The position numbers were made by a program, and so were the translations under genes. The notes under the pieces are model-generated. The model saw only the letters and a list, made by a program, of their open reading frames with translations. It had not been told where the DNA came from and did not search any database. Of a DNA stretch of 64,000 nucleotides, positions 1 to 64,000 are shown in pieces; position 1 is the stretch's first letter; each line of letters opens with the position of its first letter. Source of the DNA: a virus (taxonomy: Duplodnaviria > Caudoviricetes); IMG/VR virus record IMGVR_UViG_3300020048_000009, positions 128,001 through 192,000 of that record; one strand, given 5' to 3'.

Positions 1-22
1 CATACAATCACATATTTATAAA

Positions 23-760
23 ATGTTTTATATGCCTATTATCGATCATTTGTTACAAAATGATCCTGATAATATTAATATAATTTATAAGTATTTTGTT
101 GCAGGTGGATGTTTTAAAAATCTTTATAAAGACGAAACTCCTAAGGATTTTGATATTTTCTGTTGGGATGAATCTATATCATTAGAACTTATAGAACTTT
201 TTGAAGCGGTTGGTTGGAATGAAGTTCCAGCTTGGAAGTCTACAAAAAGAGCTGTTTCTGTTTTAAAAGCGATAAGCCCCGATTTTAAACCGATAATGGA
301 AAAAACGTATAAACCCTTTGAAAACGGGCCGAATATTATTATACCTAGATTTACTAATTTAAAGCATCCAGAAATTCCTGGAACGTTGCAAATTATTCAT
401 AAATTTTCATTTAATAATGTTATAGATTGTATTAATAGTTTTGATTTTACTATCTGTATGGCAGGTGCTTATTTAAAAAGAGTTGATTTTCCAGAACCAT
501 TACCAAATGGTGAAACATTTAGTCATAATGAATGTGTAGTAGAAACAGGGAAATATTTCTTTGAAGATATGCTTACTGGTAGATTGAGAATTAATAAAAT
601 TACTTTCCCTGTTGATTCTCTTAGAAGAGCTTTTAGATATTCCGATTATGGTTATAAACCCTGTAAGGGTGTTGTTAAAGAATTAGCTGATGCAATTCAC
701 AATATGCCAAACGAGATTTATAATAATACAACCCTTTCACAATTCTATATGGTGGATTAA
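23..760 (+). CDS. Nucleotidyltransferase-fold protein (tRNA nucleotidyltransferase/poly(A) polymerase head-like)
   Basis: FVAGGCF..KDFDIF matches the hG[GS]..DxD pol-beta NTase motif; later SFDFTICM segment. Confidence 0.65.
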   Translation: MFYMPIIDHLLQNDPDNINIIYKYFVAGGCFKNLYKDETPKDFDIFCWDESISLELIELFEAVGWNEVPAWKSTKRAVSVLKAISPDFKPIMEKTYKPFENGPNIIIPRFTNLKHPEIPGTLQIIHKFSFNNVIDCINSFDFTICMAGAYLKRVDFPEPLPNGETFSHNECVVETGKYFFEDMLTGRLRINKITFPVDSLRRAFRYSDYGYKPCKGVVKELADAIHNMPNEIYNNTTLSQFYMVD

Positions 761-762
761 TT

Positions 763-1317
763 ATGTGTCATACAAGTATATCAGATTTAGAACTTAGTAA
801 AATGTTAAGCCTTGTCTTACGACATAAACCCGAAGCTATTGGAATTTCTCTAGATAAAAATGGCTGGGCTAATGTAAATGAATTAATAGAAAAGTTAAAT
901 ACCAAGAGAGAGTTAAAATTAAATTTAGCCATCTTAGAACATATTGTAGAAACTAATAATAAGAAACGTTTTATCTTTAATGAGGATAAAACTAAGATTA
1001 GAGCTAATCAAGGACATTCTATTGAAGTTGAATTAAACCTAAAAGAAACCGTGCCGCCTGTTACATTATATCATGGGACAAGTAGTAGGTTTACTAGTTC
1101 TATTTTAAAAACAGGATTAGAGAAACGAAATAGAAACCATGTTCATTTATCATTTGATATAGAGACTGCTAAAAAAGTAGGACTTCGACATGGTGGAACG
1201 CTTGTTATTTTTAAGGTTAATTGCAAGCAAATGTTAGCAGATGGTTTTAAATTTTATCTTTCTGAAAATAAGGTTTGGCTCACTGAAAGAGTTCCTGCTA
1301 AATATTTAAGTCTTTAA
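763..1317 (+). CDS. kptA: RNA 2'-phosphotransferase Tpt1/KptA
   Basis: LSLVLRH, KKRF, RANQGHS, LYHGT, RNHVHLS, VWLT motifs over full length. Confidence 0.95.
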   Translation: MCHTSISDLELSKMLSLVLRHKPEAIGISLDKNGWANVNELIEKLNTKRELKLNLAILEHIVETNNKKRFIFNEDKTKIRANQGHSIEVELNLKETVPPVTLYHGTSSRFTSSILKTGLEKRNRNHVHLSFDIETAKKVGLRHGGTLVIFKVNCKQMLADGFKFYLSENKVWLTERVPAKYLSL

Positions 1318-1335
1318 TTTATTTCTAAGACATGC

Positions 1336-1358
1336 GCTTGACGAGATGATTTTAAATC
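1336..1358 (+). terminator. Intrinsic terminator after kptA
   Basis: AGATGAT-TTTAA-ATCATCT followed by a T run. Confidence 0.55.
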
Positions 1359-1584
1359 ATCTTTTTTACAGAAAAAACTTTAGAAAAATACAAAATCCTA
1401 AAAAAATTATAAATTCTTATTATTAAAGGATTTATATAATTTTTTAGGATTAATTTTTTATAGAAAAAATTATCTAAAATTAGAAATTCTATGATGAATA
1501 AAAAAAGTGGTAACTTTATTATATTTATAGGGGCATGGTAACTTTTATTATGTACTTTTTAAAATAAAAATGATAAATAAAAAT

Positions 1585-2418
1585 ATGATAAATTTTAAAA
1601 ACGTAATAATAGAAGCACAACAGCGTGATGCTCTTCCGACCTATAATGAATTATTTAAATATTTAAGTAAATTCTATCCTGAAAATCTAAAAGAAGGTTT
1701 AAAGGATATTAGATATGGAATGTATAATATAAAAAATCCTAATAAAGAAATTCAAAAAATTTTATTATGCACAACAGTTACTGAAGAAGTTAAAACTAAA
1801 GCAATAAATGAAAATTTTGATTTAACCATAACACATCACCCATTTCTAAAAGATGTCCCTGGAATAATTTTCCATCTAACAATGGATGAATCTACTCATG
1901 GGCACAATGTTTATTTCTTAAATCGAATGGGACTACAAAATAAACATATTGGAGATTTAATAGTTTCTGGTGATTTATATAAAGACATGGAAATTTCAGA
2001 ATTTATAGATTATCTAGAAAAACATGGATTTAAAGTAAACGGTATATTACATAAGAATAAAAATTATCCTGATGAAGATGATTTAATTAAATCCGTTTTA
2101 TATTGTGCAGGTGGCGGCGGAATATTGTTAAATAAGCATATCTTAGAGATGCATCATTTAGCAGGTAATCCCGAATGGGATATGCGTAATATTGAAAAAG
2201 ATGTGTATGTTACAGGCGAGCTTAGTAGTAAATGGGATCTAGATAATAATAAATTTAAATATATTATTGAGCTATCACATACAACTTCTGAGAAACCTTT
2301 ATTTAAGCTTATTCAGAACAAAATTAAGAATAAATGGCCTAGACTAACTGTTGAAATAGCAGATAATAAAATCGATTATGTTGGATGGGAATCTTTAAAT
2401 AAAAAGACTAGAATTTAA
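1585..2418 (+). CDS. NIF3-like dinuclear metal-centre protein
   Basis: ILLCTTVT, ITHHPF, FHLTMD, YVTGE, IELSHTTSE; start moved from 1570 to 1585 because 1572-1582 is the late-promoter-like motif. Confidence 0.7.
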   Translation: MINFKNVIIEAQQRDALPTYNELFKYLSKFYPENLKEGLKDIRYGMYNIKNPNKEIQKILLCTTVTEEVKTKAINENFDLTITHHPFLKDVPGIIFHLTMDESTHGHNVYFLNRMGLQNKHIGDLIVSGDLYKDMEISEFIDYLEKHGFKVNGILHKNKNYPDEDDLIKSVLYCAGGGGILLNKHILEMHHLAGNPEWDMRNIEKDVYVTGELSSKWDLDNNKFKYIIELSHTTSEKPLFKLIQNKIKNKWPRLTVEIADNKIDYVGWESLNKKTRI

Positions 2419-3863
2419 GTCTTTTTATAATGTGACATGATTGAAGTATAAATATTTTTATATCTATCATGCTTTAAATATTTTTGACAGAAATAACCAA
2501 TATTTAGTCCAATATTATCTTTAAGTTCCCAATCAATATTTGGATATTTTAATAATGATTCAATCATTTTCCTATTAAGATCGACACCACCATGGTAATA
2601 GGGTGAAGCTTCAATAATAGCCAACATTAATGGTGTATTTTTGTCTATTCTATCTTGAATATTAATGTCAATACCTGGATATGTTGATAAAAATTCAGTA
2701 AGTTCATAATTATTATATGTTACGGCTGTCATTAATATATTGGTATTATTAAACGGCTTATTAACATCAAATTTATAGTTACTAGCCAAATATTTAAATA
2801 ATTCTACAGAATCATGATCATATGTCTTTCTTGATAAGTATAGTAATGCATTTTCACCATTACTATCAGTAAGATAAACGTCTAGATCTGGGAAATTTTT
2901 AAGTATATCGGTCGCTAAATCAGAATAACCCCAATGTATTCTATTTAAAAATAAAGGAACAGTAAAACCCCCATCAAAGTCTAGAGGAGTATTGATATTC
3001 ATATTATACCTAGAGAGTACTTCTTTTATTTGATTGACATCCTCACAATTTATTAAATTAGCTTTTATAACTCTATGTTTATCTTTATCATCAAGCATCT
3101 TAATATTATCATACCATTTTAAATCTTTTATTATATTTTTTAATTCATTAGATAATTTATATTTTTTAATACCCGGTGAATCTTCTTCATTAATATCTAG
3201 AATATTCCATATATCTTTAGCTTGATCGGGATAAACTGTTATTGCAAATTTTGTATCTATGTCTGTATTAGTTATATGTTCAGATAATGTAAATACATCA
3301 TCATCAGTTTGAGGATTCCAGTCATCTATTTTTTGCACAGTATCATCAACTTTTTTCATATCGGGGCGATTTGTTTTATGAATAATAAAATAAAATCTTA
3401 GATTTTCATCAATATAATAACTTTCCCAAAATTCTGGATTATCTGTACTTATACACCAATGGGTAGAATATCCCTTATAAAATCTGCCTAATTCTTTTGC
3501 AGCTTCATATGAATCTACCTGCCAAAGTTCATAATTTTCAGTTTCTTTTATTTTTTTGCCTTTACCATCTTTAGTTTTCTGCGCTTTATACTTTTGTTCA
3601 GTTTTCTTTTCTGTATTAGATCTATAATTTTCTATAAAAGATTTAAACTCTTCAAACGGCTTCTTAAACCAGAAATTTATATCATTATTAGGTGCTTGTA
3701 TTTTAACTCTAATGTTAGTTAAGAAATTATCTAAAATAGGTTTAAATTCTTCTTCAGGTATAGTCGACCAAGCCTTTTTAGCTGCTAATAATATTTTATT
3801 AGAAATTTCTTCTAATATTAATTGGTTGTATGCTTCACAGATGGGGATATTGTAATATTTCAT
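2415..3863 (-). CDS. Ankyrin-repeat protein with N-terminal 'WCIS' domain; candidate internal head protein
   Basis: C-terminal ankyrin-like units (GENALLY, NILMTAV, NTPLMLAI); N-terminal ~150 aa paralogous to 41785..43182. Confidence 0.75.
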   Translation of the reverse strand: MKYYNIPICEAYNQLILEEISNKILLAAKKAWSTIPEEEFKPILDNFLTNIRVKIQAPNNDINFWFKKPFEEFKSFIENYRSNTEKKTEQKYKAQKTKDGKGKKIKETENYELWQVDSYEAAKELGRFYKGYSTHWCISTDNPEFWESYYIDENLRFYFIIHKTNRPDMKKVDDTVQKIDDWNPQTDDDVFTLSEHITNTDIDTKFAITVYPDQAKDIWNILDINEEDSPGIKKYKLSNELKNIIKDLKWYDNIKMLDDKDKHRVIKANLINCEDVNQIKEVLSRYNMNINTPLDFDGGFTVPLFLNRIHWGYSDLATDILKNFPDLDVYLTDSNGENALLYLSRKTYDHDSVELFKYLASNYKFDVNKPFNNTNILMTAVTYNNYELTEFLSTYPGIDINIQDRIDKNTPLMLAIIEASPYYHGGVDLNRKMIESLLKYPNIDWELKDNIGLNIGYFCQKYLKHDRYKNIYTSIMSHYKKT

Positions 3864-3952
3864 ATTTTTTATTTATTAAAGATATAAGAATTTTTGTTCA
3901 AATAAATATTACAAAAAATTAATAAATAAAATAAACAAAATAGACGAAAACT

Positions 3953-4501
3953 ATGAGTAAAAATAATTTTAAAAACTTTTTTAAGAAACAGAATATTAAC
4001 AATGAAATACTTGGTTATTTAGATCGTTCAGAGCGTGAAAAATTAATAAAGTTTCTTAATATAAATGGTTTAACCCCTAATTATAAAGTAACAGTAAAGA
4101 AACAACCCGTTCCATTATTATCGTATGCGGTTGTTGTAGGATGTGGTACGATTGTAAAAGATTTGCTTAATTTAGGAGCAGACGTTAACGCAAATAGTGA
4201 CCAAGCATTATCTATGGCAATTGAGACTGCCCAAGGTGTTATAGCTAGAATATTATTAAAATCCGGTGCAAATCCTAATGCAGATAATGGTGCATTATTA
4301 AAAACAGCAGCACTGAAAAATAATTTAGGAATGCTTGAAGAATTATATAACTATGGCGCTAAATTTACTGAAAAGTTAGGCAAAGAACTCTTTGCGATAG
4401 CATATAGAAATAATAATTATGATATGCAAAGGTTTATATCAGAACGAATTATTAAACCTGAAAAAATTGAAAAAATAATTAAAACGGAGTTTAATAAATA
4501 A
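3953..4501 (+). CDS. Ankyrin-repeat protein
   Basis: LLNLGADVNANSDQAL, LLKSGANPNADNGALL, LYNYGAKF. Confidence 0.85.
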   Translation: MSKNNFKNFFKKQNINNEILGYLDRSEREKLIKFLNINGLTPNYKVTVKKQPVPLLSYAVVVGCGTIVKDLLNLGADVNANSDQALSMAIETAQGVIARILLKSGANPNADNGALLKTAALKNNLGMLEELYNYGAKFTEKLGKELFAIAYRNNNYDMQRFISERIIKPEKIEKIIKTEFNK

Positions 4502-4505
4502 AAAT

Positions 4506-4730
4506 ATGAATGTTTTAGAACGAATAGTTACCAAATTGTTCAGTGGAAGATGGATATTAACGCTAATTGCGGGAATTTCATTACTTATTATAACATGTGT
4601 TTCTTGTTATGCCGCGATAATTGGTTTACCACCTATTGCAGATCCTGGAGCGTTATTATCAGTTATAGTAATGGTATTTATGAGTTATTTCCAAAAAAAT
4701 ACTGATAACAATAATAGAGAAATACATTAA
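4506..4730 (+). CDS. Small two-TM membrane protein (possible holin-like)
   Basis: Two hydrophobic stretches and a polar C-terminus; holin role is only a guess. Confidence 0.45.
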   Translation: MNVLERIVTKLFSGRWILTLIAGISLLIITCVSCYAAIIGLPPIADPGALLSVIVMVFMSYFQKNTDNNNREIH

Positions 4731-5431
4731 CCTTCTTTATCCAATTCCTCAGAAGTCAATGCACCATTTGAAATTAATATTTTTCTAATATTAATAAGTT
4801 GATCATCGTTTATTCTATCTAAAGCAGTTAAACCATATTGTTCATCTTTAACGTTTAAATCCGCACCTTTTTCTATAAGCATCATAATTAATCGTTCTTT
4901 TTCAAATGCTTGTAATATATTAGAATCTAATATAATCATTAATGCGTTATACCCAGTATAATGTTCTTGTATATTAACATTTATATTATTTTGTACTAAT
5001 AATAAAGATATAATATCAAAATTTCCCAAATTACATGCCAACATTAACGGTGAAACATTATTTTCATCTAAAGAATAAAGATCAACGCCTTTATATATAA
5101 GAACTTTTACAACTTCCATCTGATTATAAGTGATGGCAGCAGCCAGTGGTGTTTTTTGCGTTGTTTTTTCAACCATGTTGATGTTTGCTCCATCTTTAAG
5201 TAAAGTATCAAGGCTATTTAAGTCGCCGTTAGAACACGCATTAATAAGGTTTAATGATGAATCTTTATCAGGCATTATATTAGCTTCAATGATTTTTACT
5301 TTTTTCTTAGGTTTTATTTTTATATTAGTATCTGCTTTTGATTCTAATATTACCTTAGTCGGTTTCATTATATTTTTTATAACTTGTAAATATGCATCAG
5401 CTATTATATTATTGGTTTCAAGATTAAACAT
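4727..5431 (-). CDS. Ankyrin-repeat protein
   Basis: KTPLAAA, VSPLMLAC, YNALMI, GADLNVKD..GLTALD; start moved to the ATG at 5431. Confidence 0.9.
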   Translation of the reverse strand: MFNLETNNIIADAYLQVIKNIMKPTKVILESKADTNIKIKPKKKVKIIEANIMPDKDSSLNLINACSNGDLNSLDTLLKDGANINMVEKTTQKTPLAAAITYNQMEVVKVLIYKGVDLYSLDENNVSPLMLACNLGNFDIISLLLVQNNINVNIQEHYTGYNALMIILDSNILQAFEKERLIMMLIEKGADLNVKDEQYGLTALDRINDDQLINIRKILISNGALTSEELDKEG

Positions 5432-5514
5432 TTTATTTTTCCTATATATTTTATTTATCACATTTTTTAAAATACTTGGTATATTTTGTAATATACTTTT
5501 TATATAATCATTTT

Positions 5515-5955
5515 ATGAATAATAAATTTGGATATGTTAATTTAGCCATTGTCGGTACTAAATCTTACAATGATTATGATAAATTTTTAGAAGTTATACA
5601 TAATATTTTAGATGTGTATAGCATTGTTCCGGGATGTATCATTTCGGGTGGTGCAAAAGGCGTCGATACTTTAGCTGAAGATTATGCTAAAGAGTTTGAA
5701 ATTAAACCAAAGATTTTTCCAGCGGAATGGACAAATGCTAGCGGTATTTATGATAAGGGTGCCGGAATGAAGAGAAATGCTCTTATTATAGAAAATGCAG
5801 ATTTTGTTGTTGCTATATGGGATGGTAAAAGCTCTGGCACTAAGAATTCTATTAAAAGGGCAAAGAATTTGAATAAGCCATTGGTTATTTATAACTATAT
5901 CGAAGATAAAATTTATGAATTTAATATTAAACATCAGGATATATTAGAATTATAG
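5515..5955 (+). CDS. SLOG-superfamily (YspA/DUF2493-like) protein
   Basis: LAIVGTKSY, IISGGAKGVDTLA, AGMKRNALI, WDGKSSGT; ends in TAG. Confidence 0.85.
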   Translation: MNNKFGYVNLAIVGTKSYNDYDKFLEVIHNILDVYSIVPGCIISGGAKGVDTLAEDYAKEFEIKPKIFPAEWTNASGIYDKGAGMKRNALIIENADFVVAIWDGKSSGTKNSIKRAKNLNKPLVIYNYIEDKIYEFNIKHQDILEL

Positions 5956-5977
5956 TATATTATATAAAAGGTAAAAT

Positions 5978-6163
5978 ATGGAAAAGATGCCACATGATTC
6001 AACGGTTTATAGGCTTCCACCAGATAAGGATTTTCCCAATGGTATGAGAGTTTATAAGTCAAGTTTACCAGAAGATAATTGCCCTATTTTAGGACAAAAA
6101 ATATGTTCAGTTAAAGATGGAAAAATGTGGTATACTGAAAAACCATTAACAAAGAGTAAATAA
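5978..6163 (+). CDS. Hypothetical protein
   Basis: AAGG SD, tandem packing. Confidence 0.5.
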   Translation: MEKMPHDSTVYRLPPDKDFPNGMRVYKSSLPEDNCPILGQKICSVKDGKMWYTEKPLTKSK

Positions 6164-6165
6164 AT

Positions 6166-7236
6166 ATGAACTTAGAAATATTAAAACAATCAGATAGAAT
6201 TATTTTTGAAACCATTTCTGGAAGTAGAAGTTATGGAACGAACACTCCGGAATCAGATACAGATATTCGTGGTATTTTTATGCCAGGAAAAGACGAAATA
6301 ATTTCCATGCTTCCTATGATAGAACAAGTATCAGATGAAAAGAACGATACGACCTATTATAGCGTAAAGCGCTTTTTTGAATTAGCATCAGGATGTAACC
6401 CTAATATTTTAGAGTTATTATTTATGCCTGCTGATTGTATTCAAGTTTGTACGCCTGTGATGCAAAAGATTTTAGAGAACAGACATTCGTTTGTATCTAA
6501 GAAAGCTAAATTTACATTTTCAGGATATGCCTATGCCCAAATTAAAAAGGCAAAGGGTCAGAATAAATTTGTAAACAACCCGCTTTCAAAAGAGCATCCG
6601 AAACGTGAGGAACATTGTACTTTTCTTTCTGAAAAGACTTTCCCGCCAATGAGACCTATTAAATTTGGTGAAGAAGGATTTCCAGACTTAACTAAACTTT
6701 CTGTATCTAGAGTATCTGGATCCAAAGAAATGTTTAGAGTCTATAATATTCCAACCGCTAAGGGTGTATTTGATCAAATGGGAAATATTCTTTATGACAC
6801 CCATACAATGGAAGATGAACAAAACTATTATGTTGGAACGCTTCAATATAATAAAGAGTCATATGATTCTATTGTTCGTCAATGGAAGAATTATTGGGAG
6901 TGGAAGAACAACAGAAATGAAGCTCGTTGGAAAGATTATGATGACAAAGAATTTGAATGTGACTTCAAAAACCTTTCTCACTGTGTTCGTTTAATGTTAT
7001 CAGGAAAAAATATTCTTTTAAACGGTGAACCTATTGTTAGACTTACTGGAGATGAACTAACTCTTGTTAGAGATGTTCGATCTGGTAAAATGCCATATTC
7101 ACAAATTATGGAATGGGTAGAAGCCGAAGAAAAGAAATTTGATGAATGGTACGAAAAGTCTACGCTTCCTCATAGTGTAGATATGAAACAAATTGATGCA
7201 TTATACAAAGAAATTATGTATAATTATATAAAGTAG
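6166..7236 (+). CDS. Pol-beta superfamily nucleotidyltransferase (phage NrdC.11/YcgL-like)
   Basis: GSRSYGTNTPESDTDIRG, NPNILELL, KNLSHCVRL motifs; ends in TAG. Confidence 0.85.
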   Translation: MNLEILKQSDRIIFETISGSRSYGTNTPESDTDIRGIFMPGKDEIISMLPMIEQVSDEKNDTTYYSVKRFFELASGCNPNILELLFMPADCIQVCTPVMQKILENRHSFVSKKAKFTFSGYAYAQIKKAKGQNKFVNNPLSKEHPKREEHCTFLSEKTFPPMRPIKFGEEGFPDLTKLSVSRVSGSKEMFRVYNIPTAKGVFDQMGNILYDTHTMEDEQNYYVGTLQYNKESYDSIVRQWKNYWEWKNNRNEARWKDYDDKEFECDFKNLSHCVRLMLSGKNILLNGEPIVRLTGDELTLVRDVRSGKMPYSQIMEWVEAEEKKFDEWYEKSTLPHSVDMKQIDALYKEIMYNYIK

Positions 7237-7250
7237 AAGGAAAGAATAAT

Positions 7251-7499
7251 ATGCAAGACTTAGTATATAAAACAGCGTATAACGTAAATAATGGAGAAAA
7301 AATTTGTTATAATATTGCAGAATTAAAACAATATTATCTAACAAAACTTAATAAATTGGATTGGAATCCAATTTCCGGTAATAGCTATTCAACATGGGCT
7401 AGTAAAAAAATAACAAAATTTACTAGAGACATTTTTAATTTAGCGGTTACCGATTTGGGAGTATTTGAATATTGTACGATTAAAGTAATTTATATTTAA
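7251..7499 (+). CDS. Hypothetical protein
   Basis: AAGGA SD, operon packing. Confidence 0.5.
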   Translation: MQDLVYKTAYNVNNGEKICYNIAELKQYYLTKLNKLDWNPISGNSYSTWASKKITKFTRDIFNLAVTDLGVFEYCTIKVIYI

Positions 7500-7500
7500 A

Positions 7501-7713
7501 ATGAAAAATAAAATTAGAAATATTTCATTAATATTAACGTTAATATTAATAACCTTAAAAGTAACATCTACCATCAATTGTTCTTGGTGGTTGGTGTTAC
7601 TACCTATTTTACTATATATGGGAGTATTACCCATTACAGTATTTTTTGGTCTTTGCTTTTTTGTCATGTTGTGGATATGTTTTGCATTAAATAAAATACC
7701 GCCATTTATCTAA
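7501..7713 (+). CDS. Small membrane protein
   Basis: LILITLKVT..SWWLVLLPI hydrophobic pattern typical of small phage membrane proteins. Confidence 0.6.
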   Translation: MKNKIRNISLILTLILITLKVTSTINCSWWLVLLPILLYMGVLPITVFFGLCFFVMLWICFALNKIPPFI

Positions 7714-7725
7714 GAAAGATATAAA

Positions 7726-8124
7726 ATGACAGATAATGAAATAAATGGTACAATTGCTGAAATATTAGGTTGGAGATTTGATCCTACTTGTGATCAAACT
7801 CAAAAATATATTGCTACTGCCTGTTGGATTAGACCTGGTGGTGAACCCTGGCAGTTAGAGAATCTTCCTAATTATTGTAATAACCTAAATGCGATGCAAG
7901 ACGTTTGGAATTGGCTGCGCCAAAACGGTGATGGAAGCGATGACGAAGTATTATTTTGGGAAGGTCTAAGAGATAGATATGGTTATGAATTATTTAAAAG
8001 AGCCGGCCTTTCTATGAGAAAAAATGGTGGAAGTATTGATTATACTCTAGCCAATTTAACAGCAAAGCAAAAAGCAGAATGTTTTATATCTAGTATGAAT
8101 GTAATTATGAAGGAAATAGAATAA
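7726..8124 (+). CDS. Hypothetical phage protein
   Basis: IAEILGW..LPNYCNNLNAM motif; operon packing. Confidence 0.55.
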   Translation: MTDNEINGTIAEILGWRFDPTCDQTQKYIATACWIRPGGEPWQLENLPNYCNNLNAMQDVWNWLRQNGDGSDDEVLFWEGLRDRYGYELFKRAGLSMRKNGGSIDYTLANLTAKQKAECFISSMNVIMKEIE

Positions 8125-9122
8125 TGAAAAAATGTTATTTGTGTCATTCAGGCGGTTATGATTCCACTCTATTATTATATGAACTTTGTAAAAATGCAAA
8201 GCATAATAAAGAAGATTTAGAAATTTTTCCAATCTATTTAAAGTCAAAGTGCAGACCCTTTGAACCTGAAATTTTTCATGCTCAAAAATCTATAGATTAT
8301 TTTTATAATCTATATAGATATGATAAGATTATTATCCATCCGCTAAAGATATTTGATTATGGTGAGATAAAATTTAATGATGATACTAAAGAAAATGAAT
8401 TTAGTGTGGAACATCATTATTATGCCAGTTTTCTAGTAAATATCGCTCAAGCATTTAATATTAAAGATGTAACAGATGTATTTTTTGCATTCCATCAGGG
8501 TGATGCTATATTTGCATATATTAAAGACTTTGAAATTGCTATAAATAGTCTTAGACGATTAGCATTTTTCAGTACAAAGAAATCACCTGTTGGAATAGGT
8601 AATGATTTATTTTGGAATAACTGTAGGGATTTATCTTTTCATTATCCTCTCAGTACGACTAAAAAAGATTGGATATTAAATCAGTATTTAAATGATAATG
8701 TTTTAATAGATAAAAAATTAGCATTTGCTTGTGAATGTAGATTAAATAATTATAGTTTAGAAAATAATGCGTATACTAGTGGTCACAATGCTGTATTAGG
8801 AAGTCATGCATGGTGTGATAAGTGTACCGAAATTATAAAAATATACTTTGATTCAACTACTCCACTATATTTCTTTAATAAAATTAATAAAGATGAAATA
8901 CGAAATTTAGATTTAGATGATCTTCTTAAAAAATCAGCAGTAATGCCGGTTTCTTGTGAAGTTGAGGAGGAAGTACCTCAGCTAGAAGAACCCATAGGTC
9001 CATTGGCAATTTCACCTTCTGAAGAAAAAAAGATAGTGGAAGTGCTTGATGGTGTTTTTAATGGAAAAGGTATAGATGTAACAATAAAAGTGTGTAAAGA
9101 CGAAAAAACCAGTATACTTTAA
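8124..9122 (+). CDS. QueC-like PP-loop ATPase
   Basis: SGGYDS PP-loop at N-terminus; YPL..KKD and C..C...CDKC Zn-site pattern. Confidence 0.65.
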   Translation: MKKCYLCHSGGYDSTLLLYELCKNAKHNKEDLEIFPIYLKSKCRPFEPEIFHAQKSIDYFYNLYRYDKIIIHPLKIFDYGEIKFNDDTKENEFSVEHHYYASFLVNIAQAFNIKDVTDVFFAFHQGDAIFAYIKDFEIAINSLRRLAFFSTKKSPVGIGNDLFWNNCRDLSFHYPLSTTKKDWILNQYLNDNVLIDKKLAFACECRLNNYSLENNAYTSGHNAVLGSHAWCDKCTEIIKIYFDSTTPLYFFNKINKDEIRNLDLDDLLKKSAVMPVSCEVEEEVPQLEEPIGPLAISPSEEKKIVEVLDGVFNGKGIDVTIKVCKDEKTSIL

Positions 9123-9162
9123 TAAACAATATTGATATAATTATTACATTAAAGGAGATATT

Positions 9163-9507
9163 ATGGTTTCTGTATATTTAGTTATTTGGTTCGCATTTTT
9201 ACATTTCATTTTTGATTTTAGATTACAGAGTGATAAAGTAGCTTGTAACAAATCTAAAGATTTTAAAGTACTATGCAAACATTGCTTTATATATGCATTC
9301 TGTGGTTTATTTGTTCCTGGTATGATGATAGGTGGATTATTTATTCTATTCTTTTCACATTTATTAATTGATTTTATTTCAAGTAAAATGACATCATATT
9401 ATTGGCAAAAAGAAGATAGACATAATTTCTTTGTAACTGTCGGATTTGATCAATTTTTACATGCAAGTGTATTGGTATATATTTTAAAATTTTGGGTTGG
9501 GGTTTAA
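9163..9507 (+). CDS. DUF3307-like membrane protein
   Basis: HFIFDFRLQ, HCFIY, SHLLIDF, GFDQFLH. Confidence 0.75.
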   Translation: MVSVYLVIWFAFLHFIFDFRLQSDKVACNKSKDFKVLCKHCFIYAFCGLFVPGMMIGGLFILFFSHLLIDFISSKMTSYYWQKEDRHNFFVTVGFDQFLHASVLVYILKFWVGV

Positions 9508-9805
9508 TATGGAATTAAAAGCTAGTGTTAAAACTGTATTTAGAACTCAATATTATGATGTTGAGGAATTAATAGTTAGGATATACGGAAAACCATATCA
9601 GCTTTTAGCTGATATGGAAGCATCTAATGATTCAACTATTGAAATAAATGGTGTAGATGGTTCTGATCAAAATATTGATAAATATGATATTAAAGAATTT
9701 AAAGAAACTGGAAGATATAAACACATTTTAGGTACACTTATGAATGATTTATGTAAAAACGGTCTTATTGATAAAGGCGACTATAGTATAAACGTTTGCT
9801 GGTAA
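9497..9805 (+). CDS. Hypothetical protein
   Basis: Operon packing. Confidence 0.5.
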   Translation: MGFNMELKASVKTVFRTQYYDVEELIVRIYGKPYQLLADMEASNDSTIEINGVDGSDQNIDKYDIKEFKETGRYKHILGTLMNDLCKNGLIDKGDYSINVCW

Positions 9806-9809
9806 AAAT

Positions 9810-17895: not shown

Positions 17896-18369
17896 ATGGT
17901 TCAAAATTTTATAAATTTATCAAATGGATTATTGGCAATTAAAGAATATAATTTAACAGATTATAAAATTCTTAGAATTCAATCATCACATTGTGAGCAA
18001 AAACTATTTGAAGATATTTTAGTCGGTTTATCTGATGATTTTTTATTTAGAGTTGCAATGGGTGATGAAGTAATTGTTTATGATTATGGTGCAAAGAAAA
18101 AAACACCAAGAGCAATTTGGCAGGGCTTAGAATTTATTAAGTATGTTCTACATAAAAGATGGAAAGATGAAGAATATACCCCTATTTATAGAGATAAAAA
18201 CGTATTGCGGATATATTACGGACAAGAAATGAAGAAACTAAGCAGGGGCACAAAAAACAAAATAGATTATTATAAAAAGTTTTTCAAGGGCGTAATTAAT
18301 ATTAAAGCAATAACAAAAAGTACAAAATTTGATGGAGATACTAACGTATTATTGGAGTGTTTAAAATGA
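17896..18369 (+). CDS. Conserved phage hypothetical protein
   Basis: NFINLSNG..RIQSSHCEQK; AAGGA SD before ATG 17896. Confidence 0.6.
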   Translation: MVQNFINLSNGLLAIKEYNLTDYKILRIQSSHCEQKLFEDILVGLSDDFLFRVAMGDEVIVYDYGAKKKTPRAIWQGLEFIKYVLHKRWKDEEYTPIYRDKNVLRIYYGQEMKKLSRGTKNKIDYYKKFFKGVINIKAITKSTKFDGDTNVLLECLK

Positions 18370-18797
18370 AAGTAGAAATGGCAACATATGAACAAGCATT
18401 AAGTTACGCGACATTAATGCATAAGGGACAAAAGCGTATATCTGGCGAAGATTATATTACACACCCGATTAATGTAGCAAAAAGATGTAAATCTGATAGG
18501 GCTAAAATTGTTGCTCTATTTCATGACTTGTTTGAGGATACGGTAGCAAGATATGTTGATGTTTCTGTTTTATTAGCGTATGATGAAGAAATGATGGAAG
18601 CATTAAATCTTTTAACTCGTGATGAAAAAGAGACATATAAAGAATTCATTCAGAAAATTAAAGATTCTGGCAACCTATTAGCAATAGAAGTTAAAATTGC
18701 AGATTTGCAAGATAACTTATCATCAGTTGATATATTACCGCCAGAAAAACGTTCACTAAAAACTAGATATTTAGCGGCATTAAAGGTATTACAATGA
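18366..18797 (+). CDS. HD-domain (RelA/SpoT hydrolase-like) protein
   Basis: HKGQKRISGEDYITHP, ALFHDLFED, VKIADLQDN. Confidence 0.85.
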   Translation: MKVEMATYEQALSYATLMHKGQKRISGEDYITHPINVAKRCKSDRAKIVALFHDLFEDTVARYVDVSVLLAYDEEMMEALNLLTRDEKETYKEFIQKIKDSGNLLAIEVKIADLQDNLSSVDILPPEKRSLKTRYLAALKVLQ

Positions 18798-19003
18798 AAC
18801 CAAGTATAAAAGTCGTAGAAATCTATGCCGATGCAGCAGAATCTTTTAGACATGATCAAGGTATTGATCTTGAAAAAGAAACGTATAATGAATTGGTTAG
18901 GAATTGTGAAGTACCAGAAGGTACACAAATAGAATGGAAATATTATACATATGATCCATTAAGTACAACACCAAATAAGAAAATTTACTTAAAAACAAAA
19001 TAG
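18794..19003 (+). CDS. Hypothetical protein
   Basis: ATGA overlap; ends TAG GAA TAA. Confidence 0.5.
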   Translation: MKPSIKVVEIYADAAESFRHDQGIDLEKETYNELVRNCEVPEGTQIEWKYYTYDPLSTTPNKKIYLKTK

Positions 19004-19014
19004 GAATAAAAATC

Positions 19015-20169
19015 ATGTTAAAATTACAAACATTACTTCAATCAATGCCCTTTGAAAAGGCAAAAGAAATACTTTCACTTCCGCCTTATAGTTTTAAGGT
19101 TCAAGAAAATGATCATTATGTTTTATTTGCATATAATCAAATTGAAACAGATATGTCTTTACCTGAAGCTATTGAAGCTCGTGGTATTATTTTTGAAAAA
19201 AATGCAGACTTTACACCTGTTTGTGTTCCGTTCTTTAAGTTCTGGAACTATGGTGAATCCAAAGCTTCTGTTTTAGACCATTCTTCTCTTTCTATTTATG
19301 AAAAAGTAGACGGTTCTCTTATTAAGATTTGGTGGTCAAATATTTATGATAAGTGGGTTATTTCTACAAATAATACACTAGATGCATATACTGCAGGTCT
19401 TGGTGATAATCCGCATTTTAATAATTTCGGTGAATTAGTAGAAGATATTTTAAAACAAAAGGGTATTATTAATTTCGAAACCGATGCTAATTTTAGCAAG
19501 GGTAATACCTATATGTTTGAATTAACTTCTATTTATAATAAAGTTGTTATTCGCCATGTTAAATCTGATTTAACATTTTTGGGTTATAGAGATAATTCAA
19601 CGCTTCAAGAATTTGAACCCTATGATATTTATCTTAATAACGAAATTGTTCTAAATAAAGTTAAGAAGTATCCCTTAATGTCTATAGATGATATTCTTAA
19701 GGCTTGTGAAATTATGCATGGTGAACAAGAAGGCTTTGTTCTTGTAGATAAAAACTTTAATAGAGTTAAAGTTAAGTCTCCTTTCTATGTTACATTACAT
19801 CACGCTAAAGATAATGGCCAATTTACTTCTGAAAAGGCTATTAGAATTATTCAAATAAATGAAGTAGATGAATTTTTAACATACTTCCCTGAATTTAAGC
19901 CTTTCTTTGATGAAATAATTGTTTTAGTAGATGATTATGTTTCAGATATGGCACAATGTTTATGTATTGTTTTAGATGGTGTTGAATTTTTATCTAGAAA
20001 AGATATTGCGTTACAACTTAAATCACATAAAGCAGCCTGGTATGGTTTTATGGTTTTAGATAAAATTCTTAAACATGAAGTATATCAAATGCCAAGAGAT
20101 TGTTTTGAAAAGATGGATTCATCCAGAGCAGCAAAGTTTATAGGAGAAAAGTCAATTAAAGTGGCTTAA
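19015..20169 (+). CDS. RNA ligase, T4 Rnl1-like
   Basis: EARGIIF, PFFKFWNYGE, YEKVDGSLI (motif I), EGFVLVD, RVKVKSPFY. Confidence 0.9.
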   Translation: MLKLQTLLQSMPFEKAKEILSLPPYSFKVQENDHYVLFAYNQIETDMSLPEAIEARGIIFEKNADFTPVCVPFFKFWNYGESKASVLDHSSLSIYEKVDGSLIKIWWSNIYDKWVISTNNTLDAYTAGLGDNPHFNNFGELVEDILKQKGIINFETDANFSKGNTYMFELTSIYNKVVIRHVKSDLTFLGYRDNSTLQEFEPYDIYLNNEIVLNKVKKYPLMSIDDILKACEIMHGEQEGFVLVDKNFNRVKVKSPFYVTLHHAKDNGQFTSEKAIRIIQINEVDEFLTYFPEFKPFFDEIIVLVDDYVSDMAQCLCIVLDGVEFLSRKDIALQLKSHKAAWYGFMVLDKILKHEVYQMPRDCFEKMDSSRAAKFIGEKSIKVA

Positions 20170-20171
20170 TT

Positions 20172-20855
20172 ATGGCAAAAGAATTATATATATGGGGCGA
20201 TCCACATTTAAATCATGATAATATTAGACGTTTTTGTGGGCGTCCCTTTCCTACGGTTAAGGAAATGAATGAAGCATTGATTAGCAATTATAATGAGGTT
20301 GTTAATCCTAAAGATGATGTTATAATTGTTGGTGATTTTGCTTGGAGTGATCATAACCATTTTCTAGCACAATTACATGGTAGAAAAACACTAATAATCG
20401 GTAATCATGACAAAATGCCAGAAGCGGTACTTAGAAACTTTACTCAAGTTATTGGAACACCGACAAAACCAGGTATTTTAGAAACATGTATTGCTGGACA
20501 AAAAATATCGTTTAGTCATTATCCATTATATTCATGGAATGCTTCATTTCATGGAAGTTGGAATATTCATGGTCATTGCCACGGAAGATTAACAGAATTT
20601 GATGATCTTCTAAGAACAGATGCGGGTGTAGATTTATATAATTTCTATCCTGTTAATTTTGAAGTTCTAAAATTAAAATTACAAAGTAGAGTTCCCGCTT
20701 GGAAGAAGAAAATGGAAGAAGTTCATCCAGAAGGTGATGAGACATCTTTATCTAAAAATAAAACAGAATCTTTAAAGTTTAAACAAATGTTTGAAGAACA
20801 AAAAGCTAAAAATACAAATCTACTTAAAGTAGACTATACATATAGAAAGGCTTAA
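20172..20855 (+). CDS. Calcineurin-like metallophosphoesterase
   Basis: GDPH, VGDFA, IGNHD, SHYP, HGHCH. Confidence 0.9.
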   Translation: MAKELYIWGDPHLNHDNIRRFCGRPFPTVKEMNEALISNYNEVVNPKDDVIIVGDFAWSDHNHFLAQLHGRKTLIIGNHDKMPEAVLRNFTQVIGTPTKPGILETCIAGQKISFSHYPLYSWNASFHGSWNIHGHCHGRLTEFDDLLRTDAGVDLYNFYPVNFEVLKLKLQSRVPAWKKKMEEVHPEGDETSLSKNKTESLKFKQMFEEQKAKNTNLLKVDYTYRKA

Positions 20856-20856
20856 A

Positions 20857-21531
20857 ATGGACACACCGACATATTACGATAATGTATGTAATGAAGCATT
20901 AGATCTTCAAAAACAAATGAATTTAACAGACGTCCAAACCCTTCTTTATAATCATATTTGTAGGGGTGATTTCTATCTTAGGAATGAAGATGGCCAACAT
21001 TTTTATGATATTAATAATGAAGGTTTCGGTTATTTTGGTGAACGTGCTTGGGTTAAGAGACAATTTAGTAAACTTGTAAATGCGGGTTTAGTAAAATTTG
21101 AGTCTTTAAGAGATTGCAGGTCAAAACAATGTACTTCTTGGGTTTGGTATTTACCTAAATTTAATTATAACGATTTGGTTGATGCTTGTTGCTATGTTAC
21201 TACACATAATTTAGCAATGATCAAAGACCGTTTCAATCTCCCAGATGGATTTTCTAAAGTTGGTAAATATGGAGATTTAGAATTAATTAAGAACAATGAA
21301 GGTTATACTTTTAAGTATAAAGGCGAAGAAAGTATATATTCTTGGGATTATGATGGTAAAGGTATAAAAGAAGATTTGACGGATATAACAGGACAACCAA
21401 CATGGGAATCCGCTCAATATTATGATTCATTTTCTGAGATGTCGCATGATATTATATCGTTCATGGTTAATGACGGGTATAAATTAAAAAATGTTAAGGG
21501 ATATACACAAAAACGGAGGTTTAAAATCTAA
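20857..21531 (+). CDS. Hypothetical protein
   Basis: 224-aa ORF, operon packing. Confidence 0.6.
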   Translation: MDTPTYYDNVCNEALDLQKQMNLTDVQTLLYNHICRGDFYLRNEDGQHFYDINNEGFGYFGERAWVKRQFSKLVNAGLVKFESLRDCRSKQCTSWVWYLPKFNYNDLVDACCYVTTHNLAMIKDRFNLPDGFSKVGKYGDLELIKNNEGYTFKYKGEESIYSWDYDGKGIKEDLTDITGQPTWESAQYYDSFSEMSHDIISFMVNDGYKLKNVKGYTQKRRFKI

Positions 21532-21532
21532 A

Positions 21533-21937
21533 ATGAGTAATGTAATTAAAATTCGAGTTGAAACATCACAAATAGTGGAAACATGTAAACAAGCGGTTGA
21601 AAAACTTGCTATTTATAAAGCTAAAAAATATGAAGAATTGCTTTTAGCTATGGTTAGACCAGTAGAATATAGTTTTTTTGGTTTAATAAAAACACAAAGC
21701 GCTGTTGATAGAGAAAAAGCTATTGAAATTATTAAAAATTGTGAATTTTATGACTATTATGAGCGTTATGCTGGAAAGGCAACCCAAATTTATTACGAAT
21801 ATAGAAGTCAATATGAAGGTCTTAAAGAATTAATGTTAAAATTAATTCCATATGCTCCTGATAGTACTGAAGGCTCAATGCTTTTGCCGCTTGATGCATG
21901 GAATGAAATTTGTAATATTTCATTGATGAAAGTATAA
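21533..21937 (+). CDS. Hypothetical protein
   Basis: Start at ATG right after the upstream stop. Confidence 0.55.
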   Translation: MSNVIKIRVETSQIVETCKQAVEKLAIYKAKKYEELLLAMVRPVEYSFFGLIKTQSAVDREKAIEIIKNCEFYDYYERYAGKATQIYYEYRSQYEGLKELMLKLIPYAPDSTEGSMLLPLDAWNEICNISLMKV

Positions 21938-21939
21938 CC

Positions 21940-22464
21940 ATGAAAACATTAGATAAATATGCATTTAAAAATGCTACATGCGTTACAATGCAAACGTTGA
22001 TTGGTGTTTCTACTAGAAGGTTTCCAGTAGATCACGGTAATTGTTTTTCTATTAAATGTGATAATAATATACAGTATAAAATTGTTAATTTTGTATTAGA
22101 AAATTTAGAAAGATTGGTAGAAAAAAAGATTATAAATTGGCCTATTAGAATTCTTCCAATTTCAGAAAGACACGCAGTAATTATAGATGAAAGAATTCCT
22201 GAAAAGTGGTATAGTAAAAAATATTGTGAAGTTTGCTGTCCGTTTGATTTATTACCTCATAATCAAAAAATGTCATATGTTAGAAAATTATTGACTAAAG
22301 AAATTGAAGAAATTGAATGTCAAGATGGTTCTATTATAGTAAAAAGAGAATTTAAAACGCCGCCACAAAGAACATTAAAACCAGGATGGACTGTACAACA
22401 AGAAACTGATAGTGGTATTATATACTGTGATAGTATTCCGGTAAATTTAAAAAAGAAAATATGA
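21940..22464 (+). CDS. Hypothetical protein
   Basis: Operon packing. Confidence 0.55.
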   Translation: MKTLDKYAFKNATCVTMQTLIGVSTRRFPVDHGNCFSIKCDNNIQYKIVNFVLENLERLVEKKIINWPIRILPISERHAVIIDERIPEKWYSKKYCEVCCPFDLLPHNQKMSYVRKLLTKEIEEIECQDGSIIVKREFKTPPQRTLKPGWTVQQETDSGIIYCDSIPVNLKKKI

Positions 22465-22772
22465 GAATTAATAAAATTATATGTATACTTTTAGCTTTTT
22501 CTTTTATATGTGGATGTGCCACATATTTTGAAAGAAGTGAGTATCCTAGATATAACCAGTATTATCCTGCAACTAAAAGGGATTATGAAGTATTATCTAC
22601 TGTAACACATGATATTATTTATGGAACAGGATCTCCTCACAATGTAGGGGGTGAAATAGGTGTTCTTTTGTCTCCGATAATAATTCCATGTTTTTTAATA
22701 GATTTACCTATTTCTATAACATTTGATACGTTGTTTTTCCCTCTTGATTATTTCGATAAAAACTCAAACTAA
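22461..22772 (+). CDS. YceK/YidQ-like lipoprotein
   Basis: Signal peptide with lipobox ICGC; IDLPISITFDTLFFP motif. Confidence 0.7.
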   Translation: MRINKIICILLAFSFICGCATYFERSEYPRYNQYYPATKRDYEVLSTVTHDIIYGTGSPHNVGGEIGVLLSPIIIPCFLIDLPISITFDTLFFPLDYFDKNSN

Positions 22773-22854
22773 AATATAAAACGTTGGTATATTTTAACCT
22801 CTATGTTATGTATAGTATTATACATAACATTTCGTATTTATAAGGAGCAATTAT

Positions 22855-23208
22855 ATGGGTTACATGGGATTAGAGAATTATATGGCATCTGATGAAGCAT
22901 CAGATTTTGTTTGTACTGTTCTTGGAAGCATTGAAAAAGACTGCGAAAAACAACTTAAAAATAAAGCCAATGAGTATAATACTCCAGGATATGTTAATAT
23001 TGCTCTATTTGCTGAAGCATTTTTAAAGAATATTTCAATCTATTCAGATGATAAGCTATATAAGATTTTAGAGCAAGTAAAAAACAAGCTTGATGAACAA
23101 GTAAAAGCTATTAAGAAAATGGAATATTGGAAAGACCAACAAATGCATATTACAGCATTTAAACGGATGTCCAAAAATATTAAGAAAATTTTAGAAAATG
23201 CCTATTAA
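22855..23208 (+). CDS. Hypothetical protein
   Basis: AAGGAG SD. Confidence 0.55.
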   Translation: MGYMGLENYMASDEASDFVCTVLGSIEKDCEKQLKNKANEYNTPGYVNIALFAEAFLKNISIYSDDKLYKILEQVKNKLDEQVKAIKKMEYWKDQQMHITAFKRMSKNIKKILENAY

Positions 23209-23219
23209 AAGGGCGTGTT

Positions 23220-23354
23220 ATGATAGTAAGCGATTTAATAGAACTATTAAAAAGTATGCCGCCAGATAAACACGTTAAAATATGTGCAGGCTATACTTTT
23301 TTGTTACAGGGTGTAACATGTTCTGACGATGATGATTATGTTGAATTATATTAA
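23220..23354 (+). CDS. Hypothetical 44-aa protein (not in track)
   Basis: MIVSDLIELLKSMPPDKHV...; AAGGG SD; fills the gap. Confidence 0.45.
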   Translation: MIVSDLIELLKSMPPDKHVKICAGYTFLLQGVTCSDDDDYVELY

Positions 23355-23372
23355 TTAAATAAAGGAATAAAA

Positions 23373-24374
23373 ATGAACGATAACAAACTTAATTCAATCG
23401 GTTTCTATACAATGTATGATGAGCGCGTCAGTAAAGTTTCAGCGACTTCACAAATGAAGCGTTGTGAACTTATTATTACAGAATATTGTAATTTCAAGTG
23501 TCCTTATTGCCGTGGTCTTGCTGATTATATCTATGGTAATAGAAAGATCAAGCAATTGACATTTAAGGAAATTTGTTATATCATCGATCAGTGGTGTAAG
23601 CTTGAGCCTTTGGAGAGTATCAGATTTTCTGGTGGAGAACCTACTCTTCATCCCGATATTGTAGATGTTATCAAATATGCGAAGGCAAAAGGTATTAAGA
23701 ATATCGCAATTTCTACAAATGGATCTTCTCCTCAGGAATTATATGATCAGCTGTTAGAAGCAGGTGTTAATGACTGCTCAATTTCATTAGATGCTTGTTG
23801 TGCAGAAGATGGCGATCATATGGCTGGTGATAAGAAGGGTGCTTGGGATATTTTAACAAAAAACATTGCATATATCGCTAAGAAATGTTATGTTACTGTT
23901 GGTGTAGTTTTAACTCCTGAAAATGTTGATAAAACTATTGATACTGTTAGATTTGCTCATACATTAGGTGTTGCCGATATTCGTATTATCAGTGCTGCTC
24001 AGTGGAATCAGCCAATTCCTAGACTTAATGAAATTGAACAGGAAATTTTAGAAGCACACCCAATTCTAAAATATCGTGTTGGACATTTCGCAAATGGTGT
24101 TAATGTTAGAGGTATTTCTGATACTGATAGCAAGAGATGCTCACTTGGTTACGACGACGCAATCGTAGCGGGTGAATATGCGTTCCCATGCATTATCTAT
24201 ATGCGGGAAGGTGGTAAACCTATCTGTAAGGTGGGAGATGATATGCGTGAACGTAAGATAGAATGGTTAAAGACACATAACACACATCTTGACCCTATTT
24301 GTAAAAAGAATTGCCTGGACGTGTGCGTTTCGTACAACTGCAAATACAGAGAAATTCATGGAGAACAAGCTTAA
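23373..24374 (+). CDS. Radical SAM protein (MoaA/PqqE-like)
   Basis: CNFKCPYC, FSGGEPTLH, ISTNG, ISLDA. Confidence 0.9.
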   Translation: MNDNKLNSIGFYTMYDERVSKVSATSQMKRCELIITEYCNFKCPYCRGLADYIYGNRKIKQLTFKEICYIIDQWCKLEPLESIRFSGGEPTLHPDIVDVIKYAKAKGIKNIAISTNGSSPQELYDQLLEAGVNDCSISLDACCAEDGDHMAGDKKGAWDILTKNIAYIAKKCYVTVGVVLTPENVDKTIDTVRFAHTLGVADIRIISAAQWNQPIPRLNEIEQEILEAHPILKYRVGHFANGVNVRGISDTDSKRCSLGYDDAIVAGEYAFPCIIYMREGGKPICKVGDDMRERKIEWLKTHNTHLDPICKKNCLDVCVSYNCKYREIHGEQA

Positions 24375-24663
24375 CATAGAAAGATTTCCAGCATTCGAAT
24401 TTACCTTTGATAAATGGAGTGCCGGAAGTTTATATAACCTTGGCATAGATGGACATAAACATCTAATGTTTAGATATGCCATGCGTTATATTAGACAATA
24501 TGCAATTGGTTATTGTCATGTTGAGTATATTCAAGTTCGACCGAAGCTTGATTGCGTAGCTGTTATGTTTTTCAAAGACGAAGTACAATTTTGGACACAT
24601 TTAACTTTTTCCGAGTTTAGAAGAATATTCCCGGAAGTTCCTAACGATGAAATTTATGAATAA
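24358..24663 (+). CDS. Hypothetical protein
   Basis: Likely start at MENKL overlapping the upstream stop. Confidence 0.5.
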   Translation: MENKLNIERFPAFEFTFDKWSAGSLYNLGIDGHKHLMFRYAMRYIRQYAIGYCHVEYIQVRPKLDCVAVMFFKDEVQFWTHLTFSEFRRIFPEVPNDEIYE

Positions 24664-25057
24664 GAATTTAAATAATATAGAATTTTTAAGAAAATTAGCA
24701 TTTACTGATTTATTAACTAAATGCTATAATAGAAATTGGTTAAAGTATTGTTATGACAGTACTCTTAATGCTTCTACTTATTATTTATTCATAGATATTA
24801 AGAATTTAAGGGGTATTAATAATGATTCCGGGTATTTACATGGTGATACCACGTTAAAAAATACAGGAATATATTTAAAAAAATTCGGAGATGTTGTTCG
24901 TCTTGGTGGTGATGAATTTCTTGTTATCTGTAAAAATGAAGATATATATTTAAAGGCTTTATCCTATAAGTATAAGAAATTTCATATTACAGGTGTTAAG
25001 AGTTGTAGTCCTATAACTCGAATAATCGAAAAATTAGATAAGAAGTTAAAAAAGTAA
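24647..25057 (+). CDS. Stand-alone GGDEF (diguanylate cyclase-like) protein
   Basis: TDLLTKCYNR, FIDIKNLRGINN..GYLHGD, RLGGDEF. Confidence 0.85.
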   Translation: MKFMNKNLNNIEFLRKLAFTDLLTKCYNRNWLKYCYDSTLNASTYYLFIDIKNLRGINNDSGYLHGDTTLKNTGIYLKKFGDVVRLGGDEFLVICKNEDIYLKALSYKYKKFHITGVKSCSPITRIIEKLDKKLKK

Positions 25058-25119
25058 GGTATATTTTAATGATGATATTACTTATAATATCATCATTAAG
25101 TATTTATTAAGGAGAACAT

Positions 25120-25368
25120 ATGTTAATGATTATTGGTTGGTATTTTATTGGTTTAATTGGAATAACGTCATTTTTATGGCTTTTAGACGAATTACCGTCT
25201 TTAAACCAAATTATGGTAAAAGATATACTTACGGTATGTTTTTTTAGTTCATTTGGACTATTCGTATTTGCAGGTCATATATTATATTTTATTATATTTT
25301 TAGTTATTACTATTCAACCGATTTTAAATACAAAAATTGTTGATATTTTTAAAAGAAAGACAAAATAA
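25120..25368 (+). CDS. Small membrane protein
   Basis: Hydrophobic; AAGGAG SD. Confidence 0.55.
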   Translation: MLMIIGWYFIGLIGITSFLWLLDELPSLNQIMVKDILTVCFFSSFGLFVFAGHILYFIIFLVITIQPILNTKIVDIFKRKTK

Positions 25369-25369
25369 T

Positions 25370-25534
25370 ATGAAAATTAAAACAATATATGATATTAAAC
25401 CATTATGGTTGAGAAGAGTTTGTGTGATATTTTTAGGTGTTCCATGCCTTATATTTATAATGTTTGGTACAGCCTGTTGTGAATGCTGTTCAGGTGTTAG
25501 GCAATTTATTAAAATATGGAAAAATGAAGTTTAA
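25370..25534 (+). CDS. Small membrane protein
   Basis: Single hydrophobic stretch. Confidence 0.45.
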   Translation: MKIKTIYDIKPLWLRRVCVIFLGVPCLIFIMFGTACCECCSGVRQFIKIWKNEV

Positions 25535-25586
25535 AATATAAAACAAGAATTAATGACTTATGCAACACTAACGGAGGTAAATTAAC

Positions 25587-26765
25587 ATGAGAAATCTAGC
25601 ATCTATACAGACAGTTGATAAAATTATTGAAATTCCTAAAGCGAATACTATTGAATTAGTTACATTTAAAAATGTGGCTTGGCAATGTGTCGCTAAAAAA
25701 GGTGAATTTGTACCTGGTGGTTTATGCGTTTATTTTGAAATCGATTCTCTTTTACCCAAAGAAAATACAGCTTTTGCTTTCATGGAAGCTCGTAAATTCA
25801 GAGTTAAAACCGTAAAATTCATGACTGAATATTTATCACAGGGTCTTGCGTTACCTATTTCAGCTTTTCCCGAGCTTGATATTGAAAAAATGGCAGATGG
25901 TTTAGACGTTACAGAAGTATTAAAAATCACCAAGTATGAAAATGATGCAGGTGATGATGAAGAAGCTGTAGAAGAAATGTCTAAAAATAGAAAGAAATAT
26001 GGAAAATTTAGAAATCTATTAATGAAGTATAAAATTGGTAGATTTATTGTTCGTACCTTTATCGGTAATAAACCTACTGGTAATTTTCCTACACACCTTT
26101 GTGCCAAAACCGATGAAACACGTATTCAAAATCTAGTTTCTTTATTTGAAAAGGCGAAGGGTATTGAATTCATTATATCTGAAAAATTAGAAGGTCAATC
26201 TGGTACATATATTCTACAAAAAGGTAAATTCTTTAGAAAAAATACCTTTTATGTATGTAGTAGAAATAATTGCTATCCGACAAAGATTCCTAATAACTTC
26301 TGGTATATTGCAGATAAGTATAAAATCCAAGAAATACTTGAAAGTCTTATGAGAAGTTTTAAGGATGCAACACATATAACACTACAAGGCGAAATTGTAG
26401 GACCAAAAGTTCAGAAAAATATCTATAAATTAGAAGATCTAGAGTTTTATGCGTTCAATATAGTTGTAACCTTTAAAAATGGCGATGTTACAGCTTTTAA
26501 CCCTAAATTTATAAAAGCCTTACTAGAAATAGTATATGAACATACAGTAAAGGCGGAAAATAAAATTACACATTGTCCTATTTTAGGTACATGTATCTTA
26601 GGTGTCACACCTGGATATAGAACAGTTGAAGAAATTTTACAATCTGCTGAAGGATGTTCAACTCTTTTCAATACACATAGAGAAGGATTAGTTCTTAGAA
26701 ACATGGGAATGCATTATTCTTTCAAAGCCGTATCAAATGCATATCTATTAAAACGCGGCTACTAA
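25587..26765 (+). CDS. RNA ligase, DRB0094 family (N-terminal OB domain)
   Basis: RNLASIQ, VYFEIDS, SQGL, KTDETRIQN, SEKLEG, QGEIVG, REGLV, FKAVSNAYL. Confidence 0.9.
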   Translation: MRNLASIQTVDKIIEIPKANTIELVTFKNVAWQCVAKKGEFVPGGLCVYFEIDSLLPKENTAFAFMEARKFRVKTVKFMTEYLSQGLALPISAFPELDIEKMADGLDVTEVLKITKYENDAGDDEEAVEEMSKNRKKYGKFRNLLMKYKIGRFIVRTFIGNKPTGNFPTHLCAKTDETRIQNLVSLFEKAKGIEFIISEKLEGQSGTYILQKGKFFRKNTFYVCSRNNCYPTKIPNNFWYIADKYKIQEILESLMRSFKDATHITLQGEIVGPKVQKNIYKLEDLEFYAFNIVVTFKNGDVTAFNPKFIKALLEIVYEHTVKAENKITHCPILGTCILGVTPGYRTVEEILQSAEGCSTLFNTHREGLVLRNMGMHYSFKAVSNAYLLKRGY

Positions 26766-26800
26766 AATTGTATCTGTAGCAGATACAATATGGAGCAAAT

Positions 26801-27010
26801 ATGATAGATAAACATATATATATTGAAGGTTGGAGAGATTGGCCAAAAGAATCTTTTGGTGGATGGGCGCCTGGAAATTATGAGTATTCTATTATTTGTA
26901 GAAAATGTAATGGTAGTTACGTTGGAAGCAAATATTCATACCATTGTTATCCATGCGCATTGAAACAATATGAAGAAGATATTCAAAAGAATTTAGGAAG
27001 CGGAATATGA
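26801..27010 (+). CDS. Small Cys-rich hypothetical protein
   Basis: GGWAPGNY..CRKC..CYPCA; GGAG SD. Confidence 0.55.
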   Translation: MIDKHIYIEGWRDWPKESFGGWAPGNYEYSIICRKCNGSYVGSKYSYHCYPCALKQYEEDIQKNLGSGI

Positions 27011-27228
27011 AAATTAATATTAATAATAGATGTAAAGTTATTCTTACAGAAAATGCTCTTGAATCATTATGTTTTAGTAAAGATGAAATTAAAAGACTTA
27101 ATAAAGATACAAGAGAATATACCGATGAATTATGGTCTTTAATGAACACTTTTGGTGAATATTTTAAAGCAGCTGGCGATAACCAAATATTTGAAAATAA
27201 TGAAATAGAAATTATAGAAGGTACATAA
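27007..27228 (+). CDS. Hypothetical protein
   Basis: ATGA overlap. Confidence 0.55.
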   Translation: MKININNRCKVILTENALESLCFSKDEIKRLNKDTREYTDELWSLMNTFGEYFKAAGDNQIFENNEIEIIEGT

Positions 27229-27284
27229 TGAGGGCTAAGTTATATTTAGTTCCAGATAATGCATTTTAAGGAGTGGTAAAAATT

Positions 27285-27773
27285 ATGAAAATTAAAATAA
27301 GAGATTATGGCCAAAATGGAAAAGAAATTTCTATTAAAGTAAAAAATAATGGAAAAACTTCTACTAAAAAGTTTTATTATACTCCCTCACAATTTGGTTC
27401 ATCGGAAAGTTTTGAGGCTAAATCTAATACAAAGACTCCTATTTTTGTATTACTTAATATGTTATTAGAAGATATTGGACAAAAAGATGCATTACAAGTA
27501 TCCAAAGAACAAATTAAAGCCAAAAAAGAAGCAGAAAAGGCTCGTGAACATAGAATTAATGAAACAGTAAAAGCATTTAAAGCTATGTGTAAAAAAGAAT
27601 TGAAAGATAGAAAAGCCAAAGGTTTATGTAATGCAATATTATATCATGGACCAGGACATCAATCTAAAACATTTTGTGAATGCAAAGGTCCACATAAAAA
27701 ACATAAATGTAATTTTGGTAGATATGATGAAACAGAAGAATGGACAGGAATGAAGGGATATGCAGGGTATTAA
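27285..27773 (+). CDS. Hypothetical protein with C-terminal Cys/His cluster
   Basis: AAGGAG SD; HGPGHQSKTFCECKGPH. Confidence 0.55.
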   Translation: MKIKIRDYGQNGKEISIKVKNNGKTSTKKFYYTPSQFGSSESFEAKSNTKTPIFVLLNMLLEDIGQKDALQVSKEQIKAKKEAEKAREHRINETVKAFKAMCKKELKDRKAKGLCNAILYHGPGHQSKTFCECKGPHKKHKCNFGRYDETEEWTGMKGYAGY

Positions 27774-27796
27774 TATGAACCTAAATAAAGGACAAT

Positions 27797-28021
27797 ATGA
27801 ATAAATTATCAAATTATCATTTTGGTGCCGTAAGAAAAGTTCCAAAATGTAATGAAAATAGAATAGTTATAAGTACCTATTATCCATTATGTTTAGGTGA
27901 AGATTATACACATATATATAATCCACCTGATGATTATTTGTGTATGCATCCTACAGATTGGAATATGGTATTTTGTGAGAAATGTTTAGCCCTTAAAAAA
28001 CAACAAGAGGAAGTAAAATGA
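27797..28021 (+). CDS. Hypothetical protein
   Basis: AAGGA SD. Confidence 0.5.
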   Translation: MNKLSNYHFGAVRKVPKCNENRIVISTYYPLCLGEDYTHIYNPPDDYLCMHPTDWNMVFCEKCLALKKQQEEVK

Positions 28022-28230
28022 AATTTAATGATATAAATGTTGGACAAGTTTTTATAACAAATTTATTACCAGTAGATATTGCGAATAAATGCGGGGTAAT
28101 TTGTATAGAAAAACAACAAACACCCAATAAGCTCATTATGAAAAGAATGAATTCAGATGAACAATGGATGATTTTTGCAGATAAGACCACTGATGAATGT
28201 AATATGGGAAATTGGATTAAAAAAGATTAA
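28018..28230 (+). CDS. Hypothetical protein
   Basis: GAGG SD, ATGA overlap. Confidence 0.5.
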   Translation: MKFNDINVGQVFITNLLPVDIANKCGVICIEKQQTPNKLIMKRMNSDEQWMIFADKTTDECNMGNWIKKD

Positions 28231-28330
28231 TATAGCAAAGATGCATTAATTGGTGTATAGATGTTGAAATATTGTATAATGTATTTATACAAATGGATAT
28301 ACCATTTATCATATCAGAGGAATATAAAAA

Positions 28331-29521
28331 ATGAAAACAGTAATTGGAAAGTATAATGAAGCAAAAATTTTTGCAACAACAGTTGAAGCTTCATGTGAAC
28401 AGCAAATTTTAGATTTATGTAATGAGTCTTGGGCGCAGGATTGTAATATCCGTATTATGCCTGATTGCCATTCTGGAAAGGGATGTGTAATCGGTACTAC
28501 TATGACAATCAAAGATAAGATCGTACCCAATTTGGTAGGCGTAGATATTGGCTGCGGTATGCTTACTACTAAGTTCAGAGCATTAAAGCTTGATTTAAAG
28601 CAAGTTGATAGAACAATTAAGCAGGAAATTCCTATGGGTAGAAATATTCATAACGAAGCTCTTGTTGATTTTTCGCCTGAATTGAATAAGCTTTGGGCCG
28701 TTAAAAAGGAAATAGGTTTTGATAAGGTTTCTAGAAGTCTTGGTTCTTTGGGTGGTGGAAATCACTTCATTGAAATCGGAAAAGACGAAGATGATTGTTA
28801 TTATCTAGTTATCCATAGCGGTTCAAGAAACTTTGGTAAGAAGGTAGCTGAATACTATCAGGGTAAAGCTGTTGATTATCATAAACTTCTTACAGGTGAT
28901 GCTAGAAAGGCTTTTATTGAACAATTAAAGTCAGAAGGTCGTCAAGATGAAATTAAAGATGCTTTAATTAAATATAATGAGCAGTATAATACTGATTTGT
29001 GTTATTTAGAGGGCGCATTATTTAATTCATATTTAAACGATATGAAAATTGCTCAGAAGTTTGCTTCTTTAAACAGATATACTATCGCTAATATTTTATG
29101 TAAGGCTTTTCAGGTTGGACCAATAGAACAATTTGAAACAGTTCATAACTATATTGATACTGATAATATGATTCTAAGAAAAGGCGCAATTTCAGCTCAA
29201 AAGGATGAAAAGTGTTTAATCCCTATTAATATGAGAGATGGTTCTTTATTATGTGTCGGTAAGGGTAATGTTGATTTTAACTATTCTGCTCCTCATGGTG
29301 CAGGACGTTTAATGTCACGTACTAAGGCTAGACACGAGTTATCATTAGATGAGTTTAAGGATACAATGTCTAATGTATATTCATCTACTGTTGGAATGTC
29401 AACACTTGATGAAGCGCCTATGGCATATAAGCCAATAGCAGAAATCTTAGAAAATATTAAAGATACTGTTGATGTTATAACACAGATTAAACCTATTTAT
29501 AACGTTAAAGCAGAAGAGTAA
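28331..29521 (+). CDS. rtcB: RtcB RNA 3'-phosphate/5'-OH ligase
   Basis: MPDCHSG, VGVDIGCG, GSLGGGNHFIE, HSGSR, VHNY, SAPHGAGR, DEAPMAYK. Confidence 0.97.
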   Translation: MKTVIGKYNEAKIFATTVEASCEQQILDLCNESWAQDCNIRIMPDCHSGKGCVIGTTMTIKDKIVPNLVGVDIGCGMLTTKFRALKLDLKQVDRTIKQEIPMGRNIHNEALVDFSPELNKLWAVKKEIGFDKVSRSLGSLGGGNHFIEIGKDEDDCYYLVIHSGSRNFGKKVAEYYQGKAVDYHKLLTGDARKAFIEQLKSEGRQDEIKDALIKYNEQYNTDLCYLEGALFNSYLNDMKIAQKFASLNRYTIANILCKAFQVGPIEQFETVHNYIDTDNMILRKGAISAQKDEKCLIPINMRDGSLLCVGKGNVDFNYSAPHGAGRLMSRTKARHELSLDEFKDTMSNVYSSTVGMSTLDEAPMAYKPIAEILENIKDTVDVITQIKPIYNVKAEE

Positions 29522-29525
29522 AATT

Positions 29526-29759
29526 ATGAGAAGAGAATTCATTACAGAAATTTGTTCATGTTTTAAATGCCCTATTTTAGAGAATAGGGAAGAAATTAAA
29601 AGCTGTATTTTGGGTTCTGCTTGGTTTGAATATAAACATTGTTTTTATTTTGGTAATAGTTGTAAAACAGATTTCTCAGAAGAGCAAGATAATAAATTAA
29701 GACTTGAATTAGAGGTCTGGTTTAGAAATTGTCCAAAATGGAAATATATAGGAGAATAA
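29526..29759 (+). CDS. Cys-rich hypothetical protein
   Basis: Operon packing. Confidence 0.5.
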   Translation: MRREFITEICSCFKCPILENREEIKSCILGSAWFEYKHCFYFGNSCKTDFSEEQDNKLRLELEVWFRNCPKWKYIGE

Positions 29760-29762
29760 ATT

Positions 29763-30146
29763 ATGAAAAAATTCTTTAAAAACCTTTTTATTAAAATTGG
29801 TGTTATTAAAAAAATTGATAAAAGTCAAACAATAGAAGAAAGAGAACAGGAATTAGTCAAGAAAGTAAATGATATTCTTCTTGAACCTGAGAGTATTGAT
29901 ACAATGATTCCCCCGTGTAAGAAATGTATTCATTACAAGGGGTATGATTTAAAATCATTACGGCCAGACTGTATTAGACCAACCGGCGATAGAACTATCG
30001 TAAATGATTATGAAAATGGTATTAGTAGTTCTATTATTGATAGAATTCATAGAGAATGTTGTAGAGAAAGAGAAATATCATCTGAAAAATATAGAATTAG
30101 ATGTGGTCCGTGTGCACTTTTCTTTAAAGAAAAGGAAATAAAATAA
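29763..30146 (+). CDS. Cys-rich hypothetical protein
   Basis: CKKCIHY..CGPCALFF. Confidence 0.5.
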   Translation: MKKFFKNLFIKIGVIKKIDKSQTIEEREQELVKKVNDILLEPESIDTMIPPCKKCIHYKGYDLKSLRPDCIRPTGDRTIVNDYENGISSSIIDRIHRECCREREISSEKYRIRCGPCALFFKEKEIK

Positions 30147-30148
30147 TT

Positions 30149-30334
30149 ATGACTAATGTAGAAAAAATGGCTAAAATCTTAAAAGATGAAGGCGTAACAC
30201 ATTTTAATATGTTTTTACCTTCATGTCCAAAGGATGCTTCAGAAGAATATAAAGCTGGTGAATTTTTAAGAATGTATAAAAATATGAACAGTGGTAAAAC
30301 AATTCATGGTGTTGAAGGATTCGATTTTTGGTAA
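30149..30334 (+). CDS. Hypothetical protein
   Basis: AAGGA SD. Confidence 0.45.
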   Translation: MTNVEKMAKILKDEGVTHFNMFLPSCPKDASEEYKAGEFLRMYKNMNSGKTIHGVEGFDFW

Positions 30335-30337
30335 GTT

Positions 30338-30676
30338 ATGAATATTAAAGACTTACCTAAAGATGCATATGCTAGAATAATAAGTACAAGTTTAAGTATT
30401 TATAAGAGAGCAGAATTTGTATATAGAACAGATGAGGATAGTTTGCTTACGCCTGGTACAGGTTTTCCAATATTTACAGGTTTTTTTAAAAAGATACCAG
30501 AAACATATAATGATTTTGAAATAGAAATCATAAGTAAAGAGGAATTTAAGAAGGCTGATGTTTATAATAGACCTAAAAAGCCATTAAAATTACTTGATAG
30601 TCGTATAACATTACAAGAGTGGAATAATTTATCAAAAGAAGAAAGATGGCCAGATTTATATGAAAAAGAATTATAA
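30338..30676 (+). CDS. Hypothetical protein
   Basis: Operon packing. Confidence 0.5.
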   Translation: MNIKDLPKDAYARIISTSLSIYKRAEFVYRTDEDSLLTPGTGFPIFTGFFKKIPETYNDFEIEIISKEEFKKADVYNRPKKPLKLLDSRITLQEWNNLSKEERWPDLYEKEL

Positions 30677-31010
30677 ATATGTAACACCACTAGAAGCATT
30701 TAGACTTGGGTATGAATATGAAACGACATGTGTCTTTTGTAAGAGAAAAGGTTTGACTAATATACATATGCATCATATAGTACCTAGAGCAAAAGGTGGA
30801 AAAGAAGTAGCTCCTACCTGTAGTGATTGTGAAGGATTTATTCATAATACTTGGAGTCATAATGAACTTAGAGATACATATAATACCGTAGAAATTATCA
30901 AAAAAGACGAGAAATATCAAAAGTTTCTTAAATGGCTTTTAAAACAGAAACCTGAAAAGAGTTTTAAAACTATTAGAAATAATAATAGACCAAAAGGAAA
31001 ATATACATGA
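30660..31010 (+). CDS. HNH endonuclease-like protein
   Basis: CVFC..HMHHIVPRAKGG..CSDCEGFIH. Confidence 0.85.
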   Translation: MKKNYKYVTPLEAFRLGYEYETTCVFCKRKGLTNIHMHHIVPRAKGGKEVAPTCSDCEGFIHNTWSHNELRDTYNTVEIIKKDEKYQKFLKWLLKQKPEKSFKTIRNNNRPKGKYT

Positions 31011-31795
31011 AGACAGTTGTTTTAGGTAATGGATATTTAGGTTCAGAATTTAAAGATCAAGGTTTTACTGTCTTAGGAAGAGACGAATTTGAAGTAATAA
31101 AACTTCCCAGGGATCAACATAAATATTTTGATAAAATATTATCTGAATATGATGTTATTATTAATTGTATTGCAACAAGTAATACTAGATTCTGTGAAGA
31201 GTATTTTGAAGAAGCATATTTTACAAATTGTCAAATTCCTGCATATTTAAGCACTTGGTGTAAGAAAAATGGTAAAAAATATGTTCATATTTCTACTGGA
31301 TGTTTATATGATAAGAATAATATCCCACAAAAAGAAACAGATTTTATAGCAGCACATTGTAACTATACTCTTAGTAAATGGATGGGTGAAAAAGCATGCC
31401 AACCTCAAGATTTAATCATACGCCCACGTTTACTTTTTGACTATAAAGATAATCCTAAAAATTTATTATTAAAACTTAAAAAATATAACAGACTTACTAG
31501 AGAATTAGATAGCGCAACTAGTACAAGGACTGTAGTACAGGCTGTTACACATTTACTTAAAGCCGAACAAAGTGGAATATTTAATGTTGCATGCGAAGGT
31601 TATATTAGTATGGCAGAAATAGGAACTTTACTAGGAAAAACGACTATAGAAGAAGTTTCAATAGACGATGTTCGTAAACAACAGAATTTATATATTGTTA
31701 ATACAATAATGGATATATCAAAATTAAAACAATTCTATACTCCTTCTGATATTAAAGAAGAAATTGAAATAATGAATAAAGGTATTAAAACATGA
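31007..31795 (+). CDS. NAD-dependent epimerase/RmlD-like sugar-nucleotide reductase
   Basis: LGNGYLG, INCIA, HISTGCLY, YTLSK (YxxxK), GIFNV. Confidence 0.8.
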   Translation: MKTVVLGNGYLGSEFKDQGFTVLGRDEFEVIKLPRDQHKYFDKILSEYDVIINCIATSNTRFCEEYFEEAYFTNCQIPAYLSTWCKKNGKKYVHISTGCLYDKNNIPQKETDFIAAHCNYTLSKWMGEKACQPQDLIIRPRLLFDYKDNPKNLLLKLKKYNRLTRELDSATSTRTVVQAVTHLLKAEQSGIFNVACEGYISMAEIGTLLGKTTIEEVSIDDVRKQQNLYIVNTIMDISKLKQFYTPSDIKEEIEIMNKGIKT

Positions 31796-31932
31796 AAAAA
31801 ATTATTGTAGTGGGTAGATTTTTGGTTGCAGATACAACTAATAAAAATGGTTCATATTCCAGAATATATGATAAGGAATATGTACATTTTTTAAAAACCT
31901 CGGTTAATAGTAGAGAGAAAAACAAAAAATAA
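31792..31932 (+). CDS. Hypothetical 46-aa protein (not in track)
   Basis: ATGA overlap, fills the gap before 31934. Confidence 0.4.
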   Translation: MKKIIVVGRFLVADTTNKNGSYSRIYDKEYVHFLKTSVNSREKNKK

Positions 31933-31933
31933 T

Positions 31934-32668
31934 ATGAATACACAAGATGCAGAGTATATAAATACGACAATAAAAGAAGAAGGATTTGATTATTGTTTTG
32001 ATGGATATTCTAGTTTTGAAGATATTAAAGATGAACGTTTTCATTCTTTAAGACAAAAATATCTAAATGCTAAAAAAGATCTAAAACAATATATTCAAGT
32101 AAGTTTACCTAATTGTGGTGTTCCAGAAGGAATAGATATTGAAGCTGAATTATGGAAAGCTTTAGGTGAATCTATGAAAGAAGAAGCAAAAAAAGAAGAT
32201 TTAGAATTTTTAGAACAGTTAGAAAAGTTTTATAAAAGAACAACATATAAAGGTGAGATAACAGAATTAAAACCTAATCAAGTGTTTGTGTTCGGTTCCA
32301 ACACACAGGGGCGTCATGGAAAAGGAGCAGCATTATTGGCTAAGGAGAAGTTCGGAGCTATCCAGGGGCATCCTGAAGGCTTCCAGGGTCAATCCTATGC
32401 TATAATAACAAAAGACTTAACCAAAACAGTCCACCCGTCTGTTTCTGAAGAAAAAATAATAGAACAGATACAACGATTATATGAATTTGCTAATGTAAAT
32501 AAAGATCACGAATTTATTGTTGCATATAAGGGAAATTCGTATAATTTAAATGCGTATACATCACAACAAATGGCAGTTATGTTTTCAAAATTTGATATTC
32601 CTGAGAATATTGTTTTTGAAGAAGAATTCGCCAAATTAATAGAAAAACAACAAAAAGAAAAGGTATAA
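31934..32668 (+). CDS. Two-domain protein; C-terminal FVFGSN..GRHG.GAA phage domain (macro-like by recollection)
   Basis: VFVFGSNTQGRHGKGAALLA..G.QGQSYAIIT. Confidence 0.65.
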   Translation: MNTQDAEYINTTIKEEGFDYCFDGYSSFEDIKDERFHSLRQKYLNAKKDLKQYIQVSLPNCGVPEGIDIEAELWKALGESMKEEAKKEDLEFLEQLEKFYKRTTYKGEITELKPNQVFVFGSNTQGRHGKGAALLAKEKFGAIQGHPEGFQGQSYAIITKDLTKTVHPSVSEEKIIEQIQRLYEFANVNKDHEFIVAYKGNSYNLNAYTSQQMAVMFSKFDIPENIVFEEEFAKLIEKQQKEKV

Positions 32669-32669
32669 T

Positions 32670-33758
32670 ATGGATAGTAAATTATTCATTCCAAAGAAAA
32701 TAAAAGTAGGGTTTAATAATAGAAGCGATACCTATACAGGTAAGCTTGGATATGTAATTTATTGGGATGCTAAAGGCGTTCTTCGTAAAGTTAATTCTTG
32801 GGAAGGTTGGAGATCTAAGGAAATTGAACCTCAAGAGTTTAATAATGAACCCATGGAAGGTTTCGTTTTAAATCGTGATGTTGGTGGCGGAAGACGCTCA
32901 TATTATTCATGGGATGCACGTATAGAAAAGGTTAGAGTTTATGATCCTAGAGGATTTGAATTCGAAATTTCTATTCCTAATTTGTTGTTTATTCTACAAG
33001 AATGTACTTCTACTAAAGGTAAAGGCATTGAGGGTGAAATGGTATATTCATGGAATGGTCCAGAATTAGTGCTTTTACCTGTTTCATGTAAAGAGTATAA
33101 GGAATGTCTAAATTATACAGAATATCAGAAATGTAAGTTCAGCGCTAAAAACTTAAAGGTCGGTTTGACATATAGAACTAAGAAAATGGAAGATTATGTT
33201 TATATGGGACAATATGTCTGGACACCTTGCTATGGTTCATCATATGGTAAAAAATGCCATATATTTGGACAATATGAAATAAATCAATATAGTAAGAAAC
33301 CATATACAAATTTTAGAGCTACTACTTCTACAGATTTCTTAGCAGAGCAAGTTGGTGATGCAGTAGATCCTACATTCGCAGACCTATTTACAGCATTAGA
33401 AAAAGAAGATGGATATGCTACATGCACTAGTATTGTAGTAAAAAAACCTGAAAATCGTTATAGCAGCAGAGATAATTATAATAAATGTGGAATTTTCTAT
33501 AAGAATGAATATTATATTGGAAGTCTTTCACATGATTATAAATATCCCAATAAGGATTATAGTAAACAGGGTTCATATAAATATGAAGTCGAATTAAATA
33601 AAAAGGTTTCAATTGTTGATGGGGGTTTAGTAGAAAAAATAATTAAAGAACCCATTAAAATTGAATGTACAGATCTTACAGCAGAAGGTATTACCTGTGG
33701 AGCGCTTATCGCGACAAATTCAAAAAATAAAGAAAATCATATCGTATACGTATACTAA
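32670..33758 (+). CDS. Conserved phage hypothetical protein
   Basis: IPKKIKVGF..GKLGYVIY, RVYDPRGFEFEISIPNLL. Confidence 0.7.
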   Translation: MDSKLFIPKKIKVGFNNRSDTYTGKLGYVIYWDAKGVLRKVNSWEGWRSKEIEPQEFNNEPMEGFVLNRDVGGGRRSYYSWDARIEKVRVYDPRGFEFEISIPNLLFILQECTSTKGKGIEGEMVYSWNGPELVLLPVSCKEYKECLNYTEYQKCKFSAKNLKVGLTYRTKKMEDYVYMGQYVWTPCYGSSYGKKCHIFGQYEINQYSKKPYTNFRATTSTDFLAEQVGDAVDPTFADLFTALEKEDGYATCTSIVVKKPENRYSSRDNYNKCGIFYKNEYYIGSLSHDYKYPNKDYSKQGSYKYEVELNKKVSIVDGGLVEKIIKEPIKIECTDLTAEGITCGALIATNSKNKENHIVYVY

Positions 33759-33771
33759 GGAGAAATAAAAA

Positions 33772-34203
33772 ATGACACAAAATGATATAAAAATTGATGG
33801 ATTATTGCAGAAAATTGCAGATCAAAAGAAAAAGTTAGGGCCAAAACCTAAATCAACTCTTATTACAAACGGTGTTCTACAAACACACACTAAGACATAT
33901 AATATTAATGTGAGTGGAATACAGCAATTAGTAGAAGCTTATGCTGACCTACTAAAGATTAAGCAAGAACATTCATATATGCAAGATGCAATGGATATTC
34001 TTAACGTTAAATCAGTTGGATATGATATTGGTGGTTATTCTATTACGGATTGGATGGAAGATATTAAGAATAAAGTAGCAGCCGTACAATGGAATGAACG
34101 TAAGCGTGAATTAGATAAGACTGAAGAAAAGCTTAATCAAATGGTTTCTGAAGATGTTAAGACATCAAAAGCTCTTTCTGATATTGAAAATCTACTTCAA
34201 TGA
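33772..34203 (+). CDS. Conserved coiled-coil partner of 32670 gene
   Basis: AAGGAG SD; GYSITDWMEDI. Confidence 0.65.
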   Translation: MTQNDIKIDGLLQKIADQKKKLGPKPKSTLITNGVLQTHTKTYNINVSGIQQLVEAYADLLKIKQEHSYMQDAMDILNVKSVGYDIGGYSITDWMEDIKNKVAAVQWNERKRELDKTEEKLNQMVSEDVKTSKALSDIENLLQ

Positions 34204-34442
34204 TAAAAAATCAAATTAATATTAAATATGGAATTATAGTCACAAAAAATGATGAACCCTATCCTAAAAGGGTTCATCATTTTTGTGGTTATGAAGCTCC
34301 ACCTGAAATATCAGATATTCAACATCTAATCTATGAGTTAATGTATGATAAAGAATTTAATTATCCAGATTTATTACTTAATTATACATTAGCATTAGCT
34401 AAACCCGATGTAGTAGAATATTTTAAAAAAGAACTAGAATGA
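34200..34442 (+). CDS. Hypothetical protein
   Basis: ATGA overlap; HFCGYE. Confidence 0.5.
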   Translation: MIKNQINIKYGIIVTKNDEPYPKRVHHFCGYEAPPEISDIQHLIYELMYDKEFNYPDLLLNYTLALAKPDVVEYFKKELE

Positions 34443-34762
34443 ATAAAAAATTAATAGCATATGATATAACCGGATTACAAAAAGAAATATCTATTGGCGA
34501 TGAAGAAGATTTTTCAAATATCCGGTGCCAGAGATGTAATTGTGTATTAGTGATTAAAAGTGGATATTGGCATAATACAGCCGTATGCCCAATATGTAAT
34601 AATCAAAATTCAGAGTTTTATTCAAATGAAGAAGAAATAAAAAAAACATCTGAATATATTAACACTTTAATTAATGACCTATATTATTATAACAATCTAT
34701 TAAAAGTTATTACTGATAAAAATAAAGTTAGAGAAAGAAATAAAAATATTATAATACCATAA
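34439..34762 (+). CDS. Zn-ribbon hypothetical protein
   Basis: CQRC..CPIC. Confidence 0.55.
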   Translation: MNKKLIAYDITGLQKEISIGDEEDFSNIRCQRCNCVLVIKSGYWHNTAVCPICNNQNSEFYSNEEEIKKTSEYINTLINDLYYYNNLLKVITDKNKVRERNKNIIIP

Positions 34763-34799
34763 GGTGTATTAGTTTATTACATTTTAATATAATATTTAT

Positions 34800-35798
34800 A
34801 TGAATGAATTACTAACAAGAGATGATTTTAGAGAATCCGTTTTTAAAAGAGACGGATTCAAATGTCTTTTTTGTGATTGTACTGAAAATTTAGATGCGCA
34901 TCACATTATAGAACGTCGTTTATTCACAGATGGTGGATATTATATTGATAATGGAGCAACCCTTTGTCAAAAACATCACTTAATGGCAGAATCTACTGAA
35001 TTAACTTGTACTGAACTTAGAGAAAAAGCTAATATCAAAACGATAGTTTTGCCTGAAGATTTTTACAGCGATTGTAATTATGATAAATGGGGAAATATTT
35101 ATATTGGCCAATTGCGAACAAAGGGGCCGTTATTTTTTAATGAAAGCGTTCAGAAAATATTAACTGGTAGTTTTACAGATTTTGTAAAATATCCTAGAAC
35201 ATATCATTTGCCCTGGTCAGAGTCTAAAACTGATGATGATAGAACACTGACAAATGTGGATCATTTTCTTAATGAAGAAGTAGTTGTTACAGAAAAAATG
35301 GATGGTGAAAATTCCACTCTTTATAATAATTATTTCCATGCTAGAAGTTTAGATGGAAATAGTCATTGGACACAAAATTGGTTAAAGAATTTTCATGCCT
35401 GTTTTAAATTTGATATTCCGACTGGTTGGCGTATTTGTGGCGAAAATGTATATGCCAAACATAGTATTAAATATGAAAATCTTCCTTCATATTTCTTCTG
35501 TTTCTCTATTTGGACCGATAGAAATCTCTGTTTATCCTGGGATGATACTCTAGATTGGTGTAAATTATATGAAATTGAACATGTTCCAGTTTTATACGAA
35601 GGTATTTTTGATGAAGAAGTTATTAGAAACTTACCTTTAAATAAAGAAAAGCAAGAGGGATATGTTATTCGTAAACGAAAAGCTTTTGCTTATGGTGAAT
35701 TTTCAAAATCTATTGCAAAATTTGTAAGAAAAAATCATGTACAAGATACTGTACATAATTGGAAAAGCAGTAAAATTGAAGTTAATGGTTTAGAATAA
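34800..35798 (+). CDS. HNH nuclease - RNA ligase fusion
   Basis: N-term RDGFKCLFC..DAHHII..TLCQKHH; C-term KYPRTYHLPWS, TEKMDGEN, ICGEN, EGYVIR, AKFVR. Confidence 0.9.
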   Translation: MNELLTRDDFRESVFKRDGFKCLFCDCTENLDAHHIIERRLFTDGGYYIDNGATLCQKHHLMAESTELTCTELREKANIKTIVLPEDFYSDCNYDKWGNIYIGQLRTKGPLFFNESVQKILTGSFTDFVKYPRTYHLPWSESKTDDDRTLTNVDHFLNEEVVVTEKMDGENSTLYNNYFHARSLDGNSHWTQNWLKNFHACFKFDIPTGWRICGENVYAKHSIKYENLPSYFFCFSIWTDRNLCLSWDDTLDWCKLYEIEHVPVLYEGIFDEEVIRNLPLNKEKQEGYVIRKRKAFAYGEFSKSIAKFVRKNHVQDTVHNWKSSKIEVNGLE

Positions 35799-35800
35799 AT

Positions 35801-35968
35801 ATGATTAATTTTAAAAAAATATGGAATATATGGGCAAAAGCGTTAGGCCCAAAAGCTTCTGATAATGATAAAGAAGCCGATTATATTGCTATAATTAGAA
35901 CAGTAATCTTATTGATATATATTATAACAAATATTGTAATTATGGGTGGTGTTTGGAGACATTGGTAA
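35801..35968 (+). CDS. Small membrane protein of T4-like phages (not in track)
   Basis: IWAKALGPKASDNDKEADYIAIIRT..TNIVIMGGVWRHW. Confidence 0.7.
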   Translation: MINFKKIWNIWAKALGPKASDNDKEADYIAIIRTVILLIYIITNIVIMGGVWRHW

Positions 35969-35972
35969 TAAT

Positions 35973-36263
35973 ATGAATGATGAAATAAAAGTTATATTAG
36001 CTGCAGGACTTATTCCTACAGACAGTATTGTTAGAAAAATTACTGGAACATACAAGTATAAAATATCAAGACAAATTAAAATTTATCCTGATAATAATGG
36101 TAAACCAGAAGTAATAGATGCAAAGGATGGTAGTGCTTTCTTGATTTCATGTGAAAACGTTAGATCCGACATCAGCTGTGTTTCTGGAACTTCTGAATTA
36201 GTTTGGTTAACAACTGAAGAAGATTTACATTCATGGTTAGCAGAAAGAATAGATAGGGATTAA
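35973..36263 (+). CDS. Hypothetical protein
   Basis: Start moved to the ATG after the 35801 gene. Confidence 0.55.
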   Translation: MNDEIKVILAAGLIPTDSIVRKITGTYKYKISRQIKIYPDNNGKPEVIDAKDGSAFLISCENVRSDISCVSGTSELVWLTTEEDLHSWLAERIDRD

Positions 36264-36265
36264 AT

Positions 36266-36730
36266 ATGAAAATAATTTTTGTAGATGTAGATGGTGTTTT
36301 GAATTGTAAGAATACTACTGATACTGTCATGGGCGATGATGGTCGTAGATATGATGGCATAGATTCAGATAAAATTCAATTATTAAAAGAAATAATTGAT
36401 AAAACTGATGCTTATATTATTTTATCTTCTACCTGGAGATTATATGATACGTTTACAGAATACCTAGAGGAAAAACTTGGTGACTATAAAGTCAGAATAA
36501 AAGGTATTACTCCAAGATCAAAAGCTTTTACCTATACCTATAGATTTAGAGAAATTCAAAACTGGTTTAATGAAAATGATACTCGGGATATTGTTAATTA
36601 TATTATTTTAGATGATATTGATGAAGAAATGGTTGAAACTTTTGGAGATCATTATTTTAAAACAGATGTTGATATCGGATTAACCAGAGAAATCACAGAT
36701 AAATGTATAGAGTATTTAAATAAGGAATAA
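36266..36730 (+). CDS. HAD-family phosphatase (Swiss-army-knife RNA-repair-like)
   Basis: IFVDVDGVLN, ILSSTWR, YIILDD, GLT. Confidence 0.85.
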   Translation: MKIIFVDVDGVLNCKNTTDTVMGDDGRRYDGIDSDKIQLLKEIIDKTDAYIILSSTWRLYDTFTEYLEEKLGDYKVRIKGITPRSKAFTYTYRFREIQNWFNENDTRDIVNYIILDDIDEEMVETFGDHYFKTDVDIGLTREITDKCIEYLNKE

Positions 36731-36733
36731 AAT

Positions 36734-36919
36734 ATGAATGATATTGTATATTTAATTCATGCACATTATGATGATCGTGAACATATTTGGGATAGGGTTT
36801 CAGAACATGTTGTTTTAAAAGATGCGATCCTTACAAAAAAAAGTCATGAAGAAGATCAAGATTGTAGATGGTGTTCAATTTTCGTTGGAAGAGAGATGAC
36901 AGATAAAGAATTGGAGTAA
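36734..36919 (+). CDS. Hypothetical protein
   Basis: AAGGA SD. Confidence 0.45.
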   Translation: MNDIVYLIHAHYDDREHIWDRVSEHVVLKDAILTKKSHEEDQDCRWCSIFVGREMTDKELE

Positions 36920-36925
36920 AAAATT

Positions 36926-37114
36926 ATGCAAAAAGTATTAGTTTTATCAAAAGATACAGATTTAACTGAAGATTTTAACTTTAACGATCTCGAAACGTTA
37001 TTACTAGATGGATGGAAAGTAATATCTTCAGAAAATATTTTAGATTGGTATTCTTGTTATGCTGGAGCAGCATCGTATACATATAAAATTGTTTATATTT
37101 TAGAGAAAGAATAA
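36926..37114 (+). CDS. Hypothetical protein
   Basis: GGAG SD. Confidence 0.45.
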   Translation: MQKVLVLSKDTDLTEDFNFNDLETLLLDGWKVISSENILDWYSCYAGAASYTYKIVYILEKE

Positions 37115-37117
37115 AAT

Positions 37118-37321
37118 ATGAATTGTCCAATTAATAAACAACAGTATGATAATTTAGTAGAGAGAGAATTGACTCGTAGTCGTAATGCTAGACGTACATT
37201 AAAAGATAGACTACTTGCTTTTCAGATTACATGTCTGCACAAGAATACTAAATATGTTCCAGATGCTTCAGGTAATAATGATTCATATACTGAATGTATT
37301 GAATGTGGTAAGGAATTATAA
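37118..37321 (+). CDS. Zn-finger hypothetical protein
   Basis: CLHKNT..CIECGKEL. Confidence 0.55.
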   Translation: MNCPINKQQYDNLVERELTRSRNARRTLKDRLLAFQITCLHKNTKYVPDASGNNDSYTECIECGKEL

Positions 37322-37334
37322 AAAATTAAATTAT

Positions 37335-37640
37335 ATGAAAAGAATACCTGCTGTACAATGGGGACTATCTAAAAGTCCAATAGAAATGCGGAAATTAAAA
37401 ATTGAAGCGGGTACTTCAATTATTCCAGCAGGCTGTTATTGTTATGATGAAAAAGGTAAATGCCCTTACTTTGATAGTTCAAGTAAATACAATGAACAAA
37501 ATGACGGTTTTTGCTGGTATTTAGAAAAAGGCGACTGGATGACCAGAGAAGAGGGTGGAACATTTTTATTATTTGATCAATGTAAAGAATGTGGAATAAA
37601 TGATAATAATGATGAAATTTATTTAAATAATGATAAATAA
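37335..37640 (+). CDS. Cys-rich hypothetical protein
   Basis: IPAGCYCY..CPYF..LFDQCKECGIN. Confidence 0.55.
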   Translation: MKRIPAVQWGLSKSPIEMRKLKIEAGTSIIPAGCYCYDEKGKCPYFDSSSKYNEQNDGFCWYLEKGDWMTREEGGTFLLFDQCKECGINDNNDEIYLNNDK

Positions 37641-37745
37641 AATATATAAGTATATAATATATTTTTCTAGAAATAATAAAATATATTAAATCTTACATAA
37701 AAATATTAGATTTTCTAAAAATTTAATATAATAAGAAAGATTAAT

Positions 37746-38033
37746 ATGGATAACGAAGTAATTGTATTAGATGGAAGCATTGTAAATATAGTAAGTGAAA
37801 AAACTATAGGACCAAATAAACTTAAATATTGTATTTTATTGTTACAAGTAAAAGGTTCAAAAAATAATATCATTCCTATAAATGTATATGGTATGAATGT
37901 AGATAAAGCGAAGTCATTAAAAATAGGTACTAATTGTAGTGTAAATACTACTATTTCAGCTAAAGGATATAAAGATAATTATTTTATTTCTTTAGACTTA
38001 GTAAGTTTAATGGTAAAAATGGATAGTAAGTAG
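37746..38033 (+). CDS. OB-fold/SSB-like (DUF3127-like) protein
   Basis: Beta-rich 95 aa with ISAKGYKDNYFISL; ends in TAG. Confidence 0.55.
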   Translation: MDNEVIVLDGSIVNIVSEKTIGPNKLKYCILLLQVKGSKNNIIPINVYGMNVDKAKSLKIGTNCSVNTTISAKGYKDNYFISLDLVSLMVKMDSK

Positions 38034-38075
38034 TATAATTGTATCTAGTATGGATACAATAGGAGTATTATAAGT

Positions 38076-39146
38076 ATGAATAAGTTAAATGAAGTTCTTT
38101 GGGAATTCACAAATAAGTGTAATAAAAACTGTGAATATTGTGGATCTAAAGATTTAATGAATAATGGAGCACAAGAGCTTACAATTGAGCAAAAACTTGA
38201 TGTATGTAAGCAGATTGTATCTATGGGTATTAATGAATTAACTTTTACAGGCGGTGAGCCTTCTGTAAAAAGTAATGATCTATATAAAGTAGTTCAATAT
38301 TTTAGAGATAATGCTCCAGGTATAAAGTTGAAGATTTTAACAAATGGTAATTTGTTTAAAGGCCATGATTTATATAGACATGGTGTAATTATAGATAATA
38401 TGACATCTATAGGCTTATCATTAAATACATTAGACGATATTTTAGAGTTAAGGAAATATAGGGATACTATCCCATACGAAAAAACAGCAGCTGTTATTAA
38501 TTTTGGTAAGCATAATATTGGAGATTTTGTAGAATTAATTAAAGCGGGTTTAAATTTTTGTGCTATACAGGTTCAATTAACAATGGGAAATGATCTCCAG
38601 TTAGATTTACCACAAATTAAAGTTCTTTTATCTTCTATACAAAAAGTAAATGAATCGGGTTTAGGAAAAATTTATATCGGTGATAATTTGAGTTATCACA
38701 CTTCATGTGTTGCAGGTAAAAGCGCTTGTAGTATAACTTTTGATGGAAAAGTTGTAGCATGTTTATCACATAGATGTTTTACTAAAATTAAATACCATGG
38801 AAATTTGTTAACAGATAAATTTTCAGACATTTGGAGTCTTTGTTTTAGAGAATATAGAAATAGAGATGCTGAACCTCTTTCTTGTAAAGATTGTACTAGA
38901 ATATGTAAACTAAAACAATCAACAGATACAATACCAGATACAACCACAACAATAACGTGGACACAAGAAGAATTAAAAACAGATTGGACAAAAGTAACAA
39001 TGCCAACTCTTATAACATATGGTGTTGGTGATTTTTCAAGAGATCAACATGTATATGTTTATGGTGTTATTAATCCCAATACGACTGGTTATTATGCGGG
39101 TAAATTAGATATGACATCTCATAATAACACAAATAATTTAAAATAA
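38076..39146 (+). CDS. Radical SAM/SPASM protein with extended C-terminal tail
   Basis: CNKNCEYC, TGGEP, CVAGKSACSITFDGKVVACLS, GNL, CKDC; AGGAG SD. Confidence 0.9.
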   Translation: MNKLNEVLWEFTNKCNKNCEYCGSKDLMNNGAQELTIEQKLDVCKQIVSMGINELTFTGGEPSVKSNDLYKVVQYFRDNAPGIKLKILTNGNLFKGHDLYRHGVIIDNMTSIGLSLNTLDDILELRKYRDTIPYEKTAAVINFGKHNIGDFVELIKAGLNFCAIQVQLTMGNDLQLDLPQIKVLLSSIQKVNESGLGKIYIGDNLSYHTSCVAGKSACSITFDGKVVACLSHRCFTKIKYHGNLLTDKFSDIWSLCFREYRNRDAEPLSCKDCTRICKLKQSTDTIPDTTTTITWTQEELKTDWTKVTMPTLITYGVGDFSRDQHVYVYGVINPNTTGYYAGKLDMTSHNNTNNLK

Positions 39147-39152
39147 AATTTT

Positions 39153-40205
39153 ATGATTAATAAATTAAAAGATATTAAAGAATCACTCTGTTATGATGAT
39201 GTTTTATTACTTCCTCGGTATAGTACAATAAAATCTAGATTTATTGACGTAGATCTTAGCGTTACATTAGATAAGAAAAGAGGTATAACTTTAAAACTAC
39301 CGATTATTTCTAGTCCAATGGATACAATTACTGAAGATAGAATGGCTATTGTGATGGCTGATGTGGGTGGATTGGGCATCATCCATAGATATAATACAAT
39401 AGAAAGACAAATTTTCTTGTTATCTACCGTATTATTTGATAATTCAGATAGAAATGTTGCATGTGCTATCGGTATAAGCGGTGATTATTTAGAACGAGCC
39501 GAAAGATTGGTTAAATCTGGATGTAGAATTTTATGTTTAGATGTTGCACATGGCCATTGTGAACAGATGAAGATTGCGTTACAAACACTTCGTCCGCTAT
39601 ATCCCGATATTCATTTAATGGCCGGTAATATTGCAACAAGTATTGGTGGATGTGAATTACAAGAATGGGGTGCTGATAGTATTCGTTGTGGTGTGGGTAG
39701 TGGAAGTATCTGTAGTACAAGAATTCAAACAGGTCATGGTCAGCAAGTTCTTCAGACAATTGTTGATTGTGCTGAACATGTTTCTGACGATTTACCATTA
39801 ATTGCCGATGGCGGAATTAAAAATTCTGGTGATATAGCTAAAGCTTTAGCAGGTGGAGCATCGTTTGCTATGATTGGTTCTCTATTTGCTGGAACGACTG
39901 AAACACCTGGTGAAATTATTTTAGATAAATCTGATAAGAAAAGAAAATTATATAGAGGAATGGCATCTAAAGAAGCACAATTAGAATGGCGAGGAAGAGC
40001 CGCTTCATTAGAAGGAGTTTCAACAACAGTTCCTTATAGGGGAACAGTATTAGAAATTCTAAATAATATAGATACTAATTTACGTTCATGTTTTTCTTAT
40101 TCAGGTGCACATAATATTAATGAATTTTGGGATCGGTCTATTTTTGTAAAACAAACGGCTGGTGGATATAACGAGAGCTTTACACATATTTTGAATAGGA
40201 ATTAA
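39153..40205 (+). CDS. IMP dehydrogenase/GMP reductase family (no CBS domains)
   Basis: [41 protein letters not shown]. Confidence 0.95.
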
Positions 40206-40206
40206 G

Positions 40207-40965
40207 ATGACGGTTAATATAATAAGTGATTTACATGTAAATCCAAATTATGGTATTTATGATAGATTTGATCCGACTAAATTAAAAAATGCAGATGTTA
40301 TTGCCATTGCTGGTGATATTTATACTGTTGGTGGGAATGGTGTATTTGAAAGGTATATAAAACGCTTTTCTGAAGATTTTGTTGCTGCTGATGGATCTAA
40401 AAAATTTAAGCATTTAATATGTGTTAAAGGCAATCATGATTATTATACATATGATTTTAATGATTTATCATGTATAAAACAAGATGTAGACCATAGAAAT
40501 ACTATTACAACAATTGATAATGTTTCTTTTTTATCAACGACTCTTTGGACAAATATAACAAAAAATATATTAATGCTTCAACAGTTTTTCCCTGATTATA
40601 GAATGATTCCATATTTTCTTGTAAATGATAGTAATAGATTATTTGTAGAAAATCTTGAATGGTTGGAAGAAAACGCTAAAAAGGAAAAAGAAAAAGGTAA
40701 TAAAGTTGTTATCTTAACTCATCATGTACCTCATAAAAAATTATCAAATATATCATATAAAGATAGTAACGCTAATGAACGTTTTACTGTTATGGCTAGA
40801 GATTTTTATAAAAGATGTACTGCAATTAAAGCTAAATATTGGATTCATGGACATTCACATGATTATATGAATAAAAAAATAGGAACTACCACTTTTATTA
40901 GAAATCCGTTTGGATATGTATTAGAACAAACAGGCTTTAAATATGATTGTGTTATAAAGGTTTAA
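40207..40965 (+). CDS. Metallophosphoesterase
   Basis: ISDLH, IAGDI, GNHDYY, THHVP, HGHSH, RNPFGY. Confidence 0.9.
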   Translation: MTVNIISDLHVNPNYGIYDRFDPTKLKNADVIAIAGDIYTVGGNGVFERYIKRFSEDFVAADGSKKFKHLICVKGNHDYYTYDFNDLSCIKQDVDHRNTITTIDNVSFLSTTLWTNITKNILMLQQFFPDYRMIPYFLVNDSNRLFVENLEWLEENAKKEKEKGNKVVILTHHVPHKKLSNISYKDSNANERFTVMARDFYKRCTAIKAKYWIHGHSHDYMNKKIGTTTFIRNPFGYVLEQTGFKYDCVIKV

Positions 40966-40966
40966 A

Positions 40967-41410
40967 ATGTTAAAAAGAATAAAGAATAAAATAGTTGAAA
41001 TATATTGGAAAATTTATAGAAGATTTTTTGATAGATATGATTTGATTAAAGCTGATACTTTAAGTAAAACGGAATATTATGATACCGATACTCGAATATT
41101 ACATTGTGTAATGCAAAGTATTATAGATTTTTATGATATTGAAATGACTGAATATGAGAAAAATGAATATCTAGAATTTTTAAAAGGTAATAAAACAACA
41201 CTAGAGAAAGATCATATACATTTCATTAAAGCTATTAGATCAATATATATATGGTGGAAAAACTACCCTAATAGAGAAGAAGAAATTTCAAAACTATATG
41301 AAAATAATGCTCCCTATAAAATTATTAGAAAAAAGGAAGCAGACTTACTTAAAGAAGAACAGACTGAATTAATGTCTGCTATTGCTATACGACCAAAACT
41401 TTGGTCGTAA
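40967..41410 (+). CDS. Hypothetical protein
   Basis: Operon packing. Confidence 0.55.
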   Translation: MLKRIKNKIVEIYWKIYRRFFDRYDLIKADTLSKTEYYDTDTRILHCVMQSIIDFYDIEMTEYEKNEYLEFLKGNKTTLEKDHIHFIKAIRSIYIWWKNYPNREEEISKLYENNAPYKIIRKKEADLLKEEQTELMSAIAIRPKLWS

Positions 41411-41478
41411 CTCTTAAAAAAAATAAAAAATAATTCAATAAATAATATAAAATCAAAATTTTATATTATTTTTTATTT

Positions 41479-41781
41479 ATGAAACTATTAAAACTCTTTC
41501 CATTAGTCTTAGAAGCAGTAAAAGACTCCGATTATACGCAATTAACACTGGATTTAAAAAAACCAGAACCGAAATATAATAAATATGCCGGATATAAGGG
41601 TGGGATAGTTAAAATTGAAAAAATTGAAAATTCTGATAAATGGCGGGTTGTTGAACGAAAAGCCGGAATGAAACCATATGCATTGGAACGTTTGGGTTTT
41701 CATGATAAAAATACAATGCAGGTCATATTGGATAAATGGGCCAAAAAGAATGGAAGAAACCCCCTTCCTATTAAAGGATAA
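41479..41781 (+). CDS. Hypothetical protein, candidate internal head protein
   Basis: CAATAAATAA upstream; leader MKLLKLFPLVLE. Confidence 0.55.
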   Translation: MKLLKLFPLVLEAVKDSDYTQLTLDLKKPEPKYNKYAGYKGGIVKIEKIENSDKWRVVERKAGMKPYALERLGFHDKNTMQVILDKWAKKNGRNPLPIKG

Positions 41782-41784
41782 ATA

Positions 41785-43182
41785 ATGAAATATTATAACA
41801 TACACATTTGTGAAGCGTATAATCAAATAATCTTAGAAGATATTTCTAATAAGATATTGATACAATCTCAAAAAATATGGAATACTATACCCGAAGAAGA
41901 AGTAAAAACAATTTTGGAAAACTTTTTACTCAATATTAGACATAAAGTAAAAACTCCTGATAATGATATAAACTTTTGGTTTAAAAAGCCTTTTAGTGAA
42001 TTTAAAAATTTCGTAGAAAATTATAAATCATTAACACAGAGAAAAAAAGAACAAAAGTCTATTACTAAAATAACAAAAGATGGAAAAGGTATTGGTATTA
42101 TTCAGAATGATGAATATGAACTTTGGAAAGTAGATTCATACAAAGCAGCTAAAGAATTAGGAAGATTTTATAAGGGTTATTCTACCAGTTGGTGTATAAG
42201 CACTGATAATGAGGAATTTTGGAATAATTATTATTATGGTATAGAAAATGAAGAGTATGATTCTGACAATGATAGCGATGATGATGAATGGTCAGAACTA
42301 CCACATCGAATTTATTTTCTAATTAGAAAAAATAGAAAAAATGATGATTATGATAAAATTGCCATTTTAATACATGAACGTAGTGAATACTTAAGCTTTT
42401 GGACGGTTTCTGATGAAAATGTAGAAATTTCAGATATTTATAAAGTATTAGATATTGACTTTTTTAAACCATATATAAAATATTATCCATATGATCAGAA
42501 CTCTAAAGAATATATTAAATATAAATTAGGAAAAGATTTCATTAATGCGTGTGGTCATAGCGGTAGATACGGTGATATATCTAGAATTAAAAAATTTGTA
42601 GATAATGGTGTTGATCTTAAATCACATGGCGAGAGTGCATTAATGAAAGCGTTAAAAAATAAAATAATACCTACAAGTAAATACCTTATAGAATTAGGAA
42701 TACCTATTACTAAAGATAATTATGGTAATATACTATATTATGGTAGTAAAACTAATAATTTTGAATTAATAAAAATTATTATAGAAAAATGTATTGAACA
42801 GGGGTTTGACGTAAATTATGATAGTATGTTAGTATGGCTTTATCGTACTACAACAAATATAGATACAAATATAATAAAATATCTATTAAGCCACGGGGCA
42901 GATATTCATCACAATGATAATCAAATAATAAAACGTTTAGTATATAATTTTTATGATAAAGATTATGGTGATATATTTAAGTTTTTAATAGATAATAAAC
43001 ATATTACTAAAGAAGAATTATTAAAAATTGCAGTTAACAGTAATCATTTTAGATCAACAAAATATTTTATAGATATTGGTGCAGATATTAATACTATTAC
43101 TGATGAGGATTTTATCACAAACACTGTGCTAAAAAATACAAGACCTGAAATAATTAATTTATTTAAAAATAGAACGAAATAA
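41785..43182 (+). CDS. Ankyrin-repeat protein with 'WCIS' domain, paralog of 2415..3863
   Basis: Similar N-terminus; LLSHGADIH, FIDIGADIN repeats. Confidence 0.75.
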   Translation: MKYYNIHICEAYNQIILEDISNKILIQSQKIWNTIPEEEVKTILENFLLNIRHKVKTPDNDINFWFKKPFSEFKNFVENYKSLTQRKKEQKSITKITKDGKGIGIIQNDEYELWKVDSYKAAKELGRFYKGYSTSWCISTDNEEFWNNYYYGIENEEYDSDNDSDDDEWSELPHRIYFLIRKNRKNDDYDKIAILIHERSEYLSFWTVSDENVEISDIYKVLDIDFFKPYIKYYPYDQNSKEYIKYKLGKDFINACGHSGRYGDISRIKKFVDNGVDLKSHGESALMKALKNKIIPTSKYLIELGIPITKDNYGNILYYGSKTNNFELIKIIIEKCIEQGFDVNYDSMLVWLYRTTTNIDTNIIKYLLSHGADIHHNDNQIIKRLVYNFYDKDYGDIFKFLIDNKHITKEELLKIAVNSNHFRSTKYFIDIGADINTITDEDFITNTVLKNTRPEIINLFKNRTK

Positions 43183-43196
43183 GAAAGAAAATATAA

Positions 43197-44240
43197 ATGA
43201 AAGATTATAATGATATAGTATATAAAGCATATCAATTAGTACTTGAAAGTACTAGAGGTTCTGCTGATATAAATATTCCTAGACCAAATAGACTTAAAAC
43301 ACCACCTAATAATTATGGCAGTTCAGGGCAAAATGCTCGTGAGTATGGTATGTATATTCAAGACCAAGCTGAAGAAGTCTATCAAGATAAATATGGTAGA
43401 GAAAAAGGTACCAAAGCATGGGAAGGTATCATTAGTGTTGGAAATGCAATGTTTAAAGCATGTGATCAAATTTTAGGTGAAAAACGTACAATGACTGATA
43501 TAGTTGGTGATTTTATGCGAGATCAAGTTGATAATATGATTACCGATGAAATATGGCGCAAAGCTACTGATTCTTACATTTGTTTATGGTGTGCCTGGAT
43601 TTTATTACAAAAAACTAAAGGAACCAATTATACACAAGACTTTTTATCAGAATGCATCCCAACTTTTAAAAGTGTACTATCATATCTACCAGGTTTCTTA
43701 GAACCATTTTTACTTAAAGCAGAAATAGATATTAATAATTTTGCATTAAGTAAAAAAGTTCAAACTGCTGTTGATTTAAAAGAAAAAGTTAGACAGCAAC
43801 TAGCAGCATTAGACGCAGTAGAACAGCAACAAAAACAAACAGCAGCGACTAATACCAAAACAATGATAGATACGTTTGTTAATGCATTACCAAATGCTGC
43901 AGCTATTAAAGCAAATACAAAATATAATAACTATATATACGATCGGATTAGTATATTAATAGATTCTAAGGCATTAACTAAATTAATTAAATATGAATTT
44001 AATGGTCAAAAAGATAATGATAGAATAGTTAATATGCTTAGAAAATCATTACGAGACGAATATAAAAATGAAGCAGATGTTATGCCATGGATGATTGATA
44101 TATCAAAAGCTAGAAATTTTGCTGATAATATGAATGCCGCTATTACTGATGAAGGTAAAAGAAATGCTCGTAAAAAAGCCGCAGAAGATTTAGGTGTAAA
44201 ATATATTGCCGATCGTTTTACAAATGCGGTACCCGAATAA
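43197..44240 (+). CDS. Hypothetical protein, candidate internal head protein
   Basis: Leader ending KAYQLVLE. Confidence 0.6.
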   Translation: MKDYNDIVYKAYQLVLESTRGSADINIPRPNRLKTPPNNYGSSGQNAREYGMYIQDQAEEVYQDKYGREKGTKAWEGIISVGNAMFKACDQILGEKRTMTDIVGDFMRDQVDNMITDEIWRKATDSYICLWCAWILLQKTKGTNYTQDFLSECIPTFKSVLSYLPGFLEPFLLKAEIDINNFALSKKVQTAVDLKEKVRQQLAALDAVEQQQKQTAATNTKTMIDTFVNALPNAAAIKANTKYNNYIYDRISILIDSKALTKLIKYEFNGQKDNDRIVNMLRKSLRDEYKNEADVMPWMIDISKARNFADNMNAAITDEGKRNARKKAAEDLGVKYIADRFTNAVPE

Positions 44241-44295
44241 AAGAAAGTATTTTATTTACGTTATTAATAAGCATTTATACGTATAATTTGATTAT

Positions 44296-45936
44296 ATGTC
44301 AAATGAACAACTGTCCAAATTAGATCAATGTTTAGCTTATTTTAATAGTAACAATCTAACACCCAGAATTAACCAAAGGGAATGTTTAGATTTTTTATTA
44401 AAAAATGATGATAAAGAATTTTTTATATTAAACCTTCCGACAGGAACGGGCAAAAGCTTTATACCATTATCACTTGGTGAAATTCATAAAAAAATATTAA
44501 TCGTTACTTCTACAAACCAATTAATAGAACAATATCTTAAATTGGATAAAAATGTTGTAGAAATAAAAGGCGCAGGTAACTATAAATGCGCAAAAGAAGA
44601 CTTCCTTACATGTGCTGAAGGTCCATGTAAAAATAACATGGCATTACGTCAAAGCTGTATTATTAATTCATGCTGTCCACATATAAACCAATTAGACGCA
44701 TTTAAAAATGCTAAAAAAGGTTTAACAAATTATTCTTTTGTTTTAAGTAGTATTTTATATGGTATATTTTCTGAAGAAAATAGAGAGTTTAAATATGATT
44801 GGGTTATATTTGATGAAGGTCATAATATAGAACAACATATGATTGACTTCGCAACCATAAAAATCGATTATAATTATCTAATAGAAAATCAGATAATTCC
44901 CTATGACGATTATATCATTAAAAACAAACAAGAAATTACATGGGTAGATATTATTAATTCTTGTAAATTTATTCAATCTAAAATAGCATATAGATTAGAA
45001 GTAATAAACTTTAGATTAGATGAATTGAAAAAATCTAAAAAAACGCTTAAAATCAAAAAGGAAATTAAAAAGTCTTTAGAAGAAAAATCTTTCTTGGATA
45101 AGATATTAACACCCTTCTTATTATTTCTATCACATTCAAATGAAAATAATTGGATATATGAACCCAATTCTTCTGATAATACTTTTAAATTGACACCTAT
45201 TAATGCTGGATTTATCTTTAATTCGTATTTAAAAACTATTGGTAAGAAGTTTATCTTTATGTCAGCCACAATCGGCGACCAGGACGTGTTTAAACGCATC
45301 TTGGAGCTAGAGCCAAGTAAAACTACTTACTTCGAATGCGACTCACCATTCCCCGCTAAAGCAAGCCCTGTGGTCGTTCTACCGAAACTCAATTTATCAT
45401 ATACTGCTATTGATAATTCTCTAGAAAAATGTTTACAATATGTTGAAGCTATTTCATCTAAGCATAAAGAGGGTGGAATTATCCATACTGCTAATTATAA
45501 GATTGCAACATATATCTATAATAATTGCAATCCGACATTAAAAAATAGATTAGTATGTAAAGAAAAGTACAAAAACGTAAATAACTCTAGATTAGTAGAA
45601 ATACATGAAGAAAATATTAGAGGCGGTCTTAATTCTATCCTATTATCACCGTCTATGATTGAAGGATTGGATCTTATAGATGATTTAAGTAGATGGCAGA
45701 TTATAATTAAGTTACCTTTTGCTAGTTTGGGTGATGGAAGAGTCAATTATCTAGCCAATAAATTTAAAGAATGGTATGTTGATGATGTTGTTAAAAAAAT
45801 CATTCAGGCTTGTGGCAGAAGTACTAGAACTGAAAATGACTGGTCTATAACATATATTTTAGATAAAACCGCTCCAGCTATATTTGAACAAATTAAATTG
45901 CCTATATGGTTTAAAAATAGACTTATTTTTAAATAG
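44296..45936 (+). CDS. DinG/XPD-family SF2 helicase
   Basis: LPTGTGKS, Cys cluster, IFDEGHN, MSAT, EGLD, QACGRSTR; ends in TAG. Confidence 0.9.
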   Translation: MSNEQLSKLDQCLAYFNSNNLTPRINQRECLDFLLKNDDKEFFILNLPTGTGKSFIPLSLGEIHKKILIVTSTNQLIEQYLKLDKNVVEIKGAGNYKCAKEDFLTCAEGPCKNNMALRQSCIINSCCPHINQLDAFKNAKKGLTNYSFVLSSILYGIFSEENREFKYDWVIFDEGHNIEQHMIDFATIKIDYNYLIENQIIPYDDYIIKNKQEITWVDIINSCKFIQSKIAYRLEVINFRLDELKKSKKTLKIKKEIKKSLEEKSFLDKILTPFLLFLSHSNENNWIYEPNSSDNTFKLTPINAGFIFNSYLKTIGKKFIFMSATIGDQDVFKRILELEPSKTTYFECDSPFPAKASPVVVLPKLNLSYTAIDNSLEKCLQYVEAISSKHKEGGIIHTANYKIATYIYNNCNPTLKNRLVCKEKYKNVNNSRLVEIHEENIRGGLNSILLSPSMIEGLDLIDDLSRWQIIIKLPFASLGDGRVNYLANKFKEWYVDDVVKKIIQACGRSTRTENDWSITYILDKTAPAIFEQIKLPIWFKNRLIFK

Positions 45937-45997
45937 GTCTATTCATATATAAATTTATTTTTAATAAATAAAATAAATAACTTTTATTAAAAATAAT

Positions 45998-46336
45998 ATG
46001 AAAACAAAAGAATCCAAAGTTCAATATATAAAGAAAATAATAGATTTACAACCAGAACATCCTGGTAGTATTAGTTCACAAGAACACAAAACTAAAGCCG
46101 GAAAGTTGAAAACATATTATTTATGGCAAACTTCTGTTAACGGTGAAAAAGTGTCTGTTCGTTTATCAAAACCTAATGATATTTCAGAAATTAGGGATTA
46201 TATGGATAAACTAAAACATAAAGAAAAAGCCCATAGTCGTAGTGTCTTAAAAATGGTTGATACCTTTAAAGGTGCAATTTCAGAATTAGGTGCTGGAAAA
46301 CGTGGAAATATCCAAAATTTAAAAGGTAAGAAATAA
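45998..46336 (+). CDS. Basic hypothetical protein (late-motif preceded)
   Basis: TAATAAATAAAA at 45962-45973. Confidence 0.55.
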   Translation: MKTKESKVQYIKKIIDLQPEHPGSISSQEHKTKAGKLKTYYLWQTSVNGEKVSVRLSKPNDISEIRDYMDKLKHKEKAHSRSVLKMVDTFKGAISELGAGKRGNIQNLKGKK

Positions 46337-46337
46337 C

Positions 46338-46952
46338 ATGAAAATAGATAAAAAACAGTGGCAGCAAAAGATATATGAAAGTTTCTTATTGAATGAATTA
46401 GCAGCAAACGAAAATCAAGCAGTTAGAGACCTAAGAAAAGAACTAAAGCTTGATGATAAGTGGGAATCGTCATATGAACTAAATAACAACAATAATAACA
46501 TTATTGTTAAATTTACAAGTAATGATAAAACCTTGGAATTTAAATTTATTCCGTCTGCTGGAAAAGACTGTGGCTATCAAATAAAGATTAATGATGAAAT
46601 TATAAAAACTTCAATAGAAACAGATCCTATAAAAAATATCTGTAATTTTATTTATGAGGATAGAGTTTTTAGAAACGTATTAATTAAAGCTAAAGAGAAA
46701 CTACTTGCTCGTGAAAAAGAACAAGAATTAGATGCTCAAAAGGATGTGTCTGCTGATGATAATGTTGATAAGAAATTAGATCAAGCAATTCCGCCGGCTG
46801 AACCCAAGGCTGAACCTTCTGGAGAACCATCGGGAGAACCATCGGGAGAACCAACAGATGAACCCACTGGAGATGAAGAAGCCAATCAGGAAAAAGCTCC
46901 ACCAGAAACAGATGAAGAGAAAAAGAAACGTACAACAAGCGTAAAACTTTAA
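46338..46952 (+). CDS. Hypothetical protein with acidic PSGE-repeat tail, candidate internal head protein
   Basis: Leader YESFLLNE; EPSGEPSGEPSGEPTDEPTGD. Confidence 0.6.
   Translation: MKIDKKQWQQKIYESFLLNELAANENQAVRDLRKELKLDDKWESSYELNNNNNNIIVKFTSNDKTLEFKFIPSAGKDCGYQIKINDEIIKTSIETDPIKNICNFIYEDRVFRNVLIKAKEKLLAREKEQELDAQKDVSADDNVDKKLDQAIPPAEPKAEPSGEPSGEPSGEPTDEPTGDEEANQEKAPPETDEEKKKRTTSVKL
46800..46872 (+). repeat. 12-bp coding tandem repeat (GAACCATCGGGA-like) giving EP(S/T)(G/D) units
   Basis: Read directly from DNA and protein. Confidence 0.75.
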
Positions 46953-47518
46953 TCTTTTAAAATAAACTGTTTAATAGAATCCCGGATTTTATCTGGGATT
47001 TTTCTTTCTATATAATCAATGTTATCAAATTGATAGTTGTCATATTTTTGATTATATCGACTTAAAACAAAAGAAGGATAGATGGTGATAAACATATAAC
47101 AAATATCACTCAAATTAAGCTTTTTATGTTTTATAAAAACGACATTATTATATGATGATTTTTTGAAATTGATTTTAAAAAACTTATCAAATATTTGATT
47201 TATTTTTATTTCGTTATATACAATATCAGGTTCATCTATTGTATATTTAGATGTTAATTCTATATTATCAGTATTCGTATTAGTATAATGGTGCTCGGGA
47301 TAACATGTATCAATAATATAAAATTTATACTCTGAATTATAATGAGATATAATATCTAAAATAATTTTATCTACAGCTTTTAATATATCATTAGCTTTTA
47401 CTTTTTCTGTAAATATGTATTTACCATTTTCATATATGAATGCATTATTCTTTTCGTCAAAATAATTTTTGACGAAAATATTATATATGTCCTGATATGG
47501 TATTAAAATTATCTTCAT
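46949..47518 (-). CDS. Hypothetical protein
   Basis: Abuts the 5'-3' exonuclease gene. Confidence 0.55.
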   Translation of the reverse strand: MKIILIPYQDIYNIFVKNYFDEKNNAFIYENGKYIFTEKVKANDILKAVDKIILDIISHYNSEYKFYIIDTCYPEHHYTNTNTDNIELTSKYTIDEPDIVYNEIKINQIFDKFFKINFKKSSYNNVVFIKHKKLNLSDICYMFITIYPSFVLSRYNQKYDNYQFDNIDYIERKIPDKIRDSIKQFILKD

Positions 47519-48445
47519 TTAAAATGGCATTTCTTCTTCTTTTAATAATTTTTCTGATTCGGTTATTACTAATTGTTGTAAATCAGTAGGGATATTATCA
47601 AAATTAATAATCTTGTTATTAATTACGAATTGTTTTTTAGCAGCAGCATCTGCATTTAGTCTTGCTTTTAATGATTCAGTATCTAATACATATTTCATAG
47701 CAGTTTGATAACCGCATCTAGGAAATACTTGATTGATATTATCACTATCATCACCCATTAGAATTTTAGCAAAAAGATATTGTTTTGCCGATACTGGATT
47801 TTTCTTATATTCTTCTGGTAGAACTTCTACACCTTCTAAATTAAACATTCTAGCATTATAATCATCTCGTAATTGTAGAAAGTCTTGATCGGATGCTATA
47901 ATGATTTTATTTTTTATTTTAGAATTTTTACACATTGAAGCAATAACATCATCACCTTCAGCATCTGCAACTCGAAGTGTATGGATTTTAAAATATTCTT
48001 CTAGATTCAATTTTGGAAAAAGAACATCTTGAGCATAATTGAAAGCATTTTTAACTTTAAATTTATGTTTAACAAGTTTACGATGAGCTTTATACTCTTG
48101 ATAATATTGCATTCTCCAGTTTGTTTTTAATGGAGAATCCTGACATAGAAATGTAGTAGTACGAATTGTATCAAATTGATTAAAAATTTTATTCTTTAGA
48201 ATCCAATTAATACTGTCAATACGTTTTAATAAATATTCCGCATATATACGAGTATAATCATCACATGTCGTTAAATCGGGTAAATCATCATATGGTATAT
48301 CTTTATAATTTTCAGAAATTAATATTTTATTCTCTGAGGTTTTAAACCATTCATTATATGCTCCATGTAATGAATAATATATTAAATAAGAACAATCAAT
48401 TAAAACTAAACATTCTCTATCAAAACAATCTTTTTCATCTAACAT
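47519..48445 (-). CDS. 5'-3' exonuclease / T4 RNase H-like
   Basis: LIDCSY, YKAHR, AEGDDVIA, ASDQDFLQL, LMGDDSDNI. Confidence 0.9.
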   Translation of the reverse strand: MLDEKDCFDRECLVLIDCSYLIYYSLHGAYNEWFKTSENKILISENYKDIPYDDLPDLTTCDDYTRIYAEYLLKRIDSINWILKNKIFNQFDTIRTTTFLCQDSPLKTNWRMQYYQEYKAHRKLVKHKFKVKNAFNYAQDVLFPKLNLEEYFKIHTLRVADAEGDDVIASMCKNSKIKNKIIIASDQDFLQLRDDYNARMFNLEGVEVLPEEYKKNPVSAKQYLFAKILMGDDSDNINQVFPRCGYQTAMKYVLDTESLKARLNADAAAKKQFVINNKIINFDNIPTDLQQLVITESEKLLKEEEMPF

Positions 48446-48477
48446 ATCAAAATATCCTTTTAATAAATTATACGAAA

Positions 48478-48505
48478 AAGCTGTTAATAATTAAATTAAC
48501 AGCTT
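48478..48505. terminator. Intrinsic terminator-like hairpin
   Basis: AAGCTGTTAAT-AATTAA-ATTAACAGCTT with flanking A run. Confidence 0.6.
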
Positions 48506-48544
48506 AAGTTTTATACATGTTTAATTACTTTATTGGTATAAATT

Positions 48545-48766
48545 CTATGTTATATTAGGTTTAAATTCACCACAATAATCTAATTCAGGCATTGCTATAA
48601 TGGGATATACAGTTTTTGCAAATGTTGTTTTATATCCTGTTAATTCATTGAAACTATTACCTGATGGTATTGTTATAGGTGGGAATCGTCTACAAAATTT
48701 ATTTCTATTATCAAAAAAATCACAATTTATACATTTAGCGGTCATATTATTCCTTATTTTTATCAT
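48545..48766 (-). CDS. Cys-rich hypothetical protein
   Basis: CINC..CRRFPP..YP..CGEFK; ends in TAG. Confidence 0.6.
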   Translation of the reverse strand: MIKIRNNMTAKCINCDFFDNRNKFCRRFPPITIPSGNSFNELTGYKTTFAKTVYPIIAMPELDYCGEFKPNIT

Positions 48767-49106
48767 CTATGGATTGTAAATATCCAGTGATATTTAATTT
48801 ACTAAAATTATTTTGAACATCATTTATATCAATACAATAGCCAGTTTTTAATAAGAAATCTATTAAATTTTGATCTGCGCCTTTTAATGTAACTTTATTT
48901 TTTAGTTTATCAAATTCTATAATATTAACATTATATTTTTCGGCGTCGGCTCTTAAATTAATCTCGTTTAAACTTTTTTCATCTTTATCTAGAAGTGAAT
49001 AATTTAATATTATCTCGTTTTGTACTTGTGCTTCATCTTCCGCTACAATATTTTTATTAGATAATTCTTTAACAGATTCATTATATATTTTTTTAAATTT
49101 TATCAT
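48747..49106 (-). CDS. Hypothetical protein, candidate internal head protein
   Basis: Leader MIKFKKIYNE. Confidence 0.55.
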   Translation of the reverse strand: MIKFKKIYNESVKELSNKNIVAEDEAQVQNEIILNYSLLDKDEKSLNEINLRADAEKYNVNIIEFDKLKNKVTLKGADQNLIDFLLKTGYCIDINDVQNNFSKLNITGYLQSIDDKNKE

Positions 49107-49109
49107 ACT

Positions 49110-50294
49110 TTAACCTATTGCTATATTTGAAGAACATTTAGGATTCTTATTATTTTCTAATCTATAAACTAATTTTATTTTTAATTTACTATTGCTAAAT
49201 GCTTTTATTTCTTTTATTTTTGGTTCTTGTAATTCTGGTTTAGACCAATCAGGTTCTTGTATACATAATAGAGTATAATATAATGCTTTGGCTATTTTTG
49301 GCGTTAGGGTTTGAACATCTGCAAGGGTTGGGTCATATCCAAATTTAGAGAAATCAGGCGCGCCTAAATCTATACTAATTCCCAATTCTTCAAAATGGAT
49401 AATTCGTTTAGCTTTAGCATTTTTATCAACAGTTGGATCTTTTTTACCTATAACATATCCCTTATTAATTTTATTAAATATAGCAATAGTTTCTGGTGGA
49501 ATATTTGTTGGATTTTTTATTAAAGAATCAATTACAGCTTTAGTATTATCATTATATGAAAGCTCTTTATATATTTTATTAAACTCATCCCATCTTAATG
49601 TAGAATTAAAAGCTTTTATTACATTAGAACCAAATGCTTCTATGTCTACTTTATATTTTTTTAATATATTTATAAAACCTTTAATAAATTCAGAATTATT
49701 AAAATTTTTGCTTAATAAAACAGCAAATGATAAAATATCAATATTAGCTTTTGGTATTAGTTGTGATAACAATACTGTAACATCACCAGTATACCCTGTT
49801 ATAAATTCTTCTATTAACTTACCAGTATCATTACCCTTTATAAAACCATCTATTGCTGGAAAAAATATTGGAACGTTATTATATCCCTTACCATTTGATT
49901 GAGCGGTATAATCAACTGTTAATTTTGTCTTAGGTTCAATGTCTTTAATTAATGAAAGTAATTCATCTATTTTTTTATTAAAAGCAGCCTTATAAATTTT
50001 CTTAGGGAAATTTATATCTTTAATTCTTGCTGCAACATCTTTAACATTTTCAATGCCTTTGCCAATAGCAGTTGCAGCTTTTTGTAAACCTGGGTGTAAT
50101 TCGTTATATGCTTGATTTTTTACAGCAGTCCAAGCGGCTTTTCCTGTTTTAGCAGCAGCACGTTTAAACATGTCTTTAAATGATGAAGCATTTTTAACAT
50201 CTTTAGCCTTATTAATAGCTGCATCAGTAGCAACAGGCTCTTGTTCTACTATAAAACTCTCATTATAAAATTGTTTAAAATTATTGATTTTCAT
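49110..50294 (-). CDS. Hypothetical protein, candidate internal head protein
   Basis: Late motif upstream; leader MKINNFKQFYNESFIVE. Confidence 0.65.
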   Translation of the reverse strand: MKINNFKQFYNESFIVEQEPVATDAAINKAKDVKNASSFKDMFKRAAAKTGKAAWTAVKNQAYNELHPGLQKAATAIGKGIENVKDVAARIKDINFPKKIYKAAFNKKIDELLSLIKDIEPKTKLTVDYTAQSNGKGYNNVPIFFPAIDGFIKGNDTGKLIEEFITGYTGDVTVLLSQLIPKANIDILSFAVLLSKNFNNSEFIKGFINILKKYKVDIEAFGSNVIKAFNSTLRWDEFNKIYKELSYNDNTKAVIDSLIKNPTNIPPETIAIFNKINKGYVIGKKDPTVDKNAKAKRIIHFEELGISIDLGAPDFSKFGYDPTLADVQTLTPKIAKALYYTLLCIQEPDWSKPELQEPKIKEIKAFSNSKLKIKLVYRLENNKNPKCSSNIAIG

Positions 50295-50306
50295 TTAATT
50301 TATTTA

Positions 50307-50888
50307 TTACAATTTATTTATTTTTTCTATAGTAAAATGAGAATAACACAATGTAAAAGAATGTTTTATAGGAGATGGTTCATTTTGATAGTCTAGTGAC
50401 AATTCACTAAAACGTTTAATCCATGCATTATTATATGTAACTTTTAGTATTGGTTTTTTATATGAATCTATTAAAATAGCAAAAACGGGTAAAACATTAT
50501 ATATTTTGGGTTTAGGTAAAGACTTTAATGGATTAATAGTACTAACAGGATTAGTAGGTGTTAAATCTTCTATTTTATTCATTATATTAGCCCATTGATA
50601 CAAATAAAAATAATTTGTCCAATCTTCATTAACTAAATAGCTTAATGTAATATTACGGTCTGTTTGTTGAGTAACATGTGTTGGAACTTCAATGGTTACG
50701 CCTTTAAATGATGTAGATGCTCCACCTATAGTAACTTCTGGTATTACAAAATCTGTAAATGGAAAAATAATATCATCGAATGTTGAAGAAAGCATTGATA
50801 AAGGAACATCTGCTATCCATTTATTTTTGACACTATATGTGTCAATATATTTTAATAGAGATTCTGCTTGATAACTTGTATTTTCCAT
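50307..50888 (-). CDS. T4 gp3/gp19-like tail tube-family protein
   Basis: VIPEVTIG..IEVP..ITLSYLVNEDWTNYFYLYQW; adjacent to neck gene. Confidence 0.7.
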   Translation of the reverse strand: MENTSYQAESLLKYIDTYSVKNKWIADVPLSMLSSTFDDIIFPFTDFVIPEVTIGGASTSFKGVTIEVPTHVTQQTDRNITLSYLVNEDWTNYFYLYQWANIMNKIEDLTPTNPVSTINPLKSLPKPKIYNVLPVFAILIDSYKKPILKVTYNNAWIKRFSELSLDYQNEPSPIKHSFTLCYSHFTIEKINKL

Positions 50889-50892
50889 AATG

Positions 50893-51690
50893 TTATCCTA
50901 TAAACCAGCCACCAGGCATCGCTTCGTCTTTTTTAATTGATTCTTGAAGTTTTTCTAATTCTGATCTTCCTTCATCACCAATTGTTTGATCTATATGCGA
51001 ACCGCCTGGAAGCGTTACATTTGTAAATTTCTTACGTATATTTCCTAATGTTATTTTAGCATATGCTAAACAGAATCTTTTTACATATTCATTACCATAA
51101 AGTTGACTATCTGGTGGAACTACTTCTGCTTGAACACACGTCCAACCTGAAGCACGACCCGCTAAAACAGGATTTGGAAATAATTGCAATCTTTGTGTTA
51201 TATTATCAAATAAAAAGTCATATTCAGAACACATCATTCTACGTGAAAGTTTTACAAACTCTGTAACGGCCTGAAATGTTGTCCAACCTCCAGAACGTGA
51301 AACAGATGAATTAAAAAATGGGTAACTGCCATTTGCCAACATTGCGTTACCAACACCCCATAAAGTATCGCCGCCTGTCATACTGAACTGATCACCTGTT
51401 GCGATAGAATAGATTGCAGCGGCTCTAAATGGAGACGTATCAAAGCCTTCGGGTGTACCTTCTTCCTCATCAGCGCATGGATAGGTTGCTAAATCGAAAG
51501 CAATATAGCGCATTGGGAGCTGTGCCCATTTAGTCCATATTAATGTTGCATCATTAATAGCATCATCTAAATGTTCTTCGGTTAATTCAACCGTAACCAT
51601 CGGAAATCCCAATTTTCGCATAATCCATTTCTTTAGATCAGCGCGGGTTTTTATTTTTTGATTTATATATGTTAAAGCTGTAGGTTCCAT
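50893..51690 (-). CDS. T4 gp13-like neck protein
   Basis: LKKWIMRKLGFPMVTVEL, VKRFCLAYAKITLGNIRKKF..LPGG..G. Confidence 0.85.
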   Translation of the reverse strand: MEPTALTYINQKIKTRADLKKWIMRKLGFPMVTVELTEEHLDDAINDATLIWTKWAQLPMRYIAFDLATYPCADEEEGTPEGFDTSPFRAAAIYSIATGDQFSMTGGDTLWGVGNAMLANGSYPFFNSSVSRSGGWTTFQAVTEFVKLSRRMMCSEYDFLFDNITQRLQLFPNPVLAGRASGWTCVQAEVVPPDSQLYGNEYVKRFCLAYAKITLGNIRKKFTNVTLPGGSHIDQTIGDEGRSELEKLQESIKKDEAMPGGWFIG

Positions 51691-51744
51691 AATAAGAATA
51701 TTCTAAACTTTTTATTTATTTATTAAAAATTCTATTAAAATAAA

Positions 51745-51776
51745 AAAGGTTTAAGATATTACTCTTAAACCTTTTC
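51745..51776. terminator. Intrinsic terminator
   Basis: AAAAGGTTTAAGA-TATTAC-TCTTAAACCTTTT. Confidence 0.7.
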
Positions 51777-51796
51777 TCTAATTAAATTTTTATTAA

Positions 51797-52423
51797 TTAT
51801 CTATTTTCGTCATCAGATGTTTCTGAATTATCAGGAATAGTATCTAAATCTGTAGGAAGGTCGCCATCAGGATTTCCTTCAGGATCTCCCTCTGGGGTGC
51901 CTTCTGCATCAGGGTCTGCATCAGGATTTAATTCATTTTCTAATGATTCGGCATCTTCACCCATTGCAGATAAAATCTTCTGTGTCATAGATTTAATAAT
52001 ATCTAATGCCGTAACATTTTCATCATTATAATCTAATTCTTCAGGATTTTCTTCAGGATTTTCTGCATCAGGTTCACCCATAGGATCGCCTTCTTCTGGT
52101 GTATCAGCAGTTGGTTCTATATCTAAATCTGAAATAGTACCAGCATCACTATCTTCATCTTCACCTGCTTCTACAACACCAGTACATCCTGCTTTCTTAC
52201 ATAGAGTATCTTCTGCAGCAGAATCACCGCCCATAGCTTTTTCTAATAAACCCATGTCTTCAGTTTTAGTCGCATCCAAACCTATTTTTTTTACATAATC
52301 CTGTAGCTTAGGATCTTTATTCTTTAAATAAGCATCAATAGGTTTAACAACATTATCCACTAAATTGCCGTCTTCTTTTACCATTTTCTTCATTGCCATA
52401 ATAGTTTTCTCCAATAATTTCAA
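51797..52423 (-). CDS. Highly acidic low-complexity protein (possible prohead-core/internal protein)
   Basis: D/E/P-rich repeats; late motif upstream; start codon uncertain. Confidence 0.6.
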   Translation of the reverse strand: MKLLEKTIMAMKKMVKEDGNLVDNVVKPIDAYLKNKDPKLQDYVKKIGLDATKTEDMGLLEKAMGGDSAAEDTLCKKAGCTGVVEAGEDEDSDAGTISDLDIEPTADTPEEGDPMGEPDAENPEENPEELDYNDENVTALDIIKSMTQKILSAMGEDAESLENELNPDADPDAEGTPEGDPEGNPDGDLPTDLDTIPDNSETSDDENR

Positions 52424-52457
52424 TTATTTTATTTTATTTATTAAAAATGACAATAAT

Positions 52458-53057
52458 TTAAATCCATTTTATTATTGGATCTGCTTTATATCCCTTTTCC
52501 CATATAAACCAGGCATATGCAACAGCACTACCTTTCCCAAACTCTCCATTTTTAGCACATTCCTGTCTTTTACTGAATACATATATAGTTTTAGGCGGAT
52601 ATATATCAAAAAGTTTGCGTCTTTCTTGACCTTCTAAAAATGTTAACTTTAAAAACATTGCAACTCTATATCCAGGTTTTATTATATCTAGTGCCTTTTC
52701 CACAAATTCTTTAGCATATTTATATGGAGGATTTGTAATTATATCTATTTCTACACTATTAGATTCATTAGCTGTTTCTAAAAAATTTGCAACGCTTGTA
52801 AAATAAGTATAACCTCTATCTATTAAATCTGTCGATAAAACCTCATAACCATTTTCTAACAATATTGTTGAAATATGTCCAGCTCCACATGCACATTCCC
52901 ATATAGAAGAACTAAATTTTTCAACTTTTAATAATGCATTAACTGCATCTGGATCTGTTGCATAAAAATCATTAGTTTCGCGTTCTTCATCACAATGACT
53001 AGAAGAACCTAGTGTTTTAAAAACTGATTGCTTTGTACCGGTCCAATCTTTACTCAT
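52458..53057 (-). CDS. Amino (N6-adenine-type) DNA methyltransferase
   Basis: DFYATDP, WECACGAG, ITNPPY, FLEGQER. Confidence 0.85.
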   Translation of the reverse strand: MSKDWTGTKQSVFKTLGSSSHCDEERETNDFYATDPDAVNALLKVEKFSSSIWECACGAGHISTILLENGYEVLSTDLIDRGYTYFTSVANFLETANESNSVEIDIITNPPYKYAKEFVEKALDIIKPGYRVAMFLKLTFLEGQERRKLFDIYPPKTIYVFSKRQECAKNGEFGKGSAVAYAWFIWEKGYKADPIIKWI

Positions 53058-53060
53058 ATA

Positions 53061-53513
53061 TTAAACTAAACCTTTCTTTAATCTATGCATAGCAAGAGGC
53101 TTCATATTATTGGCGACTCTTTTAACTTCTCGAATTTCTCGAATAAAATCCCAAAGTTTAATTTTAGCCACATGTGGAATTGTTTCATCATCTTGAATCA
53201 TAATAGTTGATTCTAATTCTGCTAGACATACATTATCAATATTATCTTCTGTGGAAGTTGGATCTGGAATAGAATAATCTTTACTTTCAGTCGGAGTATC
53301 TGTTTTTTCAGGTTTTGGTATATCTTCTTTAAAAAGAGATTCCATTATTTGTTTTAGTGAAATTTGTTTTTCTTTACCGCATTTACCCTCTTCTCTAAAT
53401 GCTAAATTTCCGCCATTTTCATCTGGATAAAGAATAACATACATCCCCTTATTATTACTAGGATTGGATAAACCTGTTTCTCGAATTAATTCTTTTTCTA
53501 ATACCGTTGCCAT
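53061..53513 (-). CDS. Hypothetical protein
   Basis: AAGGA SD, promoter motif upstream. Confidence 0.6.
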   Translation of the reverse strand: MATVLEKELIRETGLSNPSNNKGMYVILYPDENGGNLAFREEGKCGKEKQISLKQIMESLFKEDIPKPEKTDTPTESKDYSIPDPTSTEDNIDNVCLAELESTIMIQDDETIPHVAKIKLWDFIREIREVKRVANNMKPLAMHRLKKGLV

Positions 53514-53568
53514 ATAGTTCCTTATTTTTAATAATTATAATATATGACTATTAAAAAATACACTATAT

Positions 53569-54228
53569 TTAAGTATTCATTTTGGATAAAATAAAAACAC
53601 AATTACCTTTTCCATCAGCATATGTCTGCCAATTATCTTTTAATCCTGATACATGTTGAATTTTTTTATCAGTATTCCAACCATAAGACTTAAATGTATT
53701 TTCCCACCATATTTCATCTTCTGCTATAAGATGTGATATTTCAATATGATATTCTTTTATTCTATATTTTCCATTATCACCCATTGGAATAACACACATT
53801 ATATTAGAACAAATTTTTGATATATTGTTTAACATTTTTTCTAATTGTTCTAATGTTAAATGTTCTAAAACGTCTTTAATTATAACATGTGTATATTTAT
53901 TAGTATTTGCAGCCCATGATAAATCTTTAGAACAATTCCAACATCCACTTGGAGCAAAAGATAAGGCATACTCACTTATATCACATCCATCTGCTTTAAT
54001 TTCTAATAATCTTAATGCTTTTACAATAAAACCTTTGGCACATCCAATATCTAATATATAACTATGTTCATTTAATTGCAATGTATCAATATATGCTAGT
54101 GCCTCTTTAATTGATCGAATTGGCATCCATTTATAATTAGATAACCAACCCTTTCCTGATTCTCTTCCACGTTCAAAATAATCAGCATCATAAAACTCAC
54201 CTGTAAACTCTTTAGACGAACTCGACAT
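53569..54228 (-). CDS. Class I SAM-dependent methyltransferase
   Basis: LDIGCAKG, GCDISEYA, DVLEH. Confidence 0.85.
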   Translation of the reverse strand: MSSSSKEFTGEFYDADYFERGRESGKGWLSNYKWMPIRSIKEALAYIDTLQLNEHSYILDIGCAKGFIVKALRLLEIKADGCDISEYALSFAPSGCWNCSKDLSWAANTNKYTHVIIKDVLEHLTLEQLEKMLNNISKICSNIMCVIPMGDNGKYRIKEYHIEISHLIAEDEIWWENTFKSYGWNTDKKIQHVSGLKDNWQTYADGKGNCVFILSKMNT

Positions 54229-55144
54229 CTTTAACTCCTTTTAATAAATTATGTATAAAATCATTATGTTCTTTACCACAATTACAAAAACTACAATTAT
54301 ATTTTAAATCATGTGGTGGATTATTTAAAAGCCATTGTTCTAAATCTTTAATTTTACATAAATTAAATTTTGATGGTATATATCCTTCATATTCAGGTGT
54401 TAATTGAATAGACGGGCACGGTAGAAAATTACCGTTCCAATCTATTGCCGCACGTATCCATGCCATATAACAACCCAATGGTTGACCAGTTGCTTTTTTT
54501 GAAAAAAATATAAAATCTAAATATTTAGAAACATAAGCGTTTATATCCGACTCTCTTTCTAATGTTGACGGGCGTTGCGCCGCAATTCTTACAATTATAT
54601 TTTTTTCTTTTGCCCATATATATAAATTATCAATTATATCTAATTTTTCAACATTTCCTATAATATAAGAAGTACTAATATTTATATTCTCTGGAATATT
54701 GCTTAACTTTAAATTATTTACGTGTGAAAGTGATTGTAAACTAATTCTTATCCATGCTAATTTAGATAAACTATTTTTTGAAATATTACATAAAGATAAC
54801 CCGTTAGTTATTAATGATATTTTTAATTTTTTATTACTTGCATAATCAATAGCTTCTTCGATGTGTGGCCATAATAATGGTTCGCCACCACCAGAAAATT
54901 CTATAGCCTTACACCCATATTTACTTAATATATTAATTGCTAATTTAAAATCATCTAATGATAATTCCTTTGTTTTATCCTTAATATTTTTACAACAACA
55001 ATAGCTACAATTACATTGGCATTTAATAGTTGGCCATATTGACACATGAATTGGTGCCACTGTTTTACTGTCACATATATTTTGTATGTGCTGTGTATGA
55101 TATATTAATTTATGTAATCCGACGGAATATCTATTAAAATCCAT
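54212..55144 (-). CDS. Radical SAM protein
   Basis: CQCNCSYC, FSGGGEPL, ITNG, C-terminal Cys. Confidence 0.85.
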   Translation of the reverse strand: MDFNRYSVGLHKLIYHTQHIQNICDSKTVAPIHVSIWPTIKCQCNCSYCCCKNIKDKTKELSLDDFKLAINILSKYGCKAIEFSGGGEPLLWPHIEEAIDYASNKKLKISLITNGLSLCNISKNSLSKLAWIRISLQSLSHVNNLKLSNIPENINISTSYIIGNVEKLDIIDNLYIWAKEKNIIVRIAAQRPSTLERESDINAYVSKYLDFIFFSKKATGQPLGCYMAWIRAAIDWNGNFLPCPSIQLTPEYEGYIPSKFNLCKIKDLEQWLLNNPPHDLKYNCSFCNCGKEHNDFIHNLLKGVKDVEFV

Positions 55145-55157
55145 AATAACCTTTATA

Positions 55158-55970
55158 CTAATTAAGTATTTCCCTTTTTAAATTTATCATACTATTATCT
55201 AACATAGTATATTTATTTAATATTTCATTTGTAAAAGACATAAAATCTGCAGGCCTAAATGTTTGTCCGTTAGAAGTTCCAGCACGATTAACTTTAAATT
55301 CTCTATCTTTAAATGATTGATGATAATAATGATATAATACCACTGATTTATTTGTATAAAAATCAGGAGTTAAAGCAGTAAATGCTGATGATACATGAAC
55401 TTTATCAAAAGTAAATGCAGACATACTACTATTAATAGATGGAATATGTGGATCCGTCCATATGGTATTATTATTTTTTGATAAATTAATAATACTTTTT
55501 ATAAATATATTATTTCCCCATGGTGTATGTAATGGCGATATATAATTAAAAGTATCTATTAAAGTAGTATTTCTATCTTGTATAATATCTGGCAAAGAAA
55601 TCATTTTCCAATACATACATAATATATTAACATCAACATTCAAAAGATTTTTTATATCTTTTTCGTTATTCATATACACATATTCATCATCATCAATAAA
55701 ACATAGCCATTTTGTATAAGGTGTTCTCTCTTTACAAAAATTAGAATATAGGTTATACATCGGACTAAAATTTTTAGAAAAACCATAATCTTCTTTTATT
55801 TCACGTACTTCTACTTTATCATTATTAAATAGATCTTTAATAGAATATGTACTATTATTATCAAATATTGTTATTTTATCAAAACCGATGGCTAAATGAT
55901 AGCTAACCCAATCTATTATATCCATTGGTCTATTATTTTTTGTTAAAACTGCTAATTCAATAGTATTCAT
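55158..55970 (-). CDS. GT2/GT92-like glycosyltransferase
   Basis: WVSYHLAIGFDKITIFDN, FIDDDEY, KSII, HYY; ends in TAG. Confidence 0.8.
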   Translation of the reverse strand: MNTIELAVLTKNNRPMDIIDWVSYHLAIGFDKITIFDNNSTYSIKDLFNNDKVEVREIKEDYGFSKNFSPMYNLYSNFCKERTPYTKWLCFIDDDEYVYMNNEKDIKNLLNVDVNILCMYWKMISLPDIIQDRNTTLIDTFNYISPLHTPWGNNIFIKSIINLSKNNNTIWTDPHIPSINSSMSAFTFDKVHVSSAFTALTPDFYTNKSVVLYHYYHQSFKDREFKVNRAGTSNGQTFRPADFMSFTNEILNKYTMLDNSMINLKREILN

Positions 55971-55974
55971 TTAA

Positions 55975-56529
55975 TTATTTATTTAAATTTAAAACAGTAA
56001 GTCCATTATTATTTTTAAATTCTTCTTTAATTGACCATTCTTTATGTTTATCTAAAAATTCTAAAATTGCAGGATATAATCCTTTATACTTTGGATCTTC
56101 TCCCGTATTTCTAAAGGTCATAGTGTCATGTAAAATAATATATTTATTACAATATTTACTAAACTTTTCTAATTCTTTTATTAATAAATCATAAATATGC
56201 CATGTATCAATAAAAACTAAATCATATGCCCTATCTAATTCTAATTCTAATTTTAAATCATCAGATTGAATAAATTTATAAATAATTTTTGTTTCAGATA
56301 TTTCTTTATATAATATTTCAAGTTTATCTGGGGGTGGCATATTAATATCACATGATAACATATATTCAGGGTTTCCTGCCAAAAATGCATATGTCGAAAC
56401 AATATTTCTAACTCCAAGCTCTAATACAGATTTACATCCCTCTGTATATTTTTTTAATATCGGTAAATGTTCATTTATATCAGAAGGTATTTTTACTAAT
56501 GTGTTATATTTTTCTAAAATCTTTTCCAT
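55975..56529 (-). CDS. SAM-dependent methyltransferase (Methyltransf_24-like)
   Basis: VLELGVR, LVFIDTWH, IILHD, NNNGLTVL. Confidence 0.8.
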   Translation of the reverse strand: MEKILEKYNTLVKIPSDINEHLPILKKYTEGCKSVLELGVRNIVSTYAFLAGNPEYMLSCDINMPPPDKLEILYKEISETKIIYKFIQSDDLKLELELDRAYDLVFIDTWHIYDLLIKELEKFSKYCNKYIILHDTMTFRNTGEDPKYKGLYPAILEFLDKHKEWSIKEEFKNNNGLTVLNLNK

Positions 56530-56533
56530 ATTC

Positions 56534-57226
56534 TTATTTTTCCTTTATTAAATTATATATATATTTCATAGCATTAATATCAAAAGATCTATCACCACTT
56601 CCAGATTTTAATCTAAAATGAAATGTATTATTTATATTTGTTTTATTTATAGTATTTAACATTTCATAATTATATGCATCCATACGCACTATATCATATA
56701 TTGGTATATTATTTTTTGAAACTAAAAATTCACTTATACTAACATCATCTAATGTTCTAATATTTATTTTTTGTAAATTATTTATAAGTAATTGTACTAA
56801 ATCTTTACTTATAACAAAACCTGAACCGGAAACAAATTTTACTTTAAAATTGGGATCAAATCCACTAGGTCCAGCTAAAAAATTAGTATTGGGTTTATCT
56901 TTAATATACCTATTTAATAATTCTAAATTAACATATGAACTGCTATTAGTTCTATAAATATGTGTAAAATTAAAATTATTATCTAATACGTATTTAAAAG
57001 CTAAAAGTGTTTTTAATGATACATTTTGTATTATATCTGGTGTATTTAAATATATGGTTTTATCGTCATTATACATATTAGGGCTATCACCAATATAATG
57101 AAAAACTTCTATATCTTCTTTTTGTTTTAATGAAATCCATGTATCTAATTGAGCCTTTTGCATAGAAATATATGGCTCTTTATTACACCCTAATATTAAA
57201 ACTAATATTTTATTCTGTTGTTCCAT
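56534..57226 (-). CDS. GT31/galactosyltransferase-like protein
   Basis: KTLLAF, RTNSSSY, SGSGF, DDV. Confidence 0.7.
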   Translation of the reverse strand: MEQQNKILVLILGCNKEPYISMQKAQLDTWISLKQKEDIEVFHYIGDSPNMYNDDKTIYLNTPDIIQNVSLKTLLAFKYVLDNNFNFTHIYRTNSSSYVNLELLNRYIKDKPNTNFLAGPSGFDPNFKVKFVSGSGFVISKDLVQLLINNLQKINIRTLDDVSISEFLVSKNNIPIYDIVRMDAYNYEMLNTINKTNINNTFHFRLKSGSGDRSFDINAMKYIYNLIKEK

Positions 57227-58022
57227 AAATCCTATTTTTCCAATATTCTGTACTAAGTTTAGTTAAACAATATTTAGTATCATCAAAATTATCCAAAAAT
57301 GATAATAACATATTATGATTTAAATCTGACCATTTATCTAAAACAATAAGGGGTAAATCTTTAAAAGATTCTGTTACATAATTTTTAGTAACAATAGGAA
57401 ATCTATCTAAATATAAAGTTTCCCACATACGATGAGTATCTATACCATTCCCCTCTGGACATAATATAAACATATGATCTATTATATCTGTTAAATAATT
57501 AGTATAATGTTCAAACTTTTGCTGAGTAACAATATTACTTATCTTATTTGTAAAATATAAATTCTCAGTCGACTTAAAACATTCTAAACGCGGTGTGCTA
57601 TTTGTAGAAACACTAAAATTGGCATAAATTAATTTAGGACAACTATTAAAATTAGGTATTTTATTAAATATTTTATTTTTAAGTTGTTCTTGTTTTTTTA
57701 ATTCGGGAAACCATCTTTTACGTTCTAATCCAATAGGAATACACGTCAATTTTTCATGATAACAATTAATATTTTGGCCATACCAATGAATTATTTTACT
57801 ATTAGGTGCAAAAACTTTATCAACTAAATCTTTTGTAATAGGTTTATCACCATTATGAGTAATAAGTACTTTAAAAGTAATTTTTGATAAATCTGTTTTA
57901 TTTAAAAAATTTTCTAATTCATCTATTTTTATATACTGTACACTTTCATTAGAAAGACTTTCAAAAAAATCACCATCAATAAATTGTTCTTCGTTTTTTA
58001 TTATATCTAAAGACGTAAGCAT
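57210..58022 (-). CDS. Exostosin/GT47-like glycosyltransferase
   Basis: IPIG, CPEGNGIDTHRMWETLY..PIV. Confidence 0.7.
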   Translation of the reverse strand: MLTSLDIIKNEEQFIDGDFFESLSNESVQYIKIDELENFLNKTDLSKITFKVLITHNGDKPITKDLVDKVFAPNSKIIHWYGQNINCYHEKLTCIPIGLERKRWFPELKKQEQLKNKIFNKIPNFNSCPKLIYANFSVSTNSTPRLECFKSTENLYFTNKISNIVTQQKFEHYTNYLTDIIDHMFILCPEGNGIDTHRMWETLYLDRFPIVTKNYVTESFKDLPLIVLDKWSDLNHNMLLSFLDNFDDTKYCLTKLSTEYWKNRIYGTTE

Positions 58023-58023
58023 A

Positions 58024-58830
58024 TTAAATGTTTATATTTAAAAAGGTTAATAAGGGCTGAATTTTATCTATATTTGAAGATAATGGCCTAGGTAAATGTG
58101 CATCATATAGATGTCCGCCATTTAATCTATCCATATTTATATTCCAATTAAGTCTATCAATACGTTCTATTGCCATTCCATTATTCCAGGCTCTATTAAC
58201 AATAATAGTTCTAATATTTCTATCTTTCCAATTAAGATAAAATTCAGAAAATAATGATTCATCATCAAAACGGGGACCAATATTATTAATAGGATACGGT
58301 TTTGTTATATCATGATTAATCAATGTCCCCCTAACATTTTTCATTTTTTCTACTAAATCTTTATATTCTAATTTTTCAGGATTTAATATTTCAGAAAAAG
58401 TTTTTTGATTTGATATCATATAACAAATAGGAAATTTTATTGAATTATTATAAGCATTTCCACCTAAAACAACAAATTTATCGTCTGAAATATTAGATAT
58501 AGCATTAACAAAAAACTCTTTATTTAACGGTAACATATCTATATCAGATAACATTATAACTTCATCTTTATATATTTCAGTAGCAGCTATTAACATCCTA
58601 GAAGCCATTGCTTGATTACCAGATGGTATATTCGTAATATTAGGTAAAAATATTACATCATCATAAAATTTAGAAATATCTAAAAATTCATTTTTATCTT
58701 TATCAGTAACACATAATAAAGTAACTTTTACATCAGGTAAAAGTTTTTTCCAAGCAGGACCAATTATTTTAGAAAATTCCAAATAATCTTTATTCTCATC
58801 TGAACTTACAATAATTCTATCTAATTTCAT
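58024..58830 (-). CDS. GT-A-like glycosyltransferase
   Basis: SDIDMLP DxD motif, FPICY, DES, DAHLPRP. Confidence 0.6.
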   Translation of the reverse strand: MKLDRIIVSSDENKDYLEFSKIIGPAWKKLLPDVKVTLLCVTDKDKNEFLDISKFYDDVIFLPNITNIPSGNQAMASRMLIAATEIYKDEVIMLSDIDMLPLNKEFFVNAISNISDDKFVVLGGNAYNNSIKFPICYMISNQKTFSEILNPEKLEYKDLVEKMKNVRGTLINHDITKPYPINNIGPRFDDESLFSEFYLNWKDRNIRTIIVNRAWNNGMAIERIDRLNWNINMDRLNGGHLYDAHLPRPLSSNIDKIQPLLTFLNINI

Positions 58831-59537
58831 TAAATTACACCTACAGACTTTAAACTAAAACAACCTTTATTGTTTTCATCATATTTATTACCAACAAAAT
58901 CATACTCATTTTCCCATACTGTTGGGAAAACTCTTTCATTTTTATTTTTAATTAAACTAGAAAATTTAAAAGATGAAATATGTGTTAATTGATTATCTTT
59001 AATTTTATCCCATACTAATGTTTTTAAAAAATTTTCATCACCACCATATATATAACAAGACGGGTCAAGCATATATTTATAATAAGTTTCTTTAAACCAT
59101 TCGATAAAATCAGGTGTTACTTTTTTAAGATTTATTCCCCACATCCCACCCATAATATTCCAAATATGTCCTGGCCAATCTCTCATTATATGTACAGCCA
59201 TATCTGAACCCAACCACTCATTAACTGCATATTTTTCTCTAATACTTAATCGACTATCGGCATCTCTAAATATTATATTTTCAACATCTTGATTATCAGA
59301 AAAAATACTTTCATATCTCCAAAATGCTCCAGCACATGAAATAGTAGGACCCCTTTCTAAAATCTCTATATCATACGTTTTAAGATTTTCTAAATATAAA
59401 GGATCTATATTTTTATCAATATAGACCCTAATAATCCAACCAGGATAAATACTTTTTTGAAGTTTAATATTTTCTATTAAACCCTGTGTATACATTGGGA
59501 TATTTCCCCATAAACTAAAACAAATTAAATTTTTCAT
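58830..59537 (-). CDS. GT-A-like glycosyltransferase
   Basis: SLWG..Y, IFRDADSR, HIMRD, GGMWG, DENFL. Confidence 0.65.
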   Translation of the reverse strand: MKNLICFSLWGNIPMYTQGLIENIKLQKSIYPGWIIRVYIDKNIDPLYLENLKTYDIEILERGPTISCAGAFWRYESIFSDNQDVENIIFRDADSRLSIREKYAVNEWLGSDMAVHIMRDWPGHIWNIMGGMWGINLKKVTPDFIEWFKETYYKYMLDPSCYIYGGDENFLKTLVWDKIKDNQLTHISSFKFSSLIKNKNERVFPTVWENEYDFVGNKYDENNKGCFSLKSVGVI

Positions 59538-60352
59538 ACTGTATATGAATTTATTCCTTCGTGTTCTCGTCCACCAACAAAATTATGTTTAAGTGTTATT
59601 TCATCTATATTATAATTAGTAGAAAATACACTTACATATCTTTCTGTTATTTGTCCATGTAATCTATACTTATGTAAAACATCAAACTTATCTAAATATC
59701 CACTGTTCATTATAACATATAATAATGATGCCATTTTTTCAAAAATATCTTTTTTAACAAGAAATGAACAACATAAATTTGCTCTTTTAGGCATTAAATC
59801 TTTTAATGTTAACTTTTTATTAAAAATTAAATTATAATCTTCAACAATTTTTTCTATACAATTATGCATGCCCGAACCAGGATCACCAAATAAAGTATTA
59901 GGAGCTCTATCATCTAAAATTAAATATTGTTTTAAAATATTACACATATCATGTGAAAAAAATGATATATAGTCTTTATTTTGACGCACTTTTGTATTTA
60001 ATATTTCTGTAATATTTGTTCTATTATTATCATTTATAACTTTAAATTCAAAATCATAATGCATAAAACCTATATAATCAAAATCTTCATATAAACCTAA
60101 TCGATATAAATTATAAATTACTTCTGATTCAGCCCACCATTTACCCATTGTTTTATATCTTGGGATTTCACATTTGTTTATAACGGTAAACTTATCATGT
60201 TTTAAGATTTTATCAGAAACATTAAAAAAGACATAATTTTCATTGTTAAATAAAGGATCATCTTTATAATAATCATCAATTATTGGTCCATGTGTTACAA
60301 TAAAAATTCGCCATTTAGGCATAATCGATGCTACAGGGTCAATATTATCCAT
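59534..60352 (-). CDS. DUF4422-like glycosyltransferase
   Basis: DYIGFMHYD, ERYVSVF. Confidence 0.6.
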   Translation of the reverse strand: MDNIDPVASIMPKWRIFIVTHGPIIDDYYKDDPLFNNENYVFFNVSDKILKHDKFTVINKCEIPRYKTMGKWWAESEVIYNLYRLGLYEDFDYIGFMHYDFEFKVINDNNRTNITEILNTKVRQNKDYISFFSHDMCNILKQYLILDDRAPNTLFGDPGSGMHNCIEKIVEDYNLIFNKKLTLKDLMPKRANLCCSFLVKKDIFEKMASLLYVIMNSGYLDKFDVLHKYRLHGQITERYVSVFSTNYNIDEITLKHNFVGGREHEGINSYTV

Positions 60353-60499
60353 ATATACTATTCACTTTTTTTAAATTTATATTAAAATTATACAGAATGT
60401 TTTATTTTTTATATAAAAACATACTTTTTTATTTATCACTTATTTATAAAAATCGTTTATTTTAATAAATAAAATAAAAATAATTAATAGGAAAAATCT

Positions 60500-61918
60500 A
60501 TGAGTATTGAGAATTATCTAATTTTTGAAGCATATAAAACAATGGGCAAAAATACAGCAGTTAAAATCAAAGAAACAGCACCAAAACCAATTAAAATCAA
60601 AGAAGATGAAAATGATCCTGAAGAATTGGACATGGATAATGAATTTGATACTGATCCTGCAGGCGTTGAACTTGATGCCGATGCAATGACTCCTGATGAA
60701 ATGGAAAAAGGTACAAAGGGTACAAATAGATATGGTTCTATTTATGATGCTCCAAAAGGCCAACGTGCAGCATATGCCAATGCAATCCTAAAGAAATATA
60801 ATAAATGGTCAGGAGCAGATTTACCAGTAGTTAATACTAATAAAGTAGCACACGATCCAACCAATTATTCTAATTTTACTGGAAAAGTCGATTGTAGAGG
60901 TGGTACAGGAAATGTTAAAAATGCCACTTTCACCATAACAAAGGGTGGAAGAATATTTTTTGACCAGGGTGTATGGTTAGATGGTGAATTTAGATTGGGC
61001 ACATTTACTGGTGTATTTAAAAATGGCTTATTTAAAAATGCTCTATTCGGCGGCGGCATATTTGATGGCGGAACAATGGATGGCGGCGTATTTTATGCCG
61101 GTGTATTTAAAAAAGGTGTATGGGTTAAAGGTGATGGCACAAATACAAAAGTAAACTTTATATTGAGTGTTACTGATACAGAAGGAAAAACACATAGCAA
61201 CCTAGAATTAGCAGAACTTTATAATGCAACATATCCAGCATTGAGAAATAAAAATATGATGAAACAGATAAACACTGCTGGTTTTTATTATAGAGACGAA
61301 GCAGGATGGTTAAATGAAGAGGGTGATGCTGCATCTATTGATGAATTATTCAAAATAAGAGGTATTATTACTACTATAATGAAAAAAATCGAACGTCAGG
61401 CTGAAAGATCCTACGCCAATGCCCCAAGTCCTGAAATGATTGGTAAACCTGTACAAAGAGTTACTAAGAATCCTACAGGTGGCGTTGATGTAACAGGACA
61501 AGACGTAGATGATGAAGATGCCGGTAATATCGCGGATATTAAAGCTGGTGCAACATCTTCAGATATGGGTAAATATTCTGCTGGTGGTGGTTCTGATATT
61601 GATGCGGGTGATGATTTTACTCAAGCATTAGATCAAGATGAAAAAGCAGCAGAAATTGAACGTAAAAAAGAAGATATGCGTGCTAAAAATAAAGAATTAG
61701 GATTAGATCCTGATCAAATTGATGATGAATTGATTGATAATGAACAAGCTATCAATAGAGCATTAACTGATACTGGATTAACTGATGAAGAACCTGATTT
61801 GACAACAGACGATCCTGAAAAAATTAGAAAAGAAAATATTAAAATATTAGCTCGTAAAGGTAAATCAGCTGCTGATAAAGCTGCGGCTGAAAAATGGAGA
61901 AGAGAAAACGGCATCTAA
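60500..61918 (+). CDS. Acidic protein with central Gly-rich pentapeptide repeats; candidate internal head protein
   Basis: Late motif at 60463-60474; F.GG.F.GG repeats; acidic termini. Confidence 0.6.
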   Translation: MSIENYLIFEAYKTMGKNTAVKIKETAPKPIKIKEDENDPEELDMDNEFDTDPAGVELDADAMTPDEMEKGTKGTNRYGSIYDAPKGQRAAYANAILKKYNKWSGADLPVVNTNKVAHDPTNYSNFTGKVDCRGGTGNVKNATFTITKGGRIFFDQGVWLDGEFRLGTFTGVFKNGLFKNALFGGGIFDGGTMDGGVFYAGVFKKGVWVKGDGTNTKVNFILSVTDTEGKTHSNLELAELYNATYPALRNKNMMKQINTAGFYYRDEAGWLNEEGDAASIDELFKIRGIITTIMKKIERQAERSYANAPSPEMIGKPVQRVTKNPTGGVDVTGQDVDDEDAGNIADIKAGATSSDMGKYSAGGGSDIDAGDDFTQALDQDEKAAEIERKKEDMRAKNKELGLDPDQIDDELIDNEQAINRALTDTGLTDEEPDLTTDDPEKIRKENIKILARKGKSAADKAAAEKWRRENGI

Positions 61919-61940
61919 TATTAAAGGTAAATATTAAAAT

Positions 61941-61972
61941 AAAAAAGAGTTTCAGCAATGGAACTCTTTTTT
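61941..61972. terminator. Intrinsic terminator
   Basis: AAAAAAGAGTTTC-AGCAAT-GGAACTCTTTTTT. Confidence 0.75.
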
Positions 61973-62006
61973 ATTTGTATAATTAATGTATTAAAGGAAA
62001 AATAAT

Positions 62007-62990
62007 ATGTTTGATGATGATATTAAAGTACCAGAGCAATGGGTAGATAAATATAAACCTAATAATTTTGATGATTTAGTTCTTACTCCTGAAAATAGAG
62101 AGTTTTTTAAAAACATTATAAAATCTAAAAATTTAACACATTTAACATTATATGGAAATGCTGGTATTGGTAAAACTTTAACTGCAACACTTCTAGCAAA
62201 AGAATTAGATGCTATTACATTATTTGTTAAATGCGGTGTTAATGGTAATGTTGACTATGTTAGAGAGCAAATTACAGAATTTTGCCAAAGTAAAACCATT
62301 GACGGCGCACTAAAAATAATTATTTTAGATGAATTTGATTCAGCATCTGGTGCTATGTCCATGGCTAAAAAAGATGATGCAAGCGGCAAAGCAACAAATA
62401 ATGCAATGATGGCTTTAAGAAGTGTTATATCAGAACATGAAGATGATTGTCGTTTTATAATTACCTGTAATTATGTAAATGTGATATTAGATGCTATTCT
62501 ATCGAGATGTCCACGTATGAATTTATCTTTTACACATAAAGATGTTTTACTACGTATTGTACAAATATTAAAAGCTGAAAATATTACATATAACAATGAC
62601 ACATTAAAAATGTTTCTAAGTAAAGTTATATTGAAAAACTTTCCAGATATTCGTAGTATGATTCATATATTACAGAGATGTTGTTCTTCTGGAACACTAG
62701 TAGTTAATTCAGAAATTGAAGAAAATACTACCGATATAGAAGAATTGGCTAAAACTGTATGGAAACAAGTTCAAAATAAAACACGCCCACAAGATATTAG
62801 AAAATACGTATTAGATAATAAAAATAAATTTAATGATGAATATAGTAAATTTGCAGGAATTATATTAAAACAAAATATAGATGTTATATCAAATGAACAG
62901 GCAAAAAATATAATCCAAAAAATTTATAACATGGAACATGTTATAGATGCAGAAATACAATTTTATGGAATGCTTTTAGAACTATCTTAA
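62007..62990 (+). CDS. Sliding-clamp loader AAA+ subunit (T4 gp44/RFC-like)
   Basis: WVDKYKP, GNAGIGKT, ILDEFD, FIITCN, ILSRC, FPDIR. Confidence 0.92.
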   Translation: MFDDDIKVPEQWVDKYKPNNFDDLVLTPENREFFKNIIKSKNLTHLTLYGNAGIGKTLTATLLAKELDAITLFVKCGVNGNVDYVREQITEFCQSKTIDGALKIIILDEFDSASGAMSMAKKDDASGKATNNAMMALRSVISEHEDDCRFIITCNYVNVILDAILSRCPRMNLSFTHKDVLLRIVQILKAENITYNNDTLKMFLSKVILKNFPDIRSMIHILQRCCSSGTLVVNSEIEENTTDIEELAKTVWKQVQNKTRPQDIRKYVLDNKNKFNDEYSKFAGIILKQNIDVISNEQAKNIIQKIYNMEHVIDAEIQFYGMLLELS

Positions 62991-63727
62991 AGTGAGTGTT
63001 CTATTTCTTTTGCGCGTCTTATTATGTACATATCACATTGATGTACTTTTCTAAAACGTGGCGCGCAAAATTTTCTTAATAAAGCTTTAAAATTACTTTT
63101 ATCGTCTGCATTCTGTACTAAATATTTAGCATTTATTAAAGCGGTTGCCACATCATTTTTAAGAGCTTCACCATTATTAACATTGTTATAAAATTTAGAA
63201 GACATAAATAAATTAAATAGTTGTACATATTCGGTTTTTGTTAATTTATTTAAACTAATTAAAGACATTGTAATACGAACAGGAATAACTTCTAATTCTT
63301 TAATATCATCTTCTACTGGCACTTGTTCTTTTTTAACATTTGGTGTTTTGCTATAGTTTCTATTTGCTACTTTAGCCTGATATTTAATCGTTGCTTCTTT
63401 TAATCTAAATTTATCAGATTTATGTACTCTGGCATTATCGATAAATGCTTTTAATTGTTCTAATGTAACATATTTACTACCAATTAATTCCATTGCTAGT
63501 CTATCTCTTTTCTCATCACCGTCGTCATCGTTAGCATAATACTTAGAAGTAATAAAATCTGCAAATAGACCATTGTATATATCTTGGTCAATACGATTAT
63601 TAACAATTAAATTACATAATTCATCAATTGGAAGGTTTTTAAATCTTTCAATAACTTCGGGACTAACATCCTCATTTAAAAATTTTCTATAAGCTTCTAA
63701 TAATAAGATTTTTACTGATTTCGCCAT
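62987..63727 (-). CDS. Hypothetical protein, candidate internal head protein
   Basis: Late motif upstream; leader LLLEAYRKFLNE. Confidence 0.6.
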   Translation of the reverse strand: MAKSVKILLLEAYRKFLNEDVSPEVIERFKNLPIDELCNLIVNNRIDQDIYNGLFADFITSKYYANDDDGDEKRDRLAMELIGSKYVTLEQLKAFIDNARVHKSDKFRLKEATIKYQAKVANRNYSKTPNVKKEQVPVEDDIKELEVIPVRITMSLISLNKLTKTEYVQLFNLFMSSKFYNNVNNGEALKNDVATALINAKYLVQNADDKSNFKALLRKFCAPRFRKVHQCDMYIIRRAKEIEHSL

Positions 63728-63795
63728 AATACATATCCTTTATTTTATTTATTACTAAAACGTTTTTTTAATAAATAAAATAAAAACATTTTATT

Positions 63796-64000
63796 ATGAA
63801 CATTACAAAATTATATCAATTAATTGTAGAGAATACCGGTGAAATAAATAGATTAACTGCCAAATTTGGACCAGAATCTGCAGAGTTAAATAAATTCTAT
63901 TTTAAAACTCTTAGAGGTAAATATTCTGGTGGAACATTTATTAAAGATACTAATGTAATATTACAACGTTTTAATAATTTACAAGAATGGGAAGCTTTTT
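63796..64000 (+). CDS. Partial ORF running off the window (MNITKLYQLIVENTG...)
   Basis: Late motif at 63769-63780; open to window end. Confidence 0.6.
   Translation, partial: MNITKLYQLIVENTGEINRLTAKFGPESAELNKFYFKTLRGKYSGGTFIKDTNVILQRFNNLQEWEAF

Follow-up and report, generated by a model that had tools for sequence, protein, structure and literature searches.

Through a ten-residue tag, phage T4 loads a few anti-defence proteins into its head, and such tags are in use for loading foreign proteins into T4 capsids. In T4, exchanging the Glu of the leader for Asp stops processing and leaves targeting intact. What we propose in this work extends a principle known from T4 to a larger scale; the idea has been anticipated in the T4 literature. 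IPI, IPII, IPIII and Alt of T4 carry a capsid-targeting leader (CTS) that the prohead protease gp21 cleaves away (Mullaney and Black 1996, as cited in PMC9026906, PMC3012670 and PMC5694885). The T4 propeptide measures 10–19 residues, and in IPIII residues 4 and 7 are involved in targeting and residues 8 and 10 in processing (PMC9026906); the N-terminus of both T4 ipII and ipIII, as read from NC_000866, is MKTYQEFIAE. In the giant phages phiKZ, 201phi2-1 and SPN3US, a gp21-related protease cleaves the propeptides of head and ejection proteins behind the Glu of (A/S/G)-x-E (PMC5694885, PMC7411985, PMC10052503). Conservation of the leader only, with variable bodies, has been read in these reviews as the product of an arms race against host defences.

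The DNA analysed here, a window of 64,000 nucleotides, belongs to a contig (84% complete) of an uncultured phage from a lake, a distant relative of T4 with a genome of ~250 kb and 28% G+C. Its TerL shares 33% identity with those of T4-like phages, and it encodes a T4-type terminase, neck, tube and replisome, with gp13-like, tube, gp3-like, UvsY, UvsW and gp46/47-like genes among its T4-type set. GroEL-like and DnaJ-like genes are also encoded by the phage, and three radical-SAM proteins by the window. No relatives of the phage were found in IMG/VR.

Candidate leaders are present in about 32 proteins of the contig, 15 of them in the window. An earlier, sequence-only reading had listed 14 N-terminal peptide strings, all of which we recovered where it had placed them and on the same strands; it omitted one window member (15702+, IIKNAYKRIF), as well as about 17 in the rest of the contig. 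That reading defined the leader by its (I/L/V)-x-E ending, which is too loose a criterion when used alone: the bare motif occurs in 41% of N-terminal 29-mers and in 37% of internal ones (1.12x, p=0.06), and is thus not above chance. Its proposal of a shared N-terminal leader stands in a modified form, since the candidates share not one motif but four recurrent leader types, nearly confined to the first 25 residues. These are the AY class, h-x-x-A-Y-x-x-h-h(-x-E), with 13 proteins; the KRF class, or class B, [KR][FY]xx[LI]xx[KR]LLxE, with 5–8; the NFK class, NFK[NQ]h, with 3–4; and a fourth class, [YF]xL[ILV][LV]E, with four. The h-x-x-AY pattern is 3.4 times as frequent at N-termini as internally, NFK[NQ]h occurs three times at N-termini and nowhere else in the 53,355 aa scanned, and [YF]xL[ILV][LV]E four times at N-termini and nowhere else, the patterns of three leader classes having been derived from the same data that were later used for testing. 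The T4-derived pattern [YFW]xx[FILVM][ILV]xE was found in 13 of 309 N-termini as against 15 of 1565 internal windows (4.4x, p=1e-5). A pattern-free comparison of BLAST-unrelated pairs by ungapped BLOSUM score gave 14 pairs of N-terminal 25-mers scoring 40 or more, versus one and none in two internal segments.

The Glu of the first h-x-E falls at residue 10–21 in most of the 32 candidates; predicted cut sites include Glu 10 in NIF3, Glu 12 in the 100-aa and 544-aa proteins, Glu 17 in the 347-aa protein, Glu 18 in ankyrin proteins and Glu 19 in the 246-aa protein. Among the 13 AY-class members, six have no Glu where one is expected, and as a bare h-x-E is common by chance, a cleavage site displaced downstream counts as weak evidence. 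The helical hydrophobic moment is slightly higher in the candidates (0.52 vs 0.47), a difference biased by the choice of candidates and of little weight. When 1.84 billion representative proteins were searched with a 30-column profile of the main leader, six matches were obtained, all from this lineage and all at residues 1–30, so that the tag is either lineage-specific or too short to be detected further afield, and the case cannot draw on conservation in other phage groups.

The late-like motif ATAAATAAA resembles the T4 late TATAAATA and also lies ahead of gp3-like, gp13-like, neck-like and tail-fibre genes; from the genes that it precedes and from its likeness to T4 we infer that it is a late promoter. 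No gp55 homologue was identified. The suggestion that nearly all leader genes follow this motif holds for all 14 genes named, of which ten lie directly behind it, two are in operons behind it and two belong to the operon headed by 41479+. This includes the NIF3 gene, for which the ATG at 1570 chosen by the gene caller puts the motif inside the reading frame; with the start reset to 1585 from the DNA, the motif is exposed upstream at a leaderless-type spacing of 12 nt (12–15 nt in several late genes), and we rejected the idea that NIF3 is an early gene with a chance match. The leader patterns are also commoner in late-unit genes: h-h-x-E occurs in 44% of them and in 13% of the others (OR 5.2, p=2e-6), and h-x-x-AY-x-x-h in 11 of 50 as compared with 2 of 259. 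By our grading 11 of the 14 are good members of one of the recurrent classes, 49106-, 46338 and 3953 are moderate and 16674- is weak.

The NIF3-family protein (277 aa; 1585..2418, +) carries the 10-residue leader MINFKNVIIE, with its late motif at 1573–1581, and matches Pfam DUF34_NIF3 (PF01784) at 84.9 bits against a cut-off of 23.4; its similarity to solved NIF3 structures is weak and starts past the leader, 14–22 residues further in than in those chains. Three ankyrin genes lie close by. The first codes for a protein of 482 aa (2415..3863, -; late motif 3876–3868) with the AY-class leader MKYYNIPICEAYNQLILE. The second codes for a small protein of 182 aa (3953..4501, +; late motif 3922–3930) with the NFK-class NNFKNFF...INNE, in which INNE does not fit h-x-E and no h-x-E is present in the N-terminus. 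The third (234 aa; 4727..5431, -; late motif 5458–5450) has the AY-class helix IIADAYLQVI, and its nearest h-x-E is displaced to residue 30 (VILE); its AF2 model places a helix at residues 5–21, a disordered stretch at 22–55 and the ankyrin body from 56, the leader being modelled with low confidence. Further along are the omitted member, an orphan protein of 146 aa with the AY-class helix (15702..16142, +; late motif 15669–15677), and the weak candidate, an orphan protein of 158 aa (16198..16674, -; late motif 16707–16699) whose AIILE lies at residues 22–26 only.

The operon 41479–44240 opens with a basic protein of 100 aa (41479..41781, +), which has the 12-residue leader MKLLKLFPLVLE and a ATAAATAAT motif at 41438–41446 and is conserved in the 88% relative L011. 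It continues with an ankyrin protein of 465 aa (41785..43182, +; AY-class leader MKYYNIHICEAYNQIILE), missing from the 88% relative, and with an orphan protein of 347 aa (43197..44240, +; leader MKDYNDIVYKAYQLVLE), whose five orthologues share MK[DE]YN..IC.AY.L[IV][IL]ES with an invariant Glu. An acidic protein of 204 aa (46338..46952, +), with IYESFLLNE at residues 12–20, is the second gene of a late unit whose motif (45964–45972) precedes 45998. Directly downstream of the tail-tube gene lies the gene of a basic protein of 394 aa (49110..50294, -; leader MKINNFKQFYNESFIVE; late motifs 50321–50313 and 50307–50299), followed in the same late unit by that of a 119-aa protein (48747..49106, -) beginning MIKFKKIYNE. 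An acidic orphan protein of 472 aa (60500..61918, +; late motif 60465–60473) has the AY-class helix YLIFEAYKTM and then h-x-E at residue 25 (KIKE). Near the end of the window, the late motif (63752–63744) of an orphan protein of 246 aa (62987..63727, -; AY-class leader ...ILLLEAYRKFLNE, Glu 19) stands back to back with that (63771–63779) of a 544-aa ankyrin-repeat protein, only the start of which is in the window (63796..64000, +; 12-residue leader MNITKLYQLIVE) and a domain of which recurs in two leader-bearing proteins (1043 and 925 aa).

The description of these proteins as unrelated was overstated: the 14 include five ankyrin proteins, among which 3863- and 41785+ are close paralogues (70% identity over 115 residues). 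All eight ankyrin-repeat proteins of the contig carry candidate leaders, seven genes scoring above the curated Pfam Ank_2 cut-off in a six-frame search and the eighth (544 aa) reaching 33.2 bits in hmmscan. Together the candidates comprise at least 12 body types without BLAST similarity, the exceptions being the ankyrin (8 genes) and KRF (5–8 genes) families, and include a YgjP-like metallopeptidase, two ~1000-aa proteins and many orphans. Most bodies gave no Pfam or PHROG family, and no function for the non-ankyrin cargo was obtained from PHROGs, Pfam or the ESM Atlas. The ankyrin genes g262 and g003 are absent in the 88% and 83% relatives, and at the uvsW-neck locus the 57% and 51% relatives have other small late genes with the related leader TL[DE]I[IV]KEMTxKIKEAT.

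We favour, as somewhat more probable than all the alternatives taken together, the explanation that these leaders are propeptides for capsid targeting, which a gp21-type protease removes by cutting after Glu. A short amphipathic helix, bearing an aromatic residue and a hydrophobic pair, would dock the new late protein onto the scaffolding core of the assembling prohead, and a gp21-type prohead protease would then cut on the C-terminal side of the Glu behind the hydrophobic pair (residues 10–21), or, in some AY-class members, of a Glu slightly further downstream. The mature protein would stay in the head and would probably enter the cell with the DNA, ejection being a further step beyond packaging. 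The cargo would consist of the eight ankyrin proteins, the NIF3 enzyme, the YgjP-like metallopeptidase, the two ~1000-aa proteins and many orphans, and the phage thus probably packs a large set of proteins alongside its DNA. All the circumstantial tests favour the T4-type capsid-targeting leader put forward by the sequence-only reading; against it stands the lack of a gp21-type protease match in the 84%-complete contig. The search for Peptidase_S77 (gp21; PF03420) gave no match there, and none in the control genomes either, and Gp23 (PF07068) and the T4 portal (PF07230) were likewise without match in the contig. The contig thus yielded neither a prohead protease gene nor any for the scaffold, portal or major capsid protein, and docking, cleavage, packaging and ejection are all inferred; what the sequence itself shows is the leaders, their restriction to N-termini, the late-type promoters in front of them, and how diverse and changeable the bodies are. 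In T4-related phages gp21–23 belong to the core genome (PMC9026906). Judging from relatives, the tail module lies past the 5' end of the contig; a walk outward from UvsW in these relatives met only sheath, baseplate and Collar-type fibre genes, and did not reach the head module. A metagenome scan with the incomplete gene at the 3' end of the contig gave no match. A conserved 510-aa late gene beside uvsW was considered as capsid protein and rejected, as it resembles T4 neck proteins, a likeness that is a lead only.

A broader version of this proposal is possible, and we hold it tentatively. At least 30 proteins, a tenth or more of the genes, might be capsid-loaded cargo with several leader classes, and would include the first head-delivered ankyrin effectors. 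The AY helix might serve targeting only, with cleavage uncoupled from it and displaced downstream in half of the members, and the classes might set copy number or position in the head.

The alternative that survives best, which we nevertheless consider unlikely, is that the leader is a docking tag for another late partner (for example a site of tail or baseplate assembly, the cell membrane or a phage-encoded chaperone) and that its Glu is not a protease site. An amphipathic helix and late expression fit such a tag equally well, and it would also account for the six AY-class members without an adjacent Glu, for the two tagged genes directly after the tail-tube gene and for the missing protease match. 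However, the Glu after the hydrophobic pair is kept in most members, in the five orthologues of the 347-aa protein and in the diverged [KR][FY]..LL.E paralogues, and the register agrees with that of the functionally mapped T4 CTS (PMC9026906). A membrane version is opposed by the hydrophobic runs, which never exceed six residues, so that the leader is not a signal peptide or membrane anchor.

It is still less probable that the leaders have no common function and reflect paralogy (ankyrin, KRF) together with a compositional or translational constraint at the start of the coding region in late mRNAs that are AT-rich and partly leaderless. A single BLAST family takes in eight of the 13 AY-class proteins, and 5–8 class-B proteins are paralogues; the low G+C content, the several motifs 12–15 nt from the ATG and the lack of enrichment of bare h-x-E point in the same direction. 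Nevertheless, the same leader stands on bodies without detectable similarity: orphans of 347, 246, 472 and 146 aa share it with ankyrins, and NIF3 has its NFK type in common with the 394-aa protein and one of the ankyrins. AT-rich codons do not favour the residues conserved here (A, Y, C, E, Q and L), the leader codons of paralogues differ synonymously, which shows that the peptide is under selection, and internal segments of the same proteins show no such sharing. That the leader is the recognition sequence of a modifying enzyme, for example one of the radical-SAM proteins, is very improbable: a radical-SAM/SPASM-like gene (38076–39146) does lie 2.3 kb upstream of operon 41479–44240, and several AY leaders have a Cys three residues ahead of the Ala, but the tagged genes occupy at least 12 loci dispersed over 200 kb, just one of them near a radical-SAM gene, other members have Q, T, A, K, F or L in place of the Cys, and the tagged proteins are large and folded, not short precursor peptides.

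If the leaders are indeed capsid-targeting propeptides, environmental relatives of T4 have scaled head-loading up to dozens of proteins, with enzymes and protein-binding ankyrin modules among them. Candidate injected effectors could then be listed from sequence in uncultured phages, and the several leader types in one phage would constitute a natural experiment on recognition by the scaffold core.

How does this phage compare with the known systems? As in T4, a short N-terminal leader is found on late proteins, with an aromatic residue, a hydrophobic one three positions on and then I/L/V-x-E, at a length of 10–21 residues here and 10–19 in T4. The NIF3 leader MINFKNVIIE matches MKTYQEFIAE in register at positions 4, 7, 8 and 10, and YNQLILE, YRKFLNE and YLQVISE fit the Y-x-x-h-h-x-E core. 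In both cases the bodies are otherwise unrelated and fast-evolving, and the cargo loci differ between related phages. Unlike T4, with four to five such proteins and one leader class, this phage, as read from the 84%-complete contig, has about 32 candidates and at least four classes; its main class is a longer helix around an invariant Ala-Tyr, about half of its members having no directly following Glu, and an ankyrin family of eight, a NIF3 enzyme and ~1000-aa proteins would be part of its cargo. Similarly to the leader-conserved cargo of the cited reviews, diverse bodies are gained and lost between close relatives, although here the genes form scattered single late-promoter cassettes, often divergent pairs, and not one or two loci, and the bodies are mostly not small basic proteins. 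With phiKZ, 201phi2-1 and SPN3US this phage shares a large size and many internal head proteins with Glu-type sites (predicted in our case), and the diverged paralogues SPN3US gp53 and gp54 also have identical N-termini. In those phages, however, the propeptides mostly exceed 100 residues and P3 is small (A/S/G), while here, as in T4, a hydrophobic P3 goes with short leaders, and the replisome and terminase of this phage are of the T4 type and not phiKZ-like.

Our results show that proteins of this phage do share N-termini, and that the sequence-only reading, which had seen about 14 proteins with a T4 CTS-like leader (capsid-targeting sequence of the T4 internal proteins) ending in (I/L/V)-x-E, holds once sharpened. 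All 14 peptide strings are present in the DNA as reported. The bare (I/L/V)-x-E is uninformative as a criterion (41% of N-terminal 29-mers versus 37% of internal ones), since the proteome is rich in Ile, Leu and Glu. The 309 genes of the contig (g001–g309; g184–g289 in the window) were called with a simple codon-usage caller, and aligning their N-termini revealed four recurrent leader types. Class A, h-x-x-A-Y-x-x-h-h (h, hydrophobic residue), is found in 13 proteins with Ala-Tyr at residues 11–16, and Glu follows directly in 7 of them (ICEAYNQLILE, LLEAYRKFLNE and ITDAYLQVISE, for example). Class B, [KR][FY]xx[LI]xx[KR]LLxE, occurs outside the window in 5–8 proteins. Class C, NFK[NQ]h, is carried by the NIF3 protein, a small ankyrin protein and the 394-aa protein, and in a looser form, FKKIY, by the 119-aa neighbour of the latter. 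Class D, [YF]xL[ILV][LV]E, ends at residue 12 or 17 of four proteins. The class C and class D patterns have three and four matches, respectively, within the first 25 residues and none in the remaining 53,355 residues of the proteome, the patterns being derived from the same data as tested; two independent tests were therefore added. A pattern derived from the T4 CTS, [YFW]xx[FILVM][ILV]xE, matched 13 of 309 N-termini versus 15 of 1565 internal windows (4.4x, p=1e-5). When all protein pairs with bodies unrelated by BLAST were compared without any pattern (ungapped BLOSUM62, score >=40), 14 pairs were found for the N-terminal 25-mers versus 1 for residues 46–70 and 0 for residues 71–95, and the best-scoring N-terminal pairs were mostly candidates.

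The strong candidates start on the plus strand at 1585 (NIF3), 15702 (146 aa), 41479 (100 aa), 41785 (ankyrin), 43197 (347 aa), 60500 (472 aa) and 63796 (544-aa ankyrin), and on the minus strand at 3863 (ankyrin), 5431 (234-aa ankyrin), 50294 (394 aa) and 63727 (246 aa). Those at 3953+ (ankyrin), 46338+ (204 aa) and 49106- (119 aa) are moderate, and that at 16674- (158 aa) is weak. The best available reading, drawn by analogy and consistent with every test that we ran, is that the leaders are probably capsid-targeting propeptides.

A copy of the motif ATAAATAAA (in a fuller form roughly TAATAAATAAAATAAA) is found no more than 70 nt ahead of 39 gene calls, among them the gp3-like, gp13-like and neck-like genes and the gene that opens the tail-fibre operon; the terminase operon and one fibre gene are preceded by a variant, AATAAATAATAT. 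It resembles the T4 late promoter, TATAAATA; as no gp55 homologue was identified in the contig, the label "late" is one that we infer. An h-h-x-E within the first 27 residues is found in 22 of 50 late-unit genes versus 34 of 259 others (OR 5.2, p=2e-6) and the AY motif in 11 of 50 versus 2 of 259, so that the leader motif is commoner here than in early genes, the opposite of what would have counted against the original proposal. The late setting would also suit a tag for another late partner, which we consider unlikely. The spacing from ATAAATAAA to the start is bimodal, 12–15 nt or 24–42 nt (sites at window 1573-1587, 3863-3876 and 4494-4508, and contig genes g004, g013, g014, g039 and g050); in the longer class the two are separated by an AGGA-type Shine-Dalgarno sequence, and the shorter one leaves no room for it, so that these mRNAs are probably leaderless or nearly so. 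Late genes often form divergent pairs with two motifs back to back in a 60–90-nt spacer (window 3863-3953, 16142-16198/16674-16707 and 63727-63796; contig g004/g005, g013/g014 and g050/g051), which resemble small late cassettes set into long plus-strand runs of early genes.

Could the likeness come from paralogy and composition? The description of the proteins as unrelated stands in part: five of the 14 are ankyrin proteins, with 3863- and 41785+ close paralogues, and a conservative count gives 12 or more body types. BLAST from residue 36 onwards groups eight proteins in one family (g003, g006, g013, g070, g187, g188, g190 and g262) and further links g051, g052 and g289, as well as several class-B proteins. 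Pfam finds ankyrin repeats in eight genes, the complete set of the contig by six-frame search, and each of the eight combines a late-type promoter with a candidate leader. Class A leaders stand on mutually dissimilar bodies (orphans of 347, 246, 472, 146 and 144 aa), as do class C leaders (NIF3, an ankyrin and the 394-aa protein), and we regard paralogy plus composition as quite unlikely. Most body types could not be assigned to a Pfam or PHROG family; the exceptions are NIF3 (84.9 bits) and g004, a YgjP-like metallopeptidase. Among the large leader-bearing late proteins, g051, g052 (contig 44180-50118) and g289 (window 63796 onwards), of 1043, 925 and 544 aa, have in common a domain of unknown family, and g052 has two leader-like sites in succession, KLLNE then LIVE. 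The late proteins g071 (contig 63742-64176, minus strand) and g274 (window 51797-52399, minus strand) are small and very acidic (pI ~4.1). They recall those prohead-core proteins of T4 that are cleaved to peptides, and may belong to the scaffold or core; in g071 an AY leader is accompanied by an h-x-E density of 4.2 sites per 100 residues, versus 1.8 in the proteome. The endolysin-like g049 (contig 43305-43901, plus strand; PHROG endolysin, 1e-18), behind a late promoter, carries YNDIINE at residues 8–14 and then a signal-peptide-like hydrophobic stretch.

The window also holds three radical-SAM genes (23373-24374, 38076-39146 and 54212-55144), one of which matches SPASM weakly and is located 2.3 kb upstream of the tagged operon 41479-44240. 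That the leader is an enzyme-recognition tag is highly improbable, no systematic linkage between radical-SAM and tagged genes being found.

The leader is conserved at the peptide level, as paralogues show many synonymous differences in its codons (TAC/TAT, ATA/ATC/ATT, GCA/GCG/GCT). Five orthologues of the 347-aa protein (72–88% identical overall) retain MK[DE]YN..IC.AY.L[IV][IL]ES, in which neither the Glu nor the next Ser varies. The AF2 model of the 234-aa ankyrin protein has a helix at 5–21, an unstructured stretch at 22–55 and a confident ankyrin body from 56, and hints weakly at a detachable tag, confidence being low in the leader part. No leader has an uncharged run longer than 6 residues, so that they are neither signal peptides nor membrane anchors. 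NIF3 was at one point taken as an exception to the late motif, an idea dropped on reading the DNA: the motif is at 1573-1581, 12 nt ahead of the ATG at 1585, the start originally proposed, and a 12–15-nt spacing is also seen at seven other late genes. From this ATG the leader reads MINFKNVIIE, and it is an addition to the enzyme, since the region similar to solved NIF3 structures is shifted 14–22 residues away from the N-terminus relative to those chains.

The source contig is linear (211,678 bp, G+C ~28%, 84% complete by CheckV estimate; the window is its bases 128001-192000). Its large terminase, with ~33% identity to the terminases of T4-like phages, cyanophages among them, together with gp13-like neck, tail-tube, gp3-like, UvsY, UvsW-type helicase, gp46/47-like and family B DNA polymerase genes, identifies a distant, uncultured, jumbo-sized T4 relative. 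The gp21 protease family, Gp23 and the T4 portal had no match in this 84%-complete contig; sheath, baseplate and fibre genes are situated just past its 5' end in relatives, and the missing 40–60 kb presumably include the head module. A gp21-type protease is expected, since gp20-23 belong to the core genes of T4-related phages (PMC9026906). Adjoining uvsW, g005 (contig 3882-5414, plus strand) encodes a conserved 510-aa late protein with no Pfam or PHROG match, whose ESM Atlas likeness to T4 neck-protein clusters (score 0.87) is a lead only.

T-even internal proteins are diverse, have the CTS alone in common and differ between phages (PMC3012670, PMC9026906), and such cargo turnover is also seen in relatives of the present phage. 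The ankyrin gene g262 is absent between the 100-aa and 347-aa genes of an 88% relative, and the ankyrin gene g003 from an 83% relative. The uvsW-to-neck-like locus, here with an ankyrin gene and the YgjP-like peptidase gene, carries 2–3 other small late genes in relatives with UvsW 57% (L014:5589-7041) and 51% (L015:11650-12372) identical, different in each, with a similarly built leader, TL[DE]I[IV]KEMTxKIKEAT. A leader profile run against 1.84 billion representative proteins matched in the present lineage only.

In the T4 record, ipII and ipIII both start with MKTYQEFIAE. The first 10 residues of IPIII are enough for packaging, residues 4 and 7 being important for targeting and 8 and 10 for processing; with Asp at position 10, cleavage is blocked and targeting stays intact, and T4 propeptides are 10–19 residues long (PMC9026906). 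The NIF3 leader has F4, V7, I8 and E10 at these positions, and the class A core Y-x-x-h-h-x-E corresponds to T4 Y4-x-x-F7-I8-x-E10. Class A members without an adjacent Glu may be compatible with separable targeting and processing. This kind of system is already known; its particular features here are how many proteins carry a tag, the occurrence of several leader classes, the AY helix and an ankyrin family in which every member is tagged.
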